64,000 nucleotides of DNA from Isurus oxyrinchus (Eukaryota): positions 7,502,001-7,566,000 of the forward strand of contig JANJGN010000035.1 of assembly GCA_026770705.1 (NCBI GenBank), read 5' to 3'. The notes under the pieces are model-generated. The model saw nothing but the letters and a program-made list of their open reading frames with translations, was not told the origin of the DNA and made no database searches. A program made the translations under genes and the position numbers. Of the stretch, positions 1 through 64,000 are shown piece by piece; position 1 is the stretch's first letter; each line of letters starts with the position of its first letter.

Positions 1-590
1 TGACATTCAACAACCATAATCATCTTCCATTGAGGTAGCATGACTCCAATCAGTGGAGAATTTTCCCCGCTGACTCCCGTTGACTCCAGTTTAGCTCGGG
101 CTCCTTGATGACACACTCCGTCAAATGTTGCCTTGATGTGAAGGGCATCACTCTCATCTCAAGTCTTTTGTCCATGTTCGATCCAAGGCTGCAATGAGGT
201 CAGGAGCGGAGTGGCCCTTGTCCGAAACCAAGTTGGGCATCAGTGAGCAGGTTTTAGCTGACCAAGTGCCACTTGATAGCACTGTCTATGACCCATTCCA
301 TTCGTTTACTTATGATCAAGAGTAAACTGCTAGGGCGGTGATTGGCCGTGTTGTATTTATTCTGTTCTTTGTGCACGGGACATACCTGGGCATCTGCGGC
401 AGGAAGGTTGGGGAGGATGAAAATAAATATATTTTTTCCTCTTTTCTGTTCTCTCACCACCTATCGCAGACCCAGACCCGGACTAGCAGCTCTATCATTT
501 AGGACTCGGCCAGTAACTGCTTGTGTTACCAAGCGACGCACGGTGATTGAAGTCCCTCACCCAGAGTACACTCGGTGCTCTTGTCACGTG
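1..590 (-). mobile_element. L2/CR1-clade LINE fragments (APE endonuclease piece joined to RT piece)
   Basis: Minus strand reads APSVLWVRDFNH (APE 'WVGDFN' motif) at about 520-580. It also reads AQVCPVHK..NTANHRPSSLLLIISK..NLLTDAQLGF..IKATFD (RT N-terminal motifs) at 1-390. Confidence 0.85.
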
Positions 591-1041
591 ATAAGTTGCT
601 CTTGCTGACAGCCAGCTCGCCCCAGGCGGGCTAAATTGTAGTAGCCATTGTATGAGTTTTTGTTCCGATTTTCCTATGTTCGATTGAATCAACACACTTT
701 TACTGTCACCAGGTGAAGTTGCTTAGTTCCAGGAGATGCATTTGCCACAATTACCCTGGCAACAGCAAGAATGATTACTCAAGCATGTTCACTTTTTCCT
801 AAATTCCTACAAGCAGGAAAGAAATTATCGTTAACAGTTCAGTGCTTAGTAACTGATTGAACTAAGTGAATCATTGAATTATTTTGTAAAAGCCTAAAAT
901 AAATTAAATTCATTCTAAAATTGAAAAACTTAAATACAGTGATATCAGGCATCACTTGAATTCATTGCAGGCATTTCAATGTATATTTAGCAATTAATTT
1001 GGATCTTTTATATTTAAATTTCATGGCACATTCTAAGATAT

Positions 1042-2322
1042 TGTGATTAAATTAACCATTATTTATTAATCCATGATTTTAGGATGCATTTTGTTAAAAT
1101 GATAGCGAGTTAGGAAATATCTGTTTGACCTGAGGTTCAACATGCATTTAAGGATAATGAAAACTGAAGCTGAATCAGAACAAATGAAACCAATTCCAGC
1201 AACGGCGGAGCCAAATTTAGTTGACAGTAAACACTGCCCCGTTTTGTGTTTTATTTGTATGCTTGGGTGTCATAGCTATTTTCTCTTTCAGACGGTAGCA
1301 CACCTGCCACAATCGCCATCTCACTTTGCCCCGAGAAATTAACACTTCAGTAACTAAATGCCTCTTGTATTATGCTCTGACAAAATTCAGAACTCCAGAG
1401 GAATAGGAGAACAGAAGCCTAAAGATGACCTTCTAGAGAAAGGCAGGGCAGCAATATGGCAATCGGGCCTATAAAGTGAAGGTAAGAGTGCAGGGCAGAG
1501 GGAAAGGCACCAAGCTTCAGATTGACATAGTCAGAAGCTGTAAAAAGGATACTTACAGTGTTGACAGCTAGCAAGAGGGAACATGGTCCAAAGAGAAAAA
1601 TGATTGGCTGTAACTCTTTCTCATTGGCATCTGGAGCAATGCTGAACTGTTTGTGGATGGGTCAGATAGACAGAGTGCGTGGATGACACCTAGAATTCAT
1701 GTGGGGACTCAGGACAGAGGAGAATCAGATGGAGAGTTCAAAACCTGGAATTTGAATTCTAACAGAAGTATATGTGAGCATTCATTGTTAGGGAGAAATT
1801 TCGAAAGCAAGCTTTTGGAGAATGGAAATTTGAAACGCACATATGAAAGTCGGAGTTCAGTGAGACCTGTGGGTTCACGGTGCAACACGCGCACAGGTGT
1901 AGTTGTTCTAGGCTGGCGGTGGGGTGTAATTGAGGAAAGAAAATGATAGAATCCTTTGGAGATGGCATCTATCACTTGGTTTGGGAATATGCTGTTTCTG
2001 ACCATCCAGTGCTAATGGGTTTCATGGATTGTTTAATTGATGTACACATTAGAGTATAAGATAACTTTGTAAATTGGTTTATCCTTAAAAAATGTGAATA
2101 CACCTGCAGGTTATAGTCGTGGGTAAATGAATATTGTAACCAAGTTCATCGTTCCTTGTTACATAAATGTTTTATTCCTTTGTTAAACATCATCATATCG
2201 TCCCTATGTCTCTGTTCTGTAGTTATTCACTAAGAACCGAAAGAAACATACAAATAAATATTCGAAGCTATCAAGTTGGATTCAATGCTTTTCTTGGGGT
2301 AACCTTAGCTGAGATCAGAACA
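1042..2322 (+). repeat. 5' LTR of element 1 (left boundary uncertain)
   Basis: Ends gagatcagaaCA. Shares blocks with 5677-7004: ggagagttcaaaacctgga (1731 vs 6431), ggagtt(c/t)agtgagacc..gttcacgg (1854 vs 6541), ataaatgt(t/g)ttattc (2163 vs 6854). Confidence 0.7.
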
Positions 2323-5300
2323 AAGTGTTGTGCTGTTATGGGATTGGAAATATGGTCCGTGTTCGACTGAACATGGAACAATAATTGGCCTGGCACTGGA
2401 AATCATTGACAATGCTGGGATTTCTGTAAGATTTCAAAAGGTACATAGAGGTGAACAGTTACTGGTCATAAGAATTAGAGTTGCTGTGAGATATTTTGGA
2501 CGGTTTGAAATTCGAAATGGCGTTGGTGGTTGGTAAGACGTTTCTTCCTATGAAAAATCTAACTCTGAATGTTTTACAGAATTTAGTCAAGAGTACGCTC
2601 ATATAATTGGTGGATAATTTAGAGATAGAATTACCCGGAGGGAAGAGGAAACAGGCGTAGCACAGCATGTAATGCTGGAAAGGCTAACAGGGATACAACG
2701 TTTTCATTGAGCCGGTCACAGCTTCAGCTGGAGAGCCTTCAGTTACAAATGAAAAATTTTGACCTTGAAGGAGCAACGGGAATGAAAAAGGAAGCAAAGG
2801 ACTAGAAGCTGCAGGAAAATAAAGGGCTGAAGAAGTAAAAATGCCATTTAAAGGTAGCAAGCAGAAAGACAGGAGAAATTAAGGGAGCTGGAAGTGGAAC
2901 TCCAGGCAAGAGAGAAGGAAAAGGGAATTGAGGCAAGGGAAAGAGAGAAGGAAAGGAAAAATGCGTACCAGCTGGGAAGGCTCGAATTTCAGAAGAGATT
3001 TCATATTCTGTAAAAAGTTCTGATGATAAAAAAAGCATTTAAGCTGGTACTTCGAGGCGAGATGTTTAAGATTCTGCAAGCTGCCCTACGATTACAGGGG
3101 GAAAGGTGGATGCATTCTCTATTTCGCTGAAAACGTAGCCAGGGAAATGAAGTGGCAAAGATAAATGTGGGCATTCATTTTACAGAATAGGTTCGTACGT
3201 AGAGCTCATGACAGGACTATAAGGAAATAGCCTTGAGAGACCTATGTTGATTTGGAAAGACCAAAGCAAAGTGATGTTGACCGTTGGATAAGGATATTAA
3301 ATGCAAATACAAGGTAAATAATTCTCTGGGACGAATTTTAAGATACATTACCTCCAGTAGTTAGAGCACAAGTTGAACACAAGAACATTAGCAAGATTTC
3401 GTGGCAGCGGAGACAGCTGACGATTATGAAAAGGACCATTATTCAATACCTTTATTCCCACCTTCCCCGTGAACCCGTAAAAGTTAGAATATGGGAAGTG
3501 GAATAGAAGGGAAGTAGCCACAGAAGAGAAGGGACAACATGAAATTTGTAGGTAATTTTCCCTCAGGCTGGAAATGAATGCCATGAGGTTGGAAGTCTCA
3601 TCTAGAAGCCGATGTGTTATCATTCTGTCACACTGGGTCTTCTTAGGACAGATTGCTGGAGATTAAATGATAGACTTTTTTTCTTAGTAATAACGCCTAA
3701 GAAAGCCTCTGGAAAAAAGGCTATGGCAGAGAAATGAATTGTCTTTAAAACTGTAGAAGAAGATCAGGTGAATATTGTTTCCTCAGAACGTACAGGAAAG
3801 GGAGTTATGTTTCAGGGTATTCCAGTGAATACTCATTTGATTACTGGTGAAGAAGTCAGGGTATAAGAGTGCATGGATGTCTTTTTTTTTCCCAAAGTGT
3901 TGAATGTTCCATTACTCCTCCAGCAAAATAAGTAAACAGATAAAAATTCTGAGAGATTCTGATGCAGATCAAGCATTGACGGTGTTTGATGATACAATTA
4001 GTTCCCTGGATCATTATGTGAAGGGAAAAAATAAGACTAAGGTATTATTGGAATTTATGAACCTGTTTCTTTGCTTAAATTCGACTTACAAAGTTTCATT
4101 GTAAAATGAAATGTTACAGTGGGAATTGTTCCAAAATCAGCCGTGGAAGGGGCGGCTTTTATTCTGGGGAATGGGTTGGCTAGTGGAGATAACAATACTG
4201 TAATGACTGTTTTGCAGCAGGGGGTTGTTCATGTTGATCTAAACAACTACAAGAAGCTCCTGTGGCCAAAGACAAAACACTTATTGGCAATAACAGCCAA
4301 CTGAAGGAAAACCTCACTAAAGTAGAAAACCCAGGTGCGAAAGACGAATTTGCTAATTATGGTAAGGGATTGCTGGGAACAAATGAGAATAAGTCGCAGA
4401 AAGCAGAACAGCTGAGTGGGACGTAAAATGTCGAAATGATAAACTCGCAGAAACATATTTAACAAAATTCAATCTTCAGTTAAAACTTGATGAACTTCCT
4501 GCACCACTACTTGCCATCAAATATCATAAACATGCATTGAATATGTGAAAAAGAATGACAGTGAATCACAATAATTGGTTCAAAGCAGAAAAAAAGAATA
4601 AGTCTGTCCACCTGTTAGAACTTCGTCATGAAAGGAGTAATGAGATTTTCGATCTCCGATGCAAACTGGACGAAAGGGAAAATAGAATGTTTGATCTGCA
4701 TTGTCATAGGACCAAAACTATTTCTCTGAATAAAAACTATTTAATGAATTGTTGTCCAGTTGAGCAAGGAACTGACCTGTGTAACATCACTGTTGTATCA
4801 ACTTCGTCACGGACAATTTGAAAACAATTAAAGTGCAGAACGAATTGGAAATCTATAAAAACCAACAAAAAAAAAACTTAAATTGAAAAATGGCTTTTGA
4901 AAGTCAACGGCAAGAGAGACTGATTCATAGGTGCTTACGTTGCTAATACATGAAATAAACAGTTGGATTCCAGGGAATTGGACAGTTTGCAAATGTCCAT
5001 TCAATACCTGGAAAGAGGTGGACTGATACAATTTTTGCTATATAGAAAATATCTGAAGGCTGGAACTTCGCAGGGAGAACACAATTTAAACTTATTAAAA
5101 CAAGGGGAAAATGTCTATTCAAAATGGAATCGGAACAAGGTAACAATATCATACAATTCTGAAACATAAGACCAAACAGGAATATTAAATGCTACTACAT
5201 GAACACCACCATCTTAATAGCATCTTTGAAACGGCAAAAGGAGATTTTTAACAGAGAGGAATTTAGATGTTAGAGGAGAGATGTGCCATTTTAGTGCAGT

Positions 5301-5676
5301 ACGGATTGAAAAATCAGCTTGAACATCCGACAAATCAAAAAGACGATTGGGCTGTAGACTTATATGGAACACTTTTTTTTGTTGTGTTAAAGACTTGAAC
5401 TAACAGGAAAAAGGTAACATCAGGGTTCATTTATGATAATGCTATATTGTACAAATTATGTTAATCGAGTTGCATTTATTGACTTACGATAAGAAGAATT
5501 TTGTAATTGTGCGATATAACATGTCCAATTGCGAAACAAAATGGAAAGTTCATTTGTTAAATCAGTAACACAATACATTTTTAGAGCTTTATAACTTTAG
5601 GTTTGTGTAAGGTGGGTGTAAGGGCGTTGAAAATAAATCTTATCGGTGTGCAGCTTTCTTCCTCCATAGGGGAAGG

Positions 5677-7004
5677 TGATGGAAAGATAAATAATTTAAG
5701 TAAGTTATATTGGCATTTGCAGGTGTAAAACATAGTGCCAGCTTTAAAGTTTAACCTGGTTTGCATGTGTGTGTGTGTGTGTGTGTTGTGTTTGTGTGGT
5801 ATGAAAGTTCAGACTAAATTTTATTTATATTTTCAGATGCTTGATTGTAATCCTAATGAAGAGTTTTCCGACCCTGACGTGAAGGCCAACATAAGAGAGT
5901 AGAATAATTTAACTGCTGTTTAGCAACATGATGAGTCAGAGAGGCAGGTCCCTCCCACTGACAGAAACAGAGGAGGGAAACAACCGTTAGTTTTTGAAGC
6001 TGTATGAATTCAGTGAGTTTGAAAACAACTGTGAAGCAGAGGCAATGAACACGGAGACAGATAGCAAGACCCAAGCTGAGGAAAATCAAACAAACCCAGG
6101 TGTTAGGAAGAACAGACTGCGCAAAGATATACTTCTCGTCAAAGGAAGAACATAATTCTAGGAAAACAGTCCTGTGAAGTGAAGTTAAAAGTGTGAGGCA
6201 GATAGAAAGGCCCCATGCTTCAGATTCAAAGATACAAATCTGCAGAAAGCGGACTGAATTCGAGGACAGCTTGCAAGAGCCAAGAAGTTCCCAATTGACA
6301 ACTGAAGGGCTGTAATTCTTTCCTAAGGGCAAGTGAAGCATTGGTGTACTGTTATAGGCTGAGACAGAGAAAAATGGTGTGTGGAAGACAGCATGCATGC
6401 ATGTGGTGTCCCAGGGTAGAAGAACATCAGGGAGAGTTCAAAAACCTGGAGGTGAACCTTGTGAAAAAGCATTCGATTTGGGATAAGATTCTAAAGCGTT
6501 TTCTTGGAGAGTGGATAGTGGAACCCCATGGGTGAAAGATGGAGTTTAGTGAGACCCGTTTGTTCACGGCTTGACAACCGTCTCACAAAATAGTGTCGGG
6601 GATGGGCGACGTGAGAATGAGAGTTGTGGCGAGGTTAACAACACCCATTGGAGGGGGGAACTTTCTTTTGATTTCATTGTGGTTGTGTATGACTACAGGG
6701 CGCCATTTGTTTACGTGGAGTGTATAATTACTGTGTAGATTAGAATGAAAGATATCTTTTTAAACTTCCGTTATCCTGCCAAATCTAACTGCGTCTGTAA
6801 AAATGTAGTTATGATGAAAAAACATAGCAACATAGTTCATCTTTTCTTGTTGAATAAATGTGTTATTCTTGTGTGTAAAATTCATCAGCTGATCCGTTTC
6901 CCTCTGTTCAGAGGCTTAAAAAACATTTAACAGTTGTGAGCTATTAAGCCGCTGCATTCTGGGTTCAGGCATGTCCAGGCGTAATGTCAGCTGGGCTCAT
7001 AACA
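5677..7004 (+). repeat. 3' LTR of element 1
   Basis: Starts TG directly after the PPT and ends gggctcataaCA. Homologous blocks to the 5' LTR. Contains a (TG)n tract at about 5766-5800. Confidence 0.75.
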
Positions 7005-7233
7005 TTTGTTTCTTTTTGTTTGTTAATGGTATGAACAGAAAACAAAATGAACCCTGACCTCCAATAATAGGCACACGACTTAAAAGATTAACAAATTATA
7101 CAAACCATCAGTTCTGTTAACACCAAAAGTTTCATGCGATAGGAAAAGTTTCTGCAAAAAGCATACTCCCTATCATACAACATTGTTATTGCCGTTCTGC
7201 TTAGCTGTGCAGGTGTTTAAAGCAAATTATTCC

Positions 7234-7587
7234 CTTCATTGGCCGGGTTGTCACAGCGAAAATTTACAATCAACTGCAAACCGCCATGCAATTTTACTTC
7301 ATGCATGTCTTTAAAGTGTCTCCAGTGCCTAACGTGGTGTGAGAAAACACAGACAAAGCCACTGAACAGCGAAGTAAATGGGAATGTGTAACTATATAAT
7401 GAGCCTATCTCCTGTCTGAAACCTGAGTCATAACCTGCTGCGATTTCTTCCAAGTACCCACTGAATATCCTGCTGAATAATCTATTTGCCCTGGCATATA
7501 CGCACCATTTGTTCTTACAGGCAATCCTCACCTCAGACTCAACCTCTGATACAACTAGTTTCTTCGGTCTTGATGTTATGAACGGTC
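7234..7587 (-). pseudogene. Candidate ZP-N-like exon (354 nt, open frame, phase 1-1)
   Basis: Pyrimidine tract plus TAG acceptor at 7588-7590. 118 stop-free codons: ..SEVRIACKNKWCVYAR..LEEIAAGYDSGFRQEIGSLYSYTFPF..GLQLIVNFRCDNPANE. The putative donor reads GG instead of GT (GAAG|ggaata). Confidence 0.4.
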
Positions 7588-8090
7588 CTACATACGGATT
7601 TTTGAAGATAAGAAAAAGGGGCAGCAGTTGATCTTAAGATGCCTGGAGGATACTCTGCCACTGTATAATATCGCAGTTCATCTAGTCTGTCTATTGACAC
7701 AAATTTCATTTTTATTTCTCATGACGGAACCGTATGCCATAACGGATCAGTGTACAGATATAAGATATACAACCTGTACATTCTTAGAAATATCTAGCAA
7801 GACCTTTTACTATCTAATAGGTTCTGATGATGCATGCTTCATTCTTAGTAGCTTCATTTAATAAAGTGAACAGGTGTTGGGTGTTGATTATTAAAATTAT
7901 GCTCAGTTTTGTGCATACTGAATGGCATCAAAATGGAGGCAAGGAGGTTGGGTCTGTGCGATGGGGATTGTGTTTGATTTCAGAAATAAGATGTAAGAAG
8001 AAAACTCTCCGGTTAGCATTAGACAGGATCGTCTGATGAATCCTAGCATTAGTTACGTCTTCACAGAAAGGTTTGGTCATTGCTTTGACA

Positions 8091-8109
8091 TTACTGGCAG
8101 AAGATTGTT
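8091..8109 (+). promoter_or_regulatory. Degenerate tRNA-iMet primer binding site
   Basis: ttactggcagaagattgtt immediately after the LTR ..ttgaCA resembles TGGTAGCAGAGGATGGTT. Confidence 0.5.
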
Positions 8110-9276
8110 GTCTGAAAGTGAAGATTAAAGACTATGAATTGCTTGCAGAACGAAGGTTAGATTTGGAAAAACTTTAAAAAAGAATGCAATTAGAAAAGCA
8201 TTGATTAAGTACACGGAAACAGTCATAACCTGCAGTAAATTATATCCCACCACTGCTTTGCGAAAGGGAACATGATGGTCAATCGACAAATAAAGCCAAT
8301 TGATAAATACAGGCTAGGTTTCTACCAAAATGAAATCTAGGGATGTTCTTTTGCTCCCTGCTAGGAGTAAGATCAGCCACAAAGTGTTGTCTAAAGTAAA
8401 CATGCAGTAACTGTGTGCTATAGAAGCTTTGGGCATTCTTTTAAAATCCAATAACACAATTTAATGGAAAGTTAATTTACTGAATCACCATGAGGCTCCT
8501 TCGGACTTCGATACATTTAGGAAAACATGATTGACTTTTCCAAAGAGGAAGGTATCACGGGACGCCACCGACCCTATAGTGGATTGCATTAATTCCACTT
8601 GGACATTGCTAAGTCAGAAACTTCATTTAAATAAAAGGGCTGTCTAGGAAATCGAACAGGGATAGGCTCTTGGTTTTTACCGGATTTTGAGTTATCCAAA
8701 GCAGTGCCTTTGGATGAAATGTCCGAAGCCTTAAAAATAATGCTCTGGATAAGCATGCATTTATGCCGCTTGTATGGCACACATGGTGTATTCAGCATTG
8801 ATTGTAAAGAGTAAGGATACAGTGCTATAATGAAGCACAATACAATTACAGGCAAATAAGGCAACAAGAGTAGATAAACCTGCAGAGCGACAACAGGCTG
8901 TGGGATTTGGGCAATTATGAAAGAATCAGAGACCCCAAGGATAACCAAATTGTGGTTAACAAGCTCTTGAGATGGGACCCTAAGTATCATTATGCTTTGT
9001 TTTGTCCAGAATAGAAAAAAAAAACGTATCGTTTGAGATAGAACATAATGTGGAAGACCCATAAGGTTATGAAGACGTTTCTGACTACTCAGAAGAAATC
9101 GTCTTGTTCAGCAGAAGCTTCAGTCCGGTAGTTATTATCTCAGTCCCAGATTCACTCAATAGCACAGTTCCAGATATTTAGTACAGTCCCACGATATGTG
9201 GAGTGGACTAGCTAATCTGTTACACAGTTTGTTTTAGTATGCATGACCGAAGGAAAATAAAGTAATATCACAGCTC

Positions 9277-10570
9277 AAAACACAAACAGAAATACCTGGA
9301 TGCGGACGCTGGTGGGGTGATAAGTGAGGACAAGGGGGACCCTATCATGTTTCTGGGAGGGAGGAGAAGTTGTGAGGGCAGATGCGCGGGAGTTGGGCTG
9401 GACACGGTTGAGGGCCCTGTCAACGACCGCCTTCTCCTTCCTCCCAGAAACATGATAGGGTCCCCCGTGTCCTCACCTATTACCCCACCAGCCTCCGCAT
9501 TCAAAGTATCATCCTCTGCCATTTCTGCCAACTCCAGCATGATGCCAACACCAAACACAGCTTCCCTTCTCCCCCTGTATCAGCATTCCATAGGGATCGC
9601 TCCCTCCGGGACACCCTGGTCAACTCATCCATCACCCACTACTCCTCAACCCCCTCCTATGGCACCACACCATGCCCACGCAAGAGATGCAACACCTGCC
9701 CTTCACTTGCTCACTCGTCCAAGGACCCAAACACTCGTTTCAAGTGAAGCAGCATTTTACTTGCATTTCCCCCAACTTAGTCTACTGCATTCGTTGCTCC
9801 CAATGTGGTCTCCTCTACATTGGAGAGACCAAACGTAAACTGGGCGACCGCTTTGCTGAACACCTGCGGTCTGTCCGCAAGAATGACCCAAACCTCTCTG
9901 TCGCTTGCCAATTTAACACTCCACCCTGCTCTCTTGCCCACATGTCTGTCCTTGGCTTGCTGCATTGTTCCAGTGAAGCCCAATGCAAACTGCAGGAACA
10001 ACACCTAATCTTCCGACTAGGCACCTTACAGCCTTCCGGACTGAATATTGAATTCAACAACTTTAGGTCGTGAGCTCCCTCCCCCATCCCCACCCCCTTT
10101 CTGTTTCCCCCTTCCTATTTTTCCCAATGAATTATAAAGATTTTCCTTTTCCCATCTATTTCCATTATATAAAAAAACCCACTAGAGCTATACCTTGAGT
10201 GCCCTACCATCCATTCTTAATTAGCGCATTTGTTTAGATAATATCACCAACTTTAACGTTAACACCTATGTGTTCTATTGTACTGTTCTTGTTGACATCT
10301 TTTGATGATCTGCTTCTATCACTGCTTGTTTGTCCATACAACCACACCCCCCACCTCTCTCTCTCTCTATCTCTCCGCCACCCAGACACACACATTAAAC
10401 CAGCTTATATTTCAACTCTTTCTTGGACTCGAACTCAAGTTCTGTCGAAGGGTCATGACGACTCGAAACGTCAACTCTTTTCTTCTCCGCCGATGCTGCC
10501 AGACCTGCTGAGTTTTTCCAGGTAATTCTGTTTGTGTTTTGGATTTTCAGCGTCTGCAGTTTTTTTTTAT
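9277..10570 (+). mobile_element. Young 5'-truncated Penelope-like element with GIY-YIG endonuclease, inverted 5' part and 15-bp TSD
   Basis: ORF 9672-10073 NLVYCIRCSQCGLLYIGETKRKLGDRFAEHLRSV, with PCPRKRCNTCP upstream in another frame. TSD gtaatat(c/g)acagctc at 9262-9276 and 10571-10585. Confidence 0.95.
10438..10476 (+). ncRNA. Minimal type I hammerhead ribozyme motif (variant core) in the Penelope tail
   Basis: agtt-CUGUCGA-a-gggtc(atgac)gactc-GAAA-CG-UC-aact. Stem I is agtt/aact, stem II is gggtc/gactc, stem III is the palindrome ACGU. The core has U at the normally invariant A6. Confidence 0.7.
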
Positions 10571-12530
10571 GTAATATGACAGCTCTTCGTGCTAAATTGC
10601 TTGCCTTTGGAAATCTGAACATTTGCACTTTAAGCAGTCGGGGCAATATTTCAATCCATGACGTCATGTCAACTCCAGGCGGAATGCCAAAACGATATTA
10701 ATGGCAGCTTGGTGAGGGGTTTCCAGAGCAACAAACAAATTATATCAAAAAACATATTGACGATTTGCACGTCGCTCCGGAAATAAGTTGAAGATCTTTT
10801 TAAATGATGCATCGATATTGGATATAGAAAGCAGTAGACCTGTCAAGGACATTTGTGAATAAATGTGATATTTGTAAAAGGTACAGGTCAAAGCCATCAC
10901 AACCCAGAGGAAGTTTTCCATAGGGAGATATTTTAATGGGATTATAGAGATGGAAACCATAACATGGGATCAAATAAAACAACAAGATTTAGACTGACAA
11001 CGTTACCCTGTATCAACGACCATTTTTTTAAAAAGTGCATCTTAAGAGAATAGAAATATGGGTAAGAAGAGCCAGTAACTAGCTAAATTATTTATGAAAA
11101 AATGAAGGAACTTTGCCATTGATCAATTCAGCGGTACATGAGAAATTCGGAATATTGTAAAAATGCATACAGCAACAGAATATCTTTAGGCAATGGATTA
11201 CGTGAGAGAAATAATGTTGTCCAACCAAATTGTAAATTGCAACATGTCTAACCTGGGCATTACAGGTTATACCACATTCCTGGCAGTTACGGGCTAATGC
11301 CCTTATCAATTATTATGCAGCAGGAATCCAAAGAAACCACAAATATTGTGGGAGCAACCAGCGGGTTTGGAAGGGAGTAGAAATTGTTGCATTTTTAGAG
11401 AATGTCTGGATGTCTTCCAAGTAGGGAGGGTAATATTTATTGAAGCAGAGGTTTCAGTGAAAAATATTTGGAGAGACTTGAAGCATCGAATTAGATCGTC
11501 AGGAATGTATTTCAAGCCCGGGGAAATGGTGAATTGTAAATGAGAAGAACAGAAAGAATGGCGAGTTCCAGGAAATCTTGTGGGAAATTATAGCAAAGCA
11601 GTAATCTTGTAAAATGATTACCAGTGGTTAGACCGCATTCCCTGCTGCTTACTGACACTGCTAACACATTGACAGTGGCCCAACAGATGTTGCAAAGTGA
11701 CGATGCACCTTGAATTTAACATACATATATGTTGGAAGTTTACTGACAGCAGGTTCTGTCAAATTAGGGACTAACAAGGAGCCAAACAAATCCTAGTGAA
11801 CATCAATATGGGGCTATTCAACACAAAGGTCGAATACTAAATGTTGAAACGGGTGGCATATATGCCATAAGTGGCCAGTGAATCTAACAAAGCTAGTACG
11901 CTAGGAAGGTCAAGGCAGGACTGAGAAAAATAGAAAAAAACTGAATTTGCAAGGTAAGGGAGAGAATATACGTTCTTTTGGTTGACAGCAGGAAGTAAAC
12001 ATCCATAAAGCAAGGAAGCTTCGGTTAAGTTCTGACAGTGTTCCAAAATGTGATGACCTCCCAAGGAAAATAACAAAAAGTTTTGAAAGGAAGTCTAGTC
12101 GCAGGATGCGCAGGTCCGCTAGTAGTAGACCAGACTGGGAGAGGAAATTTCCTGTGGACGAATTTTAACAATATCAGCGCCAAATAGCAGGTGAGCAGCG
12201 ACATGACACCCTACGATAGAGCAGCTGTAGTGATGACAAAGAAATTAGATGGTTCATGGGTGACGGAGGCAAAACAAAAATAACTTGACAGTGAGCAGTG
12301 CGTTTGGAGTTTTCACAACGGTTCCAAAAAAAAGCAAGTAAAGCATTATCCCAGCGATGGATATAGATGGAGAATTATTTTTTCCTCGTGGCTGACTTGA
12401 AGCATGGAGATTGATGGAACAATTGGTCGACAAGACATAGGCGTGATCCACAACAGCAGGAAAACGTACGTTTGAGCATTTCCTTAGCATTTTTTTAGCG
12501 TCATGCTCCAGGGAATGTAAATCCATTTGG

Positions 12531-13265
12531 TAGAGTTTAATATTCTCCCGCGAGGCCTTGCTGGCGGTTTGAACATAGAATTTGCTGAATGGGCTTCTAG
12601 ACTGATTGACATTGGCGCCAAACTCTCTGCAATTTTACACTCAGATTGGTGAGACCAGTCCTCTTTTTGCCACAGCTATGACCATTACGTCATTGACAAC
12701 TTAACGGGCGGCAAGCCCAGACTAAATTTTCAGCACGCAGGAGGCTTTGGGTGATGTTGGCAGTCTGTAAACGAGCCCTGTTCAGACCTCGGGCACGGTA
12801 GTGGAGTGGTTTCAGCCACCATTAAAGATTGGGCACNNNNNNNNNNNNNNNNNNNNNNNNNNNNNNNNNNNNNNNNNNNNNNNNNNNNNNNNNNNNNNNN
12901 NNNNNNNNNNNNNNNNNNNNNNNNNNNNNNNNNNNNNNNNNNNNNNNNNNNNNNNNNNNNNNNNNNNNNNNNNNNNNNNNNNNNNNNNNNATGGTTTTGG
13001 CCCGCCCTGGCCTGCTGAATATCTCTCTGCAAGAGATCAGCCCATCTCCCCAGGCCTCAGCTACCCGCTGGACCCTGTGACCATCAGAATAAACTGCTTT
13101 ATTGACGCCCAGGACTGAGGATCTTGGGGCTGCCTGCACCCCGGGGCCTGTCCAAATAAATTTAGATCGTTGTCGGGACTTTAGATCGTTGTTGGCAATT
13201 TCATTGACCAGTGTCTCTCCAAAGCAGGAATTTCTCCCGAGTGAGAGGCGGAATTTCCGCCTAAA
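12531..13265. mobile_element. GC-rich non-autonomous DNA-transposon-like insert spanning the assembly gap
   Basis: Abrupt GC rise that truncates the Copia RT. Ends ..ggcggaatttccgcc. Similar in character to 44922-45592. Confidence 0.4.
12837..12990. other. Assembly gap (154 N)
   Basis: Run of N characters. Confidence 1.
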
Positions 13266-13639
13266 AACAATTAATGGTTCTTTTCTAGTTTCACAGAGGG
13301 AATTGTTGTTCTAAACGCATTATGCTAAAGGTTGATTGTACAAAAATGTGCCATTTGTTAACATTTTGCGTTTTTTCCACCTGAATTTTATTTTGTTTTC
13401 ATATCACTGTAATTTTATGAGGGGGCATATATGTTTGTATGCAACAAGTTAGGATGAAGGATGTTAAATGCGTATTAATTTAATTTAATAAGCTGAATAC
13501 ATATATCCTGTTGGTTAGCTCATTATTTTCAAATGCCAATGTAAAGACGAGTAAACACGTAACAATGCAGAAGTAAGCTCTGTTGCGAACAATTTCAGCC
13601 TCTCCTAGAAAATTTCTAGTCTCAGGTTTTGCTTCCTAT

Positions 13640-14010
13640 CCAGGCTTACGGATTTTTGAGGCAGCTCGCCCTGCCTGACTTAGTCATTGTAGCTAGGAAA
13701 GTTGATTTATCACAATGGCCCTTCGAATCACCTTTTGAAATATATAATCAAGTTTGTTTCCACCAGTTTAGTAGGGAGCGACGTCATTGCAAAACTGTTC
13801 TTCCTCATATTACCACTGCGTCTCGTCGACAAAACCTGAATACGTGAGCCATGGTCCTTGCACGGCCAGTTGATGGGGATAACATATCTTTGTGTAGCTT
13901 ATGTAAACATTTGCCCAATTTTGGGAAACTCCTTTTACATGAGGAGGGTATCCGTATCTTCTCCAATGTATTGTATCTATAATAATTAATCCTTGCAATC
14001 TTTGGGGTCA
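13640..14010 (-). mobile_element. CR1 LINE 3' fragment
   Basis: Minus strand resembles the CR1 ORF2 C-terminus (LEKIRIPSSCKRS..GKCLHKL..TGRARTMAHVFR, compare LE.RRLRGDLIEV.KI..TRGH). Confidence 0.6.
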
Positions 14011-14189
14011 TTACCTTATAAACCCACCGCAACCCGAACCGCAACCACCCTCCACCTCTCCCCCACCACCGTCACCACAGCTCAAACTCCCTTGATATAT
14101 GTTGGGCAAAACTAGGCGCAATAGTTAGTTGAAAGCAAAGGAAAGTGACATTTTCTAGTTTAAGTCTTCATGTCAAAACATTCCAAATT

Positions 14190-14672
14190 ACTCGAGGACA
14201 TCAACAATCACTTCAATGATAATTCAGGACCCTCCATACAAAATAATATAAGTGGCAGTTCCTGTCATTCTTCAGTTAATTTCCTCCGGAATAATTTTAG
14301 GTGACGGCGTTCAGTTCAATATTGTTTTGAATAATGTCGCTTTCTTCGAAACAGGTCCACTCCAAGATTCCCAACAATCCAAAGAACTGTCTGCTGGAAG
14401 ATTCTTGCCTTTACTTGGTGGTAATGAACGTGCCAAAAAGTTACATATCGGCCAATGTAAATGACAGCTTGACAACTTTGGTCTGAGAAGTACGTGACAC
14501 ATTGTTTTCAGCAGGAACAATTGTTAATAAGGATCGGTTAATATCGAAAAATCAAATACCGGGCAATCTGTGGAAGAGGCGTCAATTGGAAATGGGAGTT
14601 TACTGTATGCATAACACAGGACATTGAGCCAAAATTAAGCAACGTGTATTTTGTTTCCCATGTGTTTCTTTC
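14190..14672 (-). pseudogene. Candidate decayed exon, weakly ZP-N-like
   Basis: Acceptor tatttcag at 14673-14680. Phase-1 reading NKIHVA*FWLNVLCYAYSKLPF parallels SEVRIACKNKWCVYARANRLF of the 7234-7587 segment. Contains stops and frameshifts; the 3' end is uncertain. Confidence 0.25.
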
Positions 14673-14925
14673 CTGAAATAATGTTATGTTACCGAAGCAA
14701 TGATAATTATTTGCCATAATTGCCACATATCTTTCCTATACACGTAGTTTCAAGTGTGGGAATAGTTTTATCTGAATAATAGAAAGAAAAGGAATTTTGC
14801 AAACCCCTCAGTTACTTAGTGGTCTTGCAAGGAAGTGACGTTCGTATTGTAGTAAACAATTGCTTATTTCTATTTGCCCCAGATAATGACAAAATAAAGG
14901 AATTTTAATTTATCTTCAAACTGAG

Positions 14926-15654
14926 TGTCAGAGCCAATATATAACATGCTGTAAAATATTTTTATTTTAAATTAGAGTTTTAGACAGTCGGGTTGTCTTA
15001 ATTCGATTTAAGTCAGCTAGCATGTGTACTGTTATGCGCACTTGATTTGAAATGTAAGAGATGTAGCGTGCATTTGCCTATTTCTCAATACATGATTTAA
15101 GAAGTGGCGTGAAAACTGATGCCTTTTTAGTAGCTACCAAGGAACGTTGCTAATACAGTTGGTAATAGGAAAGTGATTTTTTTTCATAGAGGTTAAGTTC
15201 ATTGGTTTCTGATACAATGATAACTTACATTCAATGGAGCTGACAAATATAGCTTCAGAACTTTTCAAGTGTGCAGAGCAGGCGCACTGTGAGATCAAAG
15301 GGCAGCTGGAAGACTCCACCTGTCTCCACAGGAACAAAGTGAAGTTGACCACAATTTGAATTCGTAAGGTGAAAATGCCTTGCTTGGTATTTGTTGAATT
15401 CTAAGTGTTGCCATTGCCTTAATGGAGGTTAGTCTTGGAATTTTTGGAAAATATACTATAGTAGTCATTTGAGGCTAACCTCTGTAAATTAATGATTTTT
15501 TTTTCACTGAGTTTCATGTAAAATCCCAAGAACTGAATTTATACTCGCAGCTCCAATATAACACTTCAAATTGTAAGTTATGGAAGTTGTTTAAAGATTC
15601 GCCATGGGACTTTGAAATAGTTTCCCTGATTTACCAACTACATGGGTCATAACA
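14926..15654 (+). repeat. 5' LTR of the Gmr1-like element
   Basis: TGtcagagcc...ggtcataaCA, collinear with 20692-21439 (e.g. tttgaatt(c/t)gtaaggtgaaaa at 15355 and 21120). Confidence 0.88.
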
Positions 15655-15676
15655 ACAAGGGGCTCGCTCGGGAAAT
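15655..15676 (+). promoter_or_regulatory. Degenerate tRNA-Pro primer binding site
   Basis: acaaggggctcgctcgggaaat resembles TGGGGGCTCGTCCGGGAT and directly follows the LTR. Confidence 0.7.
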
Positions 15677-18600
15677 AAAAAATACATCTCTAATTCCTCG
15701 AATTGTTAGGGAACTGTAAATCTGAAGCTAATGTGTACGAGAGGCACTTTGAATTCAGGAATTGATAATATATTTTAGAAGTGGTGAGACTGCAAGTTGG
15801 CTTTAGCAATAGTTAAAAGTTGCCCGGGATTGGATCAGATCAATCTGATTGCGTTGGGGGGGAATAACCAAGAGTAAGTATACAGAGTTGGCAGGTAAGT
15901 TCAAATTAGCATTACCTGCGGAGCGATTGGGCGGGGGTGGTGGTAGCGGGGAGGGTGGTGGCAGGGGGTGGTGGGGACTCTGAAAAGTCAGATATAGTTA
16001 AATCATGGCACAGTATCAACAGTTGCAAATGAAGCATGACGCGAGTGAATCACAGTTGGACACGGTGAAACGTCAGCTCCAAAAGAAAAAAGTTGGATTA
16101 GAAACAAAGGGCAGAGATATTGCTCTTAACATTGAATTGTGAGTTGTGAAGATGGAGAAGGAAGAAATAGAAAGAGAGTGAGAAAGTGAATTCCAATTGA
16201 CTATGCTGGTAGCTAGAAAAGAGAATACATTCTTTGAGGAAGGATTTATCTCCTAATTAGAACCAGTTGGGTGTGTGTTTACTTTTATACAAGATGTTGC
16301 AAAATTAAGGAAAATTATTTGAATCATTCTTTATTTCATTTGAGAAGCTAGCTAAACAGATGAATTGGCTACAGGTAAACTGGACATTACAATTACAGTG
16401 TAATCTATTGGGCAGGGCACATGAGACATATGCTTCACTTTCAGAAGAAATGTTAGCGAATTATACTGTGGTGAAAAAGAAAACCATTCTGAGTGCATAT
16501 AAGTTGGTTCGTGTTCATGCAGAAAGAAATTGAGCAGTATGAGATTGCAGCCTCTGCTAACTTAAATTGAGTTTGAAAGATTAAAACAAAATAATTTTGT
16601 CCGGTGGATACGTGGTTTTAACATAGTGAAAAGTTCTGCAGCTCATGGGAAATCATTCTTTTGGGAGAATTCAAAGAGGTGATCCATTTGGTAGCGATAA
16701 CGCATGTGGAGAAACAGAGGGATGATTGTGAAAGACAAGCAGCGGAGAAAGCTGCTGGTTATTGATTAGTTCATAGAGTGAATTATTATTACCTTCACCC
16801 TTTCAAATTGGATAATGATATCAAGTGGGAAGGCGAAAGCAAGGCTGGTAGTAAGGGAAGAAAAAGATTAGCTCGAACTTTCCAGCAAGTGGTTTTCTCA
16901 GCATGCATGCGAAGTGGCATTTGAAAATGCCTGTATTTTCATTGTAATTAAATGGGGCACAGATGGTCAAGTAGCTGGAGTTTGCATGAAAATATCTGCA
17001 GGAATCATTGGGGTACAGTAATGTTCTGGAAGAAATGTAGAGTGTGTTCTGATGTTCAGGCAGAGCAGAAGCCAATGGTTTATGTGCAGGTGAAACAGGG
17101 AGACTCAGTGAAATGTAACTAGGTGTGAATATGTCCACGTTTGCTGAAGATAATTCTCAGGAGCAGGTTGCAGAATTCTTAAAGGACTTGTGTCTGAAAG
17201 TAAATTCTTTCCAATACAACAGTTTGAAGTAGGTAAATATGTTAACATTGTAAGATACACAGTGTCTAGTCAATCATTAATTTTGTGGGGAGTTACATTT
17301 TTTACAAAGGTGGTATTGTAAGAGCTGGGAACAATAAATGGGATTCATAGAGATGCTAAACCTATTGCGTTGTGGAAGGTATAAATAAATAGCAAATGGA
17401 AGTCTGGTGAAATTATCGCGTTAGTGGGAGAAATATAAACAATGCAAGGGCTCAATTTTTTCTGGGTAGTGATATAACTGGGTCGCAAGTGCCAGTGTTG
17501 CCTGCCGTAGATGAACAGCCAGTAGAAGTATTTTCAACAGGAGTGCTACAAAAGGAACATCCTGATTGTTTCCTGAATGTGTTATAACAAGTTCAAACAC
17601 CCATAGGGAGGAACAAAATAAACAAAATGAGCAGACTGTTCAAAGGCAAGAAGCAGGCATCGAAAGCCAAATACCTAGCACTGTATTTGATAACAATGTT
17701 CAGGAGGAAGGAATGCAGGACAGTTCAGTTGAAGTGTTTACCTCAGGAGGTTAGTCGAGTTACAGAATAAAAAAATGCTATTAAAGCAGTTATATCAGTC
17801 AAGTTGTTCAGAAGCCGAAGCAAAAAGTATTCTGTCATGTCATTTTCTTTAACGCAATATATTAATGAGAACATGGCAGTCGCATCATTCCTCAGAAAAT
17901 GAATGCTGGCGCGAGATGAATCAGTGTGTTATCCCATTTGGGAATATAAACTAGATTCTGAGGATTGTTCATGGAATTCCAATGGGCATGGAGTTATAAA
18001 TTTGGAGAAAAGAGGAAAAGATACAGAGCTGATTTTTGGCATGGTTTGCATAAGGATGTATACAAAATCTGTGGAACCTGTAGCAAATGACAGCAGGAAA
18101 ACCACAAACAGTGATTTGGTCGTCGCCTTATATCCCAAAAGCAGCATTTAAAGAACATTGTACCAGGGACTTGATCGATTGTGCAGGACCAATCGCTACA
18201 ATTAATTATGGAAATCAGTACTTATTGACATTAGAGGCTTTGTCCAAAAACTTTCCTTAAGCAATATCTTTAATAAATATTTCAAATAAGGAGATTGTGG
18301 AGAATAAATTAACTCTAACACGTGGTAAAGCTTAACTAAAGAAATACAATCAGATCAGCTGTTAAATTTCTTGTCACAAGTGTATAAGGAACAAATGAAC
18401 TGTTTGGTGATAAAGCAGTTCAATCAACTGCTTATCATCCAAAGTCACGAATAGCATAGAATGGCTGGTATTAAATGAAAATAAAGCCATTATGAGAGCA
18501 TACTGTTAGAATTAGTCAGCGGATTGAGGTACATGGATTCCATTTTTGTTATTTGCTATTAGAGACGCTCCTAATGCTGAGGCTTTTTTTTTTTAGCCGT

Positions 18601-20691
18601 TTGAACGATTTTATGCGAAGCAGGGAACAGGACAAATGAAAAAGATTCAGGAGAAATTAAGGGGCAAACATTCTTCTGTGGTACATATCAAATATGAGGG
18701 TAAGATTGAACAGGACATGTGAGTTGGTGAGGGAAGATTAAAATATATCACAGCTAGTGATGAAAGTGAAAGAAGATAAGATGGCTAAAATTTGCAGTTA
18801 TGTTTTTGGAGTGAAAGTATTAGATATGATACCGATCCTAGGTGATTCCTTAAATGCAAAATTTAGCAGGCCTTATAGGTTTGAAAATATAATGACTGAC
18901 GTAAATTATTTAATAAATGTTCAAGAAAGAAGATATCAGAAGGATTGTTGTGCAAATATGTTTGAAAATCACTTTGACGGGGAGAGAAACAAAAACATTT
19001 GTTAATATGCTGAATGATGATAAAGATTTAGCTGTGCAGCACTGGGAAGTTTAGTTTCATCGAATCAAATTGAAGAAGTAAAGGGTGTTTGAAAATGTAA
19101 ATGCAATAATGTCTTACCTTCCAAGCAAATATCAACGTGATTTGGAAAATCGATTGAGGTCACACAAACGTTTTTGCGGGAATAAATTTGGAAATAAGCA
19201 CTAATCTTGACATGATGGATGTATGGAAATGTCACCTTCAGTAATACAGCAACGCTATAGATTAAATTCATCAAAGTAATCACAAGCACAAAAAATAAAT
19301 TGATTTCATGCTTGAAAATGGCATTATTAAGTTTACTTACTGTAACTGGAGTTCGCCTATTTTAGTGCTACTAAACCACATGGAACACAAATACTGTGTT
19401 TGTACTTTCGAAAGGTGAATGGGGTGATATAAGAGGTTTAATATGCCATACCACGGTTTTCGAATTGTATGGTTAATGTTAGGCAATCCAAATTTATCAA
19501 GAAGATTCACTTGCTTGTAGGATATTGGCAGGTAACAATGTCGGAGAAGGCAAAGGACATATCAGCTTTCGTAACGTCAAGTTGACTGGATGAGTTTAAA
19601 GTCATCTTCTTTGACATGAAGAATGCACCTGTGACATTTCAAGGATCGACAAACAAAGTAATTGCGGGTCAAAGCAATTGTGCTGTTTATACTGATGATC
19701 TAATTGTTTTCAGTCAGATGTGGGAGAAGCATTTACAGAATCTGGAAGAATTATTCACTCGACTACAAGAAGTTAATTTGGTGATGAACTAGGCTAAAAG
19801 TGATATACCTAAAGCACAAGTATTTTATCTTGACCATACATTAAACATGGTAAGGTCGGTGTGAGAAATGTGAAAATGCAGGCGGTCGTGGATTTCCCCA
19901 TGCCTACAACCAAACGAGAAGTTTTAAGAGTTCTGGGCTTGAGTGGGTTTTACAGGAAATTTGTACGAAATTTTAGCCAGGTGGTTGCACTTCTGACCGA
20001 ATTATGAAAAAATAACTAGAAGTTTCAATGGACACGGCAGTTTCAGAAATAATTTGATAGATTGAAAGCTGTATTAACTGCGATATCGATTTTAACAGTA
20101 CTCAGTTATGCAAAGCAATTCAGGTTCGCCATTGACACCAGCGATAAAGGCACAGGGGCTAAACTGTTGCAAGTATATTGCTTTTGGAATGGAAAACAGA
20201 TAGGAAGCTAAATCTAGAGCAGGGAATATATTTAACGATCGACAAAGAGGCTTTGGGCTTGATGTTAGAACTGCAGTACATCGGGGCTTATGTTGCAAAA
20301 AATTAATCAGAAACAATTATTCATGCAGGCTATAATCCTTTGAAGTTTTTGGACACATTTCCTGACAACAGACCAAGGGTTCTCAGGTTGTGTCTATTAT
20401 TACACCTATTTAATCTGCGTACTTTACATGTTATTCGAAGAGGAAATCTGCTCGCAGATGGTTTAGCAAGAGTTTGAATCTTAAAGGGAATTGGGTCATT
20501 TAGAAAAAGCTGGACACTGAACTGGAGAGATTTCCCTTGACAGAAAGGTTTTGTGGATAAACATTGTTATTTTAGTACATGCACAGTGTGATGTAATCGA
20601 GTACTGAGTTTAGAAGGTAGTGAGAGATGGTCAATTAAAATAATGCCATCTTTGCAAGATATAATGGTTCAATTTCAGATAAGGAAGGACA

Positions 20692-21439
20692 TTTCAAGCC
20701 GCTTTTAATGTGCATAATATCTTTGGAAATATTTTCCTTTACAAATGAATGTTTAGTCTTTGGGTGTGTCTTAATTGGATTAAATTCACCTAGCCTGGGT
20801 GCTTTGATGGCTACTCATGTTGAAATGTAGGCTTGGATTTCCATTTTGTGGAAGAGAGCATTCATGAAGTGTATCCGAAACTTTCACCTTGCCTGCAGGT
20901 ACAAAGCAATATATTTATATTAATAATCACAAAGTGTGCTATGAAAGGGGTTTTAATTTTAGAGAGGTTTAGTTCAGAGACGATGAGAAATACCATTCAG
21001 TGGGGCTGGTGATATAACTTCAGTATTATTCGGGTAAGCAGAGCAGAGGCAATGTGAGATGAAAAGGCAGCTGCAAGTCTCCAATTGGCTCCACAGGAAT
21101 TAAGTGATCAGAACATCATTTTGAATTTGTAAGGTGAAAACGCTTTGCCTCGTGTTTGGTACAATATGTCTTGTTGCCTTAATGGATATTTGTTTGGGAA
21201 GTTGTTAGGAGTAACGAAAGTAGTAATTTGTAGTCACGTGTATGTATACTTAACCTGTGTAAATTAACAAAATGTTTAATGTTGTTCAATGTAAATCCCG
21301 AGAAGTGGAGGCCTGATTCCTAAATTCCTACAGTTGCATGTTAATCATAACACTTGAAATGATTGTAAAAGGCAGTTGTTTAAACTTTCCCTCGGATTTT
21401 TTAAGTAACTCCGCTTTACGAATTGCATCGGTCATAACA
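20692..21439 (+). repeat. 3' LTR of the Gmr1-like element
   Basis: Follows the purine tract aaggaagga (20681-20689), ends ggtcataaCA, and is collinear with the 5' LTR. Confidence 0.88.
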
Positions 21440-22630
21440 GTGAGAGGGAAAGTGAAAGAATCTGTGAACGCACTTTCATTCGGGGACTGATGCAGAGCAT
21501 TTTTTAAAAACATTTGCATTTGCAAAGCAACGATTCTACTATTGTCACACTGTATACGTTATAAGAAGAAAAACAATAAAATTTTTGATTGTTAGGCTAA
21601 TCATTATACGTCTCCGAGGTCAAATTTCATAAATTGAATTTAAAATTGTAGCAGTATCGTTCCAGTACGAGCAAGCAGACATGTTCATTCCATGGATATT
21701 AGCAATAGATTGTAAATGGAGAGGGAAACAAATATTTAGCAATACAACATGATTAAAGTACATTAATTAACAATAATCTAGGATTGATCCTATTCACCAA
21801 TAAAGCACAAAGTGTAGATAGTGAAAAACCAACAGCCAATGGCTAGTTTTCAGTATGCCCAGAACACCATTCCAATTATTTGGATAAGCAGTGCCACGAT
21901 AAATAAATAAATTGTTGCTTGTCTCATTAGGGGAAGAGAACGTACGCTAAAAGCTACGAGAACGTGACAATTTATAAAGTATCAAATAGAAAGCATTATT
22001 TAAATAAATAATATTCTTTGACATAATAAAAGTTACGATAACGACCACAATAATAAAAAGAAGAAAAACTGTTTAGAGGATGATTATATGATATTATGGT
22101 AAACTATACTTTTTTATTTTATTCATAAGCGTTCTGTTAGAGTCACAAAAACGTGCACAACATGTTCAAGGTATTAATAATTAAATCGTGAATATGTCGA
22201 TAAATACTTCCTCTTGCTTTCTGATTCAGCAAGGGGAATATTGACATGGGGATAATAGGTAATTAATGAATAAGACTGTACGAAAACATTTAAAAGAATA
22301 AGAGGGAGCTAAAGTACAAAATGTTCATAGCCCCCAAAACCCTGCTTTGTATTGATTGTATATACTAAATGCCCACAGCAAGTACATTATTCTTCCGTAC
22401 CGGCTCAAGTGCTCGTAGGAGGGCGATAAAACCTTTGCAAAAGCCCTTCCATCAAATCTACTTTAATTAAAATATAGTATTCCTGTTTTACCCCAAATAT
22501 GTAAATCCAAATTAAAATGGCACAGGGTAAATTATAGGTATCAATGACTTCAAAAGGGATGGTATTGCTTTACAAACTTAATCAAGTTCCTCGAACAAAT
22601 AATACGAAATGAGTGTTTTTCCTAATGTAC

Positions 22631-22966
22631 CGCCACAACCTTGCTAAAATTTGATAAAATGGAATTGCATCCGAACTTTATACTGAGACCTCGAACATTC
22701 GGTTCAATACAAATTTATATTATTGATTCTCCAAACGCCCTTTCTCAATTTTAATTATCTTGAACATAGAATCTAATCTTTTGTTCATTTCCCACATTTG
22801 CAATAAACCAGCTATCATTTAAATGCAACGCTGCCAATTGCCTTAAAGCACAATGTTGCTGCAAGTTCACCATTCTCACCACGAAAAAAAAACCTTCAAA
22901 ATTCACTGTAGAATGTAATGGCAATTTTGTCATCTTTGTGACCTCGAGTGTCGACCTTACTCTGAG
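22631..22966 (-). pseudogene. Candidate decayed ZP-N-like exon (336 nt)
   Basis: Bounded by tttccag| and |gtacat. Reads QSKVDTRGHKDDKIAITF..[frameshift]..LRQLAALHLNDSWFIANVGNEQKIRF..GESII*ICIE..GLSIKFGC, which aligns by eye with the 7234-7587 segment. Confidence 0.35.
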
Positions 22967-23239
22967 CTGGAAACATTTTTCTTCTAAGCCGACACAATGG
23001 CAAAGTTATGGTAAGATAAATACCTCTAATAGATTATCACTGAGACTTTTCTTGGAGTAAAGTGCCTCATTTTATTTTCAGCATCCCCTTACATTTGCCT
23101 TAAAAAGTCTTGTAATGAGTGGAAACGGGAATGGGTGCGCAATTATCGTGCAGCAAGAAAGGTTGGGTTTTGCAGAACCTGGTAACACTCTACATTTAGT
23201 CATGAACTTTCAATAGCTTTACCTTGTGGAAAATGCTGC

Positions 23240-23780
23240 AAATAATGCCAAGGGAAAGGAAAAAAACAGCATCAAATGTAAATTGGCACGCAGATATTGG
23301 TATTGAACTAGGGAGGTTAGAGATGAGGTTTGTCTGGATGTTGGCGGCACTAGGAAGTTGAAGTGAAATGGACAAATCGCATAGGTGGTTAATTATCCTT
23401 TGAGCCGAGGGCAAAGAAGCGGATTTGACTGAAATGTACAAAATTGTGAGGTATGTGGATTGAACGGGGGGAATGGAATATTTACTTAAGCAGATACTAT
23501 GGGACGCTAATGTAAAGTGATTGGTAGAAGGATGAGAAGGGAGGCAAAAACGTTTTTGTTTAACAAAGAGTGTTGTAGGTATCATGAACTTACTGTCTGT
23601 GATAATAGTAGGAACAGCCAAACTTAACTCATTTAAGCTGTTTTCTGGATATGCACCTGAAGAGAATCAAGGTGCCAATTGTCTACAACACAGCTATATA
23701 TCTCGGATTTTCAATCAATGGGCAACAACGTTCATGCCCAGTGCTAGCAGAATGGACCTTTACGTTCTTAAGCAGGCGAT
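23240..23780 (+). mobile_element. CR1 LINE 3' end
   Basis: gcggatttgactgaaatgtacaaaattgtgagg (GDL.E.YKI motif) followed by a CR1-type 3' tail. Confidence 0.7.
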
Positions 23781-24681
23781 GCCTTTGCTGAAATTCACTG
23801 GCTGAGTGCTTAGCACTTGTGATTATCTTTCTATCCTCCTACAGGCAATGGATCTGAGTGAGTGTTGGAATTGAGATGCAGTGCGAGGAAAAAATATTGA
23901 ATGGATATCCCTGTTGACCTTCCACAATATTTTAAATTTTGTTGACTAATTTTGTTAATACTTCCAATTCACACCATTACACAATGGCGTGAACGGTAGC
24001 TGAGCTGCCAATTGTCAACCTGAAGTCCAACAGTTATTCGACTCTGGCCTCGTTTATACGAGCCAGGGCAAGGCGTTGAAGCTTCGCAGGCCATTGCTCG
24101 TAACAGTTGCATGTCAAAGAGAGCGAGTGCAAAACTAGAAATTGTCGTGGAAGAAGCGGTAACAGGATATTGATGAAAATCACAAGTTGTACTTGAGATT
24201 ATCCAATAATAGCGCTAATCCCATGATTAGTACAGGGAAAACCGGATTGGGAGGTTCATATATATAATCGGTATTAGTGACCAACAATTGCCCCTCGTTT
24301 CAATGCGGCCCTCGGAGTAGAAACCCTAAAGCTCTTGTTCCTTAATGTTCGTAATCATTTCTTTAAATTTTCGCCTGGTGATTATTGTCCCTTTCAGAAG
24401 CGCTGACTAGACTAATAATGTACACACGAACCTTAGGTTTCACAGGCAGTTTACTTGTGAAAGCCATGTTTGATCTCGAATTGAGTTCATACATTTGAAT
24501 GTGGCCCGCAGTAGATAGAGCAGTTTATGTTTAGTGTTATATCGATAAACAGTTTGAGGCAATTTAAAATCTATGGCAGAGTGAGATGAAATTGGAAATG
24601 CAGATTGATGTTCACTGGATTAAGGTTAAACATTGTTTCCTATGTCAATCAAAAAGCAAACAGTAAACCCATCTGATGTAC

Positions 24682-25144
24682 CTGCACTTCTGGCAATTTC
24701 GCTGGTTCTGTCTTCTTTAAATGGTGAATGGCAGTCTTCATTCACCGTGTTTGTGCTGTTGTTGCCATTGGAATTATTTGTGCTGTACAGAAATGGTGTT
24801 GGAATACCTTCCTCTGGGTAAATATTTGTTCGGTACTGTTGAGGCTGTCATGGCAGTCATTTCGGGATATTTCAGTTTTCAATTCGCTGCTGGCGGGATC
24901 TCTCTGTTCATGATTTGTGCTGAGAATTCTAATGGTGTTCCCAAGTGTCGTGCTGGTCCTATCCGTTCCCCCGTGAGGATTCTGCTTGCTGAACTATCCC
25001 AACTACATTTGTTTTCGAAACAAAGTTCATGGATTTTGCAAGATTTCTTATAATTGAGCAATATTTTGGTGGCCTAATCGTTTATACATTTAATCACTAA
25101 TATCAGCAGACATGGCGTTTGCAATTCTCATTTAATTTCAATTG
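24682..25144 (-). pseudogene. Candidate decayed ZP-N exon
   Basis: Strong acceptor atttttttctctttag| and donor cag|gtacat. A single phase-1 frame gives IEIK*E..LLILVIK..KILLNYKKSC..RHLGTPLEF..GRYSNTISV..RLPFT with several stops. Confidence 0.5.
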
Positions 25145-25429
25145 CTAAAGAGAAAAAAATAGAATCATAAGCGTTTTGATTTTTTCTGCAATTCCAGATC
25201 CCACACGTGAATGTTCACCCTTGATGTTTGCGCATGGAGAAGCATTTTGCTCTGAAATAAGGATCATGTTAAGCAAATTTTCTGTTCGACGACTATATCC
25301 GATCACAAGAGATGTAACTGGATAATATCATTTTAATAAATATTTCAATCGCCTTATATGCTGCTTGTATTCCTGTTCGTATGAATAAGCATGGATAAGC
25401 ATTTTGTTAGACAAATCATTTTAAATTGA

Positions 25430-26520
25430 AGAACGGAAGAAAGCAAGGAAGTGGAGCAAGTGAAGCCTATATGGGTCGTCGATCCTGATCCGCCATTCAC
25501 TACCATAATAACTGTCCATCGGCATCACCTCCACTTCGCTTCCCTTCGCCATATCTCTTCATTACCAAAGAGACGGTTAATCTGCCTACGGCAGACTTAA
25601 ATGTATTCAGTGATGGTGCATGTATTAAACTCTTGTGGAGAGTGCTGTAAAGATTCATAATAATTTAGGTGAAACAACTTGCTCTCATCTTAGTCCAAAA
25701 GGTTCGGCTTCTAATACTGACAAAGCGACCCCACGCCAGTCCATTTGAGATTACCCAGCAGGCGGAAACAATCTCACAGGATATATCCTCTGAATCTTCT
25801 AAAGACTCGTGTGCCTTTCAACAAGAGCAGTTCCGATTCTTCTAATCCCAATCAGAAATTCACCAAATTTGCTCAGCCTCTCATCATAAAACAGCCTGTC
25901 CATTCCAGAGATGATTTGGTGAACGTTGGCTGCTCTGCCTTCCATATAAGTATATTCCTTCTTAAATGTAGAGACCAGAACTGCCCACAGGACTCAATAT
26001 GTTCTTTTACCAAAAACATGTACACCTCGAGGAAACTTTATATTACTGCAATCCTATTTTTTTACTGAAGGCCAACATGTCATTAGCCTTCAAAATAGAT
26101 TGCTGTAGCTGTACTGTAACTTGTTAAAGTTATTTTATGAGTACCCCCATACTTCTTTAAATATCAGCACATGCAAGATCCTCACTTTTGAGGTAATATT
26201 CATGTTTTTAATTAATTCGACTGAAGTGAATAACTTGACACTTCGCTATATATAATAGATTGGCCATTTTGTTGCCCACTCACCTAACTTGCATATATCA
26301 CTTTGCTCGCTATTTGTAACGTTGAGTCAGCCGGAAAGCTAGATACATTAATCACTGGCTATTTATCTGCATCTTAATAGCGATTGTAAATCGCCTATGT
26401 CCCAGCAGTGAGATTTATGGTACTTCAATATTCACAAAATCCCAACATCTAGTGGGCTCATACGTGATCACCCTCTGCTGCCTATCTGCTAAACAAACCT
26501 TTGTCCCTTCTAATACATCA
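25430..26520 (-). mobile_element. CR1 LINE 3' part
   Basis: 25430-25510 is the reverse complement of a CR1 3' tail. Motifs LSPV(G)QFWSLHL and KCQVIHF occur on the minus strand. Confidence 0.75.
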
Positions 26521-27627
26521 TTTGCAGCTCAATGCGCACTCATCAAGCAGGATAATTAGGCAGGTCAATGCAAGCTTAAACCTCAGTGAAAGTGTATAAA
26601 TGAATTCCCCGCCTCTCCCTAGTGGAATTTCAGGCAGCGCTGGGAATTGGGTGGGCGAGGTTGGGGGCGGCGGGGGGAGTGGTTGGGCTTGAAATTGAAG
26701 GAAGCATGTTCCTCCTGGCTTCCCAACCGCACCGAAGGAGCAGCAATTTCACTTCAAAGCAGGAAACGCATCAGGACAACTACTGGTGAGATAAGGAATT
26801 TTAAGTTGGCGGGATGATTAACCTGACATGGGTAAAGCACTAAAATGTGCAGGCTTCAAAATCGGATGCGAAGTGGGTGTCACCTCTCTCAGTTATCCCT
26901 CCCTGATTTATGCTACACCCCCACACCCCCCTCTGGCTTCTGAGTGTTTGTAGAATTCCAGTTCATGAATTTAACCTGAAATGGATGTTAATACATGTAA
27001 GCTGTCTATAAAGGAATCAACTGTAACATAGCTGAAATTTGATGTGACAGCGATGTCTACTGGTAGGAAATGGAACTGTTCTGTAGGAATGCAATTATGA
27101 TCAATCTCTCAGTACAAAGGTGAATGAAGCTTTAAGGAACATTGTTGGTAATTTGTTCACTTATGAATCATTACGAATTGAAGGGATTACAAGTCTTTGA
27201 CTGTTAAATGGCAGTTCGTTTTCAAAGAAAAAATGATGCCCATCGATTGAATCACTATTTAATATGTTCTTTTTTGGCAACCTAAATATTACATGCATTT
27301 ACTCAATCTTATCATTACACAGTATTTTTCCTCAGACCGAATATATATCATCAATCTGTATGATAAGAGAATTAACATGTTTTAACAATATAACCATCTA
27401 AATACATCGACAGAAAACTGATAAAAGCATAACCACAAATTACGGATATATGTAGAATATTTCAGTTGGCACATGATTAACATTGAAGACGCAATTATAC
27501 TTGCTAATATATATTCTCGTTATCCTTTTCCCCTAACTCGACCAGCAAATTCTATTGAGACAACCCATCCCCTCCTCCTTCAACTTCACGTTTCATGGTT
27601 TACTCTTGCTGAATGGGAAATGGTTAC

Positions 27628-28350
27628 CTGTGCATGGATGGTAGGGCTTCACTGAAGAATTACAGTCTTTCTGTCATGGGACAATGATTAGAGTTATAAT
27701 ATAATTATGTCATTCCCGTCTCTTCGCCTAGAGTGTCTGAAATTGTTTCTGTTTTTTTCAAGCGCAACCATTTTAGTTGGATCAGCAAATTTCTACACAA
27801 TGGCTATACCCCGCATTATTAAAAATATATTTTCTAAGAATGTTGATGGCTCATTCCAGTTCAATGTACAATTAATGTCAAAGTTACACTTTTCGTGCTA
27901 ATCATTTATTTATCATTTCTGACCATAACGTTCCTACATATATTGGAGTGATAACTGACACTAAAATATAACTGACGTCCATAAATAGGAATTTCAGCAC
28001 AAACAGTTGAAGAATATCTATTCCATCTTTATTATTCACTCTGGTACCAGCAATTATCAAATGGCCCAAGAAATTCATCTCAAATTATGTTCCCGCAAGG
28101 CTTCTTAGTTAACCACTTTAGTGACAAATTCGCAGACGTATTATTGGCACTAGAATGCATTACATTGATAATTGCTGGTGACAATGCACTTTCAATTGAA
28201 CTGAGGTCATTCCAACACAATGTTACGTAAGCATCTGATTAATCACTCCAATAATAAGCACTTCTTACATTCCAAAAACATTTAACTTTTTCCTTAGTAA
28301 ACAAAGGTGGGTTTACATGACCGATAAGGTCAAAATGATGCTTAAAGTTA
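27628..28350 (-). pseudogene. Candidate decayed exon(s), ZP-N-like
   Basis: One frame reads EKVKCF..SDAYVTLCW..LSLKWLTKKPCGNII*DEFLGPFDNCWYQ..RYSSTV. Consensus donor cag|gtaacc at 27627; acceptor not located. Confidence 0.3.
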
Positions 28351-31240
28351 ATTTAAAGAGTGGTGTCGCATTTGACATTTCCAACAGACAGTTAAAGATT
28401 TGATTTAAACGACAGTTAAATGAACAGTTCAGCCTTAATAAAGCCTTAAAGTGTAACATGTGGAGGGTTAGTGGATTGTTCCGAGGGGGCGGGGGTTGGG
28501 ATGGTTGGGGTAGAGTGTGGGGGCCGTTCGTGGCTAGGAGTGTTGGTGGGGCATTGTATATTTAGCTGAAAATTCAGACCTTTAGAATCTGCGTTGCCTC
28601 AGCTCGTAAGAGGATGTTCATTAAATGAATTTCACGCTCAACTATGACGTCTAGTTATTGTGGTGACGATAACTTTCAATAAAACAGTGATTTGTTTGAA
28701 TGTTCACAGCTGCGTTGGCATTCCATCCATTTGCCATGCAGCCAAACGACCCAACTTAAATATCACATACCTTAAAATCCCGGGACTATGGCTGCATTTT
28801 TTGCGATTGACAGCAGGTCCCCGAGAAGCCTTCAACATCATGTCCCAAACCGGTGACATCAGCATGCTTGATGACAGGGGGGTACAGCTGCATTGTAACG
28901 CAAACTGCTCCAGCTACCGTTCAAGGCAAGTGCATCCCGATTTCGAAATTTAAAGTCTTTACTGCATTAAGATTGATTAAGATTCCTAAACCACCCCTCA
29001 TAAAATCGCTGTATGGTTACTTTACCATTGGGCGAGTATTGTTCATTAATTCTAGTAGATTTAGAAATGAATGATAGAGGATGGGCATATGTTTTTGAAC
29101 CTGTTTTCATTCAAGCCCCTGTTTCAAATATCCATAATGTTCCGAGGAACAAAAAAGTACTTTCTCTAACGGGTGCGGTTATATATGAGATGCGATACAA
29201 ACCATGTGCAATCGTTGGAAAACAAATGTCATAGATTAGTCATGACAGGATTAAGGCTGGAGAGGAAATTTAAACATTTATTTGAATAACTTTTCAATTA
29301 GAATTTTAATCAATCAGATTATCATCCTGTGTTAATTGAGATGTCAATGGCAGAAACCATTCTCAGCTACAACCTGTCACAAGTAAAAGAGAAAACAAAC
29401 TTTCAGAGAGACCACGCATTGACTCAATCTCATATGTTGGAATTCGCAGGCTTTGATATTGAAAATTGGGTACCTAATCAGAATTGAAGGGCTCCATCAA
29501 CCCAAAGGCTGATGTAGAACTGTTTGAAAAGTGTAATGGATCAAATGTATGTGTGTGTGCGGGCTTTGTGTTCTTGTGTCTGTGTGTGTGTGATGAGGGG
29601 GGGTGGGGGGTGGGGCAGGGTGGTGGGGTTGAGAGGAGGCGGGGGCTGCAAATACGGACATTGGGTAGCTACAAGTTCAAATGCTACGTTTTTGGTTGTG
29701 GCAGGTGTCACACAATATTAGTAGTAAACAGAGTGGGAATATAGCATTGTCCGACAATATATATTAAAGTTCAATAAAATCTGTTTCGTTTGTTGCTAGG
29801 GAAGCAAAACATATTAATAAAGTGATGGCGATTTAAAACAAAGACGAACAATTGTTTACTTTTATCAATGTGAAATGTCTCATAAATGGAAATTTTAGAC
29901 GGAGATATTTCCAGTATGTTATTTATTGAGCAATTAGCATCATTCAAGCTCGGGGTAATACATGTGTCTGTTATGAATGTGGAGGAAAATAATGAATTAG
30001 AAGAGAGGGGATCAAAAGATACATCAAGGCACACGGAGGAAATATTGAAATAAACAGGGAAATTCAGAATCGCTATAGGTAGAACTAAGAGGCTGTTAAT
30101 GAGGTTAGAGTGTAATTTACATGCCAGGATTAAAACGGTATTCTGCATTTTCGGATGGGACAAGGGCAATGACGACTACGGGAGAAATGCAGTAAATGGC
30201 ATTTTGGTATGTAAACAACAGTCTTGAAGGCTAATTTCTCGGGTGTTAGGGTAGGCAACAGATTTCAAGGAAGATCGTTCATTGGTCAAAATGTAAGAAA
30301 AGATTTGGAGAAAGCACCTTGGCTTGCATTACGTGGGGGAACATCGGCACAACTCGAACAAATTATTGAATTGCAAATTAAATACTTAACATATGACAGG
30401 GTGACGGCATTAAATTAATATGAAATGCAGAAGGTGGTAAAACATAAGCAACCGTGCTACCTTTTTAGGCACATAATGTTTTGTCTGAGTTGGCTTGCAG
30501 GATTGAATCAGGTTAGGCCACGCTAGACGAAAGAACTGTCATGAATTAGGTGATTGCCACTCAAATAGAATTAAAGTTTAAAGCTTGGTTGGTGAAACTA
30601 ACTCTCTGTTATACTCTGAGTTGACGACATTTTCAAGTAGAATTTCACATTGTTTAAGCAGTAGGCGAAATGTCGGCAGTTTGCAATAGTGGTTATATGG
30701 GAAAATCAAATCGACCACTTGTCAAACGTTGCTAACGATTTCCTTTTTCTGCCATAAATGGGGATCACTAAATGAGATACTTATCAAATATATCATTTTT
30801 ACGGCAGCATAAATTGTGAACATTGCGTTCAGTAGATCAGTATAAATACAAAGCAGAGTAAATAAAATTATTAAAACGATTTTGGAGCAAGAAAATTCAA
30901 TTTGCTCCTTTTAGGTTTCTGCTCACCTTACAAAAAGTTATTGTTCGTTTTGCTGTAGCATTTCCTTTTGCCCTTTTCGTTTTCTCGCACAAATGCAGAA
31001 TGTTATTTGTTAGTTTGCATTTATGAAAGAATGCTATCAATATTATCAGGAAGGTCCAAGTATATTGTGCCGAATGAGGGAGTGGTTGACTGGAAGTATA
31101 TCCATCTGTGTTTAACAAATGCTAATCAAGGTTTACGTGAGTAATGAGAATCTAATCCTAGTTTCACTGATGTAAATTCCTGAAATTTCTGAATAGGGTG
31201 GTATTTTATTGCGTCCTGTTTGCAAAAAAGCCCCCCAAAT

Positions 31241-31300
<60 letters not shown>
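31241..31300. repeat. Compound microsatellite (TA)10(GA)18
   Basis: Directly visible. Confidence 0.98.
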
Positions 31301-31307
<7 letters not shown>

Positions 31308-31379
31308 CATTGTGGCTTTTGGAAATAGAGACGCAGTACTTACAATCAATGGATTACATGGACAACGTATTACAAATTC

Positions 31380-33010
31380 AATTTGCTGCAGACACTGGAG
31401 GTCTGAAATAAAAGCATCACATGCTCGAATATCTCAAACAGTCTTGCAGCGTCTGTGAAGGGTGAAGGCAACTAATGTTTCGAGTCCACGGTTATCCTTC
31501 TTCAGAACTGAAGAGGTGTAGGGGTATTTACGCCATTGAAAAGACCAGGAAGAGGCAGTTAGAGGAAAATAAAAGGAACGACAGAGAAAGCGAAGAGAAC
31601 AGGGGAGATTGAGTTACAAAAATAATCCTGTAGGAAATGTCGAACGGAGTGCTGTTAGCGACACAACATTTTGGCCCAGAGTACTGTTCATTGCAGAACC
31701 AAGGTCAGCACTCTCTTAAACAATAATTTACTAACATATGTATGGTGAACGCCATCTGGAAAAAGAGAACTTGAAGACAATTTACCGACGGCTTTTGGGG
31801 AACACACATGCAAAAAGCAAACAAACTGGAAGACAGGTTTCATTGGTCTGACATTTTTGTACTGTATGTTATAAATAGACGGCTGTAAATTGGCTTAACA
31901 GAAAATGTGGTGCTCTTCGTCCAGCTGGCATTCTGCTTCACTAGAATATTGTACCAGGCTGCAGTTAGAACTATGAGCATGAGAGTGAGATGGCGAATTG
32001 ATAAACAATTGCAAGTTCGGGATGTAGGTTTTTGACTCAGTGAAGTATTTCTGTAAAATGCATACTCGTCTACGTAGGAAAAGTTTACGTATTCAACGTA
32101 TGAGATGCCTAATTGTGAGCAGCGAATAGAGTAAACAATTTTGTGGAACATGATAATGAATTGCTCCCTCACCTGCAAATATTTTATGGGACCTTGGACA
32201 GTGCAGAGGGTGAAGGTAAAGGGGCAGGTGCAAACACCTGCTTCGATTGCATGGAACAGTGCCATGGAAAGTGTATGAGGTGTTGGTTGCAATAGAGCTG
32301 TACATGAGGGTTCTGCAGAGGGAATCCCCCTTTGACTATCTGAGAGGGGTTGCAAAGATGATTTTGTGGTGGAAACATAGAGAATTTATCAGGGAATGCG
32401 GGGAATAATTCTTAGAAATAGAGATAGGAAATTTAGCACCAGCAGAAACTATCATTCTTCGGGGATGAAGGGGCATAGGTGAGGAACTAAATACAGAAAC
32501 GTGTTGGAGACAGTTTAAGGTCCTGTGAACTGCAGTGCAGATTGCAAACCGCGTGGAGTGTGGGGGTAAGGAGTTTGCGTTTTCCTCAGTTGAGGAAAAA
32601 GAAAGACTTTGTTGATGCTCCGTTGTGAAAACTGCAATAATCAGAAGAGATGTGAATGAGAATGGTAACATGCAGAATGCAAAGGAGTTCTGAGCAGGAA
32701 GCAGTGTAACGGAGATGTAGGGAACGTATCTGTAGGAGTCGAGCATTTAATGAGTATCACTATATTTTCCATCCTCAGAAGAGATACAGAGAAGTCAATG
32801 AATTGAAGGAAAGTATTGGACTTGGATCAAGTGAGGGTGAAGATGCTTAAAATTGCAAAATAAAGTGCTGATCTCTTCCTACTCCAAAAATAAATACAAA
32901 GTGGCTCAGCTATCGAAATTGTTGCATTGGAAGAAGAGTTGTGCAAGGGGATGTGAATAGGACTGGGGCCAGGAAGCCTCCACAATGCTGGCATATCGTG
33001 CTTCTTGTAA
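31380..33010 (-). mobile_element. Degenerate Penelope-like element (RT C-terminus, GIY-YIG, tail)
   Basis: ORF 31840-32355 CTCPFT..VQGP..LQVREQF..IVYSIRCSQLGISYVE is homologous to 9672-10073. The tail 31380-31510 contains agtt-CUGAAGA..gactc-GAAAC. Confidence 0.85.
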
Positions 33011-33619
33011 CTGGAAATTAAATTACACAAGTTCAGGACGTAGGCAAAGTTTTAGCGTTTAAAAAGCACGTTGGGTATGTTGTTAAAGTTTGTAAATACA
33101 CCAATTTTAGGATTATTGCAATAGTTAAACCAACACAGTCGGGAACATTGCTTACATGGATGCATTGACAGTCAATCAGGCAGCCTAAATCTCTCTTGTG
33201 ACCGGTTAGTCCAACGCATATGAACGGTCATTTGATTCTGCTTCAGTGAAAGCGTTTGGTTCCCAGACCCAATGACTTCACTGAGCCTTCACGAATTTAT
33301 CAATTGAATGCTCTCGTCTCAGAGTCTAGCAATCAATAAATCCGGGCAACTACATAGCATTTTAACGTGCTACTATTGGAATGATTTTAGTACTTTAATA
33401 TTCTTGAAAAAGCATAATTCTGACCAACAAGTAAGAAACAAAATAAAATTCAAGATGTTGAACATCTTGCATTACCCCCTGGAGTAACCGCATTCATTTG
33501 GAATCTTTCATGCATTCAGGCACCCTATGGTGCTTCACAGGACGAAGTCAGCATTACAGCGATATCACTTCCGTAGCGTAAGGGAAACTGTCTATTTGTT
33601 GAAATCTTTGGAGGCTATT

Positions 33620-34930
33620 TAAGTCACAGAATAATTGAAATTTTACAGCGTAGAAGGCAGCTATTCAGCATATTGTTACTGCATTGACTCTCCGAATGAA
33701 CAGTTAAACTATTGTCGTGCTCCTGCCCTTTTCCCCGTAAGAAAGCAGCGTCTTCGTTTCCATATGGTTATGACTGCCTTTTGCATGGTTCAATTGAAAG
33801 TGTTTCCATCACAGATTTAGGCGGAGAATGATTAACAAATTGCTGCATCATTACAGTTTCCAATATCGTTATTGCTTCCTTTATAATATACTTTCATCTA
33901 TTCTCGATTATTTTACCAGTGTAACACTATACTCTTTCCAGACCACGAAGAATTATAAAAACGCCTGTCAAATGTCCTTCTAGCCACCTTTCCACAAGGA
34001 ACGCTGTTCCAACGTTTCGAACCTGACGTAAGTTCTTTATCTATGGATACATTCCCGTCAATCTTGTATCCTTTCTTCCCAATAAATTCACATACTCCCA
34101 GAGCTGTCTTCAATTGCCTACATGATGACCAACTGCTGTCTCATATATATTCAACATAACCTCGTTGCTTGTGTGCTCTATCCCCCGTATTAGTAAAGCT
34201 AAGGATGCTCTGCACTTTCCTAATCATTATTTGCACCAATCCTGCCACCCCCACTGACTTATTCACATAACCACCGAGGTCACTCTGTTCCATAAACTCC
34301 TTTGAATTTGTACCCGTTAAAATATGTTTTCGATCCTTGCTTTTCTTACCAAAGTGACACACTTCACATTGGCCAACATTAAGGATTGCCTGCCACAGAG
34401 CTGCCTGTTGTGGACGTTCACTAGCATCAAAGCTTGGAGCCTGCATTACACTTTTAGGAGTCTGTTTATGCAGATGCAGGACATTCATGCCCCTTCACAG
34501 TTCAGGGCTAGAAGCTTGTTGGGGCTTAGTCACACTTCGAATGTATACATTTGTAACTAGGCCAATGATGGAATCAAGCATACCTAGGGAAAAAAAAACG
34601 CATAAAGCTATGGTGTCTCGCATAGTGGAGACACTGACATTCAGAAACTGTCACCTGCCGCTTAAACCTAAATGTATGAACACCCTGTCCTGTTAGTTAG
34701 CTTTTGCTGGTGCCGCCAAATGAATATATTAAGAATCTGTCGAACATTCTAGGGGTACCGTGCTCACCTGAACACAGCCATTCCGCTAAAATATCTAAGT
34801 CCTTCTGCAGTGCTGTACTGTGCTTCTCACAATTCACAATGCTTCAAAGTTTTCTATCACAGTAAATTTTGAAATTGTGCCCTGCGCACCAAGGTCCAGT
34901 TGTACAATCTATATCAGAAAATGCAAGGCA
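33620..34930 (-). mobile_element. CR1 LINE RT/3' end, split by an insert of about 370 bp at 34410-34775
   Basis: Minus strand FLI..LDLGAQGTISKF..LQKDLDILAEW (34930-34775) resumes as WQAILNVGQCEVCHFGKK (from 34405). Confidence 0.8.
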
Positions 34931-34959
34931 GACAAAATTCTCCATGGTGAATCTCAAAG

Positions 34960-36310
34960 GCACACCTTTATCCAGGACTATATCATGGCATGGTAATTTT
35001 GATCTCCCACTATTGCCGGAAACAGTACTCATTGGGCTCATACACTTGCTAACTTGCACAGTTGAATTGTGTTTTAATGTCACCATGTTTGCCCAAATAG
35101 CTGCTGTTGCCAAGTAGGCCCAGACCTCGCAAATATACGTTTTGTGTTCTTTGAGAAACGCTTCCTCAATGGAATAATAACTAAACTCCGACTCCAAGCA
35201 TATGTCTAATATATGTTTGATATGTTGGATATATTTAAATCTGCAACTGCGTATGATAATTTCCTTTCCTGCCTTAATGTGTTCTGTCCTGCGTTCAAAT
35301 TCAACTTTAAACGGAACAGTAAAATTAACCCCCCTTTATTGATGTACTAATTGGGAAATCTGCCAGGGGATTCTCTAAAATGATCTGCTGCAAACCTACA
35401 TTCGTCGCCCAACACGCACGAGATTCTACCACACGCTTTAAGGTTGGAAATTTTGTTGATTGTGCCCGAGCCATTTTCTCATTTTGTAAGCTTGATGCTG
35501 GAACAGAGCACATGAAAGGCATCCTGCCGTTTAATGGCTACCGAGATCAGTTGATTTTGCGCTTAATATCATGCAAACAATGAACGGGCCTAAGGCCATG
35601 ACGTTCGGCCCTGGAAAGTGCCAAGTCTATCACAGGTTCCCCTAGAAGGCAGTTATACCTAAAACAAAAAACAACAGCTCAACTGCTAGCTTTTTCGCGA
35701 TGCTTATATGCAGTTGGAACACCAGTCGTGTTTGCCACTAACAGGAAGCTGCCACAAATTAAAAGTGCCGTTACGCTGTTTACACAAGTGAGTAACATGT
35801 TATATGAATTTAAGTGCTAATGTGATGATAAGTATGACGGCCGTACGTCCAAAGTACTAATGGATAGTGCAAACAACATTTCCTAACCTCTCTTTGAATG
35901 GGCAGACCACGGAATGTACCCAAACAGCCCGTCTAACAAAACCTCAAAAACAGCTTCAAATTTTAGATGCGATTCTGCGTATGGACAACAATTGTTAAAT
36001 ACTTTGCTTGTACATGAAGCTTTACGTAACACTAAACAGGGTGCTGCTCTGTGCAGACAGGAAAAGCATGTACACGTAACCTGTTTCACCAAAAGAATTT
36101 TGGAACTCATTCCTCAGGGAAATGCCTAGCCAATCAGTGTCAAACTGCTCGGTTTCGAGTTTTAAAAGGGTTTGGCAGTTAACTGTCAGTCCAGATCAGT
36201 GGTGCATTCTCAATTGCAGCACAACAGGCCAAGCAAAGCGTATACTCTTCGCATAGAGTATAAGTTATAGTTTCCCTCTTATATTAGTTTTCCTGTGGCA
36301 TGCATTTGGC
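34960..36310 (+). mobile_element. Penelope-like element, second family (RT plus GIY-YIG)
   Basis: TVELCFNVTMFAQIAAVA, DVLIGKSARGFS..CKPTF, GPKAMTFGPGKCQVY, VIYEFKC*CDDKYDGRTS. Confidence 0.85.
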
Positions 36311-36319
36311 TCCTAGATG

Positions 36320-38350
36320 TCATCTGAAATGGCCTAGCAAGCCGTTCAGTTGCATCAGATCGCTGCAAAGCCAAAAAAAAATGAATGACATCTGATTCAC
36401 CACCTTGTCTCCACCTGGGCACCGGAACCCACAACTGCAAACACAAACAGTGTCGACGCTGCAAAGCCCTCTTTACTAGCGTCTGGGGGCAAAAGCTAGA
36501 TTTAGGATAGCTGCCTCATAGCCATCGTCAACCTTACGGAATTATATCTGATGGATAATGCTGCAAACACAAGCATTATTATCCCTTCATTTATCTTGCC
36601 CCACTGGCAGGACAGGCCCAGCAGATGTGGCGCCACAGTGGTATACAATAGGGAGAAAGTTGCCCTGGGAGTCCTCAATATCGACCTCGGACCCTATGAA
36701 TTTTCAGTGGCATCAGGTCAACATGGGACAGGAAACCCTCTACTGTTTTCCACGTACTTGCATTCTTCAGCTGATGAATCAGTGCCCCACAAGTTGAACA
36801 CCACTTGGAGGAAGCAATGAGGGTGGAGTGGGCGAAGGATGTACTATGGGTTTGGGATTGCATGTCTATTACTCGCTAGCACCACTACTGGCCGCATTGG
36901 CTGCAAGACAGGCTTTGTTGCAGATGATGAGGAAACCAACATGAGAGAAAACATGCTTTATTTAATCTTCAGAAGCCTGCCTGCTGCACATGCATCAGTC
37001 CATGACATTAGTGGCAGGCGTGACAACTGCACAGTCGTTGTGAAAAAGAGAAACTGTCCTCACATTGGGAATAATCACAATACTGTTGTGTGACACGACC
37101 ACAGTCCTAAATGGGATAGATTTCGAACAGATGTGGCAACTTGTAACTTGAGCCTCTAAGTACCTTCTGCAGTAGAATAATGGCACAAAGAAAACACTGC
37201 AACCTCATGGCTGGCAAATGCCCCATTCAACCATTACAATCAAACATAGGGCTACACTGTGGTTCAGTGAAGAGGGCGGGGGAGCATGTCAAAGTATCAG
37301 CAGGCATAAATAAAAATGTGGTGCCAATGTGGTAAAACAATTCCCAGGACTACTTGCATGCCACACAGCATAAGACAGGGCTAAGTGTCCTAAGCTCGGC
37401 AGTCATGCAACATCCAGCTGTAATTCGTACTGGACAATTAAACAACACCCAAGGCGGGGTCACTACTACAACCCCAATCATCTATGATAGGGTGGCCTAG
37501 CACTTCGGAGCAAAAGTTAAGGCTGAAGCAGTGATAAAATCTTCATCCAGAAGTGCAGCATGGATGAGCGTCCCCCTCCTGCTCCGGAGGTCTGCAGCAT
37601 CACATATGTCAGTGTTCAGCAGATTCGATTATCTTGCTGAAGGCAACGGATAGTGCAAAACTATTGGCCCTGACATTATTCCACTATTAGTATTCAAGAT
37701 TTGTGCTCAAGTACATGCTGCACACCGAGCCAAGATTTTCCAATAAAGCTTCAAATCTGGCCTTTACATGCTATGTGCAAAATTGTCCAATTCTGTCCTG
37801 CAACCCAAAGCAGGACAAACACAGCCTGGCAAATGACCATCCAAACAGTCTACCCTCGATTATCAGTAAAAAAGTCGAAGGGGTTTTCAAACTGTCAAGC
37901 GACACTTGCTTAGAAATAACATGCCCACCGACGCATAGTTTGCTTCCCGCCAGGTCCACACAGCTCCTGATCTGAGCACAAACTGATTCACAGGTTTACA
38001 AAGGAGCTGAACTTTAGTGGTTAGGTAAAAGTTACTGTCCTTGTCATCAAGGCTGCTTTTGGTCAAGTGTGGCATCAAGGAGCCCTACTAAAACTGAAAT
38101 CAATGGGAATCAGGAGGCAAAATCGCCACTCGTTAGAGTCATAAACAGGACAAAGTAAGATGATTGTGAATGCTAGACGTCAGTGATCTCCACTGCAAGA
38201 CATCACTGCAGTAATTCTTCAGGGAACTGTCCTCGGCAGAACCACCTTTTCCGTCTTCATCAATAATTGCACACCCATCATAAGCTCAGAAGTGGGGTGG
38301 CTCGCTGCGGTTTGCAAAATTTTCAGCACCATTTGCGAATCCTCAGACAA
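36320..38350 (+). mobile_element. L2/CR1-clade LINE, 5' region through RT, degenerate
   Basis: APE (HWQDRPSRCGATVVY..ALGVLNID) and RT (CKIVQFCP..; SRLLLVKCGIKEP is a frameshifted IKAAFDRVWHQG). Same family as 1-590 and 46490-47590. Confidence 0.85.
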
Positions 38351-41300
38351 ATCCTTAGTTATTTAATTGGCAGGGGAGATGATAGAAATCAAATTATTTC
38401 ATGGCCCACTTTCCAAACATAGGACTTTCAGCTATGCAAGGAAAGAAAATATGCACCTGCTGTGTGTGCAAATGGTGGGGCAGCTCGTCGCAGAACGCAG
38501 CATAAAGAAATGAATAGGGTGCGATGATAAAGCAGAAAAACTGCAAAGGAAATCAAAACAAAACAAAAAAAAAGTGTCAAGCTTATGGACACATGAGGTG
38601 CTGTTTCTCGAGTTTATTTTGAGCTTTGGCATAGGCCAATAGCAGGAATTTCACAGTGGGACAACACGGACAATTCACTGTCAGCCAACTGGAAGCCCAA
38701 CGGTGCATGAGTGGTTTGAATTTTGGCGTGCTGCCACGTGATCTGCTATCAACCTTGGTCATTCCCCAATTCACTGCTGCATTCTCGTTAGGGAACACAA
38801 ACTTATTGTTTCATGTAGGCAGGACATTAGATTTAAGACAGTTGCTCAATGAAGAGAGCCACAAGACTACAAGGGTTTAGACGGAACAAAAAAAAAATCT
38901 TTGCTCTACATGCTCCGAAAGTTAAAAGCTTTGAAAGGAATCCTTCACCTTTGTATAACATATTTTCCTCCAAGCGTGGTGGGGCAGCTTTGCGAACAGG
39001 GTGGTAGAGGTGGGGGTCAAACCTTGTTGAGCATGAACGTAGGGATCCTCGGTCCCCAACAGACTTTGAATTTTCTGCGCATGCATGTCATGCGCATACA
39101 AGTTATGTTTCAATGTTCATGGTCACTCTTATGTACATAGGAAGGAACAATTAGTCATTGGGCAGATCACGTGACACAACAAATGAAATAAGGTACCGAA
39201 GAATGTTTAATGTATTTTGCAACACCTTACTTAGACGTTAGCGATACTGTCAGTCAACCAATCTCACTGAAACTCCATCACTTTCAAGAGGATTTAAAAC
39301 TATTACTTTCGAACTTCTCGCCATGAAATTCTCTGCAAAAGTCCATATACCTCGAATGACTCAACCATCAACCCCTAGCAGGTTTTCAACGTGACTTCCG
39401 AGATACTGTTCCACTATTACACAAAAATATGAACGTATCAGCATAATTTGAACACTTGGCCATGCGAAGCAGAACACTATGGTTCAAAAGCGTACGCTGG
39501 TTCAATCGCCCGCAGCATAGGTCACCAACCTTCAACTGACCGGTTATTTTTGCTCTTCGATTAGCAGGCAGGAATGATATCAACAACGGGTCACCTCGTA
39601 GACTTTCATTTTTTCCTTCGACACTTCACTCCCCTGGATTGACGAATGTGGACGCCTTCCTTATATCCTGCCAGCCAACTACCTCTGGCACGGGGTCACA
39701 TGACCTTGACATTCGCTCTCTTCTTCTTTTACATACACGCAAGTTTTGGCTTCAGACTGAAAAATGAAATGATGAAGAACAGCACATGTGCCTCAACTCC
39801 AAATCTGGCTATGCGCAGAAGTTTCTTGGTCGGTCTGGGACCGTTGTTCTCGACTTTGGTGCTCAACAGTGAACGAATTTCGTAATACCTCCAGCACCTG
39901 TCACCCTCAAGCCCCCCTGTCTTAACGCTTTGCTACCCTGCCCCACCACTCTTGGAAGAAAGAATGCTTCATGACGTTGACGGATTTTTCACAACGGTTT
40001 TTATAAATTCTTCCCAAATACTTAATATCACAAACTGTTAAGAAATATCATATGACATAGCGTTATCATTTTGCTCCATAATTACACATATAATATTATG
40101 GACATACATTGCTTAAGCAAAACAAAACTCTATATATGTAACAAGTACTTTTGTAGGAGTTAAACATCCTAGGTTGATGTAACCCAAAATCTGCCTTTTG
40201 CCTGCACCCTTTCTTTAAATTCAGGATATAACACAAACTTATCTTTTTTTGAACATCATCATTTTGTGGTCAAGCAAAGGTAGCGAAGATACTTTGAAGC
40301 TCTCTTTAGGTACATTTTTTATCAGTTTCCTTTCTACTTTTTCAATCTTGCTGGTGAAAAAGCAAACGAATAGTTTGCTGTCATCCCCTTTTCAAATATG
40401 GATGCACCTTAATCACGTTATGTGCTCAACATCTTGCATAGAGTATTATTAACTTTAACATAGAGGAACCTTTTTTTCATTTGCTTTTCTGTACTTCCCT
40501 GTTAATGGCAACATGTCTTCAAGGTGTCTTTGCGACAGAAATGGTATCTGTCTGACTGGCAACTAGTTTCAACATTTTTTTTTGCAATAGTTTTTCGACA
40601 ACAGTACCTTTCTTTTCTTTGCTGTGATCAGCGCTGGATGACCAAACGTGCACTTCGGGAGTTTTACCTCTTTTTTCAAGGCATTTCCTAATTCATTCGG
40701 GAAATATGTTAGAGCATTTTGCACAAGAACATATTGTTCCCTTCTAAATTTTGAAAACTACCTTCCATGTCCATTTTCACTATTTTATCCGACTACTTTT
40801 TTAGTCTATTATAAATAGATTTTAAATTTAGGTTATTAACACGTTCAGTTCACTTTTAAAGTACTGTGCTGAATCCACATTTATTTTTTTTGGTCATGAT
40901 TTATATTCTTATCAACATCACAAGGAGATTCGTTTCATTTTGAAATGGTTCTTGTAATGGTTATTGATTGTCCTTGGACATATGAAATTGACTTGTTAGG
41001 TCCCCGATTTATCACTTAAAAAATACTCAATCTGTTTTGAAAGTCAGTGTTTGGTATTTCAGAACATACATCTCACATTTATTTTCTTCAGATTTAATCG
41101 AATTTAAGAATCTAATTGCTCTGCTCAGGACCAAATTCCAGCAGTTAATTAGTTTGGATTCTATATTGGCATTCAAATGTTCAAGTTTCATTTGTTCCTT
41201 TTAATTTACACCGCATTTTATACGATACTTAACAAAATACATCTGATACTGAAAATCCATCAAATGTAGTTGAAAGCCTATCTTTGATGAATAATAATTC

Positions 41301-41514
41301 CACATGTTTATCGCCTCTCACAAATAATTTAAATTGCTCATTCAGGTGTTCTACTTTCTGTGATCGACACTTAAATGTTCTTGTTTGATAACTTTGATGA
41401 AGCTCAACTTTCGTGTGTGCAAGTTATTTTTCTGAACTGATTGGCAGAGCAAAATTCTACACATCGCCAATGAAATTCCCACATTTCTGATAATAACTTT
41501 TTTTTTGCGGTGCT

Positions 41515-41885
41515 AGGGGAAACAGTGGCATTATGGTATTGTCAATAGACGAGTATTCCAAACACATGGGGTAATCCTCTGAGGCAGGAATACGAATCCC
41601 ACCAGACCAGTTGGTGATTTTTGAATGATTAATAAAAGAACATCTGTAATTTCAAATTTATTGATGACTATTGTACCATTGCCAATCGGTTAAAACCCAA
41701 ACTGGTTCACTCATGTCCTTCATGGAAGGAAATCTGCTCTTGTTGCTTGCTCTGACTGACGTGTGACTGCAGAACGACAGCAGTTTGGTGCACCTTAAAA
41801 AAAAATCACCCTGAAAAAGGGCAATTCTTGATGGATATTAACTGCTGGCCAGGCATGCAATTCCCAGATCACATAAGCGATTAAA
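41515..41885 (+). mobile_element. tRNA-derived SINE (SacSINE1/DeuSINE-like)
   Basis: A-box-like cagtggcattatggt, B-box-like atacgaatccc, central ctggttcactcatgtccttcatggaaggaaatctgc, and a tail gggcaatt..tgctggccag..cccagatc shared with the LINE end at 47525-47590. Confidence 0.85.
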
Positions 41886-42839
41886 TATATATATATATGT
41901 ATATATTTTCACTTTGTTCCGTCCAGACTTACCAGCTCGGTTATGATCGAATCGAGGAACCGTGAGGGTATATTGTGCAAATATCTATGAAAAATGTTAC
42001 TTTGTCTACTTGATTGATTGGAAGAGCAAGGGAACACTACATCTTAGTGAAAAACCCCTGTAACCTCAATAACCTGATCCTCGTTAAAAACAAATACCTT
42101 GACTATACATGACTATAACATCCTTGCTCGTCGGTTCTGAGGTAACATGCTTCACAGCTACGATTTTCCATTCCTGTGTTGCTTAGTAGTATAGCCTTTA
42201 TGAAAAATCCCTAAACGTTTCTACTACTGACATCATCTTATCGTTCAGCATCCAGCAAAAAAGCTTTGAGGAACTTTTTGCAGCAATAGTATAACAGAGT
42301 GTTTGCACATTTTTCTTATCACAGTATCCTTTTCCTCGACTGAAACTTTTTCTGTCTTCTCCTGAAAGCTAAACCTCCTTTTGTTCCTCGATTTCCGCTG
42401 TGGTTTACAAATGATATTTATTGCCCTTACTAACCTATTTGATATTACATAACCATCTACCAGGACAGCTGCTTCCCAAACCACAGAAATATCATTGTCT
42501 ACCAATTGTTACCTTTAAATATCGGGATGCTACTTCGAAGTTTCTCTGGCATTTTGAGCTCACTCACAGCCTCAACTTCAGTTCCAACTTCAGGGTTCTA
42601 ATCCAATGATCCCAAAATATATTATTGTTATTTCTTTATTTTATAGAAAATTCTACAATTGTTCCATTCAGCCTTTTCCTGAATAGTCGTTTACATCTAT
42701 AGGCCTTGAGTATTATTATAAAAGAGACAATTTTAAGCCTTTTTTCTTAGATTCCTCAGGAAAACTCTCAGAAAATGGCAACATAAACGCGAAAACGAGA
42801 ATGTATACCTTTTGAGAAAAGATTTCTGATCGTTTGGTA

Positions 42840-44290
42840 AGTCGATGCATTGAACTGGATAATGATTCACTTTATGCATAATGCTTAGTTTGCAATTAAA
42901 CTAGGGCAACTTGAAACTAATTTGTCGAGGCATTGTCACGGGCAATGAGTCAGCAAATGGCTGTACTTAATTTGTTTAACAAAAGCAGTTGGAGTCTTGG
43001 TAATTTTTTCTCTGTCAGCAATGATCATGGTTCTGCATGTTAATGTATGGTGCTCTCAGTACACGCAAATGCATCATGCTGAGAGCCCAACTTACAATCT
43101 TACATTCGTTGGCAGCTCTGTTCTTAGCAAAGCGAGGATTATTCAGCGAATGTCCACTCTTTGAAACATATTAATGCTGGACACTATTTTCTGAATTTGA
43201 ATACCATGGGCTGATTGGAAACGGTTTTCGTTTGGCGTTATGAAATAACAGTCCGGGCATGCTGCTTGATGTATTCCGCTAGTATTTGGTAAGTGCCACC
43301 GAAACACCTAGCATTACCATGACACTGAAATTTACATGCCATAGGTATTATTTGTGTGATAGGTAGAAGAGCGTTTTTGTTTGACGACAGCATCCTGTTT
43401 CTGGTGAATACCGTTCATGTTGCTCCTGCATAACAGCAGCGTGAAACAGCTTACTTCGACTGCTGCTCAAAATTTTGGCAGAAATTGCTGTTCCAGGATA
43501 ATCTAATGTAGACTAAGCACGTTCCTGAGCCCCAAATCAGGTCCTTAGGCCTATTAATTAGGTTATGTGATACACGCCGGGAAATCATTTGATCAATGTA
43601 GCCATTATGCTTTGATGAGCTCTATTTCCGCATCAAAGGTCTACATTGAGCAAAGTTCACCCGCCCTGTTTAAAATAGTTCCAGTAATACCAATATTAAT
43701 CAGTGTAGAAACGTAAGAACCCCAAAGCATACATTGGCCAGAGAATGTACGCTTGCAGTAGACCGTGGTAGAGAATCCCTTGCAGATTTCTTAACCAATA
43801 GCTCAAGAAGTGGGTCTCCGTTGACTGCTCCATTTCAAAGATGAATTGAGTGCTAAATGAGGCCCATTAATAGATTAAATTAAATTAATACATACAGCTG
43901 CAGATTTAAATATTGCAAATGCATCATCCATATATTGGAAATGTGTCTGGCGTAGGAGTTTGGTTGGAAGCACATTGTATAAACGTTTCTCATAGAACCC
44001 AACAAAGAGATATGTTAAAGCTGTGCCTACAAGGGAGCCCATGGCAACATCATCAAATTGGGCATACATGCTGTCGTGAAAACTGAATTCAAATGCATAC
44101 ATTGCCATGTTGATAACTTCAATAATTATTGATCCATAGAGTCGTTTCGGGTCTAGTTTGGAATGATATAGTGCTGCAGCCGACATATCTATGGTTTCCT
44201 TTAGCGAAATATTTGTCAATAGGCTAGCGATGTCATAAGCGCATGGATGCAACATCGCTGCCAATGTTCTGCACTAGGTTATTACAAAGG
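42840..44290 (-). mobile_element. Penelope-like element (same family as 34960-36310)
   Basis: ORF 43875-44264 YDIASLLTNISLKETID..MYAQFDDVAMGS..FQYMDDAFAIF (PLE RT, YxDD). The GIY-YIG region lies further downstream. Confidence 0.9.
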
Positions 44291-44479
44291 TACATATCTT
44301 TCTTTAAAAAAAACACGTTAAATATTTGTTTCTGGTCATGTTTCGTGCCTCTTTCACATATCTTCCATTGTGTACCTCCTGATGTTTGGCTTTTACTTAC
44401 AGCAGAGAGGTGGACAAAGATAAAATCTCATCAGCCCAGCGCATTTTACCTTGTTTGGTCTTTGGTAAACTGATTGAAG

Positions 44480-44790
44480 GATTTAGCATGCTTTTCGAAA
44501 ACATGCCAACAACTGGTTGAAACAATTCTCCCAAACATTTGACGAATTCATAGATGGATAAGGCAGTGGCTAAATGGACATCAATCCGCTGTGGCCTGGG
44601 CAGCCCATAGCTATGCCATGCAGCGATTGGTGGCGAAAAACCCCGTCAGATTCCACTTGACAACCAATCAGTATGTTCTTTCCATGCAGGATGAATTTCT
44701 GGTTTTCCCCTTTTCTTAGTAATCTTGCAAAAATTCCCTGGTGAGTGCAACAGGAAAGTTTTCAACATGTATTCCATTTTGCGTTAGAAA
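44480..44790 (+). repeat. Inverted Penelope pseudo-LTR with degenerate hammerhead core
   Basis: Resembles the tail 36130-36300 (accaatcag..). ctggtga-gtgcaacag-gaaa at 44738-44757. Confidence 0.5.
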
Positions 44791-44921
44791 CATCAACAAT
44801 TAGGCTTCAGGGCAAGACAGCAACAATTAAATGCCACAGTTTTAACTGTCTAGTTACTTGAAAATAATGATTCCGAAAGGTAAAGTACACACCTGAGTCC
44901 TTGAAACCAAAATGACTGACA

Positions 44922-45592
44922 GTGGCTAAAATTTTCAGGATGCTGGTGTTTCCCTTCCCGCCAACCAGAGTCCATGGAGATGCCATATCCACCAAGGTTG
45001 TATGTTCTGCAACCCTTTATCTCTCAAAAAAAGACACAGAAGCTGAAGCCAGCTGCTCTAAGGTCCTCACAGCGTAGTTCTGGGATTCCATGACCAGGCG
45101 AATTTTGTGGGTTTCAGGGCTGTGAGGGTCATTTTGGCCAGGGGTGGGGTAATACAAGTCGGGTTGCTGGCATAGGTGGCTTGGGGTGCGTGTCGAAAGT
45201 TGGGGGGATGCAGGGCGTGGGATTTACGCGGGTTGACATGCTGATTCCAGAACTTTTCTTGGGGCACTCGATATGTAAAGGAGACTAGTCATGGGAGCAG
45301 TCACTCATCTTCCTGACCAAGAACTGAACTTGCATAGTTTCTTCAGTTTCCTCTTTCGAGAACTCCTCCTAGCAGCATGGTAATTGATGCTGGGTGGGCT
45401 ATTGCGGATTACTGCTAATTTAAATAATGCAATTTGGGGGCACGGTGTTTGGACTGCCCTACACCTGTCCATGCACGCAGAAAATTGCAGGGTGGCCTAG
45501 GTTAGTGTGAATCCTTTGGGAATTCAATTCGAGAAAATTGACCTTCCGCCCCACTTAACACCCACCGGTGCGAGAATGAAAACCTCTGCCCC
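44922..45592. mobile_element. GC-rich MITE-like insert with imperfect TIRs
   Basis: Left end gtggctaaaattttca versus reverse complement of the right end ggggcagaggttttca. It interrupts the Gypsy gag. Confidence 0.45.
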
Positions 45593-46489
45593 ATATATCC
45601 TTTTATCTTTTTAGCCCTCTTTTCAAACTAGATAAAATATCTCTGAACTCTATATCAATGATATTTAGGCAATACTCAGAGACTCTTTGCTGCATCAAAG
45701 CTCTGGGTAAATTTGATTTCTCATCTTTATCCTAAACTTTTCCCAGCCAGTTCATGCTGTCGGGTTTCCTTTCACCTTTGAAAATCAACTTTCACATTTC
45801 CAATTCTTTCTTTATCTGTCTTTTTATCCTCTCTCTATAATTTGTACATTTTCATTTCCTTATTTTATTTCTACCTCAAGCTGCTTCGCCTACAACTGAA
45901 TTCGAGCTAACTCAACAGAATTGCTCTCGAGGATGTTTTTTTTTATTCTTCCGATCTTACATTCTGTGTTATAAACACTGTCACTTCTCGATTCTTAATG
46001 CATTATTTTAATTTGAACTCTAACTCTTTTGCTAATTCAATCAAACTAACAGCCGTTATTTGTTGCAAATCTCAGAGATAGATCTTCTGTCTCCAGAAAA
46101 GTCTCAGCAATTGACAAAACAACCATTGTAATTTCAGTTACCGTATCAAAACTCCATGTGGATTTTTAAAAAGTCAATTTTAACTTCAGACAGTCAAGCA
46201 CTCATGTTTTTCTTTGGCTTGGAAATAACGCAAGAGCCCTCAGCTCATCTTATGATCCGTGACCGGGTCCAAGATCTGCTTAGATACTGCTCAGTGCCAA
46301 TATCTATTTAAAGTACGATTAGGTTGAGTTTCAAGACACTTCCTCAGTTAAGAAACCGATAAAAAGCCATGGGTTTTGAAGAAACGTTAAAAAAAACTTT
46401 AACATAAAATGTCAGAATTCAAAAGAGATGACAACAATTACCTTGTCAAGTTACAATTAGGGTTGCTATGAGGAGAGGTGGGGGGGACT

Positions 46490-47590
46490 GCCCTTTTCAT
46501 TTTGGACGCATTTGACCGAGTGTGGCATCAGGGAAATCTAGCAAAAGTTTAATTAATGGGAATTAGTGGAAAACAACTCCACTGTTCGAGGTCATAGCTA
46601 GCACAAAGGAACATGTTCATGGCTATTCGAGATCTATCATTGAAGTTCCACGACCTCACGGCTGGAGTTTCAAAGGGGATTGTCCCAGGTCCAAACATCT
46701 TCAAATGCTGCATCAATAACCTTCAATCCGTTATAAGATCTGAAGTGTGATATTCTCTGATGATTACAACATGTTCAGCACCATTTGCCGATCCACAGGC
46801 ATTGAGTAGCCCAGAAAGTCCAAGGTAATGTCCAGTTTTATACAAGTGTCCACTTACATTTCCATCACAGAAGCGACAGACGATGTGCTTTCCTAACAAC
46901 AGAGAATCTAAATGTCGCCCCTGGAAATTCAATGGCATTTACATCGCTAAATCCATCAACCTGAGCAGTTACCATTGACCTGAAAGAGAACTGGACTAGC
47001 CATTTAACATCCGTGGCTACTAGAGCAAATTGAACTGTTCCTGAGGCAAGTAAGACGGCTCCTCACTCCCCAAGGACAGTCCATCAGCTGCAAGTCAGAT
47101 TTCAGGTATTTGAGGGAATGCAGTCCTCTTGCCTGGATGTGCACAGCACGAGCAGCACTAAGGAGCTTGACAAAGCATTACAGATGTTTGGCACACATAA
47201 AGATTCAATCCTATAGGGGCAGAAAAGTCGAACAATTGCAAGGTGCAAAGGTACAATGCAGGAACACAAGAAGGCTCCTCAGGAAGCATCTTCCTAACCA
47301 TGACTACTACCATCTAGATGGACGAAGGAAGCAGATACATGGCAAAACCATATACTGGATGCTCTCCTTCAAGCCAATAACCATTCAGATTTGTAAATAT
47401 ATCGCCGTTCTTTCAGTGGTGCTGGGTCCAAATCCTGAATAACACGCCATAAGAGTAATGGGAGGTAGAATTACACCGCATTGTGTGCAGCGGTTGATGA
47501 AGGCAGGTTACCATTGACAATTTCTAGGGCTATTACGTATCGACATTACATGCTGGCCAAGCCATCCACGCCCACATTCCGTGAAACAAA
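46490..47590 (+). mobile_element. L2/CR1-clade LINE RT and 3' tail
   Basis: AFDRVWHQGNLAK, FSDDYNMFS (FADD equivalent), RECSPLAWM; tail tgctggccaagccatccacgcccacattccgtgaa. Confidence 0.88.
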
Positions 47591-49829
47591 ACATATAAGT
47601 AGACAGGCAAACAGGTGCCGGACAAACCTCACTACATAACGGATGACAGATGCAACCAAAATTTATCCCATGGATTTATCAAAAAAATCTCTCGATGTTA
47701 CTTGCCCTCGTAGTCACCCAATGTCACTGAAACTCTGCCTGTCTATGCGAACTTCCAATCTTTATCTTGGAAAGGTTCCTCTTCGAATTCTCTCCAAAAT
47801 TATTTCCTTATCAGATGGCATCAACAGCGGCATGCCTCAGAAGTTTTCACTACTGCATTCCAAGGTTGCATACATCTGGATTTCCGTGTTCACTTATTCA
47901 TCAACCTGGATTACAGCGACTCATGAAGGCTGATCACCACGACCTTCTAAACTGCAGATGATTAACACACTGGGACGGGTTCAGCAATGATCGACCATGC
48001 ATTTCTTCGATCTCACCTTCCAAATTCCATTCCATGAGATTCCCTAGTATAGACCCACGCGTCAAATTTCTTCAAAATAACAGATATTTGGGCACGCCAT
48101 ACAAACCATTGCAGCTCTAAAGGTACCATTGCTACCAACAGCCCTGTTCAAACACCAGGGTTTGACCTGAGAACTATCTGCACAACGTATGATCCCCTTA
48201 GCCCTGACGTTGAGTCTATGTAAGTACTCCCTCTACTCTTCCCCTTTAAAAGATCATAACGGTGAAGTTTTTCCTTCCCCCGTGAATGTCCCTTGCTTTG
48301 GATTCCCTTTTAGTCACCTTTCCTGTGGCAATCTCATGCCCTCAGCCCGGCACGTCTTGAGGCCTCTCCTTATCAGCCTTCCCCACACCCCCACCCCCGC
48401 CAATGATCGTCTGCCAGGGCATTTTTTCGGATCTCTCCTACCACTCTCTCTGATCCTCTGCCTGAGACATTTTTTTTTGATCGCGCACTGTTCCGTTCCA
48501 TTTCCTCTTGTCTGGGCCAGTTCCTGGGACCTGTTGCTGTTCCTGTTCCCTTTTCCTCTCTAAGGGATATTTACTAGCTGTGGCCCTGGTTTTTGGAACC
48601 TTCTTTTTATTTTTTTATGTAGATTATGTCTGATAAACATAATGATGAAATTTGGCATATGTGCCTACCGCTCACAACCTGTGTGTGCGGAGAATTTCTG
48701 AGATCCGTCCCAAAGTTAAGCTTCGAACTTTCGAACTCATGAAGGAAACTGTGAGTTCCGCAACATTCCCTAAGATTTTTTTTCCCCATGCATCTACTAC
48801 TCACCACCCATTGTACTGCATATTGAATATTACATATAGGAAGCAAACTGAATGAATTATAAGTAAATCACTGTCAACTTAAAGGAGCATTTGAGGTCTT
48901 AAAAGGTTAGAGAGTAGAAAGTCGACGAACAATAATTGCCAACACCTGTACTGATACGAAAAGCTGCCCAAGTAGACTGGCTAGCTGGGTCTCCCGGTTG
49001 ACTGTGAGGATTCTGGCACCTGTTGCCTATAAAAATTGTTCATCATATTTCTGAGGTTGTTGATGGTATAGTTGTTACATTTTTCAATTCAGATTCTGAA
49101 TATGGAACGTTAGCTACAAAAACCTAATCATGAAATGATAGAATGTTCTGCTACTGCTCGAGACTTTTCTCCTTGTTTGATATTAGTTTTGACTGTGGTT
49201 AACTATTGACCAGAATGAAATTGTTTCTCCAGTTTCAACCGGCAGCCAAATATTATATTATTATATCTAACTTCTAACCTGACTGTCGCAATTTCCCATG
49301 AATGAAAATCGTTGTCTCAATTCTCTGCTTATATTTCGGCAGATTAACCTTGCCGTTTTGCTTACAAAGCTGCCTTGGGTTTCACCTTGTCTTACCTCGC
49401 TGTCACGTTAAATATTTGGGAGTCAGTCTGCAGTACATTACATATAGGCACCTCAATCCACTTGAATAGGCAATTCCGCGAAATGAAAAACACTCCATCA
49501 ATAATGTGGGTCTGTGTAGTATTAAAAGGCATATTATTACATTTTCGAGTGAATAAGCTTTAAAATTGCTTGTGTAAACTCACCTGTGAGCACAGAAATG
49601 CACATTGTTAAGGAAGTGGCATGTTCCATTTAACAATCGGCTCATCGAGAGGTCCAGAGCCCTTTGTTGTGCTGTCACCTTTCGGATATCTAAGATGCGT
49701 GTTTCAAAAATTCTTCCTCCGTCCACCCCACAAACCATCCGTTCCTATCACACCCGATGATTTATGATGGTGAAAAAATAAACAACTCATGGTAGGAGGA
49801 CACTAAGTATATACTTTCAGCTACAATTA

Positions 49830-50650
49830 AGTCGGACAAGAGCACAAATGAGCAAGAAGCCAGGTGAAGTATTTTCAACCATCTTCAAACGGAAGTACCT
49901 AGTCGTTACTTTATATCTGCTGCATCCTAAATTCCCCAGCATCGATGATTCCAATCCTCAGCTAATTCGAACCTCTCAAGGTAATATCAAGTAACTTTTG
50001 AAGGCCCTGGATATTCCAAATGTTATTGGCCCTGACAAATGCTGGAAATGTTACTTGAGACGTGAGTTTCAGAAACAGGTCCGCTCTTAGCCTATCTGAT
50101 CCAAAACTGCTACAAGACTGTGATCTAGCCAGCAAAGAGGAAAATTGCCCAGAAATATCCTATCCACAAAAGAAACAAGAACAATACAATATTGCCAATT
50201 GCCGACCAACAGTCTGTTCCAGGTCTTTGGGAAAGAAATGGTATGAAACTTTTACACTGCTGGTAATCTGCACTTATTCAGCAATAACCTGTTGAATGAT
50301 GTTTGGATGTTTGGCACTAGGTTCACTTTGCTTCCCACCTCAGTACATTCTCGGCCCTAACCTGGACAAAACAAGGGAATTCAGAAGAGGAGTTGGGTTG
50401 CTGCTGTAGCAGTAAAGTCAGCATTTATCCGAAGTTTCAAATTTGAAGTAATTAAAAATTAACGTGAAAACCCTCTAATGGTTCAAAACACGTGTAGTAT
50501 AACGGAAAGATGGCTGTTGTTGTTGGAAACCAACCAACTCAGACTCAGAATGTCGCTGACAGAATTCCTCAGGCTAGATCCCGAAGCAACTTCAGCTGTT
50601 TCCTTAGTTGCTTATGCGGTATCATGAGATCAGAAGTGGGTATATGGAGT
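49830..50650 (+). mobile_element. L2/CR1-clade LINE RT fragment
   Basis: LKALDIPNVIGPD, KKQEQYNIANCRP, MAVVVGNQ..IPQ. Confidence 0.75.
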
Positions 50651-50739
50651 AGTTATCCAAGAAAAGTTAAAATGAATAAACTGACCTCTAAATCCACGTT
50701 ACATGTAGTGTTGTCCCCGCCTCACGCCCCCACCCCCAT

Positions 50740-50900
50740 CCAGCAGACCTCCCATTTGATATCCCCTGATGATCTTGGTACAAGGCATTCAGACTCGAAT
50801 CATTAATTACATTTTTATCTGCAAAGATGCTGCTTGAAGGGCTGGGATTTTTTTCTGCACTGTCGTCCTTTATCTAAGACTTCCAGTATACGTATCATTA
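50740..50900 (+). mobile_element. Degenerate Penelope tail
   Basis: gactcgaatcattaa...gatgctgct...gacttccag resembles 10460-10560. Confidence 0.5.
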
Positions 50901-51399
50901 TTCTTTCTTCAAGGGAATTTCGTGGAGTTTACAGTCTTCCAGTGAAAAACGTTGAAATATTATTTAATTCTTTCAGCAACGACTGACCATACGTTAGCCA
51001 TCTGCAGGCCTAATAACATTAAATGCTGCCTTAAGGTGGCTATCTTGAAGAATAAAATGTCTCACAGATAACGGAATTTAAAAAGAAATTCAATCAGCGC
51101 TGTTTATACTTTGGCATTTTCCAATGCCTTGTCTTTTTTTTCAGAAATGATCAAACTCTAGAAAAATTTTACACATTTGCATAACTCTAGTAACTCTCAA
51201 CTCTGGACGTTTGCCTTCGCAGTCATTATCATGGCGAAGCAGTGTGGTAACAGTGTCTTGCAAGCAGCATTGTGGTGAAGCAGCCTGTGAAGAATGCCCT
51301 GCAGTCAGCATCGCAGTGAAGCCATCTGGGAAAAGTGTCCTGCGTTCGGCATGACAGTGAAGCAGCCACTACAAGAAAATTTGTTAGCAAACAGATGAG

Positions 51400-54300
51400 A
51401 GCACATTGCGGACTCGTGGATAATTGTTTCAACCAGTTTTCCTTTTTATTTTCTCCTGTTTCAAAAAGGTTAAGCTAAGGAATGTTAAGTGCTCTAGTTT
51501 TTCCTTGAAGTGCATAAATAATGTAATATTGTTTAGGGTATTTAACACAAACTAAGCGTTCTTATTTTCGAACTATGGTCATGGCAGGGCGGCTCAGTAC
51601 CTTCTAATGTACCGCCTGCAACATGTCCGAAATCCCAGATGATCCTTGCGATCTGACCAACAACGTGTGCAGGAAGCAACACCATCTGCAGCTAACTAGG
51701 CTCTGAGTTTGGGAGCCTGCGTGGCAGCTGGAGGCTAATTCTTTCTTGGGTAGCATGTTCTTAGATCTTGTCACCCCACAGCTTAGGGAAGTGAAGACTG
51801 AGTGGGAATGGGTGACGATCAGTCAGAAGAAAGGCGTCCGGCAGGTTTTCAGGAAATCCCCAGGCTGCTTCTCGCTCGACAAACTTTATTTTTAGTGTTG
51901 GAATACGGTGACAGTGACGGTTCTCCTGATGAATGCAGCCAAGCTCATGCCACTGTGTGTGGCTCAGCTGCATGGGGGGAGGAAAAAATGGAGAATAGCA
52001 ATAGTGGTAGGCGATTCCCTAGTAAGGGGAAGAGGCAGCCATTTATGTGGACGTGCCTGTAACTCGAGGATGGTATGTTGCCTCCCTCGTTCCAGGGTCA
52101 AGGATGTCAATGAACAGCTGCAGGCAAGGAAAGCAGTTAGAGTCCGTGGTACATATTGGGACCAAACACATAGGTAGAAAGTGGAATAAGGTCCGTCAAG
52201 GCTTAATTTAGGGAGCTTGGAAAGAGACAAATAAAACAGGACCTCAACGGCAGTTATTACTGGTTTTCTTCCTTTGTCACGCGCTAGTGACTACAGAAAT
52301 AGGGGCTAGTCCCGATCACAGCATGGCTGGATGGCTTTAGATTTCTGGGACATTAAGACGACTTCTGCAGGCGGCTGGACCTGTAGAAGGTGGACAGGTT
52401 GCCCCTGAAACTGAATTGAAATAATATCCTTGTGGACTGGATTGATACTGAGGTTGGGGAGGCTTTAATACAAATTGGCTGGGGGGAATTGGCCAATTCC
52501 GCAGGGGGAGATCCAGAGTCAAAATTAGAAGAGCGAGCCAATGACCCGGGAAGGCATATAAATTATAGGCTACTTAAGGCAGAAGTGACCCTGGCAAGGT
52601 TAGATTTTATTTATTTTAATACAAGGAGACTGAAAAATAAGGCTGGTCATTTGAGGTCATAAAATCAACACATGGAAATATGAGATCATTGGTGTTACAG
52701 AGACATGGTTCATATAAGGGAAGAATTGCAGCTCAATATTCCTGGATAAAGGGTATTTAAGACAGACAGGGATGGACGGAAAAGAGGGGTGCGTATCGCA
52801 ATATTGATCAAGGAATCAATTACAGCAGCAAAGAGGGATGTTATCTTAGAAGCCTCCTCAAATGATGCCATATGGTTAGAACTGAAAAAAAAAAACATGA
52901 ATAAACGCAAGCAGCCAGAGAGAAAAAAGAAGAACAGATATGTTGGCAAACTTCAGAGTAGTGTAAAAATAATCGGGTAGTAATAGTGGAGGATTTCAAA
53001 TTCGCAAACATTAACCTTGTTAAGCATATTGTGATACTTCTGAAGCAGTGGAATATTTAACGTGCATCCACGAGAGCGTTATAAGCCATCATGTATGAGG
53101 TCCCACAATAGAGGGGGCGGCCTTGGACTTAATTATAGGGAATGAAGCCGGGCAATTGGTAAAGATATAAATGGAGGAGCATTTTGAATATAGTGATCAT
53201 AACTCCGTTAAATTCAATGTTGTTGTGGAAAAGGGAAAGGATGGGACAGAAATTATAGTTCTAAATTGGGGAAAGGCTGATTTTGATAATATCAGATATC
53301 ATTTGGCCACAGTGGATTGAGGGCTTCGGCTTTTATGTCTATCTGTTCACAGCAGTGGGATTCATTCAGGACCAATAATGCGTGAATACAAGTCCAACAT
53401 AATCCATTGAAAACAAAGCATGGGACCAGAAAATACAGGGAAAGCTGAATATCAAGGAAAACACAGGAATGTATGAAGAGAACAAACGAGACTTTTTGGC
53501 GGATACCAAGCGCTCAACACAGCAGAAGCCCTAATGGAGTGTGGCTGGTGTAGGGGGGAAGAACAAAATGTAATTAGGAGAGCAAAAAAGGGGGCATGAA
53601 AACATATGGCAGACTAAATAAAGGAACATCGGAAGTTATTTAACAGGTGCATTAAAAGTGACTGGATATCGATGGAAAGAGCAGGGCCCATTAAGGTCCA
53701 TTCCTGTAATTATGTGTGGAGCAGGAAGACATAGACGGAGCTAAATGAATGCTTTGCGTTGTTTTCACAATTCAGAGGGGCGACGTGGGTATGGAAATCA
53801 TGCAGAAGGAATGTGACATAATTAAGAAACATTTTTTTAAGAACGGGTGTAGCTTCTAATTGGTCTGGAAGGCTCAAGAGTAAATATCGAGGCCCCATAG
53901 AAATGTATCACGGGCTGTTGAGTGTGGCTAGAAAAGGAATAGCAGGGGGTCCGGCAAAAAATTTGAGTGCCTCTCTAGCCACAGGGGAGTTGCTAGAGGG
54001 CTGGAAGACAGACAACGTGGCACTGTTATTGAAGAATGGATGAAGCGATAAACCACACCCCCCGTGGTGCAGACTCTATGGGGAGCATTTTCGAGATAAA
54101 TAATCAATCTACAATTCGAGAGAGGTAGGGATTAATGAGTGGAAGCCATCGTGTTTTATTTTAACGGGTGGTCATGTCTGACCTATTTAACTTAATATTT
54201 CGAACAAGTGAAAAGGCCTGAGACAAGGACAAAACATTTAAGGTAATCCACTTGGACTTCAGCAAGGTTTTTATATGTTCCCACATGGGAGACTAATAAC

Positions 54301-54660
54301 AAAGATCACAACCCACGAGATCCAAGGCGATTTGGCAAAATAGACCCAGAATTGGCTAAGTGTCAAAAGCAAAGGGTAATGTTGGTGGGGCGTTTTTGTG
54401 ACTAGATCCCTGTTTACATTGGATTTCCAAAGGGATCGTTTTCCGGCCACTTGTTGCTTGTGGTATATAAAGGCGATTTAGGCATGAATGTAGGAGGGTT
54501 GATCAGGAAGTTCGCGGATGATATGCCAATTGGTGGGATTTTAAATTGTGAAGAGGATAGCTCTTGATTACAGGAGGATAATGACGTGCTGATCGGATGG
54601 GCAGATTAGTGGCAAATGGAATTTAATGTTTAAAAGTCTGAGGTGATGCACTTTTTTGAC
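51400..54660 (+). mobile_element. Near full-length degenerate CR1 LINE (ORF1 zinc finger plus SGNH esterase; ORF2 APE-RT)
   Basis: ORF1 MAGRLS..CTACNMSE..VCRK at 51580 and AIVVGDSLVRG at about 52000. ORF2 FIYFNTRRLKNK, IIGVTETW, SDHNSV, HLDFSK, KFADD at about 54510, WQMEFNV..EVMHF. Confidence 0.93.
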
Positions 54661-54689
54661 AGGCACATACTTATTCTGTGCTGTAGAAC

Positions 54690-56160
54690 TCTATGACTCT
54701 CAACTATTTCGATATTCCTTACATATAAACATGGCCAATGCATTTCGTATCTAATTTTCTTAATCATTGATCACCAGTGCAATGTGAATTTTCTTACAAC
54801 CTATGTAACCGCGTTGGAATCTTGAGAACTAAACCGCCACACTCCAGGCTACCGTTCTGGTCAGAGCAGTTCAGCTCAAATCTCACTCTGCCTTTAACAC
54901 TGGTATTTTATTTCAAAAAACTAACAGTAGTTTGTAAATTTTTAATAGCTTTTTACAATTGTATTGCAATCACCGTTTGTTACCTTTGCCCGCATGAAGC
55001 CCACAACAAAGGTATCATGGTAGTGGTGAGCAATAAAATCAAAGCAAGGCAGCAAAGCTCATCCTGTTGCATAAATTATTTATTGCTTTGTGATCTTCAG
55101 CTCTGGCGCAGATGTTGCGTCCTGGGCTTTGGGCGGATTTGGCATTGGTACAGCAAATACAATTAACTAATTTATTTCCAGAATCTTTAAGCCATCAGAT
55201 TTCTTCATGACTAATATTACCCCTGATATAAAGTGACATTTTCAGGAGAGACGAGGGTGGAGAGGTCCGCCTCGAGTAAACGGAACATTCTGCACATGGC
55301 CATAATATGAAACAAGCCTTTAACCATAATGTGCTCATAAAACAGAAAAAACACACGAAGCTAATATACAAAGACAACTCGCAACCAACACACATGGTAA
55401 GGGTGTGAAATGTAATCAGTAGAATCGATTTGTTTGAATGATCTGGATTGGATGCATTTCCATTTTCTTTTTCTCTAACATCCACAGTCTTCAAAATAAA
55501 CAAAAATAATAAAATATTCCAACTATTTCCCTTAACAAATCGATATTGGCATCCCACAATTAAACCCTTTTTGATCAGGTGCCTATGAATGTTTTAGTTG
55601 AATAGTCCTTCTCTTAGCATTCCGACCACCGAGTTTAAAAGTACGGCCCTTAGATTTTCGACTTACACTTGCTTTTTTCGACACGGTTGTAACTTGCAAT
55701 TATCTAGCTCAGTTCCATAACATGTCTATCTAAGTTGGATTGAAAGCTGATGGCTGCATTCTCAACCATTATTTTTTTTTTACATCCTGTGACGAGTCCA
55801 ATACACTCCTTCTGACTGATAGAATAGTTGGAATGTTTAAATAATTTTATTTTTCAATTTCTGCGCCCATTCATTATCTCAGCTGCCACCTTTTTTGCTC
55901 TGGTTTGAAAGCATTTTTTTTTTTTTTGTTGATAAAGGCATATTTATCATACGTAATTAGTTACATATTTGTGCCTCAGCCTCCGTGCAGAAATAATCTA
56001 TTTATTTCCTAATCAGCTCCAGTGTACTTCCATCGATCTGGTTCTATTTATTTTCTTACAATAAAGCTTTTGTGTTTATTTTATTAGAAAATCTCTCCCC
56101 ATTTGTCGCAGCTGACCATCTCATTTCGTTCCTCATTTCACTTCACTTCAAACTTGCCCT
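54690..56160 (-). mobile_element. CR1 LINE RT fragment
   Basis: CQYRFVKGNSW (QHGFVKG.SC-like) at about 55550 and an LVRP.LE.CVQF-like motif at about 54860. Confidence 0.7.
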
Positions 56161-56189
56161 TTTATCAAGCTATATGCTGTATTTTACAC

Positions 56190-57540
56190 GGTAACTTAGT
56201 GGCAACATAAGTTGATGAGTAATCCAGAGGCCCAGAAAATGCATTGTGTAACTGTTTCAAATCCACCCACTGCAGCTGGTGTCATGTCAAGTGACATAAT
56301 TAATGTTTAATTCAAAATTGCCTTAGTAATAACTCCATGAAACAATAATGAGTTGCCAAGAAAAAGAAAACCTGTCCTGTAGAACGGAAAGCTGCTGCCC
56401 TTACTTGGCCTGACTTTAATATAATTCCAGGCCCATCAATGTAACCGAATCGTCAATACACTCTGAAAGTGCCTGGCAAAGCTCTTAACTGTCTCAAAAC
56501 AGTGCTACAAAGGACAAAGCAAGTCCCATGGAGCCTGAAAAGACTTCCTCACAAGCATTTGTGCACTAGAGAAAAAGAGGAAAATCTGTCACACAGAGCA
56601 GTCACCACTTACACGATATGTTCCTATATTACCATCACCTTGTGCGTCCTTCAAGACAGATAGGAAAAACACCCAAGGTAAAGCGGCATGGTCCTATATA
56701 ATCTTGAATTAGTTGTCCTCGAATCATTCATAGTTGAGTACATGTCCCATGAAATATCATGGGTACACGTGAAACTTGGCGAGGGCGACCCCTGCCGAAT
56801 ACCATCAATCTTACACCAATCCATCCACAGTTTTCCTGTTTCCCAACCAAAGACACTCCTCAGTGCTCAATGCCAATTGGCAGATCCAATATGTTTGCTA
56901 AGTGTACATCCTTGAATTTTGTTGGTGATATTCAGTGGCCATCACCAAGCTCAGTTCTATGGCACCATACCTAACTGAGCGCTGGCCAAGTGATCAATGG
57001 TAAATCAGCTTGGTACTCTCTGCAGCAATTGGTGAGGGACCAACAAGACAGAAGACAACAACTTAGCCTCGCAACAAAATATGTGCATTTTTGCAGTTGC
57101 TTCTGTCCATGACAATATGTATAGGTGTGAGATACATAAAGTCCTTTGGGAGATGGAGACCTGGACTCCCATTCAGAATCAGCTCCAAAAGATTTGTTAC
57201 ACCACCTAAATGAGATAGGAGTTCGCACAGATCTATCATCTCAAAATTGGACATCCAACATGAATAGCATTAACATTAGATTTGCATTCAACTACAATCT
57301 GTAAAATAAAGGCCTGCAATACTCCTTACCATAACCGTGTAACTGGTGCTCAACTTTGGTCCATTGAAGAGTGCGGGAGCGTAGGGCGGGAAGAGCAACA
57401 TGCACATCTAAAAAGAGTTATCAACATGGTGAATCCTCAACGCAGTGCTACATGCATGACAATATGCATAAGCATCATTGAATTGGCAGGCTAATTGGTC
57501 CCAGCGCCACCAGATCAGATCAAAGTTCAGCCCAGCACAA
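56190..57540 (+). mobile_element. tRNA-SINE-like head fused to the APE region of the L2/CR1-clade LINE
   Basis: 56190-56470 is collinear with SINE 41515-41815 (agtaatccagag..ttcaaatcc..ggaaagctgctgcccttacttggcctg..ctctgaaa). It continues into sequence collinear with LINE 36325-37450. Confidence 0.7.
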
Positions 57541-58479
57541 CCATTTATAGGCAAAACTTTCTCATGATGAATTTTAACAAGTACAACACTTAATTTCCTC
57601 CAAATAGGTATTGTTGCTCACTATCCAACCTTCACAATTAAAGCTCAAGTACATTGTGCACATTTAATAGTATTCATGAAGGTTTCACATTTTGACTGTT
57701 TTCCCATTGCTGTAAACCATGTCAAAAGGTTCATTGGTCTCTCGTTTACTTTTTATTCTGCGTCTTTTTTTATTAACCTGCATGTCAACATTGGTCAAGT
57801 AGAAGTTTTAATTGTGCATCTATTCTGCGGAATTGTTTCCTTTGCTAAACGCCAGCGATATAAGCTAAATCTCTTTGTGACTCTCAGCCGGCCATGTAAT
57901 GTTCTCAACACATTCGCAGCATGAAACTTCTGAAATCGATTTCAACTTTTCATCCCAGTTTAACTTGGCCAACATTACATTTTATGACTCAGAGAGATGG
58001 TACCCTACGTTGTACAATAGTACACTGGACCATATTATTCATAAACCATGGACGTTAAGGGCATTTCTGCTTCCCATTTCTCTTAGTCATGTTGCTTATG
58101 ACCCTTGTTGACTTTAATTGCTCCTCAACCCTAAGTTATCACAGTTGTATTACAGATCAAATGATTTGAAAATCAAATTTTGCTGTATCCCTTTTCTACA
58201 CAATTAGTCCATTTTTCGGGTGATTAATGTTTTTTTATATGTATTCCAATGTGCCACTACTAGCATTTCTAACATTACCTGAATTAAACCTTTTCATTAA
58301 TTATTCCAAATCATGTTATACATAATTGTTTGTGTTGCTTCAATTAAGAAAGCATGTCTTAAATGAATACTTCCGAGCTTGTTCAGCAAAAATGTCAACA
58401 CCCAGGGCCTCTTACACAATTAACCATTCCATACGTGAACTTGTAAATCAATATAATGCAGCACATGCCTCAGGACATC

Positions 58480-61400
58480 AGTGCACGATTTTTCATGAGG
58501 CTTGATTTCCTGCAGAAAATCGTTGGAGCATGCTTTACCGCCCACACAGGCTGCCTGATGTTAATGGTTTGGAGCTGGGACTTCTGCCCCTCAGTCGGGA
58601 TCAAAGCCTGCCTCACAAAAATTTTTTACAATCAAATGCGCCTGCAGCTCCAAAGTTCCAGCGGAGCTAGACGCTGAAGTGGGATGCTCTAGCACTGTGA
58701 CATGTATCTAATGCCCAGCCCCCAGTCCCAGGACCCAGGTGAATGATGGGGTATCTGAATGTGCTACGGTGGTGAAAATACAAATGTGGTAATTTCGCCG
58801 TGGAGAGCAGAGGCTGGGGACAGGATGATGTGTGGCCTTAACTTGTGGGGAGGTGATGCACGTGATAATGAAAGAAAACTATCCATGTGGCATCCCCCAT
58901 TCCTGCCAGTGGACTAGGCAGGGTCACAGTCAGGGCTTTCGCATTCTGATGAAGTCACTCCACAATTGTGAAAATAGTGCAGAAAGGGCAATGACACAAT
59001 AAGGTTTTAATTAGGGAAAGGCTTAGGCCTAGCATTACCTTAAGGAGTGTTTGTTGCAGGTGTGACCTTAGTTGGTAGACCTCCAGACACTTAGAGCTCC
59101 TTCTCCCTATCCCCGGAAATCTGACTGCAGGAGAACGTCAAACATTGCCCAAGGAATGGTTTTGAGCTCCACTGAAAGGTTTGGCTGATTCAGTTGGAGC
59201 CATTTTGAGATTGAGAACTAGAAGATATAATAATAATATTTTAAGTAGCTCTTTCAATAATTTCAAGAGATTGTGTAAACCTTCTGAAATTTAAGCCAGT
59301 AGGGAAAACCTTTAGTTAATTGAATTAGATAGGGACACATTTGGGTTAGTAAAATGATGTAATCATGCTCATAAACATTTGATGCAACACACAAGAATAT
59401 GTCAACAATTCTTCTCAATCCACAGTGTCTGTCCTACTGTCTGGTTATCTGTGAGCTAGTGAGTGCCTCGTCTGTGCGAAGGAATATATGCTCCTACCAG
59501 TGTAGTTTATTTTTGTGAATCCTGAGGCTCCAATCAGTTTCAAACACTGCAGCATTTCGAGTCCCTCCGTTCATGAGAACATCCTCATAAATGATTACTT
59601 ACATTTACTCAGAGCATGGTCGTCGAGCGGGGGACACAATTTAGATACGTTTTGAAACGAATATTGACAGGGTGCCGCATGTCACCTTCTCCGTGCATGT
59701 GAAAGGCATAAACCGGTACTATTTTTGAAGGGTTTTTGATTCACTTGGTCCGCGAATTTCACACAGATTGACTTGGCACGATTTCAACTTTGTGACCTTG
59801 TGGCAGGATGTTTCACGAATGTGAGTCCTTTTGTTCGTTCGATCAATGTATATTCCTATTGCATAAAACACAGAGGACCTGTGTTGTTTCAGCAGAAAAC
59901 AGCTGGATCTCAGTGAGATTTAACAGCACAAAAATAGAAATTAGATTTGTGCAGTGATGTAATGGACCTTATCTTAAGGAGAGAGCGATTGGGAATGAAA
60001 TTGGCAGACAACAAGGGTGAGACTAGGGTAATGAGCGTGAAAGCATTTATATCAGCCTCCAACAGATTCTAAATGTGCAACAAACACAATTACCTGTACC
60101 AGACCATGCAAATAAAACACAACACTCAATTTGGGGATTTTTTCTTTGATGATAATAGTAAATGAATGAGCAGAAACACCTCCCCCCACCCAACAGCACA
60201 GATCCTTAGCCACCCCGTATCCTCATACCATGGTGCAATGAAATTTATTCCCTAAGGAAGCAGAACGAACTACCAAGAGTCTACCACGTGTACCTGATTC
60301 TGATCTTACATATTTAAGTAAGATTTGCCCTCATTTACTGAGACGAAAAGAGCATGTGATGAATATACTCACTCTCTCATCGTAGAGCACATTAGTGGCT
60401 GCAATCTAATTCAGATTTGCTGCAGTCAGCCAAAGCAATTTTGTGCTTTCATTGATTTGCAAGCAAACAAAGCGGAGAGAGGTCAGACGTGCGGCAAGAA
60501 GGCTCGAACTATTTGCAACAAATCGTCCTTATTCTTCACCTCTGAATCATTTGCAATAAACCCCGGAGCAACATCCGCCTTACTAATTGGCACGTATATT
60601 TTTATGATGCAATTTTATTCCCTCTATGTTCTATCCTGGATTTCTCTGTCAACCTTTCTGAGGATAGACTATACATTAACATTCATTGTAAACACAGGAT
60701 ACCCACAGTTGCTTAACTACATTTCCTCACTTACTGATTCCTGTGAAAGAGCCAGTTCCATATTCACAGTTTGTTCATCTTTTTTGCATCACCTCTGTCA
60801 AAGCAAGTTTACACATTTGCGCTTCGGATATGTATTCCTCTTTCTGCAACCTCAGTTTCCTCCAAAATATAAGGCAATTCCCTCCACCGTGTCTGTTCAA
60901 GAAACCAATTTGCTGTTATCCTTTTCAATCACTCCCACAATCATCAGAACTCACTTTCTGCACCTGCCACTTCTGCATGCAAAACATTCATCCTCCATTG
61001 TAATGCCAATAGCATATGGATATTCCTCTGAACAGCTTTTTCAATATTAACAAACAAATGTTCCTTCCGTGACCTTTTATTCCTCTCCCATGTCTTGAAG
61101 GAAAAATGTGCTATTTATTTAGCACCTTACCATGCAAGCAAAGGAGATGCAGTGTCTGCAAGTACCTGAATTTTTTCAACTGATGGAAGCAAGCTTCCTG
61201 CCATCTGAAGAGTCGGCGGGGAACACATCGCTGAGTGCCCTGTGATAATTCCAAAATCAAATATTTTTTAAGTGGCTGTAGGCATCTGCCTCTCTCCGGA
61301 GCCATTCCCGCAATACAGATGTTCCAGCCAATTTGTTCCTTATTTAATGCAGCGACGAGAAATGCAATGAACTGAAGAGGAAATAGCAGAGGATGCCTGA

Positions 61401-61770
61401 CAATGCATAGTGACAGCAGAGGCGAATATCCCAGCAGTGGTGATGGTAGGGAATACCAGTGGGTTTGGAGGGTCATAATGGGAATGAAGGTGAGGAGAGC
61501 AGTTTCCCGGGTAAGGGCTCCGATTCAGCAGTGGGATGTCCTTATGCCATGTGTCTGTAAGGCCCTTGTGATCATGGCATGACTGCCCTCTTCCAGTGCA
61601 TTAACGTCCTGATGGATATCTAACTTCTTTCATTTCGGGACATATCCCACAAAAACTCTATCCACCCGCGAGCCTAAAGCGTGAAAATGGAAAGAAAAAG
61701 GCATTAATTGCCAATAATTCGGCACGTGAAGTCCTCAACCATTTGAAGGTCGGGCTTCTCATCCGATAAA
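58480..61770. mobile_element. Possible highly decayed PIF/Harbinger transposon (Myb/SANT-like remnant on +, HARBI1-like remnant on -)
   Basis: APAAPKF at about 58640 on +. On the minus strand VPRRLFRW..CFHQLKKFRYLQTLHL (about 61220-61140) and ISEAQMCKLALTEV (about 60830). GC-rich ends. Confidence 0.35.
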
Positions 61771-61902
61771 AATAAAAAATTGCAGATGCTGGAAATCTGA
61801 AACAAAAACAGAATTACCTGGAAAAACTCAGCAGGTCTGGCAGCATCAGCGGAGAAGAAAGACTTGACGTGTCGATTCATCATGAGCCTTCAGCAGAACT
61901 GG
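61766..61902 (-). mobile_element. Solo Penelope tail, close to the 9277-10570 family
   Basis: The reverse complement matches 10438-10570 (gatgctgccagacctgctgagtttttccaggtaattctgttt). Hammerhead core is degenerate (CUGCUGA..GACAC). Confidence 0.92.
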
Positions 61903-62437
61903 GTGATTCCGATGCGTTGTCCACACTAGCATGAAAGCACTTTGTGATCGGTGTGGATGGAAGCTGGAAACTGTATTCACTGCTCATTGTGTGAAGTATC
62001 GAAACGCAGACTTGGTGAACGCGTCTGATAGCAGCTGCTTTCAACCCACAAGCAGATCTTTGGTTTCCTGGCTCTTCCAAATACCATCATATATTTCCCA
62101 CTCTATTGCAGATTTCTTTATTTTACCTGCCACGCTCTTGCAACAATACCCAACGCAATCCCAAAAAGAAATAACAACATTTTCATATCTTTCCTAGCGA
62201 TTTCTAAGTCAGTTATTGCGTCATACAGGCGGAAACATTCGAAGTTTGCGATTTAAAATGCATCCACTAATGGTACACTTTGCACAGTATTTGTGCAGGC
62301 GAGATTGCTCTTCTGGGAATTTACAAGGCAAAGCACTACGTATCAGCTTCCAATGTCGAGACCCCAGACATCTTCAGGATTGTCTTCACGCCTCCCTCCA
62401 ACAAACTTCACCTTCCAACCCCCACCACCCCCCATCA

Positions 62438-62478
62438 AGACACAAAGACACACATACAAAGACACACACACATACAAA

Positions 62479-62515
<37 letters not shown>

Positions 62516-62516
62516 G
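62438..62516. repeat. (CA)n microsatellite with aaagacacaca(ca)tac higher-order units
   Basis: Directly visible. Confidence 0.95.
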
Positions 62517-62559
62517 CAGAAACATATTTCACCGTCTTAAAGAAAGAATGGAGTGAGCA

Positions 62560-63260
62560 AGCCAGAATCTACGGAACATTTACCCCAAATTCGATTATGT
62601 TGAAAAAGATGGAATGCATTCTGAAAGAAATAGTGTAGTAGCACAACGTTTAGAAAGTGATAGAATCAAGCAGATCAAAAGAAATTTTATAAAAAGGGGA
62701 ATCGTGATTGAAACATTTGTTAAAATTCATTGAGAATGTGGCAAGGAGTTTGGATGAAAACTAACCAGGAGATTAAATTTATCTAAATTGACAAAACTCA
62801 TCTGGCAATGCAACCACATCAATGGTTGCCACAAGCCTTTCAGAGCACATCATTCAGGCGTGATATATCTGCATCGCTATGGTTCCTTATAGCTAACAGG
62901 AAACAGAGATTCGGCATAGTTGAATCATGTTCAATTAGTAAACTGTAGCTGGTGGAGTGCCAGAAGAATCAGTGCTGTCCCCTCAAGTATTTGTTTTTTT
63001 CTATTAAATACTTGGGAAACAGGAGCAACATGTGGAAGTCAAATCTGAAGTAAACATGAAGATTGTTAGCCGAACACAATTGCAGGCGAATAGAAATTAA
63101 AATATAAATGTTAAGTGACTGGGCAATTAGGAGGTATTCAATATAGGTGCATTCCATACGGAAACTAAAATGACATCAACAAAGTTGTGTGAAGTAGTAA
63201 GAATAAAATGCATTTTAACTGAATATTGCAATGGAACAAGGACTTGAAGCTCCATACGTC
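62560..63260 (+). mobile_element. CR1 RT fragment
   Basis: FIKGES*LKHLLKFIENVARSLDE resembles FMKGKSCLTNLLEFFEDVT. Confidence 0.7.
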
Positions 63261-63269
63261 ATGAGGGAC

Positions 63270-63960
63270 ATTGGATTCGTGTTAACCAGTCAAGTGGTAA
63301 ACATTATATCATACTCTTGACTTTAGCATTTTTGAATACGCATGGGCTCAGACGAAGCATGAAGTGAGCCACCAGAACCAGCTTTAAAGCGTCTAACCTT
63401 CGACTTCAGCCACTGCATGTGTCTGGCTGGTCAAGCATGTTTGCGCTCAATTATGTTTCTGTTGATTAAGAAATGAGGATGTTGTTGAATGTCAAGGCAG
63501 GACCTTAATATTCTCTCATATAGGGGAAAATCATTGTCTTACGCTTTCTTGTGGAAATACTATTTGTCAGATTTCAGCCAGAGGTCGAATATTGGCAAAG
63601 TTTTCCTGCAAGTAAATCCTAAGTGCTTCATTAACTGAGGAGCTACCATTGGCATTGCGCACTGGTAAATCATTATTAAATTTTTACATTTTGAGGTAAT
63701 GTTGCAGAGAATGTTAATTGCTGAACCAACTGAAGGTGGTTTGGTCTAGCACACCATGTTGAGGAAGTTCGGATCGGTATATTGAGTTGCGATATTTGGC
63801 CCAAGAAAATCTTAACCATTCTCCTTTGTGCTAGGCTTGAATGTAGTCAGTGGTGACTTTTCTACTGATTTTCATCGGGCTCAGCTTTTCTGGAGTTCCC
63901 TGATGCCAAAAGCGGTCAAACACACACAAGGACATGGGCTTGCATCTCACATATTGAATA
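63270..63960 (-). mobile_element. RTE-like LINE RT fragment
   Basis: Minus strand LKSKVRRFKAG..CFV*AH..IQKC*SQ resembles LPESQCGFRAG..MIF..RQLQEKCREQ. Confidence 0.45.
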
Positions 63961-64000
63961 CTGTTTCTTTGTCACTTATGAAACAATACTGTAATGCAGT

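Follow-up and report, generated by a model that had tools for sequence, protein, structure and literature searches.

Introduction

Zebrafish NLR genes carry FISNA and often B30.2. They form a large clustered family with many duplicates, as outlined in 10.1101/027151, and the whale shark holds an NLRP-related NLR expansion, the lineage-expanded NACHT genes of which are linked by the authors, in the sections of PMC8455134 that we draw on, to rapid birth-death evolution. A literature search found no paper on the locus studied here or on a shark array of ZP-N domains only; NLR models may be listed in the supplements of PMC8455134.

The window, i.e., the whole 64,000-nt stretch of Isurus oxyrinchus DNA that was analyzed, lies on a contig designated here C35. 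A first-pass annotation had threaded eight minus-strand segments of the window into one hidden, decayed gene for a secreted or membrane-bound protein built of ZP-N repeats. Our comparison with other loci of the same genome places the window among clustered NLR (NACHT) genes instead; it probably contains the decayed 5' half of one of them, a minus-strand pseudogene that would make no protein.

Results

The surroundings of the window contain 11 NACHT exons or loci within 1.4 Mb (C35:6.34-7.77 Mb). Pfam matched NACHT (PF05729) at C35:6.80, 6.56, and 9.71 Mb, and many open and broken NACHT exons share this single contig; genome wide, 115 matches were obtained from 131 scored candidates. The window itself lies in an old duplicated block, the sister of which (C35:6.56-6.60 Mb) is 81.3% identical over 43,956 columns. 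Identity is flat along the alignment, with values of 74-86% for the first-pass segments, and conservation is also flat in a 5.8-kb tandem unit of the sister region. Downstream of the segments and on the same strand, the sister block carries a NACHT exon open for 575 codons (PF05729, E 3e-30). The window copy is devoid of this exon: both flanks align to the sister block, and 113 nt replaces 7.2 kb.

An upstream block, a first coding exon, two exons of an N-terminal module, and the NACHT exon follow one another in this order in an intact-looking gene (C35:9.73-9.71 Mb) and in an older paralog (C35:7.02-7.06 Mb). Both module exons are protein-conserved across the NLR genes of the cluster. The module may be a CARD or death fold, a label that found no support in Pfam or PDB sequences when single exons were tested; PF00619 has no match on C35. 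Searches by pattern or tblastx revealed no LRR exons, even behind open NACHT exons. A presumed-RNA sequencing run covered 5 of 30 bins, in short pieces at repeats only, and is uninformative on expression. A 36-bp minisatellite found 6-8 kb to the left of the window was checked for being a mucin exon, which stops in all frames ruled out.

DNA profiles from which the window and its sister copy had been left out recognized the window at E 2e-35 (upstream block), 1e-24 (first coding exon), and 5e-7 (module exon 1) but never matched the reversed window used as a control. The upstream block (31228-30824, minus strand) resembles a promoter or first exon and contains the first-pass segment 31118-30927. 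It has five copies in the cluster, with a GT donor at 30927|30926 aligned in all of them, and its 5' part recurs at C35:9.73 Mb, where it precedes the first coding exon of the intact-looking NLR gene by 2 kb (E 7e-11). A third-position excess is absent from the block, for which we infer a noncoding role.

The decayed first coding exon (25150-24673, minus strand) contains the segment 25144-24682. It likely consists of approximately 200 nt of untranslated sequence followed by some 85 codons of a Ser/Thr/Glu/Asn-rich linker. The start codon column (24936-24934) reads ATG in the three older paralogs and is lost in the window, where the exon also carries a 7-nt deletion; the ZP-like reading of this segment begins upstream of that column and runs in a different frame. 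Homology thus makes 25144-24682 part of a real exon but moves the donor proposed at 24682 by 9 nt, to 24673|24672, a site that is AT in the window and GT in both the sister copy and the intact-looking gene. In the latter, the homologous exon (C35:9728428) is an open 259-nt phase-1 exon preceding module exon 1, exon 2, and NACHT. As a single query this exon found no match in the window, which required the three paralogs together, and its protein has no relative by tblastn. Across the cluster family, a Ser/Thr/Glu-rich linker exon is multiplied both before and behind NACHT exons.

Module exon 1 is represented by a decayed copy at 33236-33412 (minus strand), detected at E 5e-7 with a profile made from 15 exons of this type that all lie outside the window, and interrupted by stops in all frames. 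A further remnant lies in the sister block (C35:6602860-6602751; E 0.027). No copy of the exon was found where one would be expected, between 24673 and exon 2 of the module; the sole remnant is upstream of the other parts, out of order, and so may derive from a preceding gene or module. Module exon 2 has left a remnant in the expected order at C35:7497543, 4.5 kb left of the window (E 4e-19).

These NLR homologies support the notion of a hidden, decayed, multiexon minus-strand gene with old repeats in its introns. They reveal only two of the eight first-pass segments (25144-24682 and 31118-30927) as gene parts, and one other is a repeat, contrary to the proposal that all are exons. Those exons that can be identified are of the NLR (NACHT) family that makes up the surrounding cluster. 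Neither a secreted or membrane-bound product nor ZP-N coding is supported, and no method yielded a ZP-N match.

The segments had been placed in transposon-free gaps. Their BLAST-masked fraction is indeed 0 in all eight, but a DNA profile of higher sensitivity shows that 28985-28771 is a dispersed repeat. Specifically, it is the antisense of a remnant at 28750-29060 (plus strand, bounds approximate), which the profile finds in 14 further places, 8 of them at loci on other contigs. It probably represents the 3' part of a LINE; in locus L099, a same-strand RVT_1 match precedes the copy by 180-480 nt. Other plus-strand repeats are an old element at 1388-6911, with long direct repeats (approximately 1404-2106 and 5940-6911, 66-68% alike) and present in both duplicate blocks; an old multicopy element at 7804-12830, interrupted by a younger repeat (about 9277-10570) that is missing from the sister block at the same site; and old multicopy repeat DNA at 14937-22610. 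Plus-strand frames of 23600-33500 returned nothing significant in Pfam, and Rfam gave 0 matches.

Segment 7587-7234 belongs to a low-copy block (7215-7746, minus strand), an older paralog of which (C35:6945644-6946165; E 3e-38) sits in another NLR gene, between its upstream blocks and module exon 1. The start of 7587 is in phase 1 and falls within an open frame of 138 codons; the segment is open for 117 codons in the window and has no stop in common with the sister copy. The older paralog and the window block are separated by seven indels, none a multiple of 3, and their identity by codon position is 0.70/0.57/0.62. The block is likely intronic and free of coding constraint. The low-copy segment 27628-28350 shares several stops with the sister copy and, like 22631-22966, 14190-14672, and 592-806 (all on the minus strand), has no homolog beyond the sister block. 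Because they have no homolog, these four are by default labeled as likely intron. Own-genome protein searches with five of the eight segments (7587, 28350, 22966, 25144, and 14672) retrieved the window and the sister block only, and no segment displays a clear third-position excess.

Two minus-strand low-copy blocks absent from the first-pass list also occur in older NLR paralogs: 27081-27461, found in the same order at C35:7.03 Mb and either intronic or untranslated, and 23665-23900, an intronic block collinear with that of 7587 at C35:6.95 Mb. Among 30 low-copy tiles, 7 have an older paralog; 5 of these 7 overlap first-pass segments versus about 14 of all 30, an enrichment that is not significant.

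The splice-like ends of the segments exist, with YAG before the start in six of eight and GT after the end in five of eight, but at rates no higher than chance, the minus strand offering 5.6 good acceptors and 2.6 good donors per kb. A loose ZP-N-like motif, defined as YAG, phase 1, a V-x-V-x-C-like pattern, and, 65-110 codons further on, an F-x-C-like pattern, was counted 45 times on each of the two strands of positions 1-31300. Six of the eight segments carry stops common to the sister copy; a frame free of such stops spans only two, approximately the number expected from random intervals of the same length.

Profile checks for ZP-N or another protein with Pfam, our own HMMs, and hhalign provided no ZP-N match. 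In 22 frames, Pfam recognized no ZP family at E<=1. The segments scored from -0.7 to 3.9 bits with our modular ZP-N HMM, which did detect held-out domains decayed by 10-20% (medians of 11-47 bits). A frameshift-aware profile scan produced p<=0.05 in 3 of 56 tests, which is the chance level; the empirical p values of 7587 against three of seven ZP-N profiles were 0.047, 0.015, and 0.088. In hhalign, the segments reached at most 1.9% against ZP-N (null maximum of 4.1% among 150) and, in a low-power comparison, at most 3.2% against each other except for one DNA-overlapping pair. Profiles of five shark ZPAX free domains gave no match either, in what is a weak test for divergent free ZP-N, since genuine ZPAX free domains reach just 1.6% and 0.2% HH probability against modular ZP-N.

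Remote homolog searches covered one of the eight segments, 7587. It returned 0 hits at E<=0.001 among 1.84 billion proteins (a sister database does contain shark ZPAX), no homologs among 93 (longer) and 26 (near) candidates, no usable match in two tries with the ESM Atlas (recognition score of 1154), and only chance matches among PDB sequences. Its AlphaFold2 model, computed on a two-sequence alignment, is uninformative (pLDDT of 35).

ZP-N, ZP-C, and DUF4556 are all without a match on C35, where a nonexhaustive first look at 112 candidates for PF00100 (ZP-C) placed 0 of 95 matches; true ZPAX resides on C6 and DUF4556 on C15. Exon layout is also at odds with the first-pass model, in which a single exon would have to encode each domain. 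In this genome, introns interrupt genuine ZP-N domains: 47 of 54 Pfam matches end by position 68, ZPAX coding blocks measure 33-75 codons, and a domain extends over two to three short exons. Furthermore, paralogs do not keep the cysteine-bearing frame: that of 7587 is broken by every indel, and the paralogs of 25144 use another frame, from the ATG at 24936.

Discussion

Our data argue for an NLR gene that successive segmental duplications would have produced in a birth-and-death cluster. The window copy would then have been stripped of module exon 1 and the NACHT exon and drifted since, while the five other non-repeat segments would be intron DNA that resembles ZP-N by chance. An egg-coat-type (ZP-N) protein is most likely not present, and the locus is most likely an ordinary birth-and-death pseudogene. 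A reading in which the window holds no gene at all was rejected.

It is improbable that the segments are neutral DNA from older duplications, never used by any gene in the block, with the NLR matches as leftover patches. Flat identity, the absent codon signal, and an older paralogy that extends to the unlisted blocks 23665-23900 and 27081-27461 would all fit such an origin. However, 25150-24673 is exon-sized, aligns its ATG in every paralog and its donor at one column, and has an open phase-1 counterpart in a gene that looks intact; protein conservation of both module exons across genes points the same way. We are just as doubtful that the segments at 28350, 22966, 14672, 7587, and 806 are extra exons that once specified an unknown N-terminal domain array of this NLR lineage. 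Stops are shared in four of the five, the older copy of 7587 has no frame-keeping indel, and no copy was found upstream of five further NACHT exons examined, even though the segments share the strand of the gene and follow the first coding exon (or immediately precede it), ahead of module exon 2, and 7587 occupies the same relative place in the older paralog. Finally, given the negative searches, the intron-split genuine domains, and the NLR or repeat identity of three segments, it is very unlikely that the segments are exons of a long-dead extracellular gene with ZP-N repeats, lying inside the NLR cluster or overlapping it, despite the cysteine-spaced, strand-like stretches seen by eye in 7587-7234 and 22966-22631, the open frame and low p values of 7587, and the low sensitivity of profiles to divergent free ZP-N.

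In the sister copy, the first exon is open for 107 codons, and its intact donor matches the NACHT acceptor in phase, whereas the module exons of this copy have decayed or are gone. The duplicate pair could conceivably record a shark NLR shedding its signaling module, with the sister copy as a live module-less NLR that acts as a decoy or brake, although we regard this as rather unlikely. For the first exon of the sister copy, 8 synonymous and 38 nonsynonymous codon differences were counted, and no selection on it was found (relative-rate p of 0.07-0.74 in four tests). Should the sister copy be expressed without the module, it would provide a natural test of decoy NLRs.

On this reading, the locus is one further pseudogene among the expanded NLR genes of sharks, and a misleading clue to a new ZP-N protein is set aside. 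The 5' layout of upstream block, linker exon, two-exon module, and NACHT, together with the crowded contig, offers a map for NLR turnover in cartilaginous fish.

With the free ZP-N arrays of ZPAX and ZP2, as treated in the portions of PMC9154058 that describe them, and with CIROZ/C1orf127, the locus has in common a loose cysteine and hydrophobic pattern discernible by eye only. It differs from them in having no profile match and no ZP-C nearby, and their domains are split over short exons. The zebrafish NLR family is likewise clustered and rich in duplicates, but zebrafish members carry FISNA and often B30.2, and three Pfam scans of NACHT exons here gave no FISNA match. In comparison with the NLRP-related expansion of the whale shark, so far as the sections of PMC8455134 used here describe it, the window copy stands apart in being without a NACHT exon. 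The common point is the expansion of NACHT genes, seen here as numerous exons, both open and broken, crowded on a single contig.

Results

The hidden gene that the first-pass annotation had placed between the transposons is a real fossil gene, but its name as a ZP-N-repeat gene was most likely wrong; the recognizable pieces are parts of NLR genes. The minus-strand segment 25144-24682 is matched by exons at 7.034, 6.461, and 9.728 Mb of its own contig, C35. The exon at 9.728 Mb is open (259 nt, phase 1) and rich in Ser, Thr, Glu, and Asn; in the 9.73 Mb gene this linker-type first coding exon is followed by exons 1 and 2 of an N-terminal module and by an open NACHT exon, with compatible phases, and the same exon order recurs at C35 7.02-7.06 Mb. 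The module may be a CARD, a label that neither Pfam nor PDB confirmed. No LRR exons were found. The start-codon column (24936-24934) reads ATG in all three older paralogs, i.e., other NLR loci on C35, but not in the window or in its sister copy, a duplicate of the region on the same contig. The donor column (24673/24672) reads AT in the window; the sister copy has GT there, as does the 9.728 Mb gene. The segment 31118-30927 belongs to a five-copy block with an aligned GT donor, the 5' part of which is also found 2 kb ahead of the 9.728 Mb exon; we infer that this block is a promoter or an untranslated first exon. Models from which window and sister were withheld match the two regions at E values of 1e-24 (25144-24682) and 2e-35 (31118-30927). 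The same models matched nothing on the reversed window, and the 9.728 Mb exon as sole query did not match the window. Of module exon 2, a remnant survives at C35:7497543 (E 4e-19); that of module exon 1 is out of order, lying upstream at window 33412-33236 (E 5e-7).

From position 592 to about 59800, and over much of its flanks, the window is collinear with the sister block at C35:6.47-6.71 Mb. Identity is flat, at 81.3% over 43,956 columns, and that of the segments is 74-86% with no consistent third-position excess. The sister NACHT exon (C35:6559138-6557414, minus strand) is open for 575 codons and lies downstream of the segments. It is deleted from the window copy, which, roughly 15.5 kb to the left of window position 1, has 113 nt where the sister has 7.2 kb, with both edges aligning. 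A 617-codon NACHT frame lies in the DNA between the two duplicates, and C35 6.34-7.77 Mb holds 11 NACHT loci on both strands; searches of the 4.98-Gb genome gave 115 NACHT matches from 131 scored candidates, many of them on C35.

The sister first exon begins its open frame at an upstream ATG and keeps it for 107 codons (322 nt) up to an intact donor, which is in phase with the sister NACHT acceptor. The region C35:6557414-6600833 also contains a decayed module exon 2, and module exon 1 is absent between the first exon and the NACHT exon. Given the open exon and in-phase donor, yet no sign of selection on that exon, the sister copy could conceivably be a live module-less NLR.

The wider interval C35:6.34-8.08 Mb is a mosaic of old (72-82%) segmental duplications with at least 11 NACHT exons on the two strands, some open and some broken; many small contigs and other parts of C35 carry further ones. 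Three two-exon modules stand in tandem ahead of one open NACHT exon at C35:6729391-6800779. Some NACHT exons are followed, on their own strand, by partial linker-type exon copies, at C35:7472530-7472306, 7481308-7481143, 6548882-6548655, 6898376-6886374, 7075457, and 7110654. A 5.8-kb unit, repeated in tandem about seven times, occupies C35:6476000-6515000 and shows flat conservation; it also bears the 5' part of the linker-type exon, along with probable reverse-transcriptase-like remnants. A young retroelement family, which we take to be Penelope-like, has copies 90-97% alike with long open frames at window 9277-10570, C35:6545252-6548029, and C35:6670612-6672708; in the window the element is truncated, and the sister block lacks it at the corresponding site. 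A degenerate 36-bp minisatellite, stop-rich in all frames, lies 6-8 kb left of the window (L032:1950-3870, on a piece of C35) and also in the sister block. The window has one N run (12837-12990).

All eight proposed segments do sit in gaps between BLAST-mapped repeats, and 7587-7234 does start in phase 1, inside a 138-codon open frame. Their splice-like ends exist (YAG precedes the start in six of eight, GT follows the end in five) but are no more frequent than chance. Background is 5.6 good acceptors and 2.6 good donors per kb, and the strongest donors in 22.6-31.8 kb show no minus-strand excess (3 versus 5). Either strand of 1-31300 contains 45 instances of a loose version of the proposed motif; frames of at least 138 codons in that stretch number six, mostly within repeats, versus 0-3 under a Markov null. 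None of the segments' splice-end, phase, or motif features exceeds chance. When only stops common to window and sister are counted, a stop-free frame spans two of the eight segments, about the two expected at such lengths; the shared stops in the other six mean that these, if ever exons, were disrupted before the duplication.

Segment 28985-28771 is the antisense reading of a dispersed repeat, which at one locus lies directly behind an RVT_1 match. An older paralog of the 7587-7234 segment (E 3e-38) lies 20 kb upstream of a different NACHT exon; none of seven indels between them keeps the frame, and the match runs 160 nt beyond the acceptor. For 28350-27628, 22966-22631, 14672-14190, and the segment from 806, the sister block is the only copy in the 1.4 Mb examined, and no copy lies upstream of five further NACHT exons. 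Low-copy tiles with an older paralog overlap the segments in 5/7 cases, compared with about 14/30 of all tiles, a concentration that is not significant. A low-copy block at window 34358-34800 is matched by two older copies, one at C35:7.021 Mb and one at C35:7.024 Mb, oriented opposite to that locus's NLR parts.

No ZP-N match emerged by any method applied. No Pfam ZP family matched any of 22 frames at E≤1, and C35 holds none of the genome's ZP-N (0/54), ZP-C (0/95), or DUF4556 (0/4) matches, all of which are on other contigs. A modular ZP-N HMM trained on nine genuine own-genome domains gave the segments -0.7 to 3.9 bits; held-out domains scored median 11-47 bits at 10-20% decay and 5-15 bits at 25%. 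A frameshift-aware scan with seven profiles reached p≤0.05 in 3 of 56 tests, two of them from the 7587 segment, which itself had no match in three database searches, two Atlas look-ups, or PDB and for which AlphaFold2 was uninformative. By hhalign the segments reached at most 1.9%, below the null maximum of 4.1%; because genuine free ZPAX domains likewise fail against modular ZP-N (1.6% and 0.2%), this negative is weak against a divergent free ZP-N family. Free ZP-Ns are described as having little in common other than four cysteines and as found only in egg-coat proteins (PMC9154058). Genuine ZP-N domains of this genome are intron-split (47 of 54 Pfam matches end by position 68 of 101), and its ZPAX free domains map as blocks of 33-75 codons. 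The best relatives of an own-genome ZPAX exon are found in sharks and rays, at 74-87% identity, hence the label shark-type for this genome. Two ZPAX-like genes lie at C6:14.73-14.77 Mb, and C15:125.72 Mb carries a DUF4556 (CIROZ-type) gene that is duplicated on C263. Genes with ZP modules form large tandem arrays on C29, C3, and C12.

In an own-species DNA run, summed contig depth outside repeats is 2-5x single-copy depth at window 21400-31300, an excess that may reflect more copies than the assembly contains. DNA runs of a second organism cover 30/30 bins there.

Discussion

The NLR cluster, the segmental duplication, the NACHT deletion, and the homologies and lesions are established. Repeated segmental duplication would have produced an NLR copy from which module exon 1, the start codon, one donor, and the NACHT exon disappeared, in whatever order, with old repeats filling the introns. 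This copy would make no protein.

A literature search found no account of this locus. The C35 NACHT cluster may be comparable to the NLRP-related expansion of the whale shark, for which birth-death turnover is described (PMC8455134).
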